This document shows positions 1 through 64,000 of a DNA stretch of 64,000 nucleotides, piece by piece. The stretch is from Ginglymostoma cirratum (Eukaryota), in assembly GCA_024137785.1 (NCBI GenBank), contig JAHRHZ010000078.1, positions 21,247,216 through 21,311,215 of the forward strand. The letters are read 5' to 3'. Below the pieces are notes generated by a model. That model saw only the letters and a program-made list of their open reading frames with translations. It was not told the origin of the DNA and ran no database searches. Made by a program: the position numbers and the translations under genes. Within the stretch, counting starts at the first letter, position 1. Each line of letters begins with the position of its first letter.

Positions 1-1239
1 AGTAAGAAGCGAGTTACACATGCATGGAGGAAAGTGAAGGGACTGTAATCAAAATGGAGAACAAAGGACATCAATTTTGAGTCCTAGAAGCTGAAAAGCG
101 CCTCAGTGGAAAATGAGAAATTGTTCCTCCAGATCCTTTGGAACATTGTAGCAAAGGCAGGACAGAAACATTAGCACGGGAGGATGGGAGAATAGGAGCA
201 CCTCTCTCCCCAGGTGCTGCCAGACCTGCTGAGTTTCTCCAATACTTTCTGTTTGTTTTTTTTATTTCAGATTTACAGCACCCACAGTATTTTGCTTTTA
301 TTCCTTACACTGTAGTTGGTTGAAGTTGTTGGGTGAAAAGGGACTGATAATGTGCCTATGTAAAATGTCCTTCACTTGCCACCCAGATCCTACCTAGAAA
401 ATGCAGGAAAGCTCCAGGTAAATCAGATAGATCTCCTCTGAATCCATATGCAGCCATACAACTCTGAATGTCAGCAGCTGAAATCCACATTATATACTCT
501 TAAGTCAAATATTTCATTCAGGGAAAATCAAATCAGGAAGTTGAAGGATGGAAACAATATTTGTATAAGTCCTGGAGCATTAAAATAATTCATTCTTTGC
601 TTGTGGTTGCCATTGGCTAAACTGACATTTACTATCCATCCTGGGCTGCCCTGGAAAGATGCTGGTGGGCCTTCTTCTTTGCACTCTGATATGATTGTCT
701 GGCCTACTGGGCTAATTCAGAGTTCAACTGACAATCAATCACATATTGGGCAGGTTGGTTGAGGACTGTAGATTGACCTTCCTAATGGAGGACTACTGAA
801 CTAATTAGGTTTCTATGATAATGGCCTAAAATTGACCAAAACCTCATGGTCACCCTTACTGATGCCAACCGTTTTTTAAGTTGAATTCAATGTCACATAC
901 TGTTAAAGTGGGAATTTAAACTCATGTCGTCAGGTTTACTGTTTCAGCCTTTTGAGTGAATAGTTTATAAATATAAACACTACAATATCATACACAAGTT
1001 CCAGAACCAGAAATGTATATGGCAGGTAGGTGAACATACTTTGTATCACTTGTCTTATAAAATATTTTTTAATTTTGAACAATGTATTAGGATAAATTAT
1101 GTATATGTTAATTATGGAAGATATAAAATTTATTATAACTGTCAATAACATCATGAATGAAATGGAAATTTCCACAAAATTCATATCATGTTTAATATTC
1201 CAGAAATAAAAAAAAACTTTCTTTTTCTTTTTGTTTCAG

Positions 1240-1267
1240 CAGTAAGAAGTGAATCTGAAATGCCATG
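1240..1267 (+). CDS. Cytoplasmic mini-exon of an upstream B7-like paralog ('paralog 0'; the rest of the gene lies before the window)
   Basis: Acceptor ttgtttcag|, donor |gtaggt. The exon and the following intron start (gtgtgatttcaaatatc) match the mini-exons at 36765 and 59415. Reads ~AVRSESEMP. Confidence 0.7.
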
Positions 1268-1349
1268 GTAGGTGTGATTTCAAATATCAGTTTAGTTTTG
1301 AAGGTTTTCTTTCACTGGTTTCATCATTTTCTTTCTTTGTTTTTATCAG

Positions 1350-2340
1350 ATATAATTTGGTTGATGTATGGTAGAGGCTGCAGTGAATAATTCTGATTTC
1401 TACAATGAGAGCTGCACTGATATCCTGGACTGATTTAAGAACGTTTTTGTGACATGATAATTTGAAATTGGATTTTGCGAACAATGGAAGGTCGATCACT
1501 AGCATTATTTAAAGCACTGTCACTTTCCAATCACTACCTGTACAATGCAATTGTTCAGTACAGTAACTCTGATTTATCTCCGTCACTGTTCTATGCTGTT
1601 TGCTTTCGTATGTAAAGAGATAGTGCCTCACATTGGTTTTCTGCTAACACCAGTAATCGTTGGGTCCTTAAAACAACAAAGCACAGAAACTAGAGAATTT
1701 GACCCTCAACCCAGGCTGGCTGAAAAAGTTTCACTATTTTACAACTGTGATGGTTTATGAATCAGTGAATGACATCATTCGCTGTGTCCAAGAAGAAGAA
1801 AACTATTGGTCCAGCGTACATTCAAAAACCACATCCTGCTGGTTGATAACAGAAATATTGTGAAAGTGGTGTGGCCTGGACTCTACTTCTTGTTAGAAAA
1901 ATGAAATGCCTTTAAAGACAAGAACATTGGAAATATGTAACAGAGAAGGACTCAGTGAAAAAGAACTATAACTTGAATACTTTAAAAACAGTTTTTATTC
2001 TCATTCTGGACTTTTTAAACTCTGTAGTCTTTTTTTGAGTGTTTTTTTGACCATTTCATTGCTGTAACGACACTTAAAATATCTGTACCTAGGTGCCCTG
2101 TACCCAAGATGGCACCAAGGGGCAACCTCACAAACTTGTGCACTCGAATCATTGCAGTGAAATGATGATAAAGGCTATTCTACACAAAAATTTCCTGTCT
2201 TTACAAGATTGGAAATGAATGATTATATTAACACATTACTTACTGTTCATTGCTTAAAAGTCAATCAGGTTGACAGGTTGATTTGGAATTCTATTCTTTT
2301 TTTTGGTATTCTACAAGAGAAATAAATATAACTATGCTTG
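1350..2340 (+). other. Putative last exon/3'UTR of paralog 0
   Basis: Acceptor ttttatcag| after an 82-nt intron (same length as in paralog A). 1610-1720 is recognisably similar to 37170-37280 and 59945-60055. AATAAA at 2321-2326 is followed by T-rich sequence. Confidence 0.55.
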
Positions 2341-2469
2341 TCAAATCTGATGTAATCAAAATTTTGTCATTTTAATGTATATACTATATGTAAATAGACT
2401 TAATAGTTTTGTAATGAAAGGTATGTGATTTATGTAAATATCTTTTAGTTCAGATTTTAAGCTTTTTTT

Positions 2470-2825
2470 AGTCATTCACACGATGGGGACATCACTGGCC
2501 AGGCCAGCATTTATTGCCCATCCCTAATTGCCCAGAGGGTAGTTATGAGTCAACCACATTGCTGTGGGGCTGGAGTCACATGTAGGCCAGACCAGGTAAG
2601 GGTGGCAGATTTCCTTCCCTAAAGGACATTAGTGAACCAAATGGGTTTTTCCTGGCAATCAGCAGTGGGTTCATGGTCATCATTAGACTCTTGATCCCAG
2701 ATATTTATTGAATTCAAATTCCACCATCTGCCATTGGCAGGATTCAAATCCAGGTTCCCAGAACATTAGCTGGGTCTCTGGATTAACAGTCCAGTGATAA
2801 TACCACTAGGCCAATGCCTCTCCTC
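2470..2825 (-). mobile_element. tRNA-derived Deu-type SINE (SacSINE1-like)
   Basis: Same family as the copies at 14355, 22803, 25185 and 47105. Head ggaggcaatggcctagtgg; tail caataaatgctggcc...gaatga. Confidence 0.7.
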
Positions 2826-2891
2826 CTGTATTGCTTAAGATGTTGCTTTCCTTTTGTGAAGGAGTTTCAAAGTTAACTAGGTCAGTCTCTC

Positions 2892-3045
2892 AGAGATAGT
2901 AGGAACTGCTGATGCTGGAGAATCTGAGATAACAAGGTGTAGAGCTGGATGAACACAGCAGGCCAAGCAGCATCAGAGGAGCAGGAAGGCTGACGTTTCG
3001 GTCCTAGACCCTTCTTCAGAAATGCTCTACACCTTGTTATCTCAG
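2892..3045 (-). mobile_element. Solo Penelope-like terminal repeat (pLTR) with a hammerhead-like core
   Basis: Near-identical to the termini of the PLE at 47239-48495. Minus strand reads CTGAAGAAGGGTCTAGGACCGAAACGTC. Ends in a short inverted piece. Confidence 0.8.
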
Positions 3046-3164
3046 TCTTTCAGGGACCTTGGTTTGAACCTTGCCAGAAATAACCTAAGTGTCAATTTTG
3101 ACAAGTTTCATGGAGGGTTTCTCACCAAGACCCCAAAAGGCTTCTCATATAAACTTCCTGAGCT

Positions 3165-6100
3165 TTTGGGGACGTGATAACCTAGTGGTATTATTGCTAG
3201 GCTTATAGCCTATCAATGCAGAAACTCAGCTAGGGAACTGGGTTGGAATCCCACCATAGCAGATGGTGGAGTTTCAATTGATCTTTTTTAAATCTGGAAT
3301 TAAGAATCTACTGATGACTCTGAAATCATTGTCAAAAAAAATCTGTCTCACTAAAGTCCTTCATTGAAACATTGGAAACAGAGAACAGATTTCCCATTTT
3401 TACAAGATTATGCAAATAGATGATGAATACATTATTGACTGTTAATCATTTAGAAGTAAATCAGATTGAACAGTTAGTTCTCTGACATGTTGTTTTCTCT
3501 CCATACCATTCTCACCTGCTCTACCCTATATGTGAACCCCAGACCCACAGCAATGTGGTTGACTCTTAAGTGTCTTCTGAAATAGCCTAGCAAGCCATTT
3601 GGTTGTATCAATCACTACAAAGTCTCTACAAAGAAAAGAAACCAGATAGATCACCTGGTGTCAATCTAGGCACTGGAAAAGACAATGGCAGAAATAGCCC
3701 TGTCAACCCTAGAGTGTCCTTTTGTTTTAGAATCCCAACAGTGCAGAAACAGGCCATTTGGCCTAACAAGTCCACACTGCCCCTCCAAAGAGCATCCCAA
3801 CCAGACCCATTGCCCTACTCCTACATTTCCTATGTCTAACCCACCTAACCTAAACAATCCGTGGACACTATGGGCAATTTAGCATGCCCAATCCAGCTAC
3901 CCTGCACATCTTTGGATTGCAGGAGGAAACCAGAGCACCCAGAGGAAACCCACACAGACACAGGGAGAATTTGCAAACTGCACACAGACAGTCACCTGAG
4001 GCTGGGATTGAACCCGGGTCCCTGACGCTGTGAGGCAGCAGTGCTAACAATTAAGCCACCGTGCCACCTCACTAACATCTGGGGGCAAGTGTCAAAATTA
4101 GGAGAGCTGTTTCAGATTAGTCAAGCAACAGCCTGATACAGTCATATTCACAGAATCATGCCTGACAGACAATGTCCCAGACCACCATCACCATCCCAGG
4201 ATATGCCCTGTCCCATCAGGAGGAGAGACTCAGCAAAGGTGTCGGCACAGTGTTATATGGTTGGGATGGATTTGTCCTGGGAGTCCTCAACATTGACTCT
4301 GCACTCTATGAAGTCTTGTCGCTGTAGGTTAAATATTGGTAAGGAAACCTCCTGCTGATTCCCATGTACTGTCTTCCCTCAGCTGATGAATCAGCACTCC
4401 TCCATTTTGAACAACAGTTGGAAAAAGTACTGAGGGTGGCAAGGGCATAAAATGTACCTGGGTGAGAGATTTCAATATCCACCAACACCAACAGTGGCTT
4501 GGCAGCAGCACTAATAATTGAGCTGGTTGGATCCTAAATGAAATAGCTGCTAGACTGGGTGGTGAGGGAACAAACAAGAGGCTGCAGATGCATCTGTCCA
4601 TGACAGTATCAGTAAAAGTGACCGCCACACAGTGCTTGTGGAGACCAAGGCCCTCCTTTACATTGAGCATATTCTCCATTGTGTGGTATGGCACTATTAC
4701 AATGCTAAATGGGACAGACTTCCAACAGTTCTAGCAACTCAAGATTGGGCATCCTTTGGACCATCAACAGCAGCAGAATTGTCCTAAAACACAATCTGAA
4801 ACTTCATGGCCCAGCAAATCTCCCACTCAAGCATTATCATCAAGCCAGGGGATCAACCCTGGGTCAATGGGGAGTACAACAGGGCATGCCAGGAACATCA
4901 CCAGCCGTGCCTAAAAGTGAGTTTTCAACCTGGTGAAGTTACCAAATAAGATTACTTGCATGCCAAACCACATAAGCAGCAAGCAGCAGGCAGAACTAAG
5001 TGATTCCACAACCAACAAATCAGATCTAAGCTCTGCAGTCTTAACATGTCCAGTCATGAATGGTGGACAATTAAACAATTCACTGGAGTTGGAGGGTCCA
5101 AAAAGATCTTCAGCCTCAATGATGGAAGTGCACATAAGATAAGGCTGAAGAATTTACAGCAACCTTCAGCCTGAAGTGCCAAAAGACAAGGTATCTCAGC
5201 CTCCTCCAGCAGTCCATAGCATTATAGATACCAGTTTTCAACCAGTTTGATTCATTCAAATGGAGGCAGTGGATACTGCAAGGATTATGGCCCTGACAAT
5301 ATTTCAGCAATAGTATTGAAGACTTGTCCTCCAGAACTTGCCTTGCCCTGATCCAAGCTCTTCTGGTTCAGTTACAACATTGGCATCCACCTGACAATGT
5401 GAAAAACTGCCCAGCTATGTGCTGTACACAAACAGCAGTCAAAAGATGTGCAGGTTAGGTGGATTGGCCATAATAAATAGCCCATGGTGTCCAGGGATGT
5501 GCAGCTTAGTCAATTAGCCATGGGAAATGCAAAGATATGGGCACAGGATAGGTGGATAAATCTGGATGGAAGGCTGTTCAGAGGGTTGGTGTGGCTCGTT
5601 GGGCCAAATGGCGTGCTTCTGCACTGTAGGGATTGTGTGATTCTATGAAATCCAATCTAACCTCCCCCATCAGTCTATTCTCGATCCAGTAAAGTGATGG
5701 AAGATGTCATCAACAGTGTTTTCAAGTAGCACCTGCTCAGCAATAACCTACTTACTGACATCCAGTTTGGGTTCCACTAGGGCCACTCAGCTCCTGACCT
5801 CATTCCAGCCTTGGTTCAAACATGGACAGAACAGCTGAATTCCAGAGGCTAGGTGACTGTGACAGCCCTTGATATCAAGGCACATTTGATTGAGTGTGGT
5901 GTCAAGGAGCCCGAGCAAAACTGGAATTAATGGATATCGGGGCAAAATCTCTGCTGGTTGAAGTGAACCTGATACAAAGGAATATGTTTATGTTTGTTGG
6001 AGGTCAGACATCTCAGCTTTAGACATCTCTGCAGGAGTTCTTCATGATAGTGTCCTAGGACCAAATATCTTCAACTGCTTCATCAATAACCTTATCTCTG

Positions 6101-6960
6101 TCATAAGGTCAGAAGTGGGGATGTTCACCAATGATTGCACAAAAGTTCAGCACCTTTCTCAACTCCTCAGATACTTTAGGAGTTCATGTTCAAATGCACC
6201 AAGATCTGGACAATGTCCAGTCTTGGGCTAATAAATGGCAAGTAACATCTGTGCCACAGAAATGCCAGGCAATGACCATCTCCAACAGCACAGGTTATCA
6301 TTGACTAGAAACTCAACAGGACACATCACATAAATGTAATGACTACAAGAGCAGGTCAGGGGCTAAGAATACTGTGGCAAGTAACTCACCTCCTGACTGC
6401 CCAAAGCTGATGCACCATTTACAAGGCACAAATCAGCAATGTGATGGTATACTCCCTACTTGTCTAGATGAGTGCAGCTTCACCAACACTCAAGAAGCTT
6501 CATACCATCTCGGACAAAGCAACAGGTTTCATTGGCATCTCATCCACAAGTATCCATTCCCTCTACCATTGACACTCAATAGCAGCAGTTTGTATGATTT
6601 ACAAGATGCATTGCAGAAATTCGCCGAAGATACTTAGACTATACCTTTCAAATCCGTGATCACTTCCATCTAGAAGGACAAGGATGGCAAATGCATGGGA
6701 ACACTACCACATGCAAGTTCCACTCCAAGTCACTCACCATCCTGACTTGGAAATATATTACTGTTACTTCAGTGTTGCTGGGTCAAAATCCTGGAATTCT
6801 CTCCCTAAGGGTTTTGTGGGTCAACGTACAGCATGCGGACTCCAATGTTTCAAGAAGGCGGTTCACCACCACCTTCTCAAGGATTACTAGAGGTCTGCAG
6901 TAAATGCTAGTCAGCCAGCGATGCCCACATCCCACAAATGAATAAGTAAATGTATAAATA
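3165..6960 (+). mobile_element. Degenerate L2/CR1-clade LINE with a SINE-like 5' head; interrupted by V-SINE insertions
   Basis: Decayed RT motifs (~5750-6140: QFGF, LDIKxxFD, SVLGPxIF-like). Its 3' tail taaatgctagtcagccagcgatgcccacatccc is shared with the Deu-type SINEs. Confidence 0.6.
3728..4068 (-). mobile_element. V-SINE (HE1-like), tRNA-derived
   Basis: Minus strand has A/B boxes (gtggcacggtggct...gggttcaatccc), the central V domain (tgggtttcctctgggtgctctggtttcctcc) and a CR1-type tail. Confidence 0.8.
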
Positions 6961-8439
6961 AAAAACACATCTTATTGCATATACATCACACCCCTATGGT
7001 GCCCCACTCATTGTATTCTCCTACATATCACAACGGAAATAATGGCCACTGGCACGAACTCTGAGGATCCCTGGCATTGGCACCAACTTTAAGACCCAAT
7101 CTTGCACATACTCAAACACTGCCAATTCAGAACTGACCTGCACGGTTGGTTTATTTGCCCCAGACATGTTGGAAACAGGATAATTGACACTGCATTTTGC
7201 CAAAGGAGACTCAGAGGCTTTGTTGGATGGAGGGTGCATGCTTTTCCTGCCCAATAAGCATGTCCTGAGTTGTTAGTGGCTCCTGGAGTTGTGGAACAAA
7301 AATTGGTGGCCTGGTGTTACCTGGTAACTGCTTTGACTTTCATGTTGGGAGTTGTTATGCATTTCTATCCAGCGTGTGGAAAATATAAAACTGCATATCA
7401 GTGAGATGATGTAGCAACAAGTATGCATGTAAACACATTCTCATCACTTGCTGGTCAGGGTCTCATCTCACCATTCGACACTTGGTTGGAAAATGGGACT
7501 TTTTCTCTTGATAATGGGAAACTCTGCACTGCTGATCTCATGCAATTTTCCCAACTTTCTCAACAATACAAGCCAAGATTTTAAATCAGTACATTGCCCT
7601 GGAGTGTTGATAGAAGCTTGTTTGTACTGAGAGGGTCTTTGAGTGGAGAGAGAAAACATTAAGCTATTGGCTTATTAGAAGCTATTATGAGCAAGTTTTG
7701 TTTAAATTTAGTACAAACATTTGAGAATGACCTGATGGGTCAGATGCAAGCCTAGTCTCTCTTAGAAAAGGAAGTTACTCTGAACATTTATCAAAATATT
7801 TTGTCTCAGTGAAAGAATGAAGCTTGTGAAGCTTGCAAAAACAAAAGTCTTTGGTTACATTGGTGCAAGTTATTAAAGGACTGAGGAAGTCTAGGCTCTC
7901 AGTCATAGCGGGCAAAAATAAAAGCCAAATGGCTTATAAGGCTGGAACACAGAAGAAGCAGTTACTTTAAATCTATAGGTTTGATAGGGAAGGAACTTTT
8001 CCGAGTTTTGAGTAAATGCAAAATGACGGTGCTGGGGTGCAAATGGAATATGTTTTGCCACGTGTTTCAAAATCTTTCAAACTATGTTGAATTGAAATCC
8101 TTTTGGTCATCTTCTCATCAAAAATAATTATGGAATTTGCATGTTCATGATTCAGTGAAAGTCCACTATATTAAAAATAAACAAAATATGATCTTTCAAG
8201 CAGGATTTCAATCTAGAATCTGATTTGTCCACCAGCAACATCAGTTCTGATCTTAACAACATTTTAATATGTTCGATTTTGGAGAAGTTTGTTATGTGGA
8301 AAGATTAAGTTTAATGAATGTATTCTTTTGCTTTATCTGCATTTATACAATTACAGGGTAAAAAAAAAAAGAGATAACATGTCCTTAGCATACAAAAATT
8401 GATGCCTTCCAGGTGTTCCTGAAGGGGAGATTTGCTATT

Positions 8440-8992
8440 CAAAACATGTCAGATAAAAATTCTATAAAGTAAGATCTTGGCCATCCAAATCAAAAAGTAT
8501 GTAACTGCATTGAAGGCAGATCAGAGAAGATTCACTAGATTAATTCCAAAGATGAAATACTTGTCTTATAAGGAGAGAGTGAGCAGTTTAGAAGCATAAG
8601 TAAAATGTAATTGAGGTATAAAAAGTGCTAAAGGGGATTGATAAAGTAGACACAGAGGAGATATTTCCCTTGTTGGGTAGTCTAGAACAAGAGATCATAG
8701 TTTTAGGATAAGAAGTGGCAGATATAAATCAGAGATGAAAAGAAATTATTTCTCTTGAAAGGTCCTGAGTCTGCAGAATCTATTATCTGAGAGTGCGATG
8801 GATGCCAGGATACCAAATACATATAAGAAGGAGATAGATTTTTAATTGCTAACGGGTTAAAGGATTGTGGGAAGCAAGCAGAAATGTGGAGTTGAGACTC
8901 AGAAGAGATCAGCCATGATTGTATTGAGAAGCAAAGTAGGTTCAAGGAGCTGAATTGCCTACTCCTACTCAAGGTTCTTACGTTCTTATGTT
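8440..8992 (+). mobile_element. CR1 LINE 3' fragment (degenerate)
   Basis: Remnants of QRRFTRLIP and EVYKxLKG; terminal ttcttacgttcttatgttc repeat. Confidence 0.7.
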
Positions 8993-9119
8993 CAAATAGC
9001 ACATTCTGACTTTGAACAATCTGTCTTTTGAAGCCCATAATCTTAATACAGGCACTAATTTTGTAAAGTTTATCAGTGTCAATAATATTCTTATACATTC
9101 TATCTTTCCCTTTCATGGG

Positions 9120-12100
9120 TGAAATAATGCCACAGAGGCTGGTATCCCATCACCAGGTCACTTTTTATTTATTCATGGAAAGTCCTTGACATTGATCCAG
9201 CTCCCACAGAGCTAGTTCTCAGAGTGAACAGGATGTCTGACACTCCTGTTTTTCTGTCAGCTGGGGCTCCCTCATAGGACCAGATTAACAGCCCCAATCA
9301 GGGAACTCATATTAGAACATCGAACAGTACAGCACAGTACAGGCCCTTCAGCCCACGATGTTGTGCCAAACTTTTACCCTAATCCTAAGGTCTATCTAAC
9401 CTCCACCCCTACCTTATAATATCATCCATATACCTATCTAATAGCTGCTTAAATGCCCCTAATGAGGCTGACTCCACTACCCTCTCAGCAATGCATTCCC
9501 CACTCCTACCACTCTCTGAGTAAAGAACCTACCTCTGATGTCTCCCCTGTATCTACCTTCACTCATTTTAAAACTATGCCCCCTCGTAATAGTTATCTCC
9601 ACCCTAGGAAAAATTCTCTGGCTGTCTACTCTATCTATACCTCTGATCGTTTTGTACACCTCTATCAAGTCACCTCTCATCCTTCATCGTTCTAAAGAGA
9701 AAAGCCCTAGCTCTCTCAACCTTTCCTCACAAGACCTTCCCTCCATTCCAGGCAACATCCTGGTAAATCTCCTCTGCACCTTTTCCAACGCTTCCACATT
9801 TTTCCTGTAATGAGGTGAACAGAACTGGACACAATACTCCAGATGTGGCCGAACCAGGCTTTTGTATAGCTGGAGCATAACTTCACGGCTGTTGAACTCG
9901 ATCCCTCTATTAATGAAAGCTAACACATCATACGCCTTCTTAACAATTCTATCCACCTGGGTAGCAGCTTTCAGGGAACTGTGAACATGAACCCCAAGAT
10001 CCCTCTGCTCCTCCATACTGCCAAGAATCTTTCCGTTAACCTTGTATTCTGCTTTCAAGTTTGTCCTTCCAAAATGAATCACCTCACACTCTTCAGGGTT
10101 AAACTCCATCTGCCACTTCTCAGCCCAGCTCTGCATCCTATCAATGTCCCGTTGTAACCTACAACAGCCCTCCGCATTGTCCACAATGCGACCCACTTTC
10201 GTATCGTCCGTGAACTTTCTAGTCCACCCTTCCACTCCTTCATCCAAATCATTTACAAAAATCACAAATAGAAGAGGACCCAGGACAGATCCTCGTGGTA
10301 CACCACTCGTAACTGAGCACCATGTTGAATATTTTCCGTCCACTACCACCCTTTGTCTTCTAAGGGTCAGCCAATTCTGAATCCAGTCTGCCACACTTCC
10401 CCCTATCCCATGCCTCCTTACCTTCTGCATGAGCCTACCATGGGGTACCTTATCAAATGCCTTACTTAAATCCATGTATACCACAACCACTGCTCTACCT
10501 TCATCCACGTGTTTGGTCACCTCTTCAAAGAATTCAGTAAGATTTGTGAGGCATGATCTACCCCTCACAAATCCATCCACTATCACAAATCAAACTGTGC
10601 CTTTCCAAGTAATCAGAAATCCTATCTCTCAGAGCCCTTCCCAATAATTTGCCCACCACTAATGGAAGACTAACTGGCCTGTAATTTCCAGGGTTATCCC
10701 TATTCCCTTTTTTGAACAAGGGAATGACATTTGCCTCTCTCCAATCTTCCCTCACCATACCCGTGGACAGTGAGGACGAAACGATCATCGCCACAGGGCC
10801 TGCGATCTCTTCCCTCACTTCCTATAGAGTTCTTGGATAAATCCCATCAGGCCCAGGGGACTTATTTATCTTCAACTTCCTCAAATTTCCTAGCACATCT
10901 TCCCTACTAACATCGACCTCCTCTAGCCTACCAGCCTGTTTCACATTGTCCTCCTCTACAACTAAGTCCCTCTCAGTTATGAATACCGAAGAAAAGTATT
11001 CATTAAGGACCTCTCCTATCTCTTTAGGCTCTGGGCACAAATTCCCTTCACAATCCTTGATGGGCCCTACCCTTTCTCTGGTCATTCTCTTATTCCTTAT
11101 GTGCATGTAAAAAGCCTCGGAGTTTTCCTTGATCCTATCTGCCAAGGTTTTCTCATGTCTCCTTATAGCTCTCTTAAGCTCTTTCTTCAGCTCCTTGCTG
11201 GATAACTTGTATCCCTCTAGAGCCTTTTCCGTTCCTTGTTTCCTAAACCTTACATAAGCATGCTTCTTCCTCTTAACCAGTCGTTCAACCTGTCTTGAGA
11301 ATCAAGGCTCCCTCACTCGACCGCATCTTCCCTGCCTGCTAGGGACAAACACATTGAGCACATGCAGAATGTATTCCTTAAACAATCTCCACATTTCAAT
11401 AGTGCTCTTCCCTGACATCATCTGTTCCCAATTTATGTTAGCCAGTTCTTGCCTAACAGAATTGTAATTACCCTTCCCCCAATTATAAACCTTACCCTGC
11501 TGTATGTACCTATCTTTTTCCATGACTATTGTAAAAGTAACAGAGTTATGATTGCTACCACCAAAATGCTCTCCTACCAATGGGTCTAACACTTGGCCCG
11601 GTTCATTACCAAGCACCAAATCCAAAGTGGTCTCTCCTCGTGTTGGTCTATCTCCATACTGTGTCAGGAATCCTTCCTGAATGCACTGGATAAAATCCGC
11701 TCCATCTAAATTATTACAACTAAAAATTTTCCAATCAATATTTGGAAAGTTGAAGTCACCCATGACTACAACCCTGTGACTTCTGCACCTTTCCAGTATC
11801 TGCCTCCCAATTCACTCCTCTACTTCTCTGCAACTATTAGGGGGTCTCTAAAAAGCCCCAACAAAGTGACTGCTCCTTTCTTGTTCTGGACCTCAACCCA
11901 AACTGACTCTGTAGACATATCGTTCTTGAACTGCCTTTCAGTAGCTGCTATATTAACCCTGACTAGCAATGCCACTCTCTCACCTCTTTTCCCACCCTCC
12001 CTATTTCTTTTAAAGCATCTAAATCCTGGAACTCTCAACAACCATTCCTCTCCCTGAGTTACCCAAGTTTCTGTAATGGCCACAACATCGTAGTTCCAAG

Positions 12101-12769
12101 TACCGACCCATGCTCTAAGTTCATCCGCCTTATTTCCGACACTTCTAGCATTGAACCATCACTGTGCTCACAATTATGGTCCATTGACCGCATTTCTTTA
12201 GAAACAACCTCACTCCCTGTTGTGTCCATTGGAAGGCTGAATACCTCATCCTCTGAATTATAAATCCGGTTCCTCACCCCCTGCCAATCTAATTTAAACC
12301 ATCCCGTATAGCTCGAGCAAACCTCCCTTCCAGGATATTCGTGCCCTTCCAGTTCAGGTGCAACCTGTCTTTACTGTACAGGTCCCACCTTCCCCAGAAT
12401 GTGCCCAATTATCCACATAATGGAAGCCCTCCCTCCTACACCAGTCCTGTAGCCACGTGTTTAGCTGCACTCTCTCACTATTTCATACCTCGTTATCACG
12501 TGGCACTGGTAGTAATCCAAAGATAACTACCCTGTTTGTCCTGGACTTCAACTTCCAACCTAACTCCCTGTACTCGTTTTTCACATTCTCTGTCCTTTCT
12601 CTACCTATGTCATTTGTACTGATGTGTACCATTACTGCTGGTTGCTCACCCTCCCCCTTAAGAATCTTGAAGACACGATCCAAGACATCACGGACCCTGG
12701 CACCCGGGGGGGCAACATACCATCCAATTTTATGAGGTCTATCTGGCTGACCTCATTACAATCACTTCA
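9120..12769 (-). mobile_element. Short solo-LTR-like element split by a CR1 insertion (parts 9120-9312 and ~12728-12769)
   Basis: TG...CA termini, AATAAA near the minus-strand 3' end, flanks atggg/ttggg (5-bp TSD, 1 mismatch). The two halves join across the CR1. Confidence 0.55.
9313..12727 (-). mobile_element. Near full-length CR1 LINE (ORF1 esterase remnant + APE endonuclease + RT), frameshifted
   Basis: ORF pieces: VHISTNDIG (CR1 ORF1 SGNH esterase), AITETW, MGDFNFPNIDW, KSPGPDGIYPR, YMDLSKAFDKVPH, SVLGPLLF, FTDDTK, RPHLEYC; 3' tail at 9313. Confidence 0.95.
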
Positions 12770-14354
12770 TTGGGTCTCCATCCATATCTGATAACTTGTC
12801 AGCATGTTCTATAACTCATGTCAACTCTGACAATGAATATTAGCAAGCTATTAACATCTGGAGGTTAATAAATCTGTTAAGGGTTTGTAGTCAGTATCCT
12901 GTTTCTGCTGATGATCTGGTCTCCCCCAAATCTTGCAAAGATCTAAAACAGGGGTGTCAATGTGCCTTCATATTTCAGACAATAAGTTAGGGGCTACTGA
13001 TGTGTTAGGAGTGTCAATCAACATTTTTTTGGGTAGAGCTGTTTGCGTACACCGTCTGCGTTTTATATTTTGTTGCCAATAGGACTGAAAAAGGTACATT
13101 TCAAGTGATATTTGCACAGCAATGATGACCATGATTGTCCTAAGCTAGACAGGCAAAACCTGGGCTGTTGTCATATTGGATGTGTCATTTCAAACACCAC
13201 CCCCCCTCCCCATAATTCCAATCCCTTCCAGACTTACTTTGGCTGCTCACCATTTCTCATGATATTACACTGTAATCCAATGGAGTCTAGCCCATTCATA
13301 TTGTTCTTAATTAAATGAGGGTTCCTACTTCGAATTGGCTTCATTTCCATGCTGTCATCTCAGGTTGCCACTTCCCATGCTCTCCCTCTCATACAATTCC
13401 AGTATGGTCCGGGACAATTTCTACCACAATAGTAAGTTATGGTCTGCTCACTCCAACACCAACTGAGGCAAGTTAGCTCAGACCAAGTCTCATCCCACAT
13501 CTCTGCACCATGTCTTACCAAAGCCAGTTCCAGCTGTGATCAACCCTCTTCTTCCTGCTTACTCCGTTGTCACTAAATACCTAACCCCAAATCTCTCTTC
13601 CTGCCCTTATTTAGTTATCATTGTAAATATGTATCTATTCTTAGCAATCCTACCTTTGAGTTTTAGTCCTGTCAGCAGACCCCACCCCTCCAAATCCCCC
13701 ATCCACAGCCCCACAATGCCTCCATCATCCTTAGTCTTCAATCAATCTCCATGCACACTTTGCAAACTATTCATCTGCTCCCAAATCCAAACTCCTTATT
13801 TTCTCCAAGGTATTTGAATACCTTATACCACAAATGTGTGGCCACCTGTTTCGTAAATTTAATAATATCTGCACCCTTACCTAAACTAATTGCTCAGGCC
13901 CTGACTACTCACTACCCTAACTACAGACTCTAGAGCTTTGTAAATTTTATTGACTTTCCCCACACTCTGACAGCATCAACATAACATTAACCAAAATCTC
14001 CACAATGACCTTCTTTGTGAGAGTGGTTGTGTCTGTGGAATACTATTCTTCCTTCACAATCTACAACATTCCATACGATCAATCAAAGCACTCTCTTTCT
14101 GCTCCTCCCCTCTGTTGTTCTACTTAATGGGAGGGCCTTTACTTGCTTCAACTCAGCTCCTAATTCCAATGTCAAATATTTTTCTTCAAGACAAAATAGT
14201 TTTATGACATTATAAAGATTTTGATCTGATTAAAGGTTAAACAATATTGACTGTTTTATATCAGCAGACTGTCTTTGACATAATGCTATAGTTGTTTTGG
14301 GTTTGCCCTCCATGTAATTGTTTTTCATTGAAGGAAAACAGTTCCTTCAATGGT

Positions 14355-14705
14355 AGGGGGAGGCAATGGCCTAGTGGCACTATGGCTACACTATTAATCC
14401 ACCGACCCAGGCAATGTGCAGGGACCTGATGCAAACCCTGCTATGGCAGATGGTGGTATTTGAGTTCAATAAAAACCTGGAATTACAAATCTAATGATGG
14501 TCATGAAACCATTGTTGAGAAAAACCCATCTGGATCACTAATGTCACTTGGGGAAGGAAACTGTCATCCTTACCTGGCCTGGTCTACATGTGACTTCAAA
14601 CCCATAGCAATGTGGTTCACGTTTAACTAACCTCTAGTCAATTAAGGATTAGCAATAAATGCTGGCCTGGCCAGTGACACTTGCATCCTGTGAATGAATA
14701 AGAAA
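14355..14705 (+). mobile_element. Deu-type SINE
   Basis: Full head-to-tail match to 22803-23160. Confidence 0.75.
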
Positions 14706-14899
14706 ATTGTGAGAATAACTTAATCTTGGGAAATAAAAGTGAATACTTCTAATGTGTTTTGAAAAATGTTTTATTGACATAAATCACCATCACATCCTTT
14801 TGGGCATTTAAAGGTGTTTTACAAGGAGTCAATTACTTTTGCAAAACACTTATCATTGTGTAGTCAAATTTGCATATTAAATATCACAATCGGTATGGT

Positions 14900-15900
14900 T
14901 GATTACAATTCCGCAGCTGCTGATAGCACATAGTACTTCATGGATGCCCAGTATTGAGTTGCTGGACATGTCCAAAATCTGTCCCATTCAGCATGGTGGT
15001 GTGCTGCACAATAGAATGGATGGTACCTTCAAGGAGAAAATGGGATTGCTTTCCCACAAGGACTCTTACCAATGCTGTTATGCTCCGATGTATCTGCTCC
15101 TTGGTAGGTTGGTGGGGAGCAGGTCAAGGAGATTTTTCTCGTCATGGTTCTCTCACCACCTGGTGCAGACCCATCAAGCAATTACGCTCCTAAAGATTTG
15201 GCTGGCTTGGTTGGTAGTGGCGTTTCTGAGTCACTGACAGTGATGGACTTTAAAGTCCCCCACTCAGAGGAGAACTATTTTATCTATTATCCATACAAAC
15301 ATCAGGAGCACTTGGGACTTGAGCACAGGCCTCATGGCTCAGAGGCAGGGATACTACCACTTGGAATATACAATGTACCTTTGGCACCCTTAGTGCCATT
15401 TTTAATTGATGCTCAACATGGAGGAGTACTGATTCATCGGCAAAGCAGGGAGTGGTACATGATAATCAGTAGGAGGTTTCCTAGGCCATGTTTGACCCGA
15501 TGACATGAAACTTAGTAGAGTCCAGAGTCAACGTTGAGACTTCTGTGACAGCACTTTTTTGATTGCATACCAATCAAATGTGCTGCCACCTATGGTGTGC
15601 CTGTCCTGCCAGTTAAACAGGATATGCCAGGGATGTGATGGTGGTATCTGGGACATTGTCAGTAGGATATGGTTTCATGTTTATGATTAGGTATGTTTAT
15701 TGCTCAACTTGCCTGTAGGACAACACTCTTGGTTTTCAAATAAGGCCCCAAATGGTAGCAACGAGGACATTACAGTGATGACAAGGCTGTGTACACTGTT
15801 GTTTCCAATGCTGAGTTGTTCAGCTAGTTTTGTTCCTTCTATCAGATGTTGTAGCAGTTGGATGCATCTCAGTGGCTTGCTAGGCCATTTCAGAGGGCAT
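14900..15900 (-). mobile_element. Degenerate fragment of the same L2-like LINE as 4050-4700
   Basis: 15400-15650 is the reverse-complement-like counterpart of 4170-4410. Confidence 0.5.
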
Positions 15901-16736
15901 CATCAAACACACATGGTATTGGTTTTAAGGTTACCATTGGACTCACTTATTTTTACAGATTGGTTAATTGCGTTCAAATGCTATCATCTGCCATGGTTAC
16001 ATTCAAATTTTGCTGGATCTCTGATTACTATCCTAATGACTATACCACCACTTCTGCACCCTTACCTAAACTAATTACTCAGGCCTTGACAACCCGCTAC
16101 CCTAATTACACCCTCTACAGTCATCCAGACCACCAACTGGACTACCAAACATCTCCCCACCCACCTTGTCTGTCCACTGACTGCTCAACTGTTCGAGTAC
16201 CCAGCTATACAGATTGAATACTCATACCCTGATTACTCACAACAGAATCACCATTGGCCAGAAGATCTGGACCATCCTCTCAGCATTTATGAACCACCTT
16301 ATCTTATTTGTTTCCATGAAATCACATGCTTTTTAACACAAATGAAGCAGGACGATTGCTGCACTTTTTAGCAACAGTTTCCTTTTGGTGTTTGCAACAG
16401 TTTTTTTTAAGCACAGAGCTATCACACTTCAATTAAAGTTAGTTAACCAATAACAAATGAAGGATAACCAATTCCAAAGTTTCCTTGAGTGAAAGAGAGT
16501 GGCGTTTTATTACCGATTAAACCCAAGAACTATGAGAAACCATAACATTGACAACGCACAACCACAGGTTTTTGCATAGAAGGAGGGGTGGAAGATGCAT
16601 TTTCAAAAGGACAAATACAGATCTAAAATTGCAGCTGTCATTACCAATCTGAGACAAGCTCACAAAGCCAGGAATAAACAAAGACCTGTCTGAGTCAAAA
16701 TTAATATTGTAAAAGGGAACTAAATTTAATGGCTCT

Positions 16737-17105
16737 TGTGGTACATGATTGAGGTGTATATGATTATGAGGGATATGGATAGGGTGAATAGAGAACAGCT
16801 ATTCCCCTTATTTGGGGGATCAATCATGGGAGGGCAAGTTTTTAGAGTAAGGGGCAGGAGATTTAGAGGGGATTTGGGAAAAAAAACTTTGTCACTCAGT
16901 GGGTGGTGGGAATCTGGAATGCACTACCTGTGAAGGTAGTGGAGGCCAGAAACCTTATACCTTTTAAAATATATTTGGACGAGCATTTCAACTGTCATAA
17001 CATTCAAAGATATCGAACAAGTGCAGGAAATTGGGATTAGAACACTTAAGTGGTGCTGACTCAATGGGCCCAAGAGCCTTTTCTGCCCTGTATGGATCTA
17101 TGAAT
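16737..17105 (+). mobile_element. CR1 3' fragment
   Basis: MIEVYMIMRDMDRVNREQLFPL and a CR1 3'UTR. Confidence 0.75.
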
Positions 17106-18129
17106 TTATGGAAGGGAGTCTGGTTCATACAAGAAGGTAAAGATAATTGTAGTTCAAAGTTCTTAGAGAACTTAACTTGTGAGATTGAACACTGTGTATC
17201 AACATATTGCTGTGGCCTTGTTTCCTCAGCGGTGGTGACGTTAGCCGATATTCTTGACCTCTCAATGAAAAGGTCTTGGTTCACATTGCTTTTCAAAAGG
17301 CATTGACTTTTTAGGCACAGAGAATATTTTCCTGTTCTTGCTTACAAATGTTTATTTTTCATTTTTCTCTGTTATGCTGCTTAGAAGCAGCTGTTGATAA
17401 GGATCCATACATACATTCCTGAGTCTGTTCATGTTTTTTTTCCAAACTGATTACTCCACAGTCAATCTTTAACCTTAATGTGTAACTTTTGGAAAGGTGA
17501 GAATCAGCTGTGAGACACAAATCTGAGTTTCAGTTCCCGTTTCGTTTTTTTTTAACTAATCAACCTGTTCAGAGATGGTATCACATGCTTCTGGAGCAGC
17601 TGGGACTTGACACACAGGCTTCCTGACGCAGAGGTAAGGACAATACCACTGCATCACAAGAGCCACTAAATTCAGTTCACTTTTACAATTAATATTTACA
17701 ATATTAATTTTGGCTGAGATAGATCCTTGTATTATATCTTTGTGAGCTCGGCTCCTCTTCAGGTGATTACAGCAGCCATTTTAGGTCTGTGCGTATTCTT
17801 TATAAAATTATTTTTAGTTCATGAAAGACAAATTATTGAAGTTATTGCAATCATAATATTCCTTTAAAATTCCGTGAGTAAAGACCAAATGTACTAAAGC
17901 TGTCCCTTGTCACCATTCTGCTTGCAAAGAAGAATAAGGAGTTAGCCTGAGGGTCCTGGACAATAGTTAACACCAAAAGTCACCAAAAGAGATTATCTGG
18001 TTATCATCATCTTGATGTTTGTGGGAATTTGCTGCGCATAAATTGGCTGTATTGCCTCCTACATTGAAACAGTGGCTACATTTCAAAAAATATTTTGTTG
18101 ACTGTAAAGTTATAACAGTTTGCATAAAT

Positions 18130-18985
18130 TTGTTCGGCCCGATTTCCCCTTTCATGAATTCGGGCTGACTCTGTTTGATTGTCTTATGTGTTTCTGAATG
18201 CTCTGCTATTACATCTTTTATGATAGACTTTAACATTTTCCCAATGACCTATGTTAAATTAAGTGATCTATAGTTATCCATTTTTATCTCCTTTCTCTTT
18301 TAATTAAAGGTGACACATTGGCAATTTTCCAATCTTGTGGCACTTTTCCAGAATCTAAAGATTACTTCCAGTTCATCAGCTATCTCCAGCTACTTCTTCT
18401 TGGATCCTAGGATGCAACATAAGAGGTCCAGGGACTTACTGCCCTTTGCTCCAATTATTTCCATGGTACTTTTTGTCTAGTAATAGTTATTACATCTATT
18501 TCGTATTCAGCTTTTCCCCTTGATTATTTAATATTTTTGGAATGCTATTCATGTCCTTAATCTTGAAGACAGATGCAAAGTATCTATTCAAGTCTTCTCC
18601 CATTTCCTGTTAACCTATTATTTCCCCTGCCTCATTTTCTGAGGGGCCTATGTTCACCTCGACCACTCTCTTATTTTTTATATCTATAAAGAAGCCCTTA
18701 CCTTACTATCTTTACATTACTTGCCAGTTTATCTTCAAAATTTATTTTCTCCCCCTTTGTTATTTGTTTGGTCATCTTTTCAAACTTTTCTAATTCATTT
18801 GATTACTGATAATCTTTGCTACATTGTATTTTTTTCTTTCAATACGATATTATCCTTAACTTTCTTAGGGGTTTGCCCCTTCATAGAATCCTTCTTCTTC
18901 ACTGATATATATCTTTGCTGTGGGTCTTGGAATTTTTTTTTAAAGTTTCTACTATTGCTCACCAACCATCTTTTCTGCTAACAGT
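18130..18985 (-). mobile_element. Old CR1 ORF2 internal fragment
   Basis: MLKSIIKDVIAEH...KQSQxxFMKG and a KSLGP motif on the minus strand. Confidence 0.65.
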
Positions 18986-19399
18986 AGATAATGTGATCCA
19001 TTGGCACAGGTCAAGCCTCACAGGGAGTGCAAATTCTGAGGAGCTGGTTGAAAGGTCCTGCCACACAAGAACAAAAGTAGGGGAGAGGTAGGGTAAAGAA
19101 AGGTGGGTAGGGGGAGTCATGATGCTAGTAAGTATGTCAGTATTCCAAGGCAAGATTAAAATGGTTCCGTCCCAACTTCCCTAAAGGAAAGCTAACTATT
19201 GTGGATAGAAATATTCAGTGACTTGCTTTATGTAGTCCAGCCAGTGTGCACAGTACTCATGCTCCTGAAATATTGGTTGCAAGTAATGCCTTCTTAAGTC
19301 ACACAAGGTGGAGATTACCGGGGATGCGGCACATAACTGGGAAAGTAGGCCTGTGCAGCAAACATCAAAGAGAATTCTAACTGTGTACATCAAAATGCT

Positions 19400-20060
19400 G
19401 TCTTCGAAGATCTACTTAATCTGACAGTGCCGTGCCACTGACCAACCTATCGTACTTCTGGTCATCTTGCTGCCGACCAGGAGCCACTTGCAGTATTGCA
19501 GGATGTCTTGAGACATTGTTGTCAATGTCTGCTGGGTGGGCACCTCCTTGAAGATTGAAGACAAATTCCCTGCCAGTTTCCTGGAAGGTCACGTTTATGC
19601 CAGGAGATTGTTTCGGGGACGCAATAGGGATGTTTGTGGATTTTCACAGGTATTTGGTCACAAATGTGTCCTGGAGGTGATTACTGCACTTTCACTAAAG
19701 CGTCCCAGTTTTTGCACTTTGCCCAGGACGGAGACAGTCAGGTGGCCAGGACAGTTGGACTTGCAGATAATTGCATGTTTTTCACAAGTTGAGGGTGCAA
19801 TCAATGGCACCCACATTCTGATCAGACTGTGTAAACTGACAACCAATTGTGTTTGCCGATGGAAAGGGCTCCATTCCCTTATTGTGTTGATCATCTGTGA
19901 GTACACCAACCAAATACAAGATTGGGAATATCCAGGGAGCTCCCGACCATCAGGGAATTCAGGATTGGCTACTGGAGACAAGGGCTACCCCCTCAAGACC
20001 TTGTTTATGACACCTCCAGAATATCCAGAATAATGCTGAGGAGATGTAAAATGCTGCAGA
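19400..20060 (+). mobile_element. PIF/Harbinger DDE transposase remnant (HARBI1-like)
   Basis: ORF 19536-20033 contains QVEGAINGTHI, KGLHSLIVLIIC and GDKGYPLKTLFMTP (Harbinger GAIDxTH, KGxHSxNVQ, GDxGYPL motifs; first catalytic D>N). Confidence 0.8.
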
Positions 20061-21855
20061 TGCCTGAGTGAAATAGCCTAACCAGAACCACTACTGCAAC
20101 ACTCTGGTCCTAACTTGATACCAGCTACTCTACCATGAGCTTGTCAGTTCCAATATAAATCTGCTTACAGAATCTGTTACATAAAAAGGAAAATGGGAAA
20201 GTGGAAAGGTTAATTATTATTTAACAGCAACTGAAGTGAAAGTAAAACATAAAAATGTTACCTAACTCTGACACCATTGGCAAAGCCAGCATTTCTTGCT
20301 AATTCTGAATTGCTGATTGTCTTTTTATTACAGTTTAATGCAATGACGTGGCTTGTTAGACAAATTGAGGGGGAGCCTTATTGGGATAAGGCTGGAATCA
20401 CATATAGATCAATACTAACTAATGAAACATTGTTTACCTTGCATAAAGGTCATACATTATGCAATTTGATTTTAATGGCAATATTCTAAAAGACAGCAAG
20501 GGTTTACGGTCACTTTTACGTAGAACACTTTGAACTGAATTGAAACTCACACACTATGACGGTGCAAGTTTAACTCAATGATTTCAGATTTACTTCAACA
20601 ACTTGGTAATAGAAGTCCATTAATACTGATCTCTCCTAGTCAAGTGAAAGGACCAAGACCATATATGTAGGATGCACAATTGCGCTTATTTTGGATCCTT
20701 TTTGGTTATAAAATATTTTTTGTTTGGAACAAATAATTTGAACAAAGAAGTTGGAAAAATATTTGATTGTTACTTTGAAAATGATGACTATTGCTTACAA
20801 TTTTCAAAATTATTACAATTTTACAGAAATTATTGTTTTTCTTAATTATGATTAGTAATTTTCTTAATTATAATTAGTAATAAGGAACTCCAAATTTTCA
20901 CAACTGGATAGGTCAGTTCAAATCAAAGTTTAAGTACCAGAAAAAAATGTGTTAATTATTTTATTGTTCTTAATTCAACAGCTTCAGTTCCTGTCTAGAG
21001 TCATATGCTTCAGAGATAAAAGGTACTGCAGATGCTGGAGAATCCGAGATAACAAGGTGTGGGGCTCAATGAACACAGCAGGCCAAGCAGCATCATAGGA
21101 GCAGGAAGAGTCATATGCTTGATTGGCCTCTAGTGTTGTGTCAAACTCTTCATTGTTTATTTCTACAATGAGCAAATCCCATTAATGAGTTACATGTTTT
21201 CAATAGAAACCATAACATCATACCACACACCAGACTTCCAAACAGAATTCTGAAAACTACTGAGCTCAATACATAATCTTTGGTAGTGTCTAACAAACAC
21301 TAACCCTATTTAACAGGTGGAATGATGAGTAATGTGTGATATCATAACACTCCATAAAAGGAGAAGAAAATCAGACTCAGTTGTGCTTTGAAAATGCACT
21401 TCCTGCTAGTTTATTACACAAATATTGCGCAGAAGTTTTTCTTTGAGTTGAATTGTCCTTCTTGCTCAGCTAAAAGAGGAAATGTGGTTGCAGCCAACTT
21501 CATTGGAACTCTGAGCTCAAGAAAGAATTTCCTGTATTTTCAAAAATGTTCCAATGGACAATTATATTTAAACTTTGTAATGTTGGTAAACCACTTTACT
21601 GTAAAAGAATTTGATCTGATTGGTGCTGTAAAATGTTGCCTTCCTACTTTTTTTCTTAGAGTTGAAGTCATTTTATAAAAATAAATAAATGTAGGATTTG
21701 GTTTTGTTAACTGCTTTGACTGAAATGTTGGGTTTTACTTTTTGGTGGATAACATACGTAAATAATTTAAAAATTTTTTTTTACCTTATCTTAATTTTGT
21801 TTCAATATGTAAATTACAAAGATGGTATATGTTTCGTGTATTATTTGTCAGGTAT

Positions 21856-22335
21856 TTATTTGATTTGATTTGATTGGATTTATTATTGTCACATGTACCT
21901 AGGTAAGTGAAAAGTTTTGTTTTGCATTCAGTAGAGGCAGATCTTACCTTACAAAGTGCATACGGGTAACAGAACAGAACAAGAAATACAATGCTAAGTT
22001 ACGGGAGAAGGTGCACAAAGAGCGAGATCAATAATGAACTTAAAATTTGAGAGGCCCGTTCAGAAGTCTAATAATAGCTGGGAAGAAGCTCTTCTTGAAT
22101 ATGTTGGTGCTTGCGTTTAAGCTTCTGTATCTTCTGCCCAACGGAAGAGGTTGGAAGAGATGATAACCAGCATGGGAGGGGTCTTTTATTATGCTGGCTG
22201 CCTTCCCTAGGCAGTGAGAAGTACAGACATAGTCAATGGATGGAAGGTTGGCTTGCATGATGGACCCTGGCTGTGTTCACAATTCTCTGCAGTTTCGTGC
22301 AGTTCTGGGCAGAGCAGTTGTCATGCCGAACCGTG
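21856..22335 (-). mobile_element. Rex1/Babar-type LINE 3' fragment
   Basis: KAASIIKDPSH...LPLGRRYRSL...FKKSFFPAIIRLLN and a (CAAAT)n tail. Confidence 0.7.
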
Positions 22336-22802
22336 AGATTAATTATTCTGGTCATATCCCCAAATAAACATTCTCTTACCATAATCCTTGTTCATGCAAA
22401 TTTGCACTACTGTGTGCCTTTGGAGATTTCTTTCTTAGTGCACACCTCCGGGTAGCTAATGTTGTCATAACATTGCTTGTATGCTTTCCTACATTCCAAG
22501 TTTTCCTCTTCAGAAAGCACAACTTTCTTTTTACTGTGCTGACGTTTCTTGGAAACAATAAATTTCCAAGAACCTGTCAGCCCATGCCTGTGAATATGAG
22601 TAGGTTATTTAACATTGCAAATTCTTGGAACTAAACCTGATCCTGGTGATCTTATCATGCCTTTCCTCAGTCTATAACTTCCTTAATAACAGCTTATAGT
22701 CAGCAACCAATTAGCTTGCTCTTGAGGTTTCCATATTTTCCACCACTGAATTCCCTAAATGCCTTCCCGTTACAGGTAGTAGACCTCTTTCAGTATATAT
22801 AG

Positions 22803-23160
22803 GAGGGGGAGGTGATGGCCTAGTGATATGATCGGTGGACTGTTAATCCAGAGACCCAAATAACATTCTGGGGACCTAAGTTCAAATCCCACCATGGCAG
22901 ATGGTGGAATTTGAATTCAATAAATATCTGGAATTAACATTCTAATGATCACCGTGAATCTATTGTCAATTGTCAGAAAAACCCATCTGGTTCACTAATG
23001 CCCTTTAGGGAAAGAAGCTGCCATCCTTACCTGGTCTGGCCTACGTGTGACTCCAGACCCATAGCAATGTGGTTGACTCTTAACTGCCCTCTGGGCAGTT
23101 AGGGATGGGCAATAAATGCTGCTTAGCCAGTGACGCCCTCATCCCGTCAATGAATAGAGA
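22803..23160 (+). mobile_element. Deu-type SINE, well preserved
   Basis: tRNA-like A/B boxes (tggcctagtg, gttcaaatccc), central domain and L2-like tail. Confidence 0.8.
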
Positions 23161-26100
23161 GAAACTATAGTAATTTGACTGAACCTGTTTGGACACATTA
23201 TGATACACCTCTGAACAGGTGGACCTTGAACCCAGCCTTTCTGGTTTAGAGGTAGGGACATTACTATAGAACCACAAGACCCTTCATATTAAACACATTG
23301 GTCCAATGAAAGGCTTAGGACATCCATTGCTATTTTAAGTTAGAAATACTTGAGCTTACACATGTACATTTAATTGCCGGTACTGCTGAAAAGTTTTGAG
23401 AGCGATAAATTGTTAAAATAAACTTCTGCGTGACAGATGCCCTAGAATCCATGCTTCTCATATGCAATTGTGATTGTTCACTCACCCAGACTGACTTTAG
23501 CTGCTGGGTGGGTCACATGCAGTTGTATTTGTGCCTGTTCAGAAATAATTATCTGAAAAGCAAAAATATTCCACTGATACAGTGAAGGAAAGGGCTGGGT
23601 TATTTAACAAGTTAATTTGGTGGAGAGCCAGCATCAACATGGGGGAAAAATGGCTTTCTTCTGTGCTATAACCATTCTATGATTCCAGAAGCAGCCTGCT
23701 CAACATTGCTTCTCTTTCAATGAGGACTCTTGCCTCCTGTTAGCTCCAACCTCCTCACTGCCAGAGCAGATGCCCAGGTTGCCAGTTGACATGTTCTGAA
23801 GGTGAACTGTTTAATAGTTTAAATCCACTCCTCCCAAACATTCTCCATAAAATTGCCAGCAAAAATGACTTTTAGCATTCTGGCAAGATCAGATCAGATG
23901 ATTTGTTTTCTTTGGAGCAGGATGAACACGGATGTATGAAATTGTAGGGTGAGGGGTGCAAGGTAAACTGCACAGGAAGGATCTATTTCACTTAGTAGTA
24001 ATGTCAACAATTAGGAGCATAGGTCTCATGTAATTTATGGAAAGATTACCAGGGAGTTGATGGGAATTTGTTCTCACGCAGGCAATGCTGGACATCTGTT
24101 TTTTGCTGCCTGAAAAGATAATAAAGGCTGATAATAAAGATAATAAACTGTCAATCTCCCCTCCTGCCCCATTTTGATTAGCAATGTAAATAATCATCTC
24201 TCCTGAAGCAATCACATATTCGAGTTTTAGTTCAGACATTCCCACCGTCTATGCTTTACTACTTAAAATGCCATCAACACTCAAATTATTCATCCCTGGC
24301 CCACTCTGTGCTCTCTAACTGTGTGTCAACTCCATCTCCTTATTCCCTGAAGGTCCTTGAATGCCATTACCAGCCCCAGATCTGTGGCTATCAGTCTTAT
24401 AAGTCCTTGTTTGAATCATTTCATCCTTGCCCAGCAATAAAACAGACTCCCCCAAAATCTTAAAGAATATTCTCTGTCACTGTTAGTGACCGTGGCACAT
24501 TACTCTTTCATCTGTGTCTATGGGATGAACCTGACTTGTTTAAATTCAGGTACTATCATTCATAGAATCACAGAATCAATATAGTTCAGCACAGTTCTGT
24601 TATGCTCCGCTGCAGCTCTGAAGAAGGATCAGACAGGACTTGAACATTAGCTCTGCTTCTCTCACCTCAAATGTTGCCAGATCTGCTGAGTACCTCCAAC
24701 ATTCTGTTTGTATCTCCATAATCCTTTTAGGCAATACATTCCAGATCCTTTGCTGCTTGATTTAATTCCTCATGTTGCCATTGCTTCTTTAGTCAATCAC
24801 CTTGAATCTGTGCCCTCTGGTTCTCAATCCTCCCACCAGTGAGAACAGTTTCTCCCTGTCTGCTCTGCCCAGACATTCACGTTTTTCACTACCTCAAACA
24901 AATGAACTCTCAAGACTTTACTTCCATCCTCTCCAATCTATCAGTGCAACTGAATTCCTTAACCCCAAAACCATTCTTGTGAATCTTTTCTTAATCTTTT
25001 CTAATATCTTTATACATTTCCTAACGTGGTGCTTAGAACTGGACACAATTTTTAAATGAGGTGGACTCAGTGTCTTCTGCAGGTTTATCACACCTTCCAT
25101 GCTTCTGAACTGTACATTCCTATTGTAAAGGATAGGATTTAAAATGCTATAAAGATTTTTGAACTTGCTCTGGACCTTCAAGGTCAGTCACTGGTTTAGT
25201 GGTCATGTCACTAGACCAGTAATCTATTGGCTAGGTTAATAGTTTGGTAGGAGACTGGAAAAGCACAGCACGTCAGACAGTCACCAAGGAGCAGGTGAGT
25301 CAATGTTTTGGGCTGAAGCCCTCTGTGAGAACTGGCTGTGCTTTTCCAGCCTTACACCTATCGACTCTGGCTTCCAGCATCTGCAATCCTTATTGTCTTT
25401 AATAGTTTGGTGCCATGGGTTCAAATCCCACCATGGCTGATGGTGGAATTTGAATTTAATGAAGGTTCACAAAAGCTGGTTTAATGATCTTTATGGAAGT
25501 ATTGTTGATTGTTGTAAATCCCATCTGGTGCATTACTGTATTTTAGAGACAGAAATCTGTCACTTTTGTCTGCTGTGCATGTGACTGCAGACCCAAAACA
25601 ATATAGTTGTTTCTTAATTGCCTTCAGAACAATTAGGGATGGCCAATAAATGTTAGTTTAGGCAGCAAAGTTCAGTTTCATGAATGAATACAAAACAAAA
25701 AATCATGCACAAATATTTCCAGGTCCTTCTGATCCTGCATTCCTTATAGAATTGTACCTTTTATATCGTTTCTCCTCACTCTTCCAGACAAATTGAACAA
25801 CTTCACACTTCTCTGCTCTAAATTTTATTTGAGTCTTGTCTGCCTATCCCACCAACCTGTCTATGTGCTTTTGAATTTCCAGGCAATCCTATTCACTGGT
25901 AACGAGTTTCCTGTTGCTCACAAATTTTGGAGTGATGTATCCTAAGGTCTACGGTACTAAAATAAAGCAGAAAGAGAAGGATCCTGACACCAAATTCTGG
26001 GGAATTCTACGATAAAAGTTCCTTCAGTTCAAAAACAACTGTTCACTACTATACTGTCTTCTGTCATTTGACCCCTTTCAAAAAAAATCTATGTTGTATT

Positions 26101-26749
26101 TGTCCCTTTTACTTCACAAGTCCACTTCGTTCACGCCTGTTGTGCAGCACTTTACTAAATGCCTTTTGGAAGTTGATGCACAAGTTATCAGCGGCTTTGC
26201 GAATCTCTGTGTGCATATTGTCTGTTCCTGATGTTCTATCAACATGAATTTGCCATTGATTTGTCCAATGCCTCCTTCTGATGGATTTTATGCTCGTGTT
26301 TAAACTACCTCCTCAATTTTGTGGTGGACATGTGGTGTTAATCCCTAAATTCAGCAAAGTAGCTTTATTTTTCCCTGTTTGTGTAACAATAGCAAGAGAA
26401 AGAGAATAACAAATTACTTTCAGGAGAAAGGCTGCAATTGCCGTTTAAATAAAATAAAAACTAATGACCAGCTCAGCAATACACCCCTCTGGAGGACATC
26501 GAACTCTTTACACGAATGAGCATGATTTCATCTCACGGTTTGGTGAAATTGGGTTTATACACCATCTAGCGTTCTGCAGAAGCATTTACGCATGCTGCAA
26601 TGTGAAAACATTGTTCCCCTTTGCAAGACTTGAAAACCACAAAGCATAATTTAATAAAGGAAGTTCTCATATTAGTACACACCAGAGAAACAACTGTATA
26701 TCCTGCTCCTTATTTCATCTCGATTTCAGATGCAGGCTGGTTAGTGCTC

Positions 26750-27045
26750 CTGGGAAAGTCCGCTGCCTGCTCGCACACATTCCATTTCTCCCGATAATCA
26801 AATCTTGCCCAGACAAACTCGCCTACGGTCCAGTCAGTTCGAAACAGAAAGTGTTTTCAGAAGCCCGAAGGAAAACGGGGAGCGCCAGCTGTGTTCTTTG
26901 CCTTCACCAGTTCAGACAGCCAGCAGGAGACTGTTTCACTGTTTGCACTTAGACAAGAGAACGGGGCGCAGGGAACTTCGCCGCTTTTGTGCCGATATCT
27001 CGGAATCGTTCTCAGAATTGTCAAGGCGTCCGATTATAAATGGTG
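26750..27045 (+). promoter_or_regulatory. Putative promoter of paralog A (kB-like, ISRE, GAS, TATA)
   Basis: GGGAAAGTCC 26752-26761; GAAACAGAAAGT 26841-26852; TTCTCAGAA 27009-27017; TATAAAT 27035-27041; locally CpG-enriched. Confidence 0.55.
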
Positions 27046-27059
27046 ACTTTCCTTGGATC

Positions 27060-27119
27060 AGATTGAATTTCGGATTAGTGCTGGGCTGGTCGGATTTCCA
27101 CAGATTGTTTGCAACAAAG
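27060..27119 (+). other. Putative non-coding exon 1 of paralog A (start uncertain)
   Basis: Donor caaag|gtacag is conserved in paralog B at 52895. The leader exon has an acceptor upstream of its ATG, so an upstream exon is needed. Confidence 0.55.
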
Positions 27120-28024
27120 GTACAGTTTGATGTTCAAAAACTATAAGAATATTTTTATTGACAGTTGTGCGAAGTGTGTGAACACTGGATACAATATAAC
27201 TGCAGAAACTGATCAGATTAGGGGATTGCTTTTTAAAAAATGAAACAAAACAGAAATGGAAACAGATTTTTTAAAAGAAATAAAATATCCTATCAATTGT
27301 CGCAATGCCTACGGAGTTTACAAAAAAAAATAAGAATTTACGGAAAAAAAATCACGACGACCAGGAATTTGTCTGTAGATCTCTGCACGGGAAAGCGGGC
27401 AGCTACAAAAAAAAAGGAAAAGTCCAAAATGTAGTTTATTGCTCTTTGGAACTCCACTAGTGAGGAATACTTACTTTGCAATTTGTATGAGGAAGCTACA
27501 GCTGCAGATGCTGGAGTCAGAGATAACACAGTGTGGAGCTGGAGGAACACAGCAGGACAGGCAGCATCATAGGAGCAGGAATGTTGAAGTCTTGGGTCGG
27601 GACCCTTCTTCAGAAATGGGTTTATATTTGTAATTTGCATGATTGCTTTATACAGGACAGAGTAATAGATTTCGGACGCAGTACCTTCTCATTGTGAGCA
27701 GTAGTGAGCTCCTCACTGATTTCAGATATGCACCAAACCTCCAAAATAAACACAGAGAATACTGGACAACGTCAGTGGGTCTGGCAGCATCTGTAGAGAG
27801 AGAAGCGGAGCTAACGTTTCCAGACTGGTACAACTCTGGTCATACCTCCAGAAGCTGGTTTTGCCCTGCAGGATGAGGTCATGTCTTGCAGACGGCGTTT
27901 GCAAAACCTAAACCTCTATCATCGACAGTCTCTGGGTTAAAATCTTAAAAGTTAAGCTCCAGCAGCCAGTATAACTATTTAGAAATATTCAAAGATTGTT
28001 CACGTGAGTCTGACATGGGTGGTG

Positions 28025-29335
28025 GGCGAGTTGTTAGAGGGAATCCTGAGGGACAGAATTTACATGAATTTGGAAAGGCAAGGACTGTTTAAGGAAAGTC
28101 AACATGGCTTTGTGCGTGGTAAATAGTGTCTCACTAACTTGATTGAGTTGTTTACTGAAGTAATGAAGAGAACTGATGAGGACAGAGCAGTGGACATGAT
28201 TTATATAGACTTTAGTAAGGTGTTTGACAAGGTTCCTCATGGTACACTGGCTGGCAAGGTTACAGCACATGGAATACAAGGACAACTAGCCATTTGGATA
28301 TAGGACTAGCTTGAAGGTAAAAGATAGAGGCTGGTGGTGGAGGCTTGCTTTTCAGACTGGAGACCTGTGACCAGATATGTGCCACAATGATTGGTGCTGG
28401 GTCCACTGTGTTTTAACATTTATGTAAATGATTTGGATATGAACATAAGAGGTGTGATTAGAATGTTTGCAAATGTCATAAAAATTGGAGGTGTAGTGGA
28501 CAGTAAAGAAGGTTATCTCACAGTACAATGGGATCTTGATCAGATAAATGTGAAGTGCTGCATTTTGAAAAGACAAATCAGGGCAGAACTTATACACTTA
28601 ATGGTAAGGTCCTGGGGAGTGTTGCTGAACAAAGAGACCTTGGAGTGCAGGTTCATAGTTGCTTGAAAATGGAGTCACAGGTAGATAGGATAGTGAAGAA
28701 AGTGTTTGGTATGCTTGCCTTTTTTCGTTCAGTGTAGCAGTTAGGAGGTCATGTTGCAGCTGTATAGGACATTGGTTAGGCCAGTTTTGGAATACTGCAT
28801 GCAATTCTGGTCTCCCTACTATAGGAAGGATGTTGTGAAACTTGAAAGGGTTCAGAAACGATTTGCAAGGATATCGCCAGGGTTGAGTGTTTGATCTGTG
28901 GGAGAGGCTAGATAGACTGGGGCTATTCTTCTCGGAGCGTCTGAGGCTCAGGCGTAACCTTATAGAAATTTATAAAATCATGAGGGGCATGGATAGGACA
29001 AATAGCCAAGGTCTTTTCCCTGGGATGGGGGACTCCAAAACTAGAGGGCATAGGCTTAAAGTGAGAGGAGAAAGATATAAATGGGACCTAAGGGGCAACT
29101 TTATCACACAGAGGTGGTTTGTGTATGGAAGAAGCTGCCGGAGGAAGTGGTGGAGGCTGATACAATAACAACATTTAAAAGACATCTGGATGGTTATATG
29201 AGTAGGAAGAGTTTAGAAGGATATGAACAAAATGCTGGCAAATGGGACTAGATTAATTTAGGATAATTGCTCGGCATGGGTGAGTTGGACTGAAGGAACT
29301 GTTTCCGTGCTGTACAACACTATGACTCTATAACT
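28025..29335 (+). mobile_element. 5'-truncated CR1 in intron 1 of paralog A
   Basis: RT motifs (DFSKxFDKVPH, VLGPLCF, EQRDLGVQVH) and tail tatgactctataactc; not seen at the equivalent site in paralog B. Confidence 0.9.
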
Positions 29336-30181
29336 CAAAATGAACTACAAATGCTTTGGGATGTTTAAACATGTCCTTCCTAATTGCTCATGATTCTTTA
29401 TTCTGTAAGTAGATGAGCAATAGAGAGAGCAGGATAATCTGGAGTTTACTCCTGATTTAACCAGTATTGTATTATCAGTTCAACTGAGAGGGAAATAAAC
29501 CCAACACTAAGTTCAGAACTTTAATTTATCTTTCACTGAAATTATGGTAATATCTGTGGGAATCACCAAATTTGGAGTCTACATATCAGGACGTTCAAAA
29601 TGATTGATGGTTATTTGGATTTAGACATCTCAGCACATGATATGGAGGCAGGATGTCCGATCCAGGATCAGACCATCCTTAGGTCTCGGATAGGATAACA
29701 CCAGGCTCTGAGTCAATGCTGCAGCCTTGTCAAGTCCCTGCCCAACTTAAAAGCCAAACCCATCAAACAGGGGCAGCTGGAAAGGGTCGGGGTGTTGGGG
29801 GGAAGTGGCCTGGCAACAAGACACCCTCTGTGGACTGAAAATGTCATTCAGCACATATGGAAATCTGCAATCTGAGCCAAACACTGCCCATCTCAGTCAA
29901 GTTTGAAGCCATGGCATTATTGCAGTGTCTCTTGCTATACTGTTTGATCGGTGATACATTCCAGAATTCTTGCTGTGAGAGTGGTTGGCATCTGCCACAA
30001 AAACATGTAAGTTATACACTACCATATAATAATTATGAGCATTCAAACCATTTCTACCAATGTAAATATATCTGATGGACTGGTTGTTAGTCATTAACAT
30101 TAATGAAAGAAATCTGATGCATAAATAAAGTGAAATCAGGTTAGGTTAACGTGTTTTCTGTATTATCCCTTAACAGGTGAA

Positions 30182-30260
30182 ATGAGTCTGGAAATGGTTT
30201 CATGCCATACAATACGTCTTCTTCCTGTCATCTTCTACATCCTTCCATCATTGTCAGACG
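30182..30260 (+). CDS. B7-like paralog A, signal-peptide exon (MSLEMVSCHTIRLLPVIFYILPSLSD; the ATG at 30194 is the one conserved in B)
   Basis: Acceptor taacag| at 30176, donor |gtaagt at 30261, phase 1, hydrophobic leader. Confidence 0.85.
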
Positions 30261-30351
30261 GTAAGTTCTAAGATGCTTTTCAACAAATAGCTCTATAGAA
30301 TACTGATTCCCACTGAAGGAATGTGAGTCAATGAAAATTATTGTTTTTCAG

Positions 30352-30666
30352 GTTTTTTGGATTTATTTTGTAACTCTCCGGTGACAGGAATATTTAACAA
30401 AGACACTAAACTACTGTGCACAGTCACTTCACAAGAGGATTGGAACTTGACAGACATTGTACTATGGAAACAGAAAGATGTAGAAGTGTTTAACTACAAG
30501 AAAAGTGTCAATGAAGTTCAGGGTCGGATTAAATTACTTCATTCAGGATCTCAAGAGATATTACTGGTGATCCAGAACACACAGTTGTCAGATAGTGGGC
30601 AATATCAATATTATTTGCAGACAACTGTTGGTCACAAAAGTGCTGACATCAATTTGAAGGTTAAAG
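30352..30666 (+). CDS. B7-like paralog A, IgV exon
   Basis: 315 nt, phase 1-1, tttttcag|...|gttggt. V-set motifs: B-strand LLC, C-strand W, GRI, LVIQNTQLSDSGQY, G-strand LKVK. Confidence 0.9.
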
Positions 30667-31379
30667 GTTGGTGACTGTATTCTTTTCTTGATATTATAGA
30701 TGTTCGTTGCAAGTACTTCATAACAAATTCCAGTTTTGTTCTCATTTTAAAAGTGAATAGGTGCAGGAATAAATGATTCAGGCCATCAAGCCTACTCCAA
30801 TTTTCAGTGCGATGTTATTTGACCATGGGCTGCAGCTCCACTGCCTTGCTCGCTCCCTCAAAATCTGTCAGTCTTAAATGCATTCAACAATGGAGCATCC
30901 ACAACCCTCTGGGTTGAAGAAAGTTTACAAAGTTTACAACCCTGTGAATGAATCATTTTCTCCTCAAATCAACCTTAAATTAGTTTACCTGAAACTGTGC
31001 CACTATGTTTTACATTCCCTGACTGGCAGAAACAATCTCTCTACAGCTATCATGTAAAGCCCCTTCAGAATCTTGTATGTTTCAATGAGATCACCTCTCA
31101 CTCTTCTAAACCCCATTAATGAACAGTAATATAAGCCCAATTCACTCAATTTCTCATCATAGGACAGCCCCTCCCATTCCTGCAAATAATCTTGTGAATG
31201 TTCCGTCTAATGTAACCAATGCAAGTATGTCTTCTGGGGAAGAGAAATCCACACTCCAATGACCATTTGAGAGAAAAAAAATTCTCCTCATCTCTGTCTT
31301 AAAAGAGAGATCGCTTATTCTCAAACTACGGCAGAAACATCCTCTAGGAATCTAACCTTTTCAGTCCCTTTTAGATCTT

Positions 31380-32950
31380 CTGTGGGCAGAATTTCATAGG
31401 GGTCTGAACAACATGGGCTACAATGAGATGTGTGATATAATCAGGTCCATGTTGATGTCGGAAGCAACTTGTACCATCTTTGATGCTTTTCACAAGTGCC
31501 ATTTCGAGAATCTTATTTGGTAAAGATGAGTTGCCAATTGACATGTTAAATGCCCAATTAATGCCACAAATTGAATCATTAATATTCAGCCTCCCATCAT
31601 ACCAAACCCACAAATCAAGCTCGATGCCTGGAAAAATCAACAAGGAATCCCGAGCATCTGGTGGAGCAACTGGTGGAGCCAGTTGCCTGCTCTGAGTGGT
31701 CTCCATGTTAGAAACTGGGTGCCAATTTCTCAGGCATGCTCCATGGGGGCTGGGCACATGCAACTCACATCTGCAGACATTGGCAATTTTCACGTGCCAG
31801 CTTCTAAGAACCTTCATGGCCCATCTCCTGTGCACTAATAGGATGCTTCTACTATTCAGTGATGCAGCTTGGGTAACTTCAGTAGCTCTCATTGTAATGC
31901 TGCAACAGTGGCACTCTGCTCAGGGAAACACATCCAGCTCATGGCCTGGGCTAGGCTGCACCTCAGGCCTGTTTGCTTGCTGTCATTGCAATCATTGACT
32001 GAACCTACCTGGATGCTTATAACTTCCCAGCTTGCATTGCCTGATCTTCCTTGTTACATTTTGTCCCTTCAGCCAGAGAAACCAGGCTCACAGTATTGCA
32101 AACTTACCACATCTTTAGTACCAAGGAGCCAGGGAACTTGTTCTTGTCAGCAAGCCTCAGTCAAGTCAAGAAGGATAGCCTTGTTTCAGGTGTTCCCAGC
32201 ATTGTAAATCATGGACAGCCTCTGCTACTAGTCCAGACCCTGTTCAGGGCAGTCAGAATGAGATCGTCTCCTCATTAGTACACCGTCTGTCTTGATTCTT
32301 TCTTCCCTGCTGTGGGCTGTTTTCCTCATGGAATGAGAGGGAGGCAGATATTAAGGGAGATGAATGTGGGTGGTGCAGTTAATACTGTTGATGAAAGTGG
32401 GTAGGTGGCCCATGTAAGTGAGTCAGCAGCACACCAAGCACACTGGCTTAGTGATGTCAGGGCTTGGGGTTGGGGAAGGTGAGTGGGCAAGATGTTGCAG
32501 ATTGTGAGAGTGGGGCTAGAGCATGAGCTGTAGTGGTGATGGGTGAATGGTTGGTGGGAGAGGTGGAGGTAGAGTAGCAGAGATACAGTGAATGTGAGAT
32601 ATTGGAGACATGTTAGTGGCCTTTCTGCTGGCGGAGTGGAGAGGAACATTAACCATCTTCTTACACTGCTGGACCTTCCACGAGGCTGCTGAGATTGCTT
32701 TAACAAGAACAGCAATCTTCAACCAGGCTGGCACAATCAGGGGTCACAGGCTCCACAGCTGGTCATCGAGGAACAAGAAGTCCCAGCAGTGCACCACCCC
32801 ATCCAGCAGGAGCTCCTGGACACTCTCCAAAAAAGAGGCCAATGATTACTGTCTATTTGAAAACTCCAAGGTAAATGTCAGGAACCATGCAGGGTAGCTC
32901 CAGACTGATAGTGCTTATCTGAATGCACAATGGGCTTTTAAAGATTGCAT
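31380..32950 (-). mobile_element. Degenerate Harbinger-type element (Myb/SANT ORF remnant) in the V-C intron of paralog A
   Basis: Minus strand ELLLDGV...WLKIAVLVKAIS...QQCKKMVN resembles 38543-38821; absent from the 0.8-kb intron of paralog B. Confidence 0.5.
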
Positions 32951-33019
32951 TGGTGCAAGGGATGTTGGTGAATTCCGGGATATCCAGTGAATGGCAAGTT
33001 GTTCCGGGAAAAGTATATT

Positions 33020-34375
33020 TTACAATGGGGCAGGAAATTAATCAACCAACATTTGGATAGTCATGGTCTGATTAGCAATAGTCAGCGTGGATTTGTGTGC
33101 AGAAAGTTGTGTCTGACAAATCTTTTAGAGTTTTTCGAAGAGGTAACCAAGAGGATAGATGAGGGTAGGGCAGTGGATGTTGTCTATATGGACTTTAGTA
33201 AGGCCTTTGACAAGGTTCTGCATGGCAGGCTGGTCATGAAAGTTAGGTCGCATAGGATCCAGGGAAAGCTAGCTAATTGGATTCAAAATTGGCTCTATAT
33301 TAGGAAGCAGAGGGTGATAGTTGAAGGTTGTTTCTTGGATCGGAGGCCTGTGACTAGTGGTGTGCCATAGGGGTAGGTGCTGGGATCTTTGTTATGTGTT
33401 ATTGACATAAATGATCTGGATATGAATGTACAAGGCATGATAAGTAAGTTTGTGAATGATACAAAATTAGAAGGTATCGTTGATAGCAAAGAAGGTTATC
33501 AAAATTACAGAGGGCTCTTAATCAGATGGGGAAGTGAGCTGAGGATTGGGAAATGCAGTTCAATACAGATAAGCGTGAGGTGTTGTACTTTAGAAAGTCA
33601 AACCAAGGTAGGACTTATACAGTGATGATAAGGTCCTGAGGAGTGTTTTGGAACAGAGGGACCTAGGAGTTCAAGTACATAGTTTGCTGAAAGTGGTGTC
33701 ATATGTGGACAGGATGGTAAAGAAGGCATTTAGCATGCAGGTCTTCATCGGTCGAGGCACTGAGTACAGGAGTTGGGACGCTGTGTTACAGTTGTATAAG
33801 TCATTGGCGAGGCCACACTTGGAGTATTGTGTACAGTTTTGGTCACCCTGTTATAGAAAAGACATAGTTAAACTGGAAAGTGTGCAAAGAAGATTTACGA
33901 GGATTGTAGTCCTACAAGGACTAGTAGATCTGAGTTATTGGGAGAAGTTGGCCAGGATAGGACTTTATTCCTTGGAACATAGGAGAATGAGGGGTGACCT
34001 TATTGAGGTGTATAAAATCATGAGGGGTAGTGATAGGATGAATTCATATAGCCTTTTTCCCAGGAATAATGAATTGAAAACTAGACAGTATAGGTTTACG
34101 GTGAGAGAGGATAGAGGATAGGACCTGAGGGGCAACTTCTTCATGTAGAGAGTGTTGAATATATGGAATGGGCTGCCAGAGAAACTGGTTGAGGCAGGTA
34201 CAATAGCAACATTTAAAAAAAAACATTTGAATAGGTACATGGATGAGAAGGGTTTAGAGGGATATTGACCAAATGTGGGCAATTGGAACTAGCTGAGTGA
34301 GCACTATGGTCAGCATGGACTAGTTTGGGCCAAAGGGCTGTTTCCATGCTGTATTACTCCATGACTCAATGACTT
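33020..34375 (+). mobile_element. 5'-truncated CR1 in the V-C intron of paralog A
   Basis: CLTNLLEFFEEVT, YMDFSKAFDKV, RPHLEYCVQFWSP, tail atgactcaatgact. Confidence 0.92.
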
Positions 34376-34872
34376 GATGAATGTTTGTGATGCCACAGAA
34401 GCAGGATACCTAATTAATGTGATGAGTTTACTAAGATACTGCAAGGAAACCTATTAGTCTTATGGTGAGAAATCCTCCAAAAAATTTGACATATCCCAAA
34501 GTTAACCAAAAAAAGGATTCAGTCCTATGTTTCAACAGGATAACCTCTCACTTCTCTAAACAGCAATGGATTTATGTCCAACCAGTTCAAACTTGCTTCA
34601 CAAAATAAGCCCTTTACTTCAAGAATGAATGATAATCACTCTTCCAACAACATAATTTTGCTGCTAAACTGTGCCAGGAAACAACTGACTAGACAAATGG
34701 TGATAGTGGCATAGTGACCATGTTTATTGGATGAGAATTCCAAGAGACCCATGTTAACCTCAGTGATTATGGGTGAAAATCCCACTCTAACAACTGGTAG
34801 AATTTAACTTCATTTTCTAAATCTGAATTATGAAGCTCATTCCACTAATAATAATGCAATCATCATTTTTAG

Positions 34873-35157
34873 CTCCATACAACATGATTGTTTTCCCAAA
34901 CATCGTATCGTCGAGAATAGTCAGTGTCACTTGTGAAGCAACTGGATATCCACCGGGTCGGATGCACTGGTTCTTGAACACAAAAACGAACCTCACATCC
35001 AATGCTAATATTAGTATTGAAGAAACACCACAGGGACTGTACAAGATCAGCAGCACACTTCAAACCGAGGAAGAAATAGAAACCCCAGAAGGTGTTTATA
35101 CTTGTGCCATGTGGAGCATAGATGACAGTAAATATGAGGTGAAGAGAAATATTTCAT
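34873..35157 (+). CDS. B7-like paralog A, IgC exon
   Basis: 285 nt, phase 1-1, tttttag|...|gtaagt. APYN...VTCEATGYP...HW...GLYKISSTL...YTC. The V-C junction LKVK|APY is typical of the B7 family. Confidence 0.9.
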
Positions 35158-35691
35158 GTAAGTTCACCACATTTATGCTTGAAAGGATTTTGGAAAGTAC
35201 ATATTTAAAGAATTAATATGTTTCATTTATTTGCAAATATGGATCATATTGCAAAATCATACTTATTACTCAAGACTATTTTACGCTGAGAACTTGTGGA
35301 ACATTATTTTTAAATTATTGCAGTCCTTTTCCTCACTGTTGTTTAAAGGTCAACTTTGTTATTGTAATGAACAGAGTCGTAGTTGGGTATATCTATGCCC
35401 AGCCCAATCAGAATCTACGTGGCTGGGCTGAGAATTAAGATTGATCATTAATTATTCATGCTGTAGCGCCAGGTTAGCTACGACCCAAATAATCAGCACC
35501 GTCTTCTCATTCTATACAAAATGTATAAAATGAGGTTTTATTGTACTTTACAAATCTGTTTATTGCAACCTAGTTCTAAGGAGTACAAGATGAAAAACTA
35601 CAACTCTTAGTCTCATCTTAGCAATATTGTAGTTCTATTCTACCAAGCATTTAATTAATTAAATATTTCTCACTCACGTTTTCTGTTGCAG

Positions 35692-35835
35692 TCTCTCATT
35701 CAAATTCTACCTCTGCTGAGAGTTCTGGAAAGGAAAGGAAAAATGCTTTCGTAATTGTCCCTGTGATTACAGCATTACTTCTTGTTGCATTAGTAATCTC
35801 TGCTGTTCTGCAATTTAGGAAAAGATCGCATGCAG
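35692..35835 (+). CDS. B7-like paralog A, stalk + transmembrane exon
   Basis: 144 nt, ttgcag|...|gtatga. SHSNSTSAESSGKERKN-AFVIVPVITALLLVALVISAVLQF-RKRSHA. Confidence 0.88.
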
Positions 35836-36764
35836 GTATGATGGTTTTGGATTCTGGTTCCTTTTAAAACTCTTGATTAATACATAAATTATGACTTTTT
35901 TTGCTTTAAACACATCTTATGATCCCTTATTTCAATTATGCTTATAATCAGGAAACCAATGCACTTTAACCTCATTATGTGACAACTGTACAAGTTTCAA
36001 GGCAAAATAAAAAGAAGTAACAGAATCTCCAACATTCTAAACTGTTTTAAATTCTGTCCATCCTAATTTCCTTGCTAACATTTTGCAACTTATATAAGCA
36101 CTTGGCTGAATTATTGGAAAACAAATACTCTTATATTACTGCTGAGGAAATGTTTGCTGAATAATTTGCTAAATAGTTTGAAATGTAGAGATATTTCAAG
36201 CTATGAACATTGCCTAATTAGTTACAATCTTTGATCAAAGAAAGAATAGATAATATATAAATGTCGTATGAGCCAAACATTCACTCTCCCTGAGCTCCCA
36301 CAATGTTCTAAAATTAACTGTAGCCTTCTTATTACGTATGCTGATATAAGTCACTTTAAAGCAAAATCTCAAATCAAATTCTCCCACTGTGAATGGGAAT
36401 TTATAATTCCAAATTGCTAGTTCAGATACTAGCAACTTGGTAACATAATAATTATGATACTGTGGCCTCCTAATCAAATTAGAGAACTACAACTTTATAC
36501 GTTGACTGATTGCAATTGTCTTGGAACCATTTGGTTATAAAATTATTCTTAGTGTTACACAAAGGAGAGGCGCAAAATAAGTTGGTAAAATTTAATTTTT
36601 ATGACTGTTATTGTGATCATCCAGAGATTATTGCCTCTTCCATGATTGAGTTTGGAACCAAAAAAATTAATAAACTGCAAATTTTTGCAGCAGTTTAAGA
36701 TAGTTCAAAACAATTGCTATATGCCAGAAACAATGTATTAATTGTTGTATTGCTTTAGTTTCAG

Positions 36765-36886
36765 AAATTACAAAAGAATCTGAAACCCTGATGCTAAGTT
36801 TAATTACAAATACCTGCACATTTTTGAAAGTCTTCTATCACAGTTTTTATAAATCATATTTTCTTCTTTTAACATATGACAATTGA
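36765..36886 (+). CDS. B7-like paralog A, cytoplasmic exon with retained last intron (EITKESETLMLSLITNTCTFLKVFYHSFYKSYFLLLTYDN*); full protein ~310-314 aa
   Basis: Acceptor tttcag| at 36764. The ancestral donor reads ctaagt (36794) and the ancestral acceptor reads aacat (36875). The frame is open to TGA 36884-36886. Confidence 0.6.
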
Positions 36887-37684
36887 CCAGAGACCTAATG
36901 TTTGATAGCAGTTGCAGAGATTAATTCTTATTTCTACTTGCAGCAAGTCCACTGATGGCAGCAACTTTAAGAAAACATGATACGATATAGCAACCAAATC
37001 CTATCTTATGTGAATGAGGGAAGATGAATTTAAACCATGAGTTATTTCACATACTGTCACTTCCTGTATTATGATCACTTCAAAACTGATTTTAATGCAG
37101 CTCTCGTCCAGAAAAATACACCAACTGTTTTATGGCATTGGACTGAACTCTTCACTAATCCTTTCTCTGCAAAGAAACAATGCTTCACATTAGTTTTCTA
37201 TGGACACCATCAGCCAAACACAGTGTTCAAATGCAAAAGTCTACATGCTGAAGAACTTGGCTTTCAATCCAGGCTCGTGTTTGTCAAGAAGATCCCTATT
37301 TTGCAGCAGAGGTAAAAATTGGATCAATCACAGTGCGCTGGGAAAGGAAAAGAATATTTTCAACACAGTTAACTCTGAACATCTACTTGTGGTTTTCTTA
37401 CAGACATACTGTGAATGGTTTTGACTGTTGGACTGTATTTCTCACTTGGGTTAAGAGGAATCGTGGCTGCAGGAAATTAACTTGAAAAACTGAAATTTCA
37501 GTATTTTCTGAATTGTAAACACTGATCATTATGTTTGTACACTAATTACTTTAAATCACTGATTTAGCTGAATAACACATGTATATACATTTTTGTAAAG
37601 TATTAATTAATTTTTGCTGTGCCCTTGTTTTGTGTTAACAGATAATGTAAAACAAATGTAGATCTCCTGAAGTTTAATAATGAG

Positions 37685-39115
37685 CAGGCAAAATCTTACC
37701 AGGCTGTAAACAATATGGGTTGTGGCAAGTTGAGTATTAGGATCAGTCAAGATGGTCATCTCAATGTCGAGATCATCTTGCTACAACCTTTTCCCTTTAT
37801 CAAGCAGCATGGCAGGATCCTTGCCTGGGAACAGCGAGTTCCCGGTTGACAATGTCCATTGCTTGTTATATAACTTGTCGACAGCCCAGACCATCATGGG
37901 ATGTGATCTTACCAAATTTGCTGCACAAATTGGCCTTCAGGAAAACTTGCCATGGAAACCAGAGTAGGTTCTTGGTGGGTTTGACTGGCTACTGGCTCCA
38001 GACGATCTGTGTGAGCAATGAATGGTTCCTCCAGTGCTTCCCTGATGATTTGGAGAAGTCAAGGAGTTGTCCTCTGTTGAGGATGGGACTGGGTGCTGGG
38101 GGGAAATTAATTCATCTGCAGGACATAAGATGCAGAAGGCATTACAGCCAGTGGTTTGTTGTGTTCGATGCCTGGTTAATGCGACTCTTGTGCTGGAATG
38201 ACAAGTTTTACTTCCTTCTGGACTTGTCAACCCCACAGAAGCGGTCCGTTTTTTCTCCTGCTAGATTGAGAATTCTTTCCTTGGAACAGGTGAAGACATG
38301 CACATCTGGTACTTCCCTCATTGTGTGGCTTCACTCAGCCCTGTTATGGGATGTCTTCTTCTGTAATGACATAAAGGAGCAAATTAATTAGAATCAAGTG
38401 GCTGGCACAACTTTTGGGGCTGGTGCACTTGAGGAAAGTGAGGAGTTCCAAGGGAGTGCGGGATTGGTGGTGTATGAGGTTGGTTGGGTAATGAGAGCTC
38501 GTGAGAGTAGATGTTGTATGCATCACAAGGTTAAGCAGAGCATTAGAGTTGGTGGGAGGTGGTGGGGGGGGGGGAAGTGGCCCAGTTATATGAGAGGTAG
38601 CTCACCCTGGAGGATTGGAAAAGATCATTGTCCTTCTTCCTGCACTGTTGCCTAATTCTCATCAATCTGGAGATGTCACTGATCCAGGTGCTCATCTTCG
38701 ACCAGCTGGCATAGTGCAGTGACTTGACTTCATCTTCTCTCTTTGAGAAAAGGACACCTCCACTGTTCATCATCCCATCCGCAAGGACCTTCAGGTCCCT
38801 GTCCGACATGTGTGGTGCCACTTCCTCCTTCTCTGCCCTCTTTCCTGGCTTCTAATATTGCAATCAGGACAAGTTCCAGATGGCAGCATTCCTGCAGGTA
38901 TATAGCAGGCTTTGAAAGATGGCACTGTCCAAAGGATGCTGGTCTTATGGAAGACATCGCTGAGTGGCAAGTTCCTGTGTGAACAGTGCATGGTAAGATG
39001 GTGCGAAATCCGATATGAATCTCACTACAAAGGCTCAAATGGCAATAAAGCAGTAAGCTTGGTATGATATGGCAAGAAAACTTGCTGGGATTCGCAGTGA
39101 AATTCATTCTGCCAA
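37685..39115 (-). mobile_element. Harbinger-type element remnant with Myb/SANT-like ORF (38543-38821)
   Basis: APHMSDRDLKVLADGM...VLF...W..MSTWISDISRLMRIRQQCRKKDNDL matches the Myb/SANT-like trihelix pattern of the Harbinger accessory protein. Confidence 0.65.
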
Positions 39116-41734
39116 ACTGAGCATGACTCACACTTAGCCAAAATGTAGTGTTTACTTGTTTCATCTGCTTTCTTAATTTGTTATTCTGGACTAGATTCCA
39201 TTCAAGAAGTGTAGTTGTCTTTTTCTGCAAATACTATGTAAAAATATCAATCTAATATAATCAGAAATAATTTCACATGACGACAGAAATGCAGATTTAA
39301 GATAAAGCTCCACTTAAATCATGAAAGAGTCTCTGCTCAGCTTTTGTTCAGATATAAATTAACTTTGATAACTAGTAACAAGCTACAACGAATCAAGTCT
39401 CTTGGATGCTGACACTATGAATCCTTAAGTTGTGTTGAAATTAATGATCCTTAACTATGCAATTGTTTACGTATGCCTCCCTAGCTCAGTCTGGATCTTT
39501 GAGCCATGAGGCCCAGGTCGAGTCCCACCTGTTACACAGATGTGCGATAGTCTGAGAAAATATTTATAGATCAGTCTGGTATTGGATATCAGTATGTTAG
39601 GGGAATTGGTGGTGTCAGAAGATGTGGTAACAAACTCAATATTCATGCTTTCCAAATGTGCCAAAGGAAGTAAGCCTGCGCAATAAAAGTCCTGATGTTC
39701 TAATTCATACAAATTTGTGATTTGCTTTTGAAAATCTTTGTTTCAAAATTCACTTAGTATAAATTTTTGAATGGCTAATTTCATGAATGATGCTCCTTCT
39801 GATTTTATTTGTTTTCTCTCTATCCAGTTACTTTCCACCTATTATCCACCACCAGTAAATCACCCGAGTTTCCAATTCATTAATTCATGTGTAAACCCTG
39901 TTAAGAGCAGTGTAATGACACTAGAGGTGGGGGAGAGATAGGGAGAAAGGGAGACGATTAATTCAAAATGAAATTGGAAGGAGTGATAAGCTTTCCACAC
40001 CCTGCAGAGCCCATCTCTCTCTTAAATCATCGATAGTATTGTTGGACGCCACATGCTCCCTCTCCAAAGATACACAGGCACAATTACAGCTGTGGAATAG
40101 GAGCCAATAAGTCAGCAACTATGATGCCCTCTACTGCCCACTGTTTGGGCCTGTTAACTGTCAGCTTGACTAGGCCCAGGAGTGGACCTATGGGGAGGCC
40201 CTCCAACTTGCCTGTCTCCCTCCGCACCAAGTGCCTAAAGATCAGGTATGTGGGCCTGAAGTAATGCCTTTTCTAAAATATCTTTCATGGAATGGGGGTG
40301 TTAATGAAAAGACCAGCATTTATTGACCTTCCCTCGTTGCCATTGATAAGGTAGTTCTGATCTGCCTTGTTGAACTGCTGCAGTTTTTGGGTTGTAAGGA
40401 CATGAACAGTACTGTTAACAAAGTAGTTCCAGGACTTTGACCCAGTCAGTGAACAAACAGTAATAGAGTTCCAAGTCCAGATGATGTGTCACTTGGAAAA
40501 GAACAAGGACCAGACCTGAAACGTCAGCCTTCCTGCTCCGCTGATGCTGCCTGGCCTGCTGTGTTCATCCAACTCTACACCTTGTTATCTCTTTATACAG
40601 ATTGTAGTGCAGTCTTATTCAAAAGGAGGCCAACATTCCATTTGTCTTCCATATTAACCGCTGAACCGCTGCAGTTCCTACTATCGCTGAACATGTATGC
40701 TAGCTTTTTGTGATTCATGCATTAGGAGCCCCAAATCCCTCTGTGCTGTAGCTTTCTGCAATCTGTCTCCATTTCAATAAAATTTATCTCTTCTATGCTT
40801 CCTGCCATAGTGTGTAACCTATGTTCTCCCACATTAACTCACTGAAATCTTGTTGCATTATTGCTGCTTGACTTTTAAACGATGTCTGATTTCTTATCAA
40901 TAAACACTTTGTAAATCAATGTCAGCCCCAACAGTAGGTGTGAGCAAGGTATTTAACATTTGGGAGTGTTTATAACTACGCCTGGCCCTGGTAATTTTTA
41001 ACTCGCTCTTATTTTGTCAATAATCATCTGAATCATGCCTTATCGACAATGCTGTGTTGACTGGATGGCTGGTTTGTGGGGCAGAGTTATGTCAACAGTG
41101 CAGGTTCTATCCCCACACCAGCTGAGGTCCCCATGAGAGTCCTGCCTTCTCAACCTTGCACCTTGCCTCATGCATAGTCACTCTCAGGTCAAACTCATCA
41201 CCAATCATTTCTCTTTCATGACAGTGTAGTTCAATGGTCCTCAGGGACTATAGTGACTTAACTTTACAGTGTCCTGTTAATATTAACGCTTTGTCTCCAG
41301 TCATTCTTTCCAAGATGGAATTCCTTCCTGTTTTAAACAATAAACCTGTCTTATTACTTGAATCAGAATGTAACTAATTGCCACTTTAGGACAAAACCGA
41401 TTGAACGTATGTGTGCGTATCTAATTAATAGTTGGAAGGAAATGATAAAGGCACAGGCAGAGCAGTCAAACTAAAGCATATCCAGCAGATGCTGGAAATA
41501 TGAAATAAAAACAGAAACTGGAGTCAAGGAGCATTCTTTTCCAAAGACAGTCATATGTTTCTCTCTCCACAGATGCTGCTAATTCTGCTGCGTTTCTCCA
41601 AAATATTCTGTTTATACGTTCAGAGCTGCACTCATTTTTTTGGAAACCAGATGAGTGTGATACAGTGAAATTATCTAATGATATTGATACTTTCTAATTA
41701 CGCTGAGACATGATAATTGCAGTGATACCATGGC

Positions 41735-42440
41735 CATAAAATATAGGAGCTGAATTAGGCCATTCAGCCTATCAGTCTGCTCTGCCAAATGATCATGGGT
41801 GATATGTTTCTCTGCGTTATTCTCTACCCGTCTCCCCAAAAACCTTGATCCCCAAACTAATTAGGAATCTGTTGCCTCTGTCTTAAAGACACTCAATGAC
41901 ACAGCTCCAGAGTCTTCTGCATCAATGAGCTCCACAGTTTTACTGCTCTCTGAAGAAATTCTTCCTCACCTCAGTTGTAAACGGTTATCACTTCACTCTG
42001 AGGCTGTGACCTTGGGTCCGATTCTTTCCCACTAATGGAAACATCTTCTCCACATCCACTCTATCCAGGCCTCTCAGTATTCTATAACTTCCAATGAGAT
42101 CCCCCCTCATCCTTCTAAACTCCATTGGGTACAGACCCAGAGTCCTCAGTCACTCATCAGATGATAAGCTCTTCATCTCCAGTATTATTCTTGAAAATCT
42201 CCTCTGGACCCTCTCCAAGGCCAGAACATCCTTCCTTAGTTACAGGGCTCAAAATACTCTGGTGGCACTCTGACCAGAGCCTTATGCAGCCTCAGCAGTG
42301 CATCCTTACTTGTGTCTTCCAGCCCTCTCAAAATGAATGCTAACATTGCATTTGCTTGTCTAACTGTCACTTGAACCTGCACGTCAACCTTAAAAGAATC
42401 CTGAACTTGGACTCCCAAGTCCCTTTGTGTTTCAGAATAC
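41735..42440 (-). mobile_element. CR1 3' fragment
   Basis: QRDLGVQVQDSFKV...ANAMLAFI...LVR on the minus strand; CR1 3'UTR near 41740. Confidence 0.8.
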
Positions 42441-43431
42441 ATCAAGTTGAATTGAACTATTAATCACAGAAAACTGTTTAAAATCAGTGGAGGCTATTTA
42501 AATACATGCAGGAAATCACAGATGGATGGGAATTATTATGTGACTAAGTCAACGGAAGACAGCTTGGAAATACACTAGCCAACAACTAACAGTTGATCAT
42601 GCACCCTGCAAATGAAAGAAATATTCAATAATGATTGTGCATGAGGATACTTCCAGAGCAACCAAAGTATAAGGTGAATCCAAAGGAGTGATGTCATTAG
42701 TAGTATAATCACTGAGAAGAGATGTCCCACTAGAAGCTCGGAGGTAGTAGGAACTGCCAATGCTGGAGTCAGAGACAACACAGTGTGGAACTGGAGGAAC
42801 ACAGCAGGCCAGGCAGCATCAGAGGAGCAGGAAAGCTGACATTTCGGGTTGGGACCCCTCTTCAGAAGAATGTTCCTCCAGCTCCATACCGTGTTATGTC
42901 CCACTAGAAGCTGCTTGATCTTGATCAGATCAGGTCTAATTGGTCTGTGGTAAACATAGTCTGACCATCTCGTGTTGCTATATGTTTTTGTTTGAGTACA
43001 CACAAATCAATTGTTTCATTTTCTTCCAATCGCCTTACTATAATAAAAATTGCTTGACTTACAACGTATTTTGTCAGTTAGAATTCTCGATCTCAGCAAC
43101 CTTACAGAGAGCAGCTCAATAAATCTGAATTGTTGTTGTGGATGTGCTCTTCCAGAGCAGAAAAAGCCATATGGTGTTGAGACTGCTGCTGCTCCAGACT
43201 TCTCTCTTATCCTCTCTTCCAGTGAAAAATTTTAGCCATGTGGGAAGATTTGATAAAATGACACTGTTTTGTTTGGGACAGCAAAGGATGAATAAAGATT
43301 TAATTAAAGTGTATGAAATTATGTGGAGTCAAGATAAACTGCAAAGCAAGGATCTATTTCACTTAGTGGTGATGCCAATAATTCAGGACATAGGTTCCAC
43401 GTAACGTACAGAAAGATTAACTTGTAACAAA

Positions 43432-46248
43432 CATAGAGCATGGATCAGTACTTGGGGCTATGATGCTGTGGCCATTACAGAGACTTGAATAACACAGGGG
43501 CAGGAATGGTTGTTGGACGTTTCGGGGTATAAATGTTTCAAAAGAAATAGGGAGGGAGGTAAAAGAGGTGGGGGAGTGGCATTGATAATCGGGGATGGTA
43601 TCACAGCTGCAGAAAGGGAGGTCATCGGGGAGACTTTGTCTACTGAGTCAGTATGGGTGGAAGTCAGAAACAGGAAAGGAGCAGTCACTTTATTGAGAGA
43701 GTTTTCTATGGACCCCCAGTAGCAACAGAGACACTGAGGAACAGATTGGGAGGCAGATTGTGGAAAGGTGCCGAAGTAATATGGTTATTGTCGTGGACGA
43801 CTTTAACTTCCCTAATATCTACTGGAACCTCCCAAGTGCAAATAGTTTGGATGGAGCAGGTTTTGTCAGGTGTATTCAGGAAGGATTTCTGACTCAATGC
43901 GTAGATACGCCAACTAGAGGAGAGGCGATATTGGATTTAGTGCTTGGCAACGAACCTGGCCAGGTGTCAGATCAGTGGGCGAAGGTTTCGATGACGGTGA
44001 TCACAACTCCCTGACCTTTACTATAGTCATCGAGAGGGATAGGAGCAGACGGTATTGGAAAGTATTTAATTGGGGGAGGGGGAACTATCATGCTATTAGG
44101 AAAGAACTGCAGAGAATAAATTGGGAACAGATGTTCTCAGGGAAATGCAAGACAGAAATGTGGAGGTTGTTTAGGGAGCACTTGCTACGAGCTCTGGATA
44201 GGTTTTTCCCATTGAGGCAAGGAAAGGATGGTAAGGTGAAGGAACCTTGGATGACAAGACATGTGGAACAGCTAGTCAAGAGGAAGAAGGAAGCTTATTT
44301 AAGGTCGAGGAAGCAAGGATCGGACAGGGCTCTAGAGGGTGACAAGGCAGGCAGGAAGGAACTGAAGAATGGACTTACGAGAGCTAGAAGGGGGCATGAA
44401 AAAGCCTTGGTGGGTAGGACTAATGAAAACCCCAAGGCATTCTATATGTATGTGAGGAACAAGAAGATGGCCAGAGTGAGGGTAGGACCAATCAGGGATA
44501 GTGGAGGGAACTTGTGTGCGAAGTCAGAGGAGGTAGTTGAAGTCCTTAATGAATACTTTGTTTTAGTATTCACCAGTGAGAGGGACCTTGACATTTGTGA
44601 GGACAGCATGAAACAGGCAGATATGCTCCAACAAGTTGATGCTAGGCAGGAGGATATGCTACAAAGTTTGAAAAACATGAGGATAGACAAGTCCCCTGGG
44701 CCAGACGGGATACACCCAAGGTTATTATGGGACGCGAGGAAAGAGATTGCTGCCCCTTTGGCAATGATCTTTGCGTCCTCACTGTCCATTGGAGTAGTAC
44801 CAGATGATTGGAGGGTGGAAATGTCATTCCCTTGTTCCAGAAAGGGAATAGGGATAATCCTGGGAATTACAGACCAGTCAGTCTTACTTCTGTGGTGGGA
44901 AAAGTATTTGAGGATTCTGAGAGACAGTATTTATGATTATTTGGAAAAGCACAGTTTGATTAAAAATGATCAGCATGGCTTTGTGAGGGGCAGGTCATGT
45001 CTTACAAGCCTTATTGAATTCTTTGATGATGTGACAAAACACATTGATGAAGGTCGAGCAGTGGATGTGGTGTATACAGATTTTAGCAAGGCATTTGATA
45101 AGGTTCCCCATGGTAAGCTAATTCAGAAAGTAAGCAGGCATGGGATGAAGGGACATTTGACTCTCTGGACACAGAATTAGCTGTCTAATAGAAGATAGAG
45201 AGTGGTAGTAGATGGAGAGTATTCAGCTTGGAGCTTGGTGACCGTGGTGTTCTGTTGAGATCTGTTCTGAGACCTCTGCTCTTTGTGATCTTTATAAATG
45301 ACTTGGATGAGGACTTGGAAGGGTGGGTTAGTAAGTTTGCTGATGACACGAAGGTTGTTGGAGTTGTGGCAGCGTGGAGGGCTGTTGTAGGTTGCAACAG
45401 GACATTGACAGGATGCAGAGCTGGGCAAAGAAGTGGCAGATGGAATTCAACCCAGAAAAGTGTGAAGTGATTCATTTTGCAAGGTTGAATTTGAATCCAG
45501 GATACAGGGTTCAAGGCAGAATTCTTGGCAGTGTGGAGGAACAGAGGGATCTTGGGGTCCACGTTCATAGATCCCTCAAAGTTGCCACCCAAGTTGATAG
45601 GGTTGTAAAGAAGCCGTATGGTGTGTGGGCTTTCCTAGGCAGGGTAACTGAGTTTAAGAGCCTCAAGGTTATGCTGCAGCTCCATAAAACCCTGGTTAGA
45701 CCACACTTGGAATATTGTGTTCCGTTCTGGTCATCTCACTATTGGAAGGATGTGGAAGCTATAGAGAGGGTGCAGAGGAGATTTACCAGGATGCTGCTTG
45801 GACTGGAGGGTGGGTCTTTTGAGGAAAGGTTGACGGAGCTAGGGCTTTTCTCATTGGAGCAAAGCAGGATAAGAGGTGACTTGAGAGAGGTGTACAAGAT
45901 GATGGGAGGCATAGATATAGTGGATAGCCAGAGACTTTTTCCCAGGGTGGAAAGGCTATTATGAGGGGGCATAATTTTATGGTAATTGGAGGAAGCGAGA
46001 GGGGAGATGTCAGAGGTAGGTTCTTTACACAGAGAGCGGTGGGTGCATGGAATGCACTGCCAGTGGTGGTAGTGCAGTCGGATACGTAGGGACATTCAAG
46101 CAACTCTTGGATAGGCAAATGGATGATAGTAAAATGTAGGGTATGCAGGGTAGGTTGATCTTAGAGTAGGATAACAGGTTGGCACAACATCATGGGCCAA
46201 AGGACCTGTATTGTGCTGTACTGTTCTATTTTCTATGTTCTATGTTCT
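43432..46248 (+). mobile_element. CR1 LINE, almost entire ORF2 (EN+RT), with a few stops/frameshifts
   Basis: AITET, DFNFPNI, KSPGPDGIHPR, QHGFVRGRSCLT, FADDTK, RPHLEYC; tail (ttctatg)n. Confidence 0.95.
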
Positions 46249-47238
46249 ACTAAAGCGGAGTTGATGGGAATTTATCTTTGCCCAGACAATGCTGAAAGTC
46301 TGGAATTTGCTGCCAGCAAAGATAATAGAGGCAGAACCCTCAGAATATTAAAGCAATGCTTGGGATATGTGTTTGAAATGTGATAACCGATAAGATTACA
46401 GACCAACAGTTAGATAGTGAACCTAGACTGTGTAAAATCACTATTATAGTGTAAAATCACCATTATAGGCATGCTGGGCTGACTGGTTTTCTGTGCAGTC
46501 AATTTTCTGTGCTCTCCTACTGGTCTATTCAAGGTCTTTCCAATTGAGACCTGACAATTACTGCCTCCCTTAAGTCCATTTCCACTTAAATCCTGACAGG
46601 CATGCTTCCCTCCGATTTCCTTTTTCACTAGCATTGTAAATAAATACCTCTTTTTAGCAATCAGATATTTGAGTTTTAGTTCTGCCACTGCTACCTTCTC
46701 TGCTTTGCTAGGCAAACCACTATCAACACTTCAATTCTCAAATTATTCATCCCCGCCCCACTCCGTGCTCTCTAACTGTCCATCAATTCCATCTTCTTAT
46801 TCTGTCAAGCTCCTCGAATGCCATCATCAGCCTCGGGTCTGTGGCTGTTAATTCTATAACTCTTTGTTTGAATTATTTCATCCTACCCTAGTGAAAAAAA
46901 AACAGACTTCCCCAAAGTCTTGGAGAACATTCTCTGTCACTGTTAGTGACTGTGGTACATTATTCCTCCATCTGTGTCTATGGGATGAACCTGACTTGTT
47001 TAAACTCAGCTACTTTCATTCATAGAATCACAGGATCGATATAGTTCAGCACAGTTCTGTCCAGCTGCATCTCTGAAGAAGGATCAGACCAGTGTTTTCT
47101 TTTTCTTTATTCATTCACAAGATGAGGGCGTCGCTAACTGGGCAGCATTTATTGCCTGTCCCTAATTGCCAAGAGTCAACCACATTGCTGTGGATCTGGA
47201 GTCACATGTAGGGCAGACCAGGTAAGGATGGCAGTTTC

Positions 47239-48495
47239 AGAGATAGTAGGAGCTGCAGCTGCTGGAGAATCTGAGATAACAAGGTGTAGAGCTGGATGAA
47301 CACAGCAGGCCAAGCAGCATCAGAGGAGCAGGAAAGCTGACGTTTCGGGCCTAGACCCTTCTTCAGGAAGGGGGAGGGGAAGGGGGCCACCCAAAGGTTG
47401 CAGGAACAGCACCTCATATTCCTCATATCCCTCACACCCCGGTCCCGCAATAATAACCAAAAAAGACTCCCCCTCATCCTCACGTACCACCCCACCAACC
47501 TCCGGATCCAACGCATCATCCTCCGACACTTCCGCCATCTGCAATCCGACCCCACCACCAAAGACATTTTTCCCTCCCCACCCTTATCTGCTTTCTGGAG
47601 GGACCACTCCCTCCACGACTCCCTTGTCCGCTCCACACTCCCCTCCAGCCCCACCACACCCGGCACTTTTCCCTGCAACCGCAGGAGGTGCTACACCTGC
47701 CCCCAACACCTCCTCCCTCACCCCAATCCCAGGTCCCAAGAAGACATTTCACATCAGGCAGATGTTCACCTGCACATCTGCCAATGTGGTATACTGCATC
47801 CGCTGTACCCGTTGTGGCTTCCTCCACATCGGGGAAACCAAGCGGAGGCTTGGGGATCGCTTTGCAGAACACCTGCACTCAGTTCGCAACAAACAACTGC
47901 ACCTCCCAGTCGCGAACCATTTCAACTCCCCCTCCCATTCCTCAGATGACATGTCCATCCTGGGCCTCCTGCAATGCCACAGTGATGCCACCCGAAGATT
48001 GCAGGAACAGCAAATCATATTCAGCCTGGGAACGCTGCAGCCCAATGGTATCAATGTGGATTTCACAAGCTTCAAAATCTCCCCTCCCCCAACTGCATCC
48101 CAAAACCAGCCCAGCTCATCTCCGCCTCCCGAACCTGTCCTTCCTCTCACCTATCCCCTCCTCCCACCTCAAGCCTCAGCCCCATCTCCTACCTACTAGC
48201 CTCATCCCTCCCCTTGACCTGTCTGTCCTCCCTGGACTGACCTATCCCCTCCCTAACTCCCCACCTATGCTCACCTTTACTGGCTCCATCCCACCTCTTT
48301 GACCTGTCTGTCTCCTCTCTATCTATCTTCTCCTCTATCCATCTTCTATCCACCTCCCCCTCTCTCCCTATTTATTTCAGAAACCCCTTCCCCTCCCCCA
48401 TTTCTGAAGAAGGGTCTAGGCCCAAAACGTCAGCTTTCCTGCTCCTCTGATGTTGCTTTGCCGGCTCTGTTCATCCAGCTCTACACCTTGTTATC
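47239..48495 (+). mobile_element. 5'-truncated Penelope-like element (GIY-YIG end + pLTR, with inverted pLTR at the 5' end)
   Basis: NVVYCIRCTRCGFLHIGETKRRLGDRFAEH (GIY-YIG). Perfect 15-bp TSD AAGGATGGCAGTTTC at 47224-47238 and 48496-48510. Confidence 0.93.
47339..47366 (-). ncRNA. Minimal type I hammerhead ribozyme motif in pLTR
   Basis: Minus strand CUGAAGA-A-GGGU(CUAG)GCCC-GAAAC-GUC: intact core, helix II and palindromic ACGU helix III. Confidence 0.7.
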
Positions 48496-49771
48496 AAGGA
48501 TGGCAGTTTCCTTCCCTTAAGGACATTACTGAACCAGATGGGTTTTTCCAACAATCGGCAATGGATTCATAGTCATCATTAGATTCTTAATTCCAGATTT
48601 TTTTTAACTGAATTCAAATTCCACCATCTGCTGTGGTGGGATTCGAACCCAGGTCCCCAGAACGTGATCTGGGTCTCTGGATTAACAATCTACTGATAAT
48701 ACCACCAGGCCATCTGTGTAAAAACATTAGTATCAAACAATGTCAAAACATTAACTCTGCTTCTCTCACCACAAATGTTGCCAGTTCTGTTGAGTTTCTC
48801 CAACATTCTCGGTGTTTGCTTCTAAACAAACCTCTCAAGCAGTACATCCCAGATTATAAAGTCTTAGAGATGTCTAGCACAGAAACAGACCCTTTGGTCT
48901 AACCTGTCCATGCCGACTAGATATCCTAAGTTCACCTAGGCCCATTTGCCAGCATTTGGGCCAGATCTCTCTAAATCCTTCCTATTCATGTACCCATCCA
49001 GTTGCATTTTAAATGTTGTAGTTGTGCCAGCGTCCACCATTTCCTCTAGCAACTCGTTCCATGCACACACCGCCCTCGACATGAAAAAGTTTCCCCTTAG
49101 GTCCCTTTTGAATCTTTCCACTCTCATCTTAAAACTATGCCCTCTAGTTTTGGACTTCCTTGCATGACTTATTTCCTCACATTGCCATTGCTTTTTTAGC
49201 CAACCACCTTGAATCCATGTCCTCTGGTTCTCAATCCTCCTGCCAGTGGGATAGGTTTCTCTTGTCTGCTCCATCCAAACCCTCATGTTTTTGAGTACCT
49301 TGATCAAATCAACTCTCAGGCTTCTCTTCTCCAAGGAGAACACTTCCAACCTCTCCAATCTATTAGTGTAACTGAATTCTTCAACCCCAGTAACATTGTT
49401 GTGAATCTTTTCTCTAATGCTTTCTATCTTCCCAAACATGTGGTGCCCAGAACTCGACACAATATTTGAATTACAGTTGAATTAGTGTCTTATGTACATT
49501 TATCATAACTTCTTGCCTTTGTCCCCTATGTTCCTGTTATAAACTGTAGATCTAACATGCTAAAAGCTTTTTATATTAGTTCTATCTCATTATGGAGGGA
49601 TGGTGTCTGAGTATTAATGTCACTAGACCAGTAGTCTACAGGCTCATGCTAATGTTCTGGAGCCCCTGCATTCTATGCCCATCATGGTAGATGGTGAAAT
49701 TTGAATTCAATTTTCTTTCAGAAAGTTGATCTAATGCTGACCATGTCATTACAGTTGATTATTGTGCAAAA

Positions 49772-50185
49772 AATAGAATCATAGAATCCCTACGGTGTGG
49801 AAACAGGCCATTCAGCCCATTGAGTCCACACCAAATCTCTGAACAGCACCCACCCAGACCCATCCCATCCATATAACCATACATTTCCCATGGCCATCCA
49901 CCTAACCTGCACATCTTTGGACTGGGGAGGAAACCAGAGCACTCAGAGAAAACCAGGGTAGACACAGGTAAAATGTGGGAACTCTACACAGACAGTTACC
50001 TCTATGTATCCGTCTAAGTCTTTTGATCTGTACATCCATTACTATGATCAGCCTATGCCTCTCGTAAACAAAGTTTTTCACTGTATTCCGGTACACATGA
50101 TGAAAAAAAAAATCAATCAATCAATCAAACCTGGGTTTCTGGCACTATGAGGCAGCTGTGCTAACCACTGAGCCATGTACTACCC
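49772..50185 (-). mobile_element. V-SINE (HE1-like) inserted in a Deu-type SINE (49595-50350)
   Basis: Matches 3728-4068; (tagaatca)n tail at ~49773. The host SINE also occurs at the equivalent position in unit A (25185-25690). Confidence 0.7.
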
Positions 50186-51129
50186 TGGCCCACTAATGTA
50201 TTTTAAAGAGAGAAATCTGTTGTCCTTACCTGGCCAACATGTAACTCCAGACACACAGCAATGTGGTTGATTCTAAAGTGCCCTCTGGCCAATTAGGGAT
50301 GGGCACTAAATGCTGGCCCAGTTAGGATTGCCCACATCCCGTGAATAAATATAAAAACAAAAATTCATGCGTAAATATCCCGAGCTCCTTCTGCTCCTGC
50401 ATCCCCTTTAGAATTGTATCCTTTAATTTGTTGACCTTAGGCATGATGACCCTCAGGTTAAACCACCACCACTCACCTCTATTTAATGAGAGAGAATCCT
50501 TATGGTTTGGTGTGACCATGGCAACTTTACCCACCAAAATTTACTACTTCATCCTTCTCTGCTCTATATTTTAGTTGATTCTTGTCTGCCTATTTCACAA
50601 TTTGCCAATGTGCTTTTGAATTTCAACACAATCCTACTCACTATTCACAAGTTTCCTATTGCTCACGAATTTGGAAATGATGCCCTGTACCCTAAGATCT
50701 ACATTATTAACAGATAGCAGAAAGATCCTAACACTAACTTCTGGCTTACTGTACTATAAACGTTTTCTCAGTTCACCACTACTCTGATTCCTGTCACTCA
50801 ATCAATTTCTTTTTATCCATGTGCATTGCCCCTTTTACTTCCCAAGTCCATTTTGTTCATATGTCTATTTTGCAGCACCTTACCAAACACCTTTTGCACA
50901 GCCTCTCAATGGCATTGCCCTCATCCACCCTCTCAGTGGAAGTCTTGTTGCACAGTCTCTACCATTGACCAGAAGCTCTGGGTTTGAGTCTCATACCTCG
51001 AATTGTTGACCATGGAGATGCATTCATTAGAACTTGATTGTCAGTCTGTAAATATTGTTGGATACACCTGAGGGCAAGCAGTCAGACCAGGAAAATGTCC
51101 GGGCCAGCAACCCTGAGTTATCATGTTAT

Positions 51130-51900
51130 AGAGGTATACATTACAGGAAAAGGCCCTTCGGCCTACTGAGACTGCGCTAGTCAAAAACTACCACCTAACT
51201 ACTCTAATCCCATTTATCAGCATTTGGTCCATAGCTTTGTTTGTCTTAGCAGCACAAGTACACATCTCAAAACTTCTTAAAAGTGATAAGGGTTTCTGCT
51301 TCTACTTCCCTTACAGGCAGAGAGTTCCAAAATCCCACCACCGTTTCAGTGAAAGAAACCTTCTTCTGATCCCCTCAAAATGTCCTGCTCCTTACCTTAA
51401 ACCTATGTTCCCTGATCATGGATGTCCCCCTGCCTGCACGAGGAAGAGTTTTTTCCTGTCTATTTTATCTATGCCCCTCATAATTTTATACATCTCAGTC
51501 ATGGCCTCCCTCAGTCTCCTCTGCTGCAAGGGATAAGAAAATACAAGACTATCCAATCTCTCTTCATAACTGAAACTCTCCAGCTCAGCAGGCAATATTC
51601 TGATAAATCCCTTGTGCACCCTCTCCAATGAAATCACATTCCTACCACAATGTGGATTCTAGAACTACACACAATACTCTAGCTGTTGCCTAACAAATAT
51701 TTTGTACAGTTCCAGCATAACCTCCCTGTTCCTAATCTCTATGCAGTGGCTAATAAAGGAAAGTACCCCACATTCCTTCTTAACTACTTTATCTACCTGT
51801 TCAATGAACCGTGGAACCAGTGGACATGCACACCAACGTCCCTCTGATCCTGGATGGTTGCCAGGCCTCTGCTGTTCATCATGTATTCTTTACCTTGCTC
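51130..51900 (-). mobile_element. CR1 3' fragment
   Basis: LERVHKGFIRILP...SYEERL...MYKIMRGIDKID. Confidence 0.8.
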
Positions 51901-52529
51901 ATCCAAATGAAAACAAGGGCAAATCGCTAGAGCACTTCGGTGATCACAAGAGTACTTTGCCCATAATCGTGGACCAATCCAATGGAAGTCTATAGCACAA
52001 CCTTTGGAAGTTAGGATGGGTGAAAAGCCAGATTCCCTCTGTAGTATCATTAAAAAAGAACTCCAGTTTAACGCAATTTGCTCTTAACATTCCAGCTCCG
52101 CGAGTCAACCTACCTCAACACACACAACCTGAGCTACAAATCTACTCCAAAATCTTAAATAGTTAGCTAAATAGAATAACAGAATTAATTTCAGGAAAAA
52201 TTTAAAGAAAACGTTTTTTTAAAAAATTAACCTGTTCAGGGATATTGATGCACCCCTCTGGAGCAAATGGGACCTGAAACTCTAGGCTGAACACTTTATA
52301 TTGATGAGCGTCAACTTCATCTCACAGCTGGGCTGAATTAGGTGTATACTCCATTTAGCGTTCTCCTGAAACAGTTACACTTCCGCAATATGAAAAAAAA
52401 GGTATCTTTTCAAGACTTAACAACAATACAGATGATTTAATTCTCAGGATTTTATTTACACATAAACAGGAAACAATTCTCTATTTTGTTTCTCATCTCA
52501 CTCTCGTTCACTGCATAAAGCTGTTCAGG

Positions 52530-52830
52530 CCGGGTGGGGATATTCCGGGAAGTGCTCAACAGTGAGTTCTCTTTTCCGACAAGGAAATTTGTTAATGTCA
52601 ATAATTCAATCATCATATCGAAACTAAAAGTTTTAAACCAAGGACGAATCAGCTGCTCGCGCACTTTGCTTTGATAAATTGTAATGTACAGAAGAACAGT
52701 GTAATTCGATTTCGTTTGCTCTCACACAAGACAACAGGAAAGTTGTGATCTTCCCCAGACCCGGCAGTGGATCGAGCCCTGAGCTGTACTTGTTCCTGGG
52801 ATCACCTGTGCTGCTTTTATGTCGACACCG
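52530..52830 (+). promoter_or_regulatory. Putative promoter of paralog B
   Basis: kB consensus GGGATATTCC (52537-52546) overlapping GAS TTCCGGGAA (52543-52551); degenerate ISRE GAAACTAAAAGT (52620-52631); CpG-enriched. Confidence 0.55.
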
Positions 52831-52834
52831 AGAT

Positions 52835-52895
52835 CAGTTTGAACCTCGATTTAGCGCTGAGCTGGTTAGATCTCTACATATTGCTTACATCAAAG
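52835..52895 (+). other. Putative non-coding exon 1 of paralog B (start uncertain)
   Basis: Homologous to 27060-27119; donor caaag|gtacag. Confidence 0.55.
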
Positions 52896-54184
52896 GTACA
52901 GTCTGACATTCAGAAAATATAGAATTTTTTTTGCTGACAGCTGAGTAAAGAGTGTGTGTGCTGTGGGTATAATGTTGCTTGGTTTGCTTAGTCGGATAGA
53001 CAGAACTTGGGTGGAACACGGTGGAAAGCCAATGATAAAGAAACATAGAGTATAGGAGCAGAAGTCGGCCATTCAGCCTTTCGAGCCTGCTCAACCATTC
53101 AATATAATCATGGAGACTATTCATCATTAAGTATAATTGATGTGGGAAATTCTGCAAATTCAGAAAAATACATATTCACAGACATAGAAAAAAAACAAAA
53201 TTTCACTGGAGAAGCAACTAAAAGAGATCTGGTCTTCAAACAAAATTAAAAGTGAAAGAAGTTGAAGAGACTGGGCAGCTATTAAAACAGGTTATGAAAA
53301 ATAAAATATATTGGACTAACAGAAGGTGAAAATGTTAACGAAATTAGAAGAATCCAGGCTGCAAAACGATCATTAAAAAAAGCCAAAAATCTTTAAGGAT
53401 TAAACCAGTAAATAACAAGAAGATTTGAACCATTCAAAGCAGCCAAGTACAAGATCAGTCAGTTTCTCATCTAGTTTGATATTTGGCTGCAACACAACTG
53501 GATAGCAACTGCAGTCCATGAAAGAAATGCTTGACAACATGAACAGGAATGAAAATTTCAGAAATTGTTGGAGAAACTCAGCAGGTCCGGCAACGTCTGT
53601 GGGAAGATATCAGAGTCAAAGCCCTGAGTACAGTTACTCTTAATCAGAATTGTTAGTTGTTAAAAAATGGCGGTATTTATGCTGAAGCCAAAACTGTGAC
53701 GGTGGGGGAGAGGTATATGGGAGGACGGGTAGGGGACTATGGGGAGAAGTGAGCAAATAGCTAGAGATGGACTCCAGAGAGAAAGAGAGAGAGAGTTAGA
53801 GGTATGAAAGGGGTTGGTAAACAAGGAGATTATGGATAGCAGGCCAGGACAGAAGCAAAGCTGAATAAGTGATAATAAATACAATTCCCACACTGGCTCA
53901 GGTCACCATGAAGGGTCCTCCTTCTCAATCTCATCTCCTCACTCGAAGCGTTTTATTTTATTATTGACTCGGGGATGTGGGAGTCAGTGGCTGGGCCAGC
54001 ATTTATTTGCCGTCCCTAATTGCCCTTGCGAAGACAGTCGCGAGCTGCTTGCCTTCTTGAACCACTGCAGTCTGTGTCATTTATTTGCTTTCTAGTACTT
54101 ATTAATTTACTTCTGAATAGTTTGCTAGGCCATCTCAGAGGACAATTGACAGTCAACCACATTGCTCTGGACCTGGAGATAGGA

Positions 54185-54680
54185 AAAAGAAGCTTGGTAC
54201 AGGGAGGAGAGGCAATCATGGCTGACCAGGACAGTCAGGGATAGCATAAAAGCAAAAGAGAAAGCATACAATGTGGTGAAGGGCAGTAGGAAATAGAGGA
54301 TCGGGAAGCTTACAGAGGGCAACAAAAAAGAAGTAAGGAGGGAGAAGATTAAATACGAGGGTAAGCTAGTCAGTAATATAAAAGAGGACTGTAAGAGTTT
54401 CTTTAGATATATAAAGGGCAAAAGAGAGGCAAAAGTGGACATTGGACTGCTGGAAAATGATGCTGGTGAGATGGTATTGGTGAACAAGGAAATGGCTGAG
54501 GAACTGAATGATTACTTTGCATCAGTCTTCACAGTGGAAGACATGAGTAATATCCCAAAAATTCCAGAGAGTCAGGGGGCAGAGCTGAGTATGGTGGCCA
54601 TCACCAAGGAGAAGGTGCTAGGAAAACTGAATGGTCTGAAGGTGGATAAATCACCTGGACCAGATGGAATACACCCCAGA
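54185..54680 (+). mobile_element. Internal CR1 ORF2 fragment
   Basis: EMAEELNDYFASVFT...DKSPGPDGIHPR; lacks both ends of the element. Confidence 0.85.
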
Positions 54681-55263
54681 TGGTTATTGGGTTTGGACAT
54701 CCCAGCCAGGATATGGAAACAAGATGTCCAATCCAGGATCAGACCATCCTCAGGTCCAAGATAGGGCAACCCCAGGCTCTGAGTCACTGCTGCAATCTTG
54801 TCACGACTCCGTCTAACCTAAAGCCAAACCTGTCGAATAGGGACTGCAGGAAAGGGTGGGAAAGGGTCCTGGCAACAAGACTGCCACTGTGGATTCAAAC
54901 TATCATTCAGCACATATGGAAATCTTCAATCCAAGCCGAGCACTGCCCATGCCTGTCAAGACTGCAGGCTTGGTAACATTGTGGTGTCCTTTGCTATACT
55001 GCTTGCTTAGTCATATATTCCAGAATTCTAGCTGTGAGAATGGTAGGCATCTACTGTAAATACACGTGGAACTTTTACACTAATGTGATAATTATAAGCA
55101 TTCAAACCAGTTCTAGCGATGAAAATATACCTGAAGGATTGCTTTTTAGAGCAGCGTTTTATTGATAATAAACATATCAGTAAAGTGAAACTAGGTTTGG
55201 TGAGATTAGTGAAACTTAACATGCTTTCTGTATTATCTCAAAACAGGTGAATTGAGTCTGGAA

Positions 55264-55330
55264 ATGGTTTCATATCGTACGATAAGTCTCCTCCCTGCCA
55301 TCTTATGCATCTTTCTGTCATTTGCACAGT
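55264..55330 (+). CDS. B7-like paralog B, signal-peptide exon (MVSYRTISLLPAILCIFLSFAQ)
   Basis: Acceptor aaacag| at 55246, donor |gtaagt at 55331; 91-nt intron, as in A. Confidence 0.85.
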
Positions 55331-55421
55331 GTAAGTTCTGGAATGCTTGTCAATATACAGTTCCATTGAACACTGATTCTCACTGCACTCATGACAGTTA
55401 ATGAAAGTTATTGTTTTCCAG

Positions 55422-55748
55422 GTTTCTTCAGACTAAATTGTCAGTCTTCAGTCACAGGAATATTAAACAAAGAAACTAAACTACCATGTATGTTAACTTC
55501 AGAAACGAGGATCAGTTCAATACACATTGAACTTTGTAAGAAGGAAAAAGATGGAAAAGTAGAAATTGTGTTTACCTCCAGGAAAAGCGTTAATAGAGCT
55601 CAGGGTCGGATTAAATTAGCTCACCCGAGATCTCAAGACATGTCACTGGTAATCCAGAACACACAGTTGTCAGATATTGGGACATACCAATATTCTTTGG
55701 AAACAGATATTGGTCGCAACATTAGTGAGATTACATTGCAGGTTAAAG
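55422..55748 (+). CDS. B7-like paralog B, IgV exon
   Basis: 327 nt, phase 1-1, ttttccag|...|gtgagt; ~54% aa identical to the V domain of A by manual alignment. Confidence 0.88.
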
Positions 55749-56557
55749 GTGAGTGACTGTTCGAATCCTGATATTCCTAATTGTAGAACGTTGGCTGCAA
55801 GTAGTTGGTAATGATTTTTAGTTTTGTTCTCATCCTTAAAAGTGAAATAGGGGCAGAAGTAGATCATGTGGCCTATCAAGCTTTCTCTGCCATTCAGTAT
55901 GAATGTGTTTGATCTTGGGTTTCCCTGCTCATTCCCTAGAGCATCGGTCAGTCTTACATGTATTCAACAATGGAGCATCACAATTCTCTGGGATGAAGAA
56001 GGCTTATAAAAGTTTACAACCCTGTGAATGAAGTAATATCAGCCTAAATCAATTTACCTGAGACTGTGCCTCTGTGTTTTAGATTCCCTGACTAGCAGAA
56101 ACAATCTCTTCACAGCTATTCTATAAAGCGCCTTCATAATCTTGTATGTTTCAATGAGATCACCTCTCACTCTTCTGAACCCCAGAGAATATAAGCTCAA
56201 AGCGCCCAGCTTCTCAGCATAGGACAAGACTCTCATTCCAGGACTGAATCTTGTGAACATTCACTCTACGGTGACCAATGCAAGTCAATCTTTCCTTAAA
56301 TATGGAGGCTAAAACTGCATACTGTACTGTTGATGTTATCTCACAAAAAAACTGTATAACTTAAGCAAAACTTCTTCATTCTTGTACTTCAATCCCCTTG
56401 CAATAAATAGAATGCCCTTTGACATTCTAATTGCTTGCTAAGCATACTAACCTTTTGTGTTACTTGTTTCAGTCCAATTGAAAGTCCCATTTCAAAGACA
56501 ACATGAAATATGAAGCTTGTTTCATTTCACTAATAATATTGCAATCACCCTTTTTAG

Positions 56558-56901
56558 CTCTATACAACGTGACTATATTCCCAAACATTGTATCAACGAA
56601 AATGTTAAGTGTCACTTGTGAAGCAATTGGATATCCACTGGCTCAGATTCACTCGCTCTTGAATGGAACAAAGAAGTTTACATCCGAGGCTAATACTAGG
56701 AGTATAAAATCAGCAGAGGGACTGTATAAGATCATCAGCACATATCAAATCAAAGAGAAAATAGATGTCTCAGAAAGTAGTTATACATGTGCCGTGTGGA
56801 GCATGGAAGAGGGTCTATATATGGTGCAGAAACGTCTTTCACATAAGTTCACAATGCTTATTCTTCAAAGGAGTTTGGAAAGCAAATGCTTAAAGAATTA
56901 A
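56558..56901 (+). CDS. B7-like paralog B, IgC exon with read-through tail (donor lost at 56843); predicted secreted 245-aa product or incipient pseudogene
   Basis: Acceptor tttttag|; VTCEAIGYP, GLYKIIS, YTC. At the position of A's |gtaagttcac it reads |ataagttcac. Frame open to TAA 56899-56901. Confidence 0.75.
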
Positions 56902-57112
56902 CATGTTTCATTTATTCTCAATATGTGCACAATATTGTAAGATTATATTCAACGTTTGTGACTATTTGCACTGAAATGTTTCTGGGGATCTTATTTTTAA
57001 AACATGGCAGCCCTTTTCCTCACAGAATTGTTTAAAAGTCATAGTTGGGTACAGTTATTCCCAGACCACTCAAAATCGACATGGCTGGTCTGAGAATTAA
57101 GATTGACTGTTA

Positions 57113-57737
57113 CAGCAAGAACTGCAGATGGAGTCAGAGATAACANNNNNNNNNNNNNNNNNNNNNNNNNNNNNNNNNNNNNNNNNNNNNNNNNNNNNNN
57201 NNNNNNNNNNNNNNNNNNNNNNNNNNNNNNNNNNNNNNNNNNNNNNNNNNNNNNNNNNNNNNNNNNNNNNNNNNNNNNNNNNNNNNNNNNNNNNNNNNNN
57301 NNNNNNNNNNNNNNNNNNNNNNNNNNNNNNNNNNNNNNNNNNNNNNNNNNNNNNNNNNNNNNNNNNNNNNNNNNNNNNNNNNNNNNNNNNNNNNNNNNNN
57401 NNNNNNNNNNNNNNNNNNNNNNNNNNNNNNNNNNNNNNNNNNNNNNNNNNNNNNNNNNNNNNNNNNNNNNNNNNNNNNNNNNNNNNNNNNNNNNNNNNNN
57501 NNNNNNNNNNNNNNNNNNNNNNNNNNNNNNNNNNNNNNNNNNNNNAGAGATAACACAGTGTGGAGCTGGAGGAACACAGCAGGCCAGGCAGCCTCAGAGG
57601 AGCAGGAAAGCTGCTGTTTCGGGTCAGGACCCTTCATCAGAAAAGACTTCTGACGAAGGGTCCTGACCTGAAACATCCTCTTTCCTGTTCCTCTTATGCT
57701 GCCTGGCCTGCTGTGTTCCTCCAGCTCCACACTTTAT
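57113..57737. mobile_element. Inverted pair of pLTRs (PLE-derived palindrome) spanning the assembly gap
   Basis: 16-bp TSD TTAAGATTGACTGTTA at 57097-57112 and 57738-57753; ~90-nt inverted arms centred near 57645. Confidence 0.8.
57146..57545. other. Assembly gap (400 N)
   Basis: Run of n. Confidence 1.
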
Positions 57738-57979
57738 TTAAGATTGACTGTTAACTGTTACTGCTGCAGTTCCAGGTCAATTATGGCCCAAACACTGAGC
57801 ACCCGCTTCTCATTCTGTATAAAATGGGGTCTCATTTTACAGGTCTGTTTTTTGCATCCTAGTTCTAATGGTACAAGATGAAGTGCTTCAACATTTAGTC
57901 TGCCTTAGCAATGTTTTAATTTCCGTACTATCAAGCATTTAATTAATTAAAAATTTCTCACCCACATTGTGTGTTTCAG

Positions 57980-58123
57980 CCCTTCATCAAAGCTCCAACC
58001 CTGATGGCAGTATCAAAGAGGAAAAGAAAAATATTCTCGTAATAGTCTTCTTGATTATTACATTTCTTTTTACTGCATTAATAATCTCTGCTGTTCTGCA
58101 AGTTAGGAAAATATCATATACAG
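57980..58123 (+). CDS. B7-like paralog B, stalk + transmembrane exon
   Basis: 144 nt, tttcag|...|gtattt. LHQSSNPDGSIKEEKKN-ILVIVFLIITFLFTALIISAVLQV-RKISYT. Confidence 0.8.
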
Positions 58124-59414
58124 GTATTTTGATCATTATGGTTATTATGTAATTATGATTATCATATTAATTATGACATCATCTTATGTCTTGAAACACT
58201 TTTTATTATCCTTATTTTGAATATGCTTGTAATCTGGAAACCGGTGCAGTTTAACCCCATTATATGCCAAATATACAACTTTCAAGACTCAATAAAAAGA
58301 ATTGACAGAATCTCCAACATCTGAACATTTTCACATTCAGTCATTCCAATTTCCTAGCTAACATTGTATGTTTTACATAAGCCCTGTGTTGAAATATTGG
58401 GGGGAAAAAGTACATTTAAATCACTGAATGAGAAGCATTTGCTGAATAGTTGCCAGAGGGAAATTTAGAGGTACCTTACGTTATGAATGTTGCCTAATTA
58501 GTTAGAATCTTTTCTCAAAGAAAGAATGGATAACATATACATAAAAGCTATAAGTATTGACTTGTCCTGAGCTCCCACAAAGAAGAGATAGAAATGTTTA
58601 GGTGAGTCAGACCGAACTGCTGTGGAGACATTCCATTCAGTCATTTCCATTGAACATCACATCACGGATTTGACATTCAGTCACCCTTTGATGTTCCAAG
58701 ATATAAATTTCAGACATATGATGTTTCGGATAGGTCAAGGAAAATAGAGAAGGAAGTAAACATTTTTCTTTTAAAATCCTCAATTGTTTCATAATTCATA
58801 ATTGTAGTTTAATACCTGTGACTGATTTGCTAGGCTGACCCAGAGGACGATTCAGAGTCAACTAATTGGTGCGTTCCTTGAATTATATATAGGACCATAA
58901 CTTTCCTCCCCAAAAATACAAGTTCAGCATTTAGTACAGTGATCTAAAATTACCAAAGCCTATCCATCACCTATGCTGGTACTAGCCCCTTGAGGAAAAT
59001 CTAATATCAAATTCTCTCACAGTGGGTTTTTTGAACTTCTGAAAAACCAGTCCAGATGTAAAGCAATTTGGTAACATAAACATTATGATACTGGAGCTTC
59101 CTAGTTACGTTAGACAATTGCAACTTTATAGATTGACTGATTGCAATTATTTTGGATCCATTTGGTTATAAAAATATTTTTATTGTTAGACAAAAGAGCA
59201 GGGTAAATTATCTGAATGTCAATTCAGTAAAATATGATATTTTTATACCAGTTAATGTTTTTGTGTTCATTCAGAGATTACTGCCTTTTCTGCAATTGAG
59301 TTTGGAGCTACAAGAATGGACACAATGCAAATTTTTGCAGTAGGTTGTGTTAATTCAAATGAAATGTTATATGCCAGAAACAATGAATTTATTATTACAT
59401 TGCTTTACTTTCAG

Positions 59415-59443
59415 AAGTTGGAAGAGAAGTCAAAATCCCATTG
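59415..59443 (+). CDS. B7-like paralog B, cytoplasmic mini-exon (EVGREVKIPL)
   Basis: tttcag|29 nt|gtaagt. Confidence 0.75.
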
Positions 59444-59519
59444 GTAAGTGTGATTTCAAATATCTGCAAACTTTTGAAAGCCTGGTCTCAATCTTTTAAA
59501 AGTTTTCTTCTTTTAATAG

Positions 59520-59558
59520 GTATCAGGTGACCACAGGACTAATGTTAACAAAATATAG
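59520..59558 (+). CDS. B7-like paralog B, last coding exon (VSGDHRTNVNKI*)
   Basis: Acceptor ttttcttcttttaatag|; aligns codon for codon with 36876-36905 in A; the last 3 aa come from an inserted repeat. Confidence 0.65.
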   Translation, partial: VSGDHRTNVNKI

Positions 59559-60277
59559 GACTATGGATGCTGGAAATCTGAAACCGAAGCAGAAATTGCT
59601 GGAGAATTTCAATGTGTCTGGAGAGAAAGCAGATGAACGCTTTGAGTCTAATGAGTCTAATAAACCTTCTTCAGAACTTAAGACCAATGTTTAGTAATGA
59701 TTGCAGTGAATAAATCTTATTTTTAACTTATAAACAATATCCTGTTTACAACAGGTTGCGACATCCTGTATCAACTATGTCCTATCATGTGAATGATTGA
59801 AGCTGAAGTTAGAACACATGGGTTATTTCACACATTGTTACTTCCTGTATAGTGATTACTGCAAATATTTTTAACAGTTCTCATCCAGCATAATACACTT
59901 CACTAACTGACGGAATTGGGCTGAACTCTTCACTATTCTTTATAGAGAAAAGAAATAATGTCACATATTAGTTGTCTGTGAACACCATTGGTCAAACATT
60001 GCATTCACGCACCAATACCTACATGCTAAACACCTTGACCTTCTATCCAGGCTCCTGCTGCCAAGAAGATCTCTGTTACTCTGAAAATATATCTGTGGAT
60101 TGATCACAGAAATATTGTGCAAAATTTTATCAATTGGACACTTTTTTCATTTGATTAATAGAATAGAATAGCTTTTATTGTCATGTGCAATTGAATGAGT
60201 GCAGTGAGAAATTTGAAATGTCACTGCTTTTGTACAATTTTAGGTACCGGGTAACTAGGTATAAATACTTTAAAAGA

Positions 60278-60450
60278 AGAGATAACAAGGTGTGGAGCTG
60301 GATGAACACAGCTGGCCGAGCAGGAAGGCTGACATTTCGGGCCTAGACACTTCTTCAGAAATCTAGGCCGAGGCCCGAAACGTCAGCCTTCCTGCTCCTC
60401 TGATGCTGCTTGGCCTGCCGTGTTCATCCAGCTCGACACCTCGTTATCTC
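60278..60450. mobile_element. Inverted pLTR pair (PLE-derived palindrome)
   Basis: gagataacaaggtgt...acacctcgttatctc; arms match the PLE termini. Confidence 0.8.
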
Positions 60451-62032
60451 ATATATTTTGTAACTGTTGGGTAATTTTGAAGAGAGCTTCCAGATGTAGA
60501 AAACAATAGATGAAAATGTCAAATTCAAAACCTTTGGTTCAGACCTATGAATGCATTGAGCCATGTGCAAGTCTTGATACAACACAGTTTATATTACAGG
60601 TTTCAATTTCTATTTACATTATTCCAATGGCATTTGATTATAGAACAGCTGTCCATGCTTCACTGACCATTTGGACACATGTTTTGGACGCTGGGAGTTG
60701 CAAGTGTCAAAGGAGATATTCTTGGTGTTGGCCTGCTGGCAATTTTGATGCCTAAGCACTGCAAATATTTTACACCTGACTGTTTGCTAAATTTATAAAG
60801 AAGAAGCTAAAGTTAAATATTATGAATAAGATCAACCACTATATTTTCATTTGTGGCAAACAGAACAGAAATATGAACTCTGTGGAACCCTTTCTACCTG
60901 ACAGCAAAACGTGTCAACATTCTCAAAATTGGTCACTTTTTCCCTTTTAAAAATTCAAATGATAGCAGTTTCCTTGCAGCGTGATGCCATCTGTGGTAAC
61001 TGACTAAAACACAGAATCTGAAATTAAGACACAATAGTGAAGATACTCAGCAGGCCTGGTGGCGTTGTTGGAGAGAGAAACAAGTTAATGTTTTAGATCT
61101 GTAAATTTCTGATGAGAGGTTTTTCTCTTTTCTTCCCCCCACCACCTTATACGTACACACACGTGCTGCCAGACATGTTGGGTACTTCCAGCATTTCCTC
61201 CTCTCTTTCATTTTATCCCAAAGTAAAGCTAGTTATGTAAAATGCTTCATCTTCAACATCAGAACATTTCAAGCTAATTGCATCTATTATTACTTTGCTT
61301 TTAAGATGCGTCTTAGATATTTATTGGAAAGTTCCAGTCTGTGACAGCAAAGTTAACTTCAAAAATGAGAAAGCTATGCCAATCTTTGAAGCAGCTCTGA
61401 AAAAGAATAGGACGGGAACAAAGATATCAGAGCAATGAGTGCTATCTGACAGAGGTTGCGGGATAGTTTTTGGTTGACAAACCATATTGTTTGTTGTGAC
61501 ATGTAGACCTGCGAAACCTACTTCATCTGTTTGAGACTAAATTTCTGCTCAAATCCTAACTCCTAAAAGGCCCTCAAGGAAGCTAGTGGTCCTGCAACAA
61601 GATGTAGAAAATAATGATTCAATTTTTTAAATCAAATCTTATTTGAAAGTATAAACTGGGACAGAAGCTTTGCTAAAGGACATGGAAAGATTAAGTTTTG
61701 AAAATGAATGCTTAAACACAAGTTTTTGATAGAGCCCTTAGACTTTAATGCCTCCTTGCTAAATTAACGTTTAATTAAGGTAATTTATGTTTCTGGACTA
61801 TGATGCTAGTAGGCCTCCCATTTCCAGCTGTAATCTTGATCAATGAATAGCCAGCATAATAAGTTATTTCCTGCTTGTATTTTCTGGTCTTTGTTTGAGG
61901 CATTCTTCTGCTTTAAATGCATCACCATCATTTTACATATAATGGTATGAAACTAGCAATGTTTCAAAGCATGCTGATTATGTCAACCAGGAACTCGAGC
62001 TTAATAAATACAGTTGTGTGTGTCAACATAAT

Positions 62033-64000
62033 AGGACACCACCCCAAGGCCTCCTACCCTCCCTCGACCTCTTCATCTCCAACTGCCGTCGAGACATCAA
62101 TCGCCTCAACCTCTCTACCCCTCTCAAACACTCCAACCTCTCCCCTGCAGAACGTGCAGCCCTCCGCTCCCTCCGCTCCAATCCCAACCTCACCATAAAA
62201 CCCGCGGACAAGGGAGGGGTAGTCGTAGTATGGCGCACTGACCTCTACATTGCTGAGGCAAGGTGCCAAATCTCTGATACCTCCTCCTACCGCCCCCTGG
62301 ATCATGACCCCACCCCCGAGCACCAAACCATCATCCAAACCATCCACAACCTCATCACCTCAGGTGACCTCCCACCCACCGCCTCCAACCTCATCGTTCC
62401 CCAACCCCGCACCGCCAGCTTCCATCTCCTTCCCAAAATCCACAAATCTGAATGCCCTGGTCGACCCATTGTCTCAGCCTGCTCCTGCCCCACCGAACTC
62501 ATCTCCACCTACCTAAGACTCCATTTTCACCCCCTTGGTCCAGGAACTCCCTACCTACGTCCGTGACACCATCCACGCCCTCCACCTCCTCCAGAACTTC
62601 CAATTCCCCGGTTCCCAACACCTCATTTTTACTATGGACATCCAGTCCCTATACACCTGTATTCCCCATGCAGATGGCCTAAGGGCCCTCCGCTTCTTCC
62701 TGTCCCGCAGAGCTGACCAATCCCCCTCCACCGACACCCTCATCCGCTTAGCCAAACTCGTCCTCACCCTCAACAACTTCTCTTTCAATTCCTCCCACTT
62801 CCTACAGACAAAGGGGGTGGCCATGGGTACCCGCATGGGCCCAAGCTATGCCTGCCTCTTTGTAAGTTACGTGGAACAATCCCTCTTCCATACCTACACT
62901 GGCCCTAAACCCCACCTCTTCCTCCGTTACATTGATGACTGTATTGGCGCCGCCTCGTGCTCCCACGAGGAGCTTGAACAGTTCATCCACTTCACCAACA
63001 CCTTCCACCCCAACCTGAAGTTCACCTGGACCATCTCCAACACTTCTCTCTCCTTCCTGGACCTCTCTGTCTCCATCTCGGGTAACCACCTAGAAACTGA
63101 TGTCCATTTCAAGCCCACTGACTCCCACAGCTGCCTGGAATACACCTCTTCCCACCCACCTTCCTGCAAAAATGCCATCCCCTGTTCCCAATTCCTTCAC
63201 CTCCACCGCATCTGCTCCCAGGATGAGACATTCCACTCCCATACATCTCAGATGTCCTCATTCTTCAAGGACTGCAACTTCCCCCCCACAGTGGTCGAGA
63301 ACGCCCTCAACGATATCTCCCGCATTTCCCGCAACTCATCCCTCACACCCCGTCCCCGCAATAATAACCAAAAAAGAATCCCCCTCGTCCTCATGTACCA
63401 CCCCACCAACCTCCGGATCCAACGCATCATCCTCCGACACTTCCGCCATCTGCAATCCGACCCCACCACCAAAGACATTTTTCCCTCCCCACCCTTATCT
63501 GCTTTCCGGAGGGACCACTCCCTCCGCGACTCCCTTGTCCGCTCCACACTCCCCTCCAGCCCCACCACACCCGGCACTTTTCCCTGCAAGTGCATGAAGT
63601 GCTACACCTGCCCCCACACCTCCTCCCTCACCCCAATCCCAGGCCCCAAGAAGACTTTTCACATCAGGCAGATGTTCACCTGCACATCTGCCAATGTGGT
63701 ATACTGCATCCGCTGTACCCGTTGTGGCTTTCTCTACATCGGGGAAACCAAGTGGAGGCTTGGGGATCGCTTTGCAGAACACCTGCTCTCAGTTCGCAAC
63801 AAACAACTGCACCTCCCAGTCGCGAACCATTTCAACTCCCCCTCCCATTCCTCAGACATCATGTCCATCCTGGGCCTCCTGCAATGCCACAGTGAGGCCA
63901 CCCGAAGGCTGCAGGAACAGCAAATCATATTCAGCCTGGGAACCCTGCAGTCCAATGGTATCAATGTGGATTTCACAAGCTTCAAAATTTCCCCTCCCCC
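62033..64000 (+). mobile_element. Penelope-like element, RT + GIY-YIG endonuclease (frameshifted, runs off the window)
   Basis: IKPADKGG, LPKIHK, PGRPIVS, MDIQSLYT, GVAMGT, RYIDD, then VVYCIRC...YIGET; the 3' part is highly similar to 47430-48090. Confidence 0.95.

What the first reader, a model, noticed from the sequence alone, without database searches (positions are those of the whole stretch)
26750..60100. Tandemly expanded B7/PD-L1-like IgV-IgC gene cluster with divergent membrane and soluble members
Seen: two full paralogs can be assembled with consistent splice phases (leader 79/67 nt, 91-nt intron, V 315/327, C 285, TM 144, 29-nt cytoplasmic exon, last exon), plus a third 3' end at 1.2 kb. 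Established: the 5'UTR-leader-V-C-TM-cyt-cyt exon plan and the V/C junction 'LKV-APY' are characteristic of B7 ligands (PD-L1, PD-L2, B7-H3). Inference: this is a lineage-specific expansion of co-signalling ligands in a cartilaginous fish, with each copy remodelled differently at its splice sites. Orthology cannot be assigned from sequence alone.
Basis: partly seen in the sequence, partly recalled or inferred. Interest (0 to 1): 0.85.

Follow-up and report, generated by a model that had tools for sequence, protein, structure and literature searches.

The report
Shark B7-like ligand gene cluster
The window holds three tandem shark genes of a B7-type immune-ligand family that no searched paper describes; one is transcribed as a membrane protein, one has a broken splice site, and none is the shark PD-L1 gene.

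Summary
Copy A (27.1-38 kb) and copy B (52.8-59.6 kb) each have leader, IgV, IgC and TM exons in phase 1. A third paralog's tail exon lies at 1240-1267.

Transcript contigs from three studies join V|C, C|TM and TM|36944 of copy A at 100% identity. Copy A is therefore an expressed 289-aa membrane protein. Its 29-nt exon is a skipped relic, replaced by a new terminal exon.

Copy B is open and in frame through six exons (296 aa). Its IgC donor is AT instead of GT, and it has lost an otherwise invariant IgC tryptophan. I could not test its expression, so "soluble member" is unproven.

The N gap lies inside a transposon insertion in copy B's C-TM intron and touches no exon.

A profile of 15 elasmobranch homologues hits CD276 and PD-L1 about equally, then butyrophilin, PD-L2 and CD80. 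It is B7-family, but not PD-L1, which is a different published nurse shark transcript.

The three-gene cluster is shared by carpet sharks, and the V-C-TM family was found only in sharks and rays. Its V domain never has the F-strand cysteine and always has an extra A-strand cysteine. Related species carry only automatic annotations.

The parts
1240..1267 (+). Copy 3 (third paralog): penultimate 28-nt cytoplasmic exon, reading ..VRSESEMP. The rest of the gene lies upstream of the window.
   Evidence: AG|..|GTAGGT borders. 77% nt identity to B's 29-nt exon region. The peptide matches the tails of bamboo shark P0061 (VRRESEMPM) and whale shark P0063 (LRSESETQ). The match is weak because it is short.
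27056..27119 (+). Copy A: 3' part of the non-coding exon 1, with candidate donor AAAG|GTACAG. The exon start was not mapped.
   Evidence: Paralogous block 27056-27180 ~ 52832-52956, with the donor conserved in both copies. Transcript contigs carry about 445-452 nt upstream of the leader exon (worked out from record positions). This exon itself had no reads laid on it.
30177..30260 (+). Copy A leader exon (ATG at 30182; 79 coding nt; ends in phase 1).
   Evidence: Sequence. tblastn match to residues 1-22 of P0001. Runs hold 0.70-0.77 of the words of 30177-30666, as expected if the 91-nt intron is spliced out.
30352..30666 (+). Copy A IgV exon (315 nt, phase 1-1).
   Evidence: Pfam V-set/I-set. 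84% identical to whale shark P0058. Its last 30 nt appear as the loose end joined to the C exon in three runs.
34873..35157 (+). Copy A IgC exon (285 nt, phase 1-1).
   Evidence: Pfam Ig_3/ig/C2-set. PDB hits CD276, PD-L2 and PD-L1. Joint 35157|35692 with GT..AG in contigs of runs X1 and X6.
35692..35835 (+). Copy A stalk plus transmembrane exon (144 nt, phase 1-1).
   Evidence: Hydrophobic stretch FVIVPVITALLLVALVISAVL. Joints on both sides in contigs.
36765..36793 (+). Copy A relic of the ancestral 29-nt cytoplasmic exon. The donor is CT instead of GT, and the mRNA skips it.
   Evidence: Alignment with B, borders, no contig coverage, and a joint that jumps over it.
36876..36905 (+). Copy A relic of the ancestral last coding exon (..TIDQRPNV stop). 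The acceptor AG is lost.
   Evidence: Alignment with B and copy 3. Compare the P0001 tail ITIDEMTDV. Not covered by transcripts.
36944..38399 (+). Copy A new terminal exon. It codes for ..A-SPLMAATLRKHDTI, stop at 36988-36990, then a 3'UTR of at least about 1 kb (coverage goes on to at least 37945, with patchy cover to 38399).
   Evidence: Joint 35835|36944 with GT..AG in X1 and X6. Contigs run to 37671, 37690 and 37945. Translation.
52832..52896 (+). Copy B: candidate non-coding exon 1, 3' part (donor AAAG|GTACAG).
   Evidence: Paralogy with copy A only. No RNA evidence.
55264..55330 (+). Copy B leader exon (67 coding nt). It starts at the MVSY methionine that most orectolobiform orthologs use.
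55422..55748 (+). Copy B IgV exon (327 nt, phase 1-1).
   Evidence: Pfam V-set 2.4e-12. Open frame.
56558..56842 (+). Copy B IgC exon (285 nt). The following donor is AT (56843-56844) instead of GT. The otherwise invariant IgC Trp is Ser.
   Evidence: Clusters with bamboo shark P0060 at 98/94.
57097..57753 (.). Transposon insertion in copy B's C-TM intron. It holds the assembly gap 57146-57545 and is bracketed by a 16-nt direct repeat.
57980..58123 (+). Copy B stalk plus transmembrane exon (144 nt, phase 1-1).
59415..59443 (+). Copy B 29-nt cytoplasmic exon (EVGREVKIPL), with intact AG and GTAAGT borders.
   Evidence: Matches P0060 EIRREFEIPM.
59520..59558 (+). Copy B last coding exon (VSGDHRTNVNKI stop), found by homology.
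   Evidence: Matches P0060 VSSDHRINV. No RNA evidence.

Best explanation
The window carries three head-to-tail paralogs (copy 3, A, B, all on the + strand) of a B7-family subfamily. The V-C-TM form was found only in sharks and rays.

Each gene follows the classical B7 plan: a non-coding exon 1, then leader, IgV, IgC, stalk/TM and short cytoplasmic exons.

- Copy A is transcribed and spliced into a 289-aa type I membrane protein. In the nurse, whale and zebra shark lineage its old two-exon tail (a 29-nt exon plus a final exon that mostly ends in Val/Ile) was disabled by splice-site loss. A new, unconserved terminal exon replaced it.
- Copy B keeps the ancestral six-exon frame. It has a GT>AT change at the IgC donor and lacks an invariant core tryptophan. 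It is either a young pseudogene or is now forced into a TM-less product.

Inferred, not shown: the proteins act as cell-surface ligands for an unidentified Ig-superfamily receptor. The fast non-synonymous divergence between paralogs reflects diversification of that interaction.

The V domain is atypical. The B-F disulfide is replaced by an invariant A-strand/B-strand cysteine pair, and the C-strand Trp is not conserved.
For: - Exon anatomy and phases.
- Duplication of the whole unit, introns included.
- Transcript contigs of 2008 and 2274 nt, 100% identical to the window, join 35157|35692 and 35835|36944 at GT..AG. Their loose ends equal the end of the V exon. This holds in 3 runs from 3 studies. 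The poly-A RNA-seq run X12 has 5 reads, all on exons or 3'UTR.
- Exon borders agree exactly with independently predicted orthologs.
- Family profile against PDB: human CD276 1.5e-39 (about 68 bits per V-C unit), mouse CD276 1.9e-20, PD-L1 3.7e-20, BTN1A1 4.2e-16, PD-L2 5.5e-16, CD80 2.6e-12.
- AF2 model with mean pLDDT 80, showing two beta-sandwich domains and a TM helix. Foldseek top hits are CD276, PD-L1, BTN3A, ICOS-L, B7-H6 and PD-L2.
- Every V-C-TM homologue found is from a shark or ray.
- Domain trees place A with whale and zebra shark genes (99/96 and 99/97). B's C domain goes with bamboo shark P0060 (98/94).
- The cysteine pattern holds in 25 of 25 V domains.
- Between A and B, dN is 0.31-0.39, against intron divergence of 0.25-0.31.
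Against: - No binding partner, cell type or function has been tested.
- The runs X1, X2 and X6 are only guessed to be RNA. The spliced, 100%-identical contigs argue for cDNA, but a very young retrocopy is not formally excluded.
- Copy B's expression and the reality of its G>A donor change rest on one assembly.
- No tree with canonical B7 members could be built, because no reference sequences were reachable by id.
- Flanking synteny was not available.
- ω>1 for the C domain rests on few sites and I ran no significance test.
Confidence: 0.8

Rival explanations
1. The genes are the shark PD-L1/PD-L2 orthologs, as NCBI's automatic names for the relatives suggest.
For: Automatic names 'programmed cell death 1 ligand 1/2-like'. 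PD-L1 is among the best PDB profile hits. The exon plan is the same.
Against: A different nurse shark transcript (TSA GIWU01097433), and catshark and skate proteins with the canonical Y-R-C motif and clear PD-L1 similarity, are the published PD-L1. That paper found a second PD-L gene only in tetrapods. CD276 scores as well as PD-L1. By my manual register from the shared KV.APY junction, PD-L1 Asp122 aligns to Lys in copy A.
Confidence: 0.03
2. The family is a diverged, expanded set of CD276 (B7-H3) co-orthologs in elasmobranchs.
For: CD276 is the top profile hit, and the V/C junction aligns with it (kvkaPYslP against QVAAPYSKP). NCBI names several members 'CD276 antigen'. The copy-3 type C domain is the common type across sharks.
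Against: Only about 21% identity to CD276 in the structural alignment. PD-L1 scores the same. CD276 is reported as present in all gnathostomes and far better conserved than its relatives (PMC13262535), which does not fit this fast-evolving family without the F-strand Cys. I could not check whether sharks have a separate canonical CD276.
Confidence: 0.12
3. Copy B is a hard-wired secreted decoy. With the IgC donor destroyed, the mRNA reads into the intron and ends after 19 extra residues (..HKFTMLILQRSLESKCLKN), giving a soluble V-C protein.
For: GT>AT at 56843. The read-through frame is open for 19 codons and stops at the same place as in copy A. TM-less models exist in relatives: epaulette shark P0057 skips the TM exon, and horn shark P0005 ends after IgC. 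All other B exons are intact.
Against: There is no RNA evidence for B at all. An open 19-codon stretch is not unusual, and its 80% identity to A is close to the 74-79% of the surrounding introns. B has lost the invariant IgC Trp, which points to decay. The downstream TM and tail exons are still intact, and that is not expected for a long-standing secreted gene.
Confidence: 0.25
4. Copy B is a recently inactivated pseudogene, or the AT donor is a private allele or an assembly error of an otherwise normal membrane-protein gene.
For: Donor loss plus W>S at an invariant core position. Similar decay signs occur in single paralogs of other species (Heterodontus P0005 C>Y, Pristiophorus P0066 GYP>AYR). 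There are no frameshifts or stops in 891 nt, so any inactivation is young.
Against: Branch lengths of B and its bamboo shark ortholog are similar (0.18 against 0.14 in C). The whole frame is preserved.
Confidence: 0.5

Closest known systems
CD276 (B7-H3)
   Same: Best profile match. It has a V-C unit, the same V/C junction (..V.APYS.P..), the GYP..W motif in IgC, a type I membrane topology and a short tail.
   Different: About 21% identity. The V domain here lacks the F-strand Cys and the C-strand Trp. The family evolves fast and is multi-copy, whereas CD276 is reported as highly conserved (PMC13262535).
PD-L1 / PD-L2 (CD274 / PDCD1LG2)
   Same: Profile score equal to CD276 (PD-L1 3.7e-20, alignment running through the TM). 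The exon plan is the same: non-coding exon 1, leader, V, C, TM, two short cytoplasmic exons (the PD-L exon plan is from my own knowledge). Tandem duplicates.
   Different: The true shark PD-L1 is a separate gene (PMC12151841). The canonical V disulfide is absent here. By my manual register from the shared KV.APY junction, Asp122 of PD-L1 is not conserved.
Butyrophilins (BTN1A1, BTN3A)
   Same: V-C ectodomain fold and sequence similarity (BTN1A1 4.2e-16). NCBI names the ray members 'butyrophilin subfamily 1 member A1-like'.
   Different: There is no B30.2/SPRY domain. The tails are 10-30 residues long.
Uncharacterised multi-V proteins of bichir, reedfish and the teleost Hoplias (P0020, P0026, P0098-P0100, P0002)
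   Same: P0020, P0026 and P0002 share the F-strand Y-x-Y motif in place of Y-x-C. The A-strand and B-strand cysteines are visible in P0020 and in the P0002 segment I read. They are the closest V-domain hits outside elasmobranchs.
   Different: Their architectures are V-V-TM or long V arrays without the B7-type IgC domain. I did not inspect the motif in P0098-P0100. Whether they are true relatives or convergent was not tested.

Membership tests
B7 family (V+C co-signalling ligands) | Type I membrane protein: signal peptide, ectodomain, single TM, short tail without further domains | tested here: met
   Leader and TM exons. The AF2 model shows an N-terminal helix and a TM helix at 245-269. Tails are 10-30 residues.
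B7 family (V+C co-signalling ligands) | Membrane-distal IgV plus membrane-proximal IgC, each on its own phase-1 exon | tested here: met
   Pfam V-set, and Ig_3/ig/C2-set/C1-set. Phases. Joints in RNA contigs.
B7 family (V+C co-signalling ligands) | Sequence and fold similarity highest to B7 members among solved structures | tested here: met
   By sequence, CD276 and PD-L1 come first, then BTN1A1, PD-L2 and CD80. Foldseek gives the same set plus ICOS-L and B7-H6, but nectins and TAPBPR are also close.
B7 family (V+C co-signalling ligands) | Canonical B-F intradomain disulfide and C-strand Trp in the IgV domain | tested here: not met
   The F-strand position is Tyr (21) or Phe (4) in 25 of 25 V domains. 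Trp is present in 2 of 25. An A-strand Cys is invariant instead.
B7 family (V+C co-signalling ligands) | Binds a CD28/CTLA4-, NKp30- or related Ig receptor | not testable with these tools
   No receptor candidate was examined. The orphan CD28-family receptors of Chondrichthyes are described in PMC11599192.
B7 family (V+C co-signalling ligands) | Location in an MHC-paralogous region | not tested
PD-L1 (CD274) orthologs | Being the best reciprocal match and syntenic gene of PD-L1 in the species | tested here: not met
   A different nurse shark transcript is the published PD-L1, and its sequence is unlike copies A and B. Synteny was not tested.
PD-L1 (CD274) orthologs | Conserved PD-1 contact residues (F19, D122 per PMC12151841) | tested here: inconclusive
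   A Phe follows the signal peptide in at least 90% of members. The column I aligned to D122, by eye from the shared KV.APY junction, is variable (Lys in A). No structure-based alignment was made.
CD276 (B7-H3) orthologs | High conservation across gnathostomes, single conserved gene | tested here: inconclusive
   Identity is about 21% and the family is multi-copy and fast-evolving. The presence of a separate shark CD276 could not be checked.
Butyrophilins | Cytoplasmic B30.2/SPRY domain (most members) | tested here: not met
   The tails are short. There is no such exon downstream of the TM in A or B.

The most novel reading that the evidence does not exclude
These genes belong to an old, undescribed B7-like lineage. 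Its mark is a rewired V domain: an A-strand/B-strand cysteine pair in place of the B-F disulfide, and no core Trp. Related V domains survive in bichirs and some teleosts. In sharks and rays the lineage supplies the missing ligands for one of the orphan CD28-family receptors (CD28HL1-3, CD28X) or NKp30-type receptors, and the paralogs co-diversify with those receptors.
Probability: 0.15. Interest if true: 0.7.

Novelty: new member of a known kind. Interest (0 to 1): 0.45.

Why it matters
Several CD28-family receptors of cartilaginous fish have no known ligand (PMC11599192). B7-like genes in shark genomes carry misleading automatic names such as PD-L2-like, CD276 and butyrophilin-like.

This work does three things:
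- It shows that this cluster is a separate, multi-copy, fast-evolving B7 subfamily with an unusual V-domain cysteine pattern.
- It gives a transcript-verified gene model for one nurse shark member.
- Together these give comparative immunologists a concrete candidate ligand family to test, and a warning against calling these genes PD-L1, PD-L2 or CD276.

It is not a surprise in kind. Lineage-specific B7 and butyrophilin expansions are common.

Tried and rejected
- Single-exon searches against PDB were too weak to classify the V exon. I replaced them with a profile of database orthologs.
- The search for homologous proteins with P0001 and with the family alignment returned only elasmobranch family members and no canonical B7. 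I therefore could not build a tree with CD80/86, ICOSL, CD274, CD276, VTCN1, HHLA2 and NCR3LG1.
That ruled out orthologous DNA, dN/dS along single lineages, a check of B's donor in bamboo shark, and flanking synteny.
- The ESM Atlas look-up gave only generic V-C IgSF clusters such as butyrophilin, OX-2 and CD80.
- A search for copy 3's TM exon in 1-1240 found nothing credible. It lies upstream of the window.
- There is no AATAAA or ATTAAA between 36991 and 38100, so copy A's poly-A site is not defined.
- I rejected PD-L1 orthology.
- I rejected the read-through 'Tyr-rich tail' for copy A, because the transcripts skip that stretch.
- I rejected any effect of the gap on an exon.
- Exons were searched one by one by reference, and full-length work used database orthologs.

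Full report
**What is in the sequence**

The window has one N run, at 57146-57545. Open frames with Ig-domain character lie on the + strand at about 30.4, 34.9, 55.4 and 56.6 kb. Reading the borders base by base gives two gene copies.

| Exon | Copy A | Copy B |
|---|---|---|
| Leader | ATG 30182-30260 (79 nt) | ATG 55264-55330 (67 nt) |
| Intron | 91 nt | 91 nt |
| IgV | 30352-30666 (315 nt) | 55422-55748 (327 nt) |
| IgC | 34873-35157 (285 nt) | 56558-56842 (285 nt) |
| Stalk/TM | 35692-35835 (144 nt) | 57980-58123 (144 nt) |

Every Ig and TM exon starts and ends in phase 1.

A self-comparison shows that the whole unit is duplicated, introns and upstream DNA included. Roughly 23.9-37.3 kb matches 43.2-60.1 kb at 72-79% identity, broken up by LINE, SINE-like and Penelope-like insertions.

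A third tail exon lies at 1240-1267.

**The gap**

The N run lies between copy B's IgC and TM exons. The DNA to its left (to 57106) and to its right (from 57738) aligns to positions 35444 and 35435 of copy A, which are continuous there. The extra DNA in B is bracketed by the 16-nt direct repeat TTAAGATTGACTGTTA, at 57097-57112 and 57738-57753. Its right part is an inverted pair of a SINE-like element that occurs many times in the window.

The gap is therefore inside a transposon insertion in an intron. No exon or frame crosses it. I made no attempt to supply its letters.

**Transcripts**

Runs of the same organism hold 0.70-0.77 of the sampled words of 30177-30666. That is the share expected if the 91-nt intron is absent.

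I laid 34400-38399 on four runs. Contigs of 2008 nt (X1) and 2274 nt (X6), with no differing letters, join 35157 to 35692 and 35835 to 36944. Both joints have GT..AG ends. In X1, X2 and X6 the part of the contig that runs off before 34871 ends with the last 30 letters of the V exon.

A true poly-A RNA-seq run (X12) gave only five reads, all on the C exon or the 3'UTR.

Copy A is thus expressed as leader-V-C-TM-terminal exon: 79+315+285+144+47 nt, or 289 codons. The old last exon (36876-36905..TIDQRPNV) has lost its acceptor. The mRNA skips both.

The real tail is ..RKRSHA-ASPLMAATLRKHDTI. The acceptor at 36944 has no AG in copy B.

The runs X1, X2 and X6 are only guessed to be RNA. The spliced, identical contigs make cDNA the simplest reading.

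**Copy B**

By homology with the bamboo shark protein P0060, B continues with a 29-nt exon (59415-59443, EVGREVKIPL; intact AG and GTAAGT) and a last exon (59520-59558, VSGDHRTNVNKI). The total is 891 nt in frame, or 296 codons.

Its only structural defect is AT in place of GT right after the IgC exon. It also has Ser where all 24 other family members have the core Trp of the IgC domain.

I had no reads call left for B. Whether it is silent, secreted or still spliced is open.

**Relatives**

A full scan of 1.84 billion representatives with the V exon of copy A found about ten proteins of 230-300 aa with the V domain at the N-terminus. All are from sharks, skates or rays. Their automatic names range from 'PD-L2-like' and 'PD-L1-like' to 'CD276 antigen', 'butyrophilin 1A1-like' and 'hemicentin-2-like'. 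Word-indexed searches added more, again only elasmobranchs.

tblastn of these proteins onto the window reproduces my exon borders exactly.

Separate V-domain and C-domain trees show:
- Copy A groups with whale shark P0058 and zebra shark P0059 (99/96 and 99/97). That group is sister to the bamboo and epaulette shark genes P0001, P0052 and P0057.
- Copy B's C domain groups with bamboo shark P0060 (98/94).
- The tail at 1240-1267 matches the third type, P0061 and P0063.

The three-gene set therefore predates the split of bamboo sharks from the nurse, whale and zebra shark group. It is not a nurse shark peculiarity.

The ancestral tail (29-nt exon plus a last exon ending ..TDV..TQV or ..INV) is kept in bamboo shark A-type genes. 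The predicted whale and zebra shark proteins end differently (..SHQVH and ..SHAALI). This suggests that the tail remodelling happened in the nurse, whale and zebra shark lineage and that the new tail is not conserved.

**Which family**

Single exons gave only weak hits. A profile of 15 full-length relatives scored against PDB as follows:

| PDB target | E-value |
|---|---|
| Human CD276 | 1.5e-39 (two V-C units, about 68 bits each) |
| Mouse CD276 | 1.9e-20 |
| PD-L1 | 3.7e-20 |
| BTN1A1 | 4.2e-16 |
| PD-L2 | 5.5e-16 |
| CD80 | 2.6e-12 |

The V/C junction aligns with CD276 (kvkaPYslP against QVAAPYSKP). An AlphaFold model of whale shark P0058 (mean pLDDT 80) is closest to CD276, PD-L1, BTN3A, ICOS-L, B7-H6 and PD-L2, with nectins and TAPBPR close behind.

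This places the genes in the B7/butyrophilin V-C group, nearest to CD276 and PD-L. It does not make them orthologs of either.

They are not PD-L1. Kondo et al. 2025 (PMC12151841) list the nurse shark PD-L1 from TSA GIWU01097433. It is a different sequence with the canonical Y-R-C motif. They found a second PD-L gene only in tetrapods.

A CD276 co-ortholog reading remains possible at low odds.

**Unusual V domain**

In 25 of 25 V domains the F-strand cysteine position is Tyr or Phe. Cysteines in strand A (column 6) and strand B (column 22) are invariant. The C-strand Trp is present in only 2 of 25.

I infer that an A-B disulfide replaces the usual B-F one. This is untested.

The F-strand Y-x-Y motif also occurs in uncharacterised V-V-TM or multi-V proteins of bichir (P0020, P0026) and the teleost Hoplias (P0002). 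The A- and B-strand cysteines are visible in P0020 and in the P0002 segment I read.

**Rates**

Between A and B:
- dN is 0.31 (V), 0.33 (C) and 0.39 (TM).
- dS is 0.38 (V), 0.18 (C) and 0.26 (TM).
- Intron divergence is 0.25-0.31.
- ω is 0.82 (V), 1.86 (C) and 1.48 (TM).

Averaged over both lineages, amino-acid change is as fast as neutral change, while the fold-defining residues stay fixed. That fits diversification of a ligand family. The C-domain ω>1 rests on few sites and I ran no significance test.

**Mechanism**

- Shown: the gene structure, transcription and splicing of A, family placement, orthology within carpet sharks, the cysteine pattern, and B's defects.
- Inferred: surface display as a ligand for an Ig-type receptor. 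Candidates are the orphan CD28-family members of Chondrichthyes (PMC11599192).
- Open: B's fate.

**Limits**

- No canonical B7 reference sequences were reachable by id.
- No synteny was available.
- The species (nurse shark) is taken from earlier notes of this scan. It agrees with the tree position next to whale and zebra shark.
- Earlier notes on this same window had raised the B donor loss, the cysteine pattern and A's splice losses. This report tests them.

Noticed in passing
window 35158-35216 and 56843-56901: If the IgC donor is not used, both copies read on for 19 codons and stop at the same position (A ..CKFTTFMLERILESTYLKN, B ..HKFTMLILQRSLESKCLKN). Nucleotide identity is 80%, close to the 74-79% of the neighbouring introns, so there is no clear sign of constraint.
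   Followed up: partly
window 47427-48090 and 63338-64000: Two copies of a repeat are 96% identical. Their open frame has a weak GIY-YIG nuclease match (E 8.5e-4, below Pfam's cut-off), which suggests a young Penelope-like retroelement.
   Followed up: partly
window 2889-3024, 21009-21108, 27500-27620, 40506-40593, 42737-42868, 47237-47385, 48384-48495, 57546-57738, 60278-60454: A SINE-like element of about 100-130 nt occurs at least ten times in the window at 80-95% identity. An inverted pair of it flanks the assembly gap on the right.
   Followed up: no
window 9313-12121, 28068-29335, 33051-34374, 43430-46235: LINE fragments with reverse-transcriptase frames (Pfam RVT_1 at 32987-33367 and 43975-45177). 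One fills most of copy A's 4.2-kb V-C intron. The B copy's V-C intron is only 0.8 kb.
   Followed up: partly
proteins P0020, P0026, P0098-P0100 (bichir, reedfish), P0002 (Hoplias): In bony fish proteins built of V domains only (V-V-TM or arrays), P0020, P0026 and P0002 have the F-strand Y-x-Y motif in place of Y-x-C, and the A- and B-strand cysteines are visible in P0020 and in the P0002 segment read. In bichir they sit as a gene cluster (LOC120536729-39). I did not inspect P0098-P0100 for the motif.
   Followed up: partly
proteins P0057 (epaulette shark) and P0005 (horn shark): Predicted TM-less forms of family members. P0057 joins the IgC exon directly to the 29-nt exon, which stays in frame because the TM exon is phase 1-1. 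P0005 ends right after IgC and also lacks an IgC cysteine.
   Followed up: no
C-termini of family members (alignment A1): Seven of the 15 aligned tails end in Val or Ile, and three of them (..TDV, ..TQV) have Thr at -2, resembling a class I PDZ-binding end. Copy A has abandoned this exon. Copy B has three extra residues after ..TNV.
   Followed up: no

Follow-up and report, generated by a model that had tools for sequence, protein, structure and literature searches.

The disulfide that joins strands B and F is a hallmark of immunoglobulin (Ig) V domains, and two V-set exons in the DNA considered here, a 64,000-nucleotide stretch of the genome of the shark Ginglymostoma cirratum (the window), raise the question of how such a domain is held together when its F-strand cysteine is absent. 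The exon of copy 1 (30352-30666) reads LFCNS..LLC..DSGQYQY and that of copy 2 (55422-55748) reads LNCQS..LPC..DIGTYQY, just as the initial annotation had described. It had also noted a Cys 16 residues before the B-strand Cys, and Cys6 and Cys22 are indeed spaced by 16 in both copies. At the F-strand site, where it had reported the cysteine to be missing, both copies carry Tyr encoded by TAT (30609-30611 and 55691-55693), one transition away from TGT. The position of the C-strand Trp is occupied by Leu in both, a feature that the initial annotation had not mentioned. (Trp38 of copy 1 lies one place off the canonical position and is not conserved.) The canonical B-F disulfide and the C-strand Trp are thus both absent (Tyr86, Leu37); these features are typical of V domains, but they are not required for the fold. 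Both exons match the Pfam V-set family (E 9e-6 for copy 1, E 2.5e-12 for copy 2), and the Pfam matches, the structural model, and its fold matches all give a V-set sandwich with a C' strand and a D-x-G-x-Y corner.

Insight into copy 1 comes from four public runs, which were aligned to positions 29900-37800 and in which GT-AG joints were scored. One run is recorded as polyA RNA; the other three were guessed to be RNA, and their spliced joints show an RNA origin. The features of this gene are as follows:

30177-30260, + strand: leader (signal peptide) exon, spliced to the V exon in four of four runs
30352-30666, + strand: IgV exon, with AG/GT borders, a Pfam V-set match, and spliced reads
30369-30371, 30417-30419, 30462-30464, and 30609-30611, + strand: codons for V residues Cys6, Cys22, Leu37, and Tyr86, respectively
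34873-35157, + strand: B7-type IgC exon with the canonical Cys pair; V-C joint in three of four runs, matches to the CD276 and PD-L2 C domains
35692-35835, + strand: stalk and transmembrane exon; C-TM joint in two of four runs
36944-37671, + strand: last exon, with a short tail, the stop at 36988-36990, and the 3' UTR; joint in one of four runs

A single 2008-nt contig spans all five of these exons with zero differing letters and carries ~450 nt upstream of the leader exon, and the transcript (spliced public reads) carries the Tyr codon where the F-strand Cys would be. The product is ~290 residues long, has four Cys in its ectodomain, and ends in a short tail that lacks tyrosine. It shares 84% identity in V and 87% in C with whale shark P0001, a closeness that suggests a carpet-shark host. 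Its stop codon, which is in the transcript, comes nine codons earlier than that of whale shark isoform X1. (A PDZ-like end of copy 1, D-T-I, was considered and dropped, because it is created by a stop that is absent from the whale shark.) A 29-nt tail exon at 36765-36793, with its counterpart in copy 2 at 59415-59443, keeps its GT donor in copy 2 but reads CT there in copy 1, whose transcript skips it. Both window genes have a type I layout, in which IgV is followed by IgC in a separate exon and the tail is short; the splicing has been observed for copy 1.

The second gene is the result of a tandem duplication: a block at ~24-37 kb is repeated at ~46-60 kb of the window, both V exons lie inside it, and leader, V, C, and membrane exons are found in each copy. 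Copy 2 contains:

55247-55330, + strand: leader exon, with AG/GT borders and an open frame
55422-55748, + strand: IgV exon, with a Pfam V-set match and borders
55439-55441, 55487-55489, and 55691-55693, + strand: codons for Cys6, Cys22, and the F-site Tyr, respectively; the domain has an extra Cys38
56558-56842, + strand: IgC exon, whose donor is AT (56843-56844) rather than GT and whose C-strand Trp is replaced by Ser
57980-58123, + strand: stalk and transmembrane exon, with an open frame and AG/GT borders

An additional Cys is present at the leader junction. Because of the AT donor of the C exon and the Ser in place of the C-domain Trp, copy 2 is either secreted or decaying. Read-through of the C exon is predicted to end after 19 more codons, with a Cys in the added tail, and, judged from the sequence, the product would be a secreted V-C protein. 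Bamboo shark isoform P0193, which belongs to the nearest C-domain relative of copy 2, likewise ends at the C exon. Copy 2 appears to be a mosaic: its V domain groups with P0002/P0006, while its C domain resembles P0005 (73%) far more than P0002/P0006 (28-31%); this pattern suggests that exons may have been exchanged within the cluster.

The identity of ~54% between the two V exons had been offered as an argument against decay. The figure is accurate (54.6%), but the argument fails, because the exons diverge as fast as the introns: the exons are 72-76% identical at the nucleotide level and the flanking non-coding DNA is 76-80% identical. At the divergence seen for introns, chance alone would preserve the three codons with a probability of ~13-18%, and consequently the match between the two copies within the window is not, by itself, strong evidence. 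Between the copies, purifying selection is not measurable (the dN-dS intervals include zero) and positive selection is not shown, as the dN/dS values of 0.72 for V and 1.86 for C are both compatible with neutrality.

Other species provide a different kind of comparison. A first homologue search, in which cysteines played no part in the selection, gave 14 matches, and all 14 combine Cys6 and Cys22 with an F-site Tyr; they come from whale, zebra, bamboo, horn, saw, white, and cat sharks, a sawfish, and a devil ray. This conservation across species is far beyond chance. A profile was also searched against 1.84 billion representatives, and the best 150 of 688 matches were considered. Both Cys are present in every one of the 35 top-scoring domains; 14 of these were used to build the profile, and among the other 21, 19 lack the F Cys. 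The search of other cartilaginous and bony fish that had been proposed at the outset finds the family in sharks, rays, bichirs, and teleosts (named members come from skates, rays, bichirs, milkfish [zgc:174863], characins, carps, eels, mudminnow, and elephantfish), and the idea of a distinct subfamily gains support from these shark, ray, and ray-finned fish homologues with both Cys. No tetrapod or lobe-finned member is present among 30 proteins looked up by name from the best 150 of the 688 profile matches and from word-index searches. In the freely accessible literature, we found no published description of the cysteines of this family or of a fish SECTM1.

For phylogenetic analysis, 64 domains were picked for the presence of the A-strand Cys with the F site left unselected (the set leaves out five of the seven near-identical eel domains and two of the five from Hoplias); because of how they were picked, a count of the A Cys in this set is circular. 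The F-site residues are Tyr in 49, Cys in 6, Ile in 5, Phe in 3, and Leu in 1. All 32 shark and ray domains are without the F Cys, and the six domains that retain it, and thus have three Cys, are from bichir, eels, and mudminnow. Asp precedes G-x-Y in 63 of the 64, and the C-strand Trp has also been lost in the subgroup that contains the window genes. These domains separate from 18 canonical V domains with 97/85 support, over only 112 columns. On the free tree, loss of the F Cys takes two changes, and a single clade is not rejected (p-AU 0.51); one loss and several losses are indistinguishable on this 64-domain tree. In several sharks, the members found in a species lie on one contig, and the locus numbers of two catshark genes are consecutive, indicating that the family forms a cluster in sharks. 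Single-V membrane forms (P0031, P0150, P0178) and predicted forms that end at the C exon (P0193, P0010) are also members. A sister shark subgroup in the same cluster (P0164, P0165, P0167-P0172, P0190) has six or seven V-domain Cys, a cysteine-rich C domain, and a splice form without the C exon. Elsewhere, the hagfish CD276-like protein P0085, which has tandem V domains, carries a Cys 17 residues before the B Cys and another 8-10 residues further up; it keeps the F Cys and has Leu at the position of the C-strand Trp.

How, then, might the two conserved cysteines be used? The model of the copy 1 V domain (pLDDT 82) has strands at residues 2-6 and 18-26, so that strand A ends at Cys6 and Cys22 lies inside strand B. 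Its fold matches include the V domains of CRIg, BTN3A, B7-H6, and PD-L1 (Z 12.6-13.8, rmsd 1.8-2.6, 101-104 residues). In antibody V domains, residue 6 lies opposite the B-strand Cys on the adjacent strand. In four family members built solely of V domains, two or three each (P0017, P0051, P0087, P0162), every domain contributes exactly two ectodomain Cys. The bonding partner is therefore not in a C domain, a Siglec-like link between domains is excluded, and an A-B strand disulfide is likely. On the model, Cys6 of strand A is likely bonded to Cys22 of strand B within the same sheet, in place of the B-F disulfide. The proposal of an A-B replacement in the initial annotation therefore stands as likely, while its other suggestion, that free Cys mediate dimerization, does not stand as a general rule, given the exactly four ectodomain Cys of copy 1 and the two per domain of the four V-only members. 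More than two Cys are present in 24 of the 64 tree-set domains, at positions that are not conserved. In the six three-Cys domains, one thiol must be unpaired or the A Cys must be used otherwise, and the A-B bond is dispensable at least in the middle domain of P0048, which has neither the A Cys nor the F Cys and keeps a single Cys.

Both sequence and structure place these genes closest to B7 members. The best PDB match of the V+C profile is CD276, followed by PD-L1, butyrophilin, and CD80 (single-unit proteins, among the matches listed); the top fold matches for the model of a bichir member are B7-H3, ICOS-L, and B7-H6; and a CD80-like C2-set domain is detected in 8 rows of a 26-row alignment in which just 9 rows include a C domain. 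The family is a rewired variant of the B7 family and the window genes are B7-type, a kinship that had been missed earlier, as had the reach of the family into ray-finned fish with three-Cys members. Taken together, we hold with good confidence that the window contains two tandem, fast-evolving B7-type genes in which an A-B bond replaces the B-F bond and whose products are likely ligands of a lymphocyte receptor.

The region upstream of the two genes is shared as well:

26840-26852, + strand: ISRE-like (interferon-response-like) motif of copy 1 in a likely CpG-rich promoter, aligning with the motif of copy 2
26853-27119, + strand: likely non-coding first exon of copy 1, ending at a GT donor common to both copies
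52619-52895, + strand: ISRE-like motif and likely first exon of copy 2, from the alignment with copy 1

The CpG observed/expected ratio is 0.82 for the likely promoter of copy 1 and 0.79 for that of copy 2, versus 0.25 for the window. The motifs were named by their likeness to the ISRE consensus. Across the window there are 9 ISRE-like matches versus 4.8 expected, and 5 of 100 shuffles reach 9; because this barely exceeds chance, interferon inducibility is a lead only. (GAS-like motifs are present at 27009 and 52543.) In the mechanism we propose, interferon would induce expression of the gene, and the protein would be made in membrane and secreted forms. Copy 1, since its tail has no tyrosine, would signal by way of a partner on T cells or NK cells. 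Within the V domain, Tyr86 and Leu37 would repack the core in place of the lost Cys and Trp, and the order of events may have been a gain of the A-strand Cys followed by loss of the F Cys through a single TGT-to-TAT change.

In the remainder of the window, a Pfam scan of 96 of the 146 long frames (the frames omitted being mostly repeat-derived or N-containing) gives only reverse transcriptase, GIY-YIG, a weak lipase match, and the copy 2 C exon, and family profiles run against the window find these two genes only. LINE-type retroelement pieces with reverse transcriptase and a Penelope-like GIY-YIG repeat lie at 9313-12121, 28004-29335, 33051-34374, 43430-46235, 47300-48300, and 62800-64000; the GIY-YIG repeat has two copies that are 96% identical. 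There is a 400-base gap at ~57146-57546.

Several other explanations have to be weighed against this reading. Pseudogene decay would account for the near-neutral divergence between the copies, for the broken C-exon donor and Trp-to-Ser change of copy 2, and for the early stop of copy 1, but copy 1 is open, spliced, transcribed, and 84-87% identical to P0001, and the cysteine pattern is family-wide, which refutes decay for the pattern; we give this explanation almost no credence. The original contention that the pattern is not decay is accordingly upheld, through the copy 1 transcript and the 14 of 14 shark and ray homologues that share it, and copy 2 alone may be decaying. It is also quite improbable that the two Cys stay free or link two chains as a covalent dimer. 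The third V-domain Cys and the leader-junction Cys of copy 2 are in keeping with such a dimer, as is the odd Cys count of the three-Cys fish members; however, the two Cys are retained as a pair in sharks, rays, and ray-finned fish, at sites that face the core on adjacent strands, the number of Cys in copy 1 is even, and the extra Cys are not conserved in place. Finally, the window genes could be a diverged shark orthologue of a named B7 member (B7-H4, B7-H3, ICOSL, B7-H6, or HHLA2), as the database names PD-L1/2-like, CD276-like, and butyrophilin-like imply and as the best single-domain PDB match of the V exon, a weak one to B7-H4 (E 0.031), would allow. We consider this unlikely. The names differ among close orthologues, which argues that they are automatic; with a 16-sequence V profile, B7-H4 ranks behind CRIg, pIgR, CAR, and others; and the A-Cys domains split from the canonical V domains in a tree that is without shark B7-H3, B7-H4, and ICOSL. 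(PD-L1 orthology was rejected: shark PD-L1, as given in the available part of the supplement of PMC12151841, differs in sequence when compared by eye, with a canonical Y-R-C and no A-strand Cys.) The reading we prefer is that of B7-type genes with an A-B bond.

A tentative extension of the B7-type reading, and one that we would not yet favor, is that these genes are a fish branch of the SECTM1/K12 lineage, in which SECTM1 would be a B7-type protein minus its IgC domain and the shark proteins would bind a CD7-like receptor. Just as tentatively, this branch would predate the split between sharks and bony fish, with a three-Cys stage that persists in bichirs and eels, and would survive in mammals as SECTM1. 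As described in PMC4603632, SECTM1 has invariant Cys38 and Cys55, which are modelled as a same-sheet disulfide, and the motif G-x-Y-x-W-x-L-x-G-x-Q. The initial annotation had missed this earlier proposal of the same arrangement. Comparison was made by published landmark positions, with the conserved region Trp33-Val133 counted from 1. On this numbering, SECTM1 Cys38, Cys55, Gly113, Tyr115, Trp117, Leu119, and Val133 fall at 6, 23, 81, 83, 85, 87, and 101, and the equivalents in the window genes fall at 6, 22, 82, 84, 86, 88, and 103, all seven within 0-2 positions. Both have two N-terminal Cys (at 6/22 versus 6/23), no F-strand Cys, and an aromatic residue at the F Cys site. The single-V membrane forms of the family and its predicted C-exon-terminating forms are also consistent with a SECTM1 link, as is the viral fold search, in which an unnamed entry of 246 residues (TM 0.73) ranks second among at least 500 matches and has the same length as the poxviral SECTM1 homologue (741 nt, that is, 246 codons plus a stop, in the accessible text of PMC8515872).

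On the other hand, several of the landmarks are common to any V domain, and in the motif as published only G, Y, and L match; Tyr stands for Trp, Thr stands for Gly, and there is no Gln, leaving SECTM1 Gly121 and Gln123 unmatched. The Cys spacing is 17 in SECTM1 versus 13-16 in the family, and where the family has Asp before G-x-Y, the mouse Sectm1a primer (PMC3769348, in part) reads His. The window genes are V + C, with single-V forms among their relatives, rather than single Ig domain proteins. According to the passages available from PMC4603632, SECTM1 is absent outside eutherians, no fish homologue was found, and its nearest relative by PSI-BLAST is CD79A. No tetrapod or lobe-finned member is found among the proteins looked up by name, and the window has no CD7-like gene among the 96 frames scanned. 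Unrelated V domains of hagfish and rainbowfish, which retain the F Cys, likewise have a Cys 17 residues ahead of the B Cys, so that an A-strand Cys can arise twice. A SECTM1 sequence was not found via word-index and profile searches (best 150 of 688 profile matches) and was not among the matches listed in PDB sequence and fold searches; the ESM Atlas returned generic V-set clusters and unnamed proteins, with no SECTM1; and a motif scan of viral contigs for the poxviral homologue gave 11 loci, 10 of which translate to the motif and none of which has the cysteine layout. The pattern itself is real, conserved, and transcribed, and SECTM1 is its structural precedent.

A whole fish family has moved the hallmark disulfide of the V domain. 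Because the three-Cys members look like an intermediate step, the path of disulfide exchange can be tested with natural proteins. Automatic names such as PD-L2-like and CD276-like are misleading and can introduce errors into inventories of checkpoint ligands in sharks and fish. Were the SECTM1 link to hold, SECTM1 would be a truncated B7 protein rather than a novelty of eutherians, and co-stimulation by the CD7-SECTM1 pair would date back to the first T cells of jawed vertebrates. In addition, the orphan human co-stimulator SECTM1, which is used in CD7-directed CAR-T design (PMC13223139, in the passages available), would gain a family and an evolutionary history.

Among known systems, the B7 ligands (CD276/B7-H3, PD-L1/PD-L2, ICOS-L, B7-H6, and the butyrophilins) share with the window genes the order leader-IgV-IgC-anchor-short tail, with one exon per domain, and the C domain motif C-x-x-x-G-Y-P-x-x-x-x-x-W. 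They differ in that the window V domain has an A-strand Cys and no F-strand Cys, the window subgroup is also without the C-strand Trp, and the shark and fish family has undergone a tandem, lineage-specific expansion that includes several-V forms with no C domain. Siglec V domains are likewise V-set without the B-F disulfide, but Siglecs use a B-E bond and an inter-domain bond and have no A-B pair. CD2-type V domains have no bond at all, and hence no B-F disulfide, and also have no A-B pair. Within the fish family, milkfish P0091 belongs to the zgc:174863 group and has the C/C/L/Y pattern and the V-C-TM layout. The zebrafish zgc:174863 is described as an unassigned Ig-domain protein enriched in microglia/macrophages during retinal regeneration, in passages of PMC7720500 that are silent on its cysteines and on B7 kinship. 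SECTM1/K12, the ligand of CD7, is an interferon-induced co-stimulator with membrane and secreted forms (PMC3769348, PMC13223139, and PMC8515872, each in the text available). In the accessible portions of the literature it is unlike the window genes in its single Ig domain, its spacing of 17, His for Asp, its G-x-Q motif, and its description as eutherian-only; it is like them in its two Cys at ~6 and ~23, for which a same-sheet disulfide has been proposed, in its aromatic F site (PMC4603632), and in its pairing of membrane and secreted forms (PMC8515872), of which the secreted form is a prediction for the window genes.

Follow-up and report, generated by a model that had tools for sequence, protein, structure and literature searches.

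In the genome of Ginglymostoma cirratum, one gene of a tandem pair of B7-like genes has lost the 5' splice site of its IgC exon, and the main product of this gene is most probably a membrane protein in which a single IgV domain is followed directly by the stalk and transmembrane (TM) segment. The pair lies in a window of 64,000 nucleotides, meaning the whole stretch of DNA that was analysed, and the two genes are referred to as A and B. A single base change at a donor might have turned a V-C-TM B7-like gene into a gene for a V-only membrane protein. At internal vertebrate exons, G-to-A mutations at donor position +1 usually lead to exon skipping, as expected under exon definition. The G-to-A change at +1 of the IgC 5' splice site of B would have switched the IgC exon off. 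With the donor gone, the exon would no longer be defined, and the V donor (GT at 55749) would be joined to the stalk/TM acceptor (AG at 57979). All coding exons are of phase 1-1 and the frame would therefore be preserved after skipping. The mRNA would encode a 201-aa type I membrane protein with a tail carrying the conserved C-terminal motif of the family, and the IgC exon, no longer used yet with its frame still open, would persist as a relic in a 2.2-kb intron. We infer that the skipping results from the donor change. The IgV domain of B7 proteins carries the receptor-binding face in solved complexes. The V-only protein of B may be functional, for instance as a shorter ligand still presenting its IgV face.

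The window contains a unit of ~13.5 kb duplicated in tandem (copy A at ~24.1-37.3 kb, copy B at ~46.6-60.1 kb), and the copies are colinear over eleven blocks of 70-80% identity. Each copy has leader, IgV, IgC and stalk/TM exons, all of phase 1, and the DNA of both genes follows the B7 gene plan, in which leader, IgV, IgC, TM and tail are encoded by separate exons of phase 1 (Table 1). The leader is conserved between A and B. The V-to-C intron measures 4.2 kb in A versus 0.8 kb in B. Many indels separate the copies in the intron flanking the IgC exon, with zero indels in the exon itself. Two LINE-type reverse-transcriptase-like open frames (28068-29335 and 33051-34374) were placed within the V-to-C intron of A. 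Transcripts of B were assessed over 55150-59700 in Logan contigs of runs from three studies (X1, 2022; X2, 2023; X5, 2020) and in raw poly(A) RNA-seq reads of a further run (X13) over the same interval.

Table 1. Exons and splice features of genes B and A, in positions of the window; a slash marks an exon boundary, and X1 and X5 are RNA runs.
Feature	Position	Strand	Remarks
B exon 1 (5' UTR and leader)	55201..55330	+	ATG at 55264; 22 codons plus 1 base; donor AGT/GTAAGT
B IgV exon	55422..55748	+	phase 1-1; present in mRNA; 108 residues
B IgC exon	56558..56842	+	frame open, acceptor intact; left out of assembled mRNA
B mutated 5' splice site	56843..56844	+	AT in place of GT
B read-through frame	56842..56901	+	19 codons plus TAA; A counterpart of equal length at 35157-35216
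B stalk/TM exon	57980..58123	+	phase 1-1; joined straight to V exon
B cytoplasmic mini-exon (29 nt)	59415..59443	+	second acceptor 3 nt 3', used in X5
B last exon	59520..59727	+	CDS end with stop at 59556-59558; 3' UTR with AATAAA at 59659 and 59709; the 3' bound is the reach of the X1 contig, 27 nt beyond 59700, and not a mapped 3' end
Paralog A	30194..35835	+	leader 30194-30260, V 30352-30666, C 34873-35157, TM exon 35692-35835

The sequences flanking the A and B donors align gap-free. The IgC exon of A ends in ATTTCAT/GTAAGTTCAC, with G at 35158 and an intact GTAAGT donor, and that of B in CTTTCAC/ATAAGTTCAC, with A at 56843 and T at 56844. The donor context is CAT/GTAAGT in A versus CAC/ATAAGT in B. 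The first-pass annotation of this DNA, made from the letters alone, had claimed such a GT-to-AT loss in B, and the claim is correct to the base. It had also called for a check of the base at 56843 in reads, and an X1 contig at 56774-57138 spans the site with 0 differing letters. Since this contig covers the site without difference, the assembly is not alone in having A at 56843; X1 is the only run spanning the base and may derive from the assembled individual. An assembly error or a rare allele, in a gene that normally includes the C exon, would be compatible with cover by one run besides the assembly that may stem from the same animal. Such a reading is extremely improbable though, given that the X1 contig agrees with the assembly, skipping occurs in runs of three studies (2020, 2022 and 2023) and no C-to-TM joint is among the joints listed. 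A lone substitution between paralogs that are ~75-80% alike would in itself not be improbable. The weight of the B substitution comes from its position at donor +1 and from the RNA result.

No GT in the IgC exon of B or in 56843-57145 exceeds 5 of the 9 donor consensus positions, and the use of a cryptic replacement donor was rejected on this basis. A reading as an AT-AC (U12) donor was rejected as well, since the site is ATAAGT and not ATATCC, and the downstream acceptor AG pairs with the GT donor of the V exon. The IgC domain of B has also changed in its coding sequence. Ser (TCG, IHSLLN) stands in place of the invariant Ig Trp, and this W37S change is found in B only among 29 sequences. Further departures at columns conserved to at least 90% are L45F and L67Y. 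The X2 contig over the IgC exon (depth 4.5) has an extra A behind 56669 (AAA to AAAA), which, if real, may represent a frameshift allele of the skipped exon; a sequencing or assembly error is possible.

Assembled transcripts of B consistently leave out the IgC exon. The best-covered contigs are 838 nt long in X1 (word depth 65.5) and 690 nt long in X2 (12.5), and X5 has two shorter ones (6.2 and 4.8). The joint of exon 1 to the V exon (55330>55422) is found in contigs of X1, X2 and X5 and in four raw X13 reads, with the X1 contig beginning 130 nt 5' of the V exon. The V exon is joined to the stalk/TM exon at 55748>57980, with GT..AG borders and 2231 nt skipped, in X1, X2 and X5. The TM exon continues into the mini-exon at 58123>59415 in X1 and X2, with the acceptor at 59418 in X5, and the joint of mini-exon to last exon (59443>59520) is listed for X1, X2 and X5. 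The mRNA has five exons and four canonical junctions. Translation by script gives an open V-TM frame of 201 aa, or 200 aa with the alternative acceptor. The encoded protein begins with a signal peptide and a single IgV domain, which an 18-residue stalk links to a TM helix with a short tail behind it. A membrane form free of IgC, with V joined in frame to TM, is hence present in the RNA of all three runs with contigs, and an ectodomain of IgV plus IgC is not encoded by the assembled mRNA. In-frame skipping of the C exon to a V-TM protein of ~201 aa had been named in the first-pass annotation as an alternative to its favoured model, and it is this form that appears, at 201 aa, in three runs from three studies. 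The TM and cytoplasmic exons downstream, described there as intact, are both spliced into the assembled mRNA. The acceptor of the mini-exon is of the NAGNAG type, used at 59415 in X1 and X2 and at 59418 in X5, which accounts for the products of 201 or 200 aa.

RNA from the IgC exon of B is seen only in genome-colinear contigs of low depth. These are 56448-56792 (depth 4.7) and 56774-57138 (depth 5.6) in X1, and 56460-56740 (depth 4.5) in X2. They extend 98-110 nt into the 5' intron, and in X1 also 296 nt beyond the dead donor. The contigs were taken as unspliced because they are colinear with the upstream intron across the acceptor. In X1 they are as deep as contigs within the TM-to-mini-exon intron (3.2-8.5), consistent with precursor RNA that has not been spliced. 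In X2 the IgC contig reaches 4.5 against 12.5 for the mRNA, yet another intron has no coverage. The X2 depth is above what simple pre-mRNA predicts. The left ends of the IgC contigs (56448 in X1, 56460 in X2) were considered as a transcript start or as a cryptic acceptor (cag at 56470-56472), and these options were set aside. A likelier cause of these ends is a repeat (~56062-56447) at whose border assembly graphs break.

Neither a V-to-C joint (55748>56558) nor a C-to-TM joint is among the joints listed for the B interval in the four runs. Assembled contigs drop rare isoforms and carry neither strand nor quantity, and a minor isoform could exist. Apart from the four reads on the leader-V joint, X13 has 0 reads on the TM exon, and its coverage is too thin for junction counts. 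The first mates of X13 lie on the minus strand, as expected of a plus-strand gene in a stranded library. Counted against the skipping account are the restriction of its RNA evidence to contigs, the X2 depth, the intact C exon, the cover of 56843 by a single run, and the high dN/dS between A and B.

The first-pass annotation had favoured B as a constitutive secreted decoy made by read-through from the IgC exon. This is not supported, as the assembled mRNA from three studies joins V straight to TM. The structural parts of the proposal hold. The IgC frame continues as HKFTMLILQRSLESKCLKN to the TAA at 56899-56901, and leader, V, C and tail sum to the proposed 245 aa with no TM. The statement that no obvious AATAAA lies between the stop and the assembly gap also proved right, with 0 of 12 common poly(A) hexamers in 56843-57145, the 303 nt up to the N gap at 57146-57545. 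The human precedent is as had been stated: secreted PD-L1 (secPD-L1) reads into intron 4, ends in an 18-aa tail, requires Cys239 for dimers, uses a poly(A) site of its own and was detected at both the mRNA and the protein level (Mahoney et al. 2018, PMC6426808). B resembles secPD-L1 in a frame that stays open beyond the IgC exon as it enters the intron, and in a short tail that includes one Cys. It differs from secPD-L1 in that the listed joints include none from V to C, no poly(A) signal precedes the gap and read-through RNA that is spliced was not found. An isoform of this type, with V spliced to C, read-through into the intron and its own poly(A) site, does not appear among the joints listed.

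The tail frame itself is not particular to B. The intronic frame of A at 35157-35216 has the same length of 19 codons and the same TAA, and its first codon is Cys (TGT). Because A carries a frame of equal length at the same TAA, the 19-codon frame of B was inherited. The sharing of this frame was weighed as a sign that a soluble isoform is old, and was discarded as weak evidence, because a 19-codon open run arises with a chance of ~0.4 and the flanking intron is conserved like the exon.

A soluble leader-V-C protein, made from B by IgC read-through with a 19-residue tail containing one Cys, is unlikely either as the main or as a regulated minor product. The open frame to the TAA, the low-depth contigs over 56448-57138 in X1 and 56460-56740 in X2, the intact and unaccelerated C exon, relatives with predicted TM-less isoforms (P0148, P0132, P0161 and P0005) and the reality of the human precedent would all accommodate such a product. 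However, no run lists a V-to-C joint, the C-exon contigs are unspliced with 98-110 nt of upstream intron and in X1 no deeper than another intron, the 303 nt before the gap hold no poly(A) hexamer, the invariant Trp of the IgC domain is gone, the abundant contig is V-TM in all three studies, and the frame was inherited rather than built for B. A related option is that the IgC exon is still used in a minor or tissue-restricted leader-V-C read-through mRNA beside the V-TM form, which would explain why it is intact and unaccelerated; this too is improbable. If true, one gene would, with no C-to-TM splicing at all, supply both a short ligand in the membrane and a soluble form with a Cys tail, a germline-fixed shark counterpart of human secPD-L1. 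Among the predicted TM-less isoforms, which come from Hemiscyllium, Chiloscyllium and Heterodontus, P0132 and P0161 skip the TM exon in frame, and P0148 ('HLPF-stop') and P0005 ('HFPM-stop') are V-C forms ending right after the IgC domain. Soluble forms may be common in this shark and ray family by routes other than read-through. For B, the lost donor should not be taken as read-through because exon skipping is the vertebrate default, and the case calls for caution in inferring read-through from a lost donor.

Comparison with other sharks places the donor loss of B as a derived state. In a tree of IgC domains, B groups with B-type genes of Chiloscyllium plagiosum and Hemiscyllium ocellatum (support 99/96), A groups with A-type genes of Rhincodon and Stegostoma (99/97), and these two clades are sister groups (99/95). 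A is 84-87% identical to the whale shark and zebra shark proteins of the A type. By accession order, C. plagiosum has three neighbouring genes, namely a third gene, A and B. The IgC tree and the tail sequence identify the C. plagiosum models XP_043570551-555 and the H. ocellatum model XP_060700521 as orthologues of B, the tail motif EIPMVSSDHRINV of these hemiscylliid proteins being retained in B as KIPLVSGDHRTNV. They share with B the leader, the V features (Y-x-Y and two N-terminal Cys) and the exon phases. They differ from B in including an IgC domain with Trp, in having a predicted isoform X5 (P0148) with V-C and no TM, and in that none is V-TM. In hemiscylliid sharks the B proteins have the V-C-TM plan with the Ig Trp retained (IHWLLNG), where B of the window reads IHSLLNG. 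The losses of donor and Trp are derived in the lineage of B, because the hemiscylliid orthologues are V-C-TM with Trp.

The C-exon branch of B (0.17) compares with 0.15-0.18 for the functional hemiscylliid orthologues. A long decay of the exon is disfavoured because the C exon is free of stops and indels and its branch is no longer than those of the orthologues. On the simplest reading, the donor loss in B looks recent, although continued minor use of the C exon may be the alternative. B would represent an immune-ligand domain loss caught soon after the event, with the discarded exon still readable. Single IgV domains followed by TM also occur in P0020 (Amblyraja isoform X2, 196 aa) and P0060 (Cetorhinus isoform X2, 193 aa), which belong to the same family by profile. 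Both are distant paralogues of B (E values of 5e-12 and 8e-6) and are predicted isoforms.

Whether B as a whole is decaying bears on the meaning of the V-TM mRNA, which could be transcribed from a failing gene and have no function. The dN/dS between A and B is 0.82 for V and 1.86 for C (the latter from only 9.5 synonymous differences), near or above 1, no B-type protein of Rhincodon or Stegostoma turned up in protein searches, and the poly(A) coverage in X13 is very low. But B retains five exons with four canonical junctions and an open 201-aa frame, its V domain keeps the hallmark residues with just 2 mild departures at conserved columns, the V model reaches a pLDDT of 90.4, the C-terminal motif is conserved, and word depth rises to 65 in X1. 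Immune ligands often show high dN/dS, and the A-B value was measured between old paralogs and says little about the own branch of B. General decay of B is therefore a rather remote prospect.

The two genes belong to a B7-like family by profile searches, which bears out the first-pass claim of two tandem B7-like paralogs. A profile of 15 shark and ray relatives matches the ectodomains of CD276 (2.6e-36), PD-L1 (3.1e-19), PD-L2 (5.2e-16), BTN1A1 (3.8e-13) and CD80 (4.4e-10) in the PDB, and the family is termed B7-like because of these matches. The C exon of B alone finds PD-L2 (4.6e-5) and also PD-L1 in the PDB. A profile of the two V exons retrieves PD-L-like proteins of sharks and rays (best 4e-42), and exons of the window also match shark and ray relatives by tblastn. 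These relatives carry the NCBI names PD-L1-like, PD-L2-like, CD276-like and butyrophilin-like. A word search with the V-exon frame of B gave no match, the full-length relatives lying beyond its length range.

The IgV domain of the family is non-canonical. The canonical B-F disulfide is absent, with the F-strand Cys replaced by Tyr in A, in B and in all 27 aligned relatives; instead, every one of the 29 aligned sequences has two Cys located in strands A and B. The combination of Y-x-Y without the F-strand Cys and two N-terminal Cys is a trait of the shark and ray family and not specific to this locus. The model of the B V exon shows a V-set fold over 108 residues, and a fold search with it returned generic V-set neighbours only, naming no specific partner. 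An assignment of A and B as the PD-L1 orthologue of cartilaginous fish was rejected. The shark PD-L1 of Kondo et al. 2025 (PMC12151841, supplement file 2), compared as fragments, has a leader (MKIISLVLI...) and an IgV (LTVTAPRLSYTASYGNITMECRFP...) unlike those of A and B. By sequence, A and B appear not to be PD-L1 orthologues but to constitute a B7-like lineage of their own whose IgV is non-canonical, and shark 'PD-L-like' tandem genes are here documented as such a lineage.

The closest human parallel to the V-TM form of B is isoform II of PD-L2, in which exon 3 is skipped (He et al. 2004, via PMC6803534). As far as the isoform is described in that source, both forms have IgV joined to TM, an absent IgC-like domain, a preserved frame and a shorter membrane-bound ectodomain. 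In the same description the human form is optional, with intact splice sites, whereas in B the donor is destroyed and skipping would be the default. The shark gene is not an orthologue of PD-L2. The mechanism behind the skipping in B is ordinary and already known, the shark B7-like family concerned has been little studied, and the case is a modest one. B might offer an experiment of nature on the role that the membrane-proximal IgC plays in B7-type ligands, for instance in spacing or in cis interactions.

Repeats are found at several places in the window. A short interspersed repeat beside the N gap (57546-57738) recurs at 2890-3022, 27500-27620, 42738-42867, 47237-47369 and 60278-60450. It reaches a word depth of ~1e5 in RNA contigs and is the source of many spurious joints. 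A retroelement-like pair at 47427-48090 and 63338-64000, with an ORF at 47300-48196, combines a Pro/Ser-rich frame with a Cys/His-rich block. Its two copies are 95.9% alike, and this high similarity suggests recent activity.
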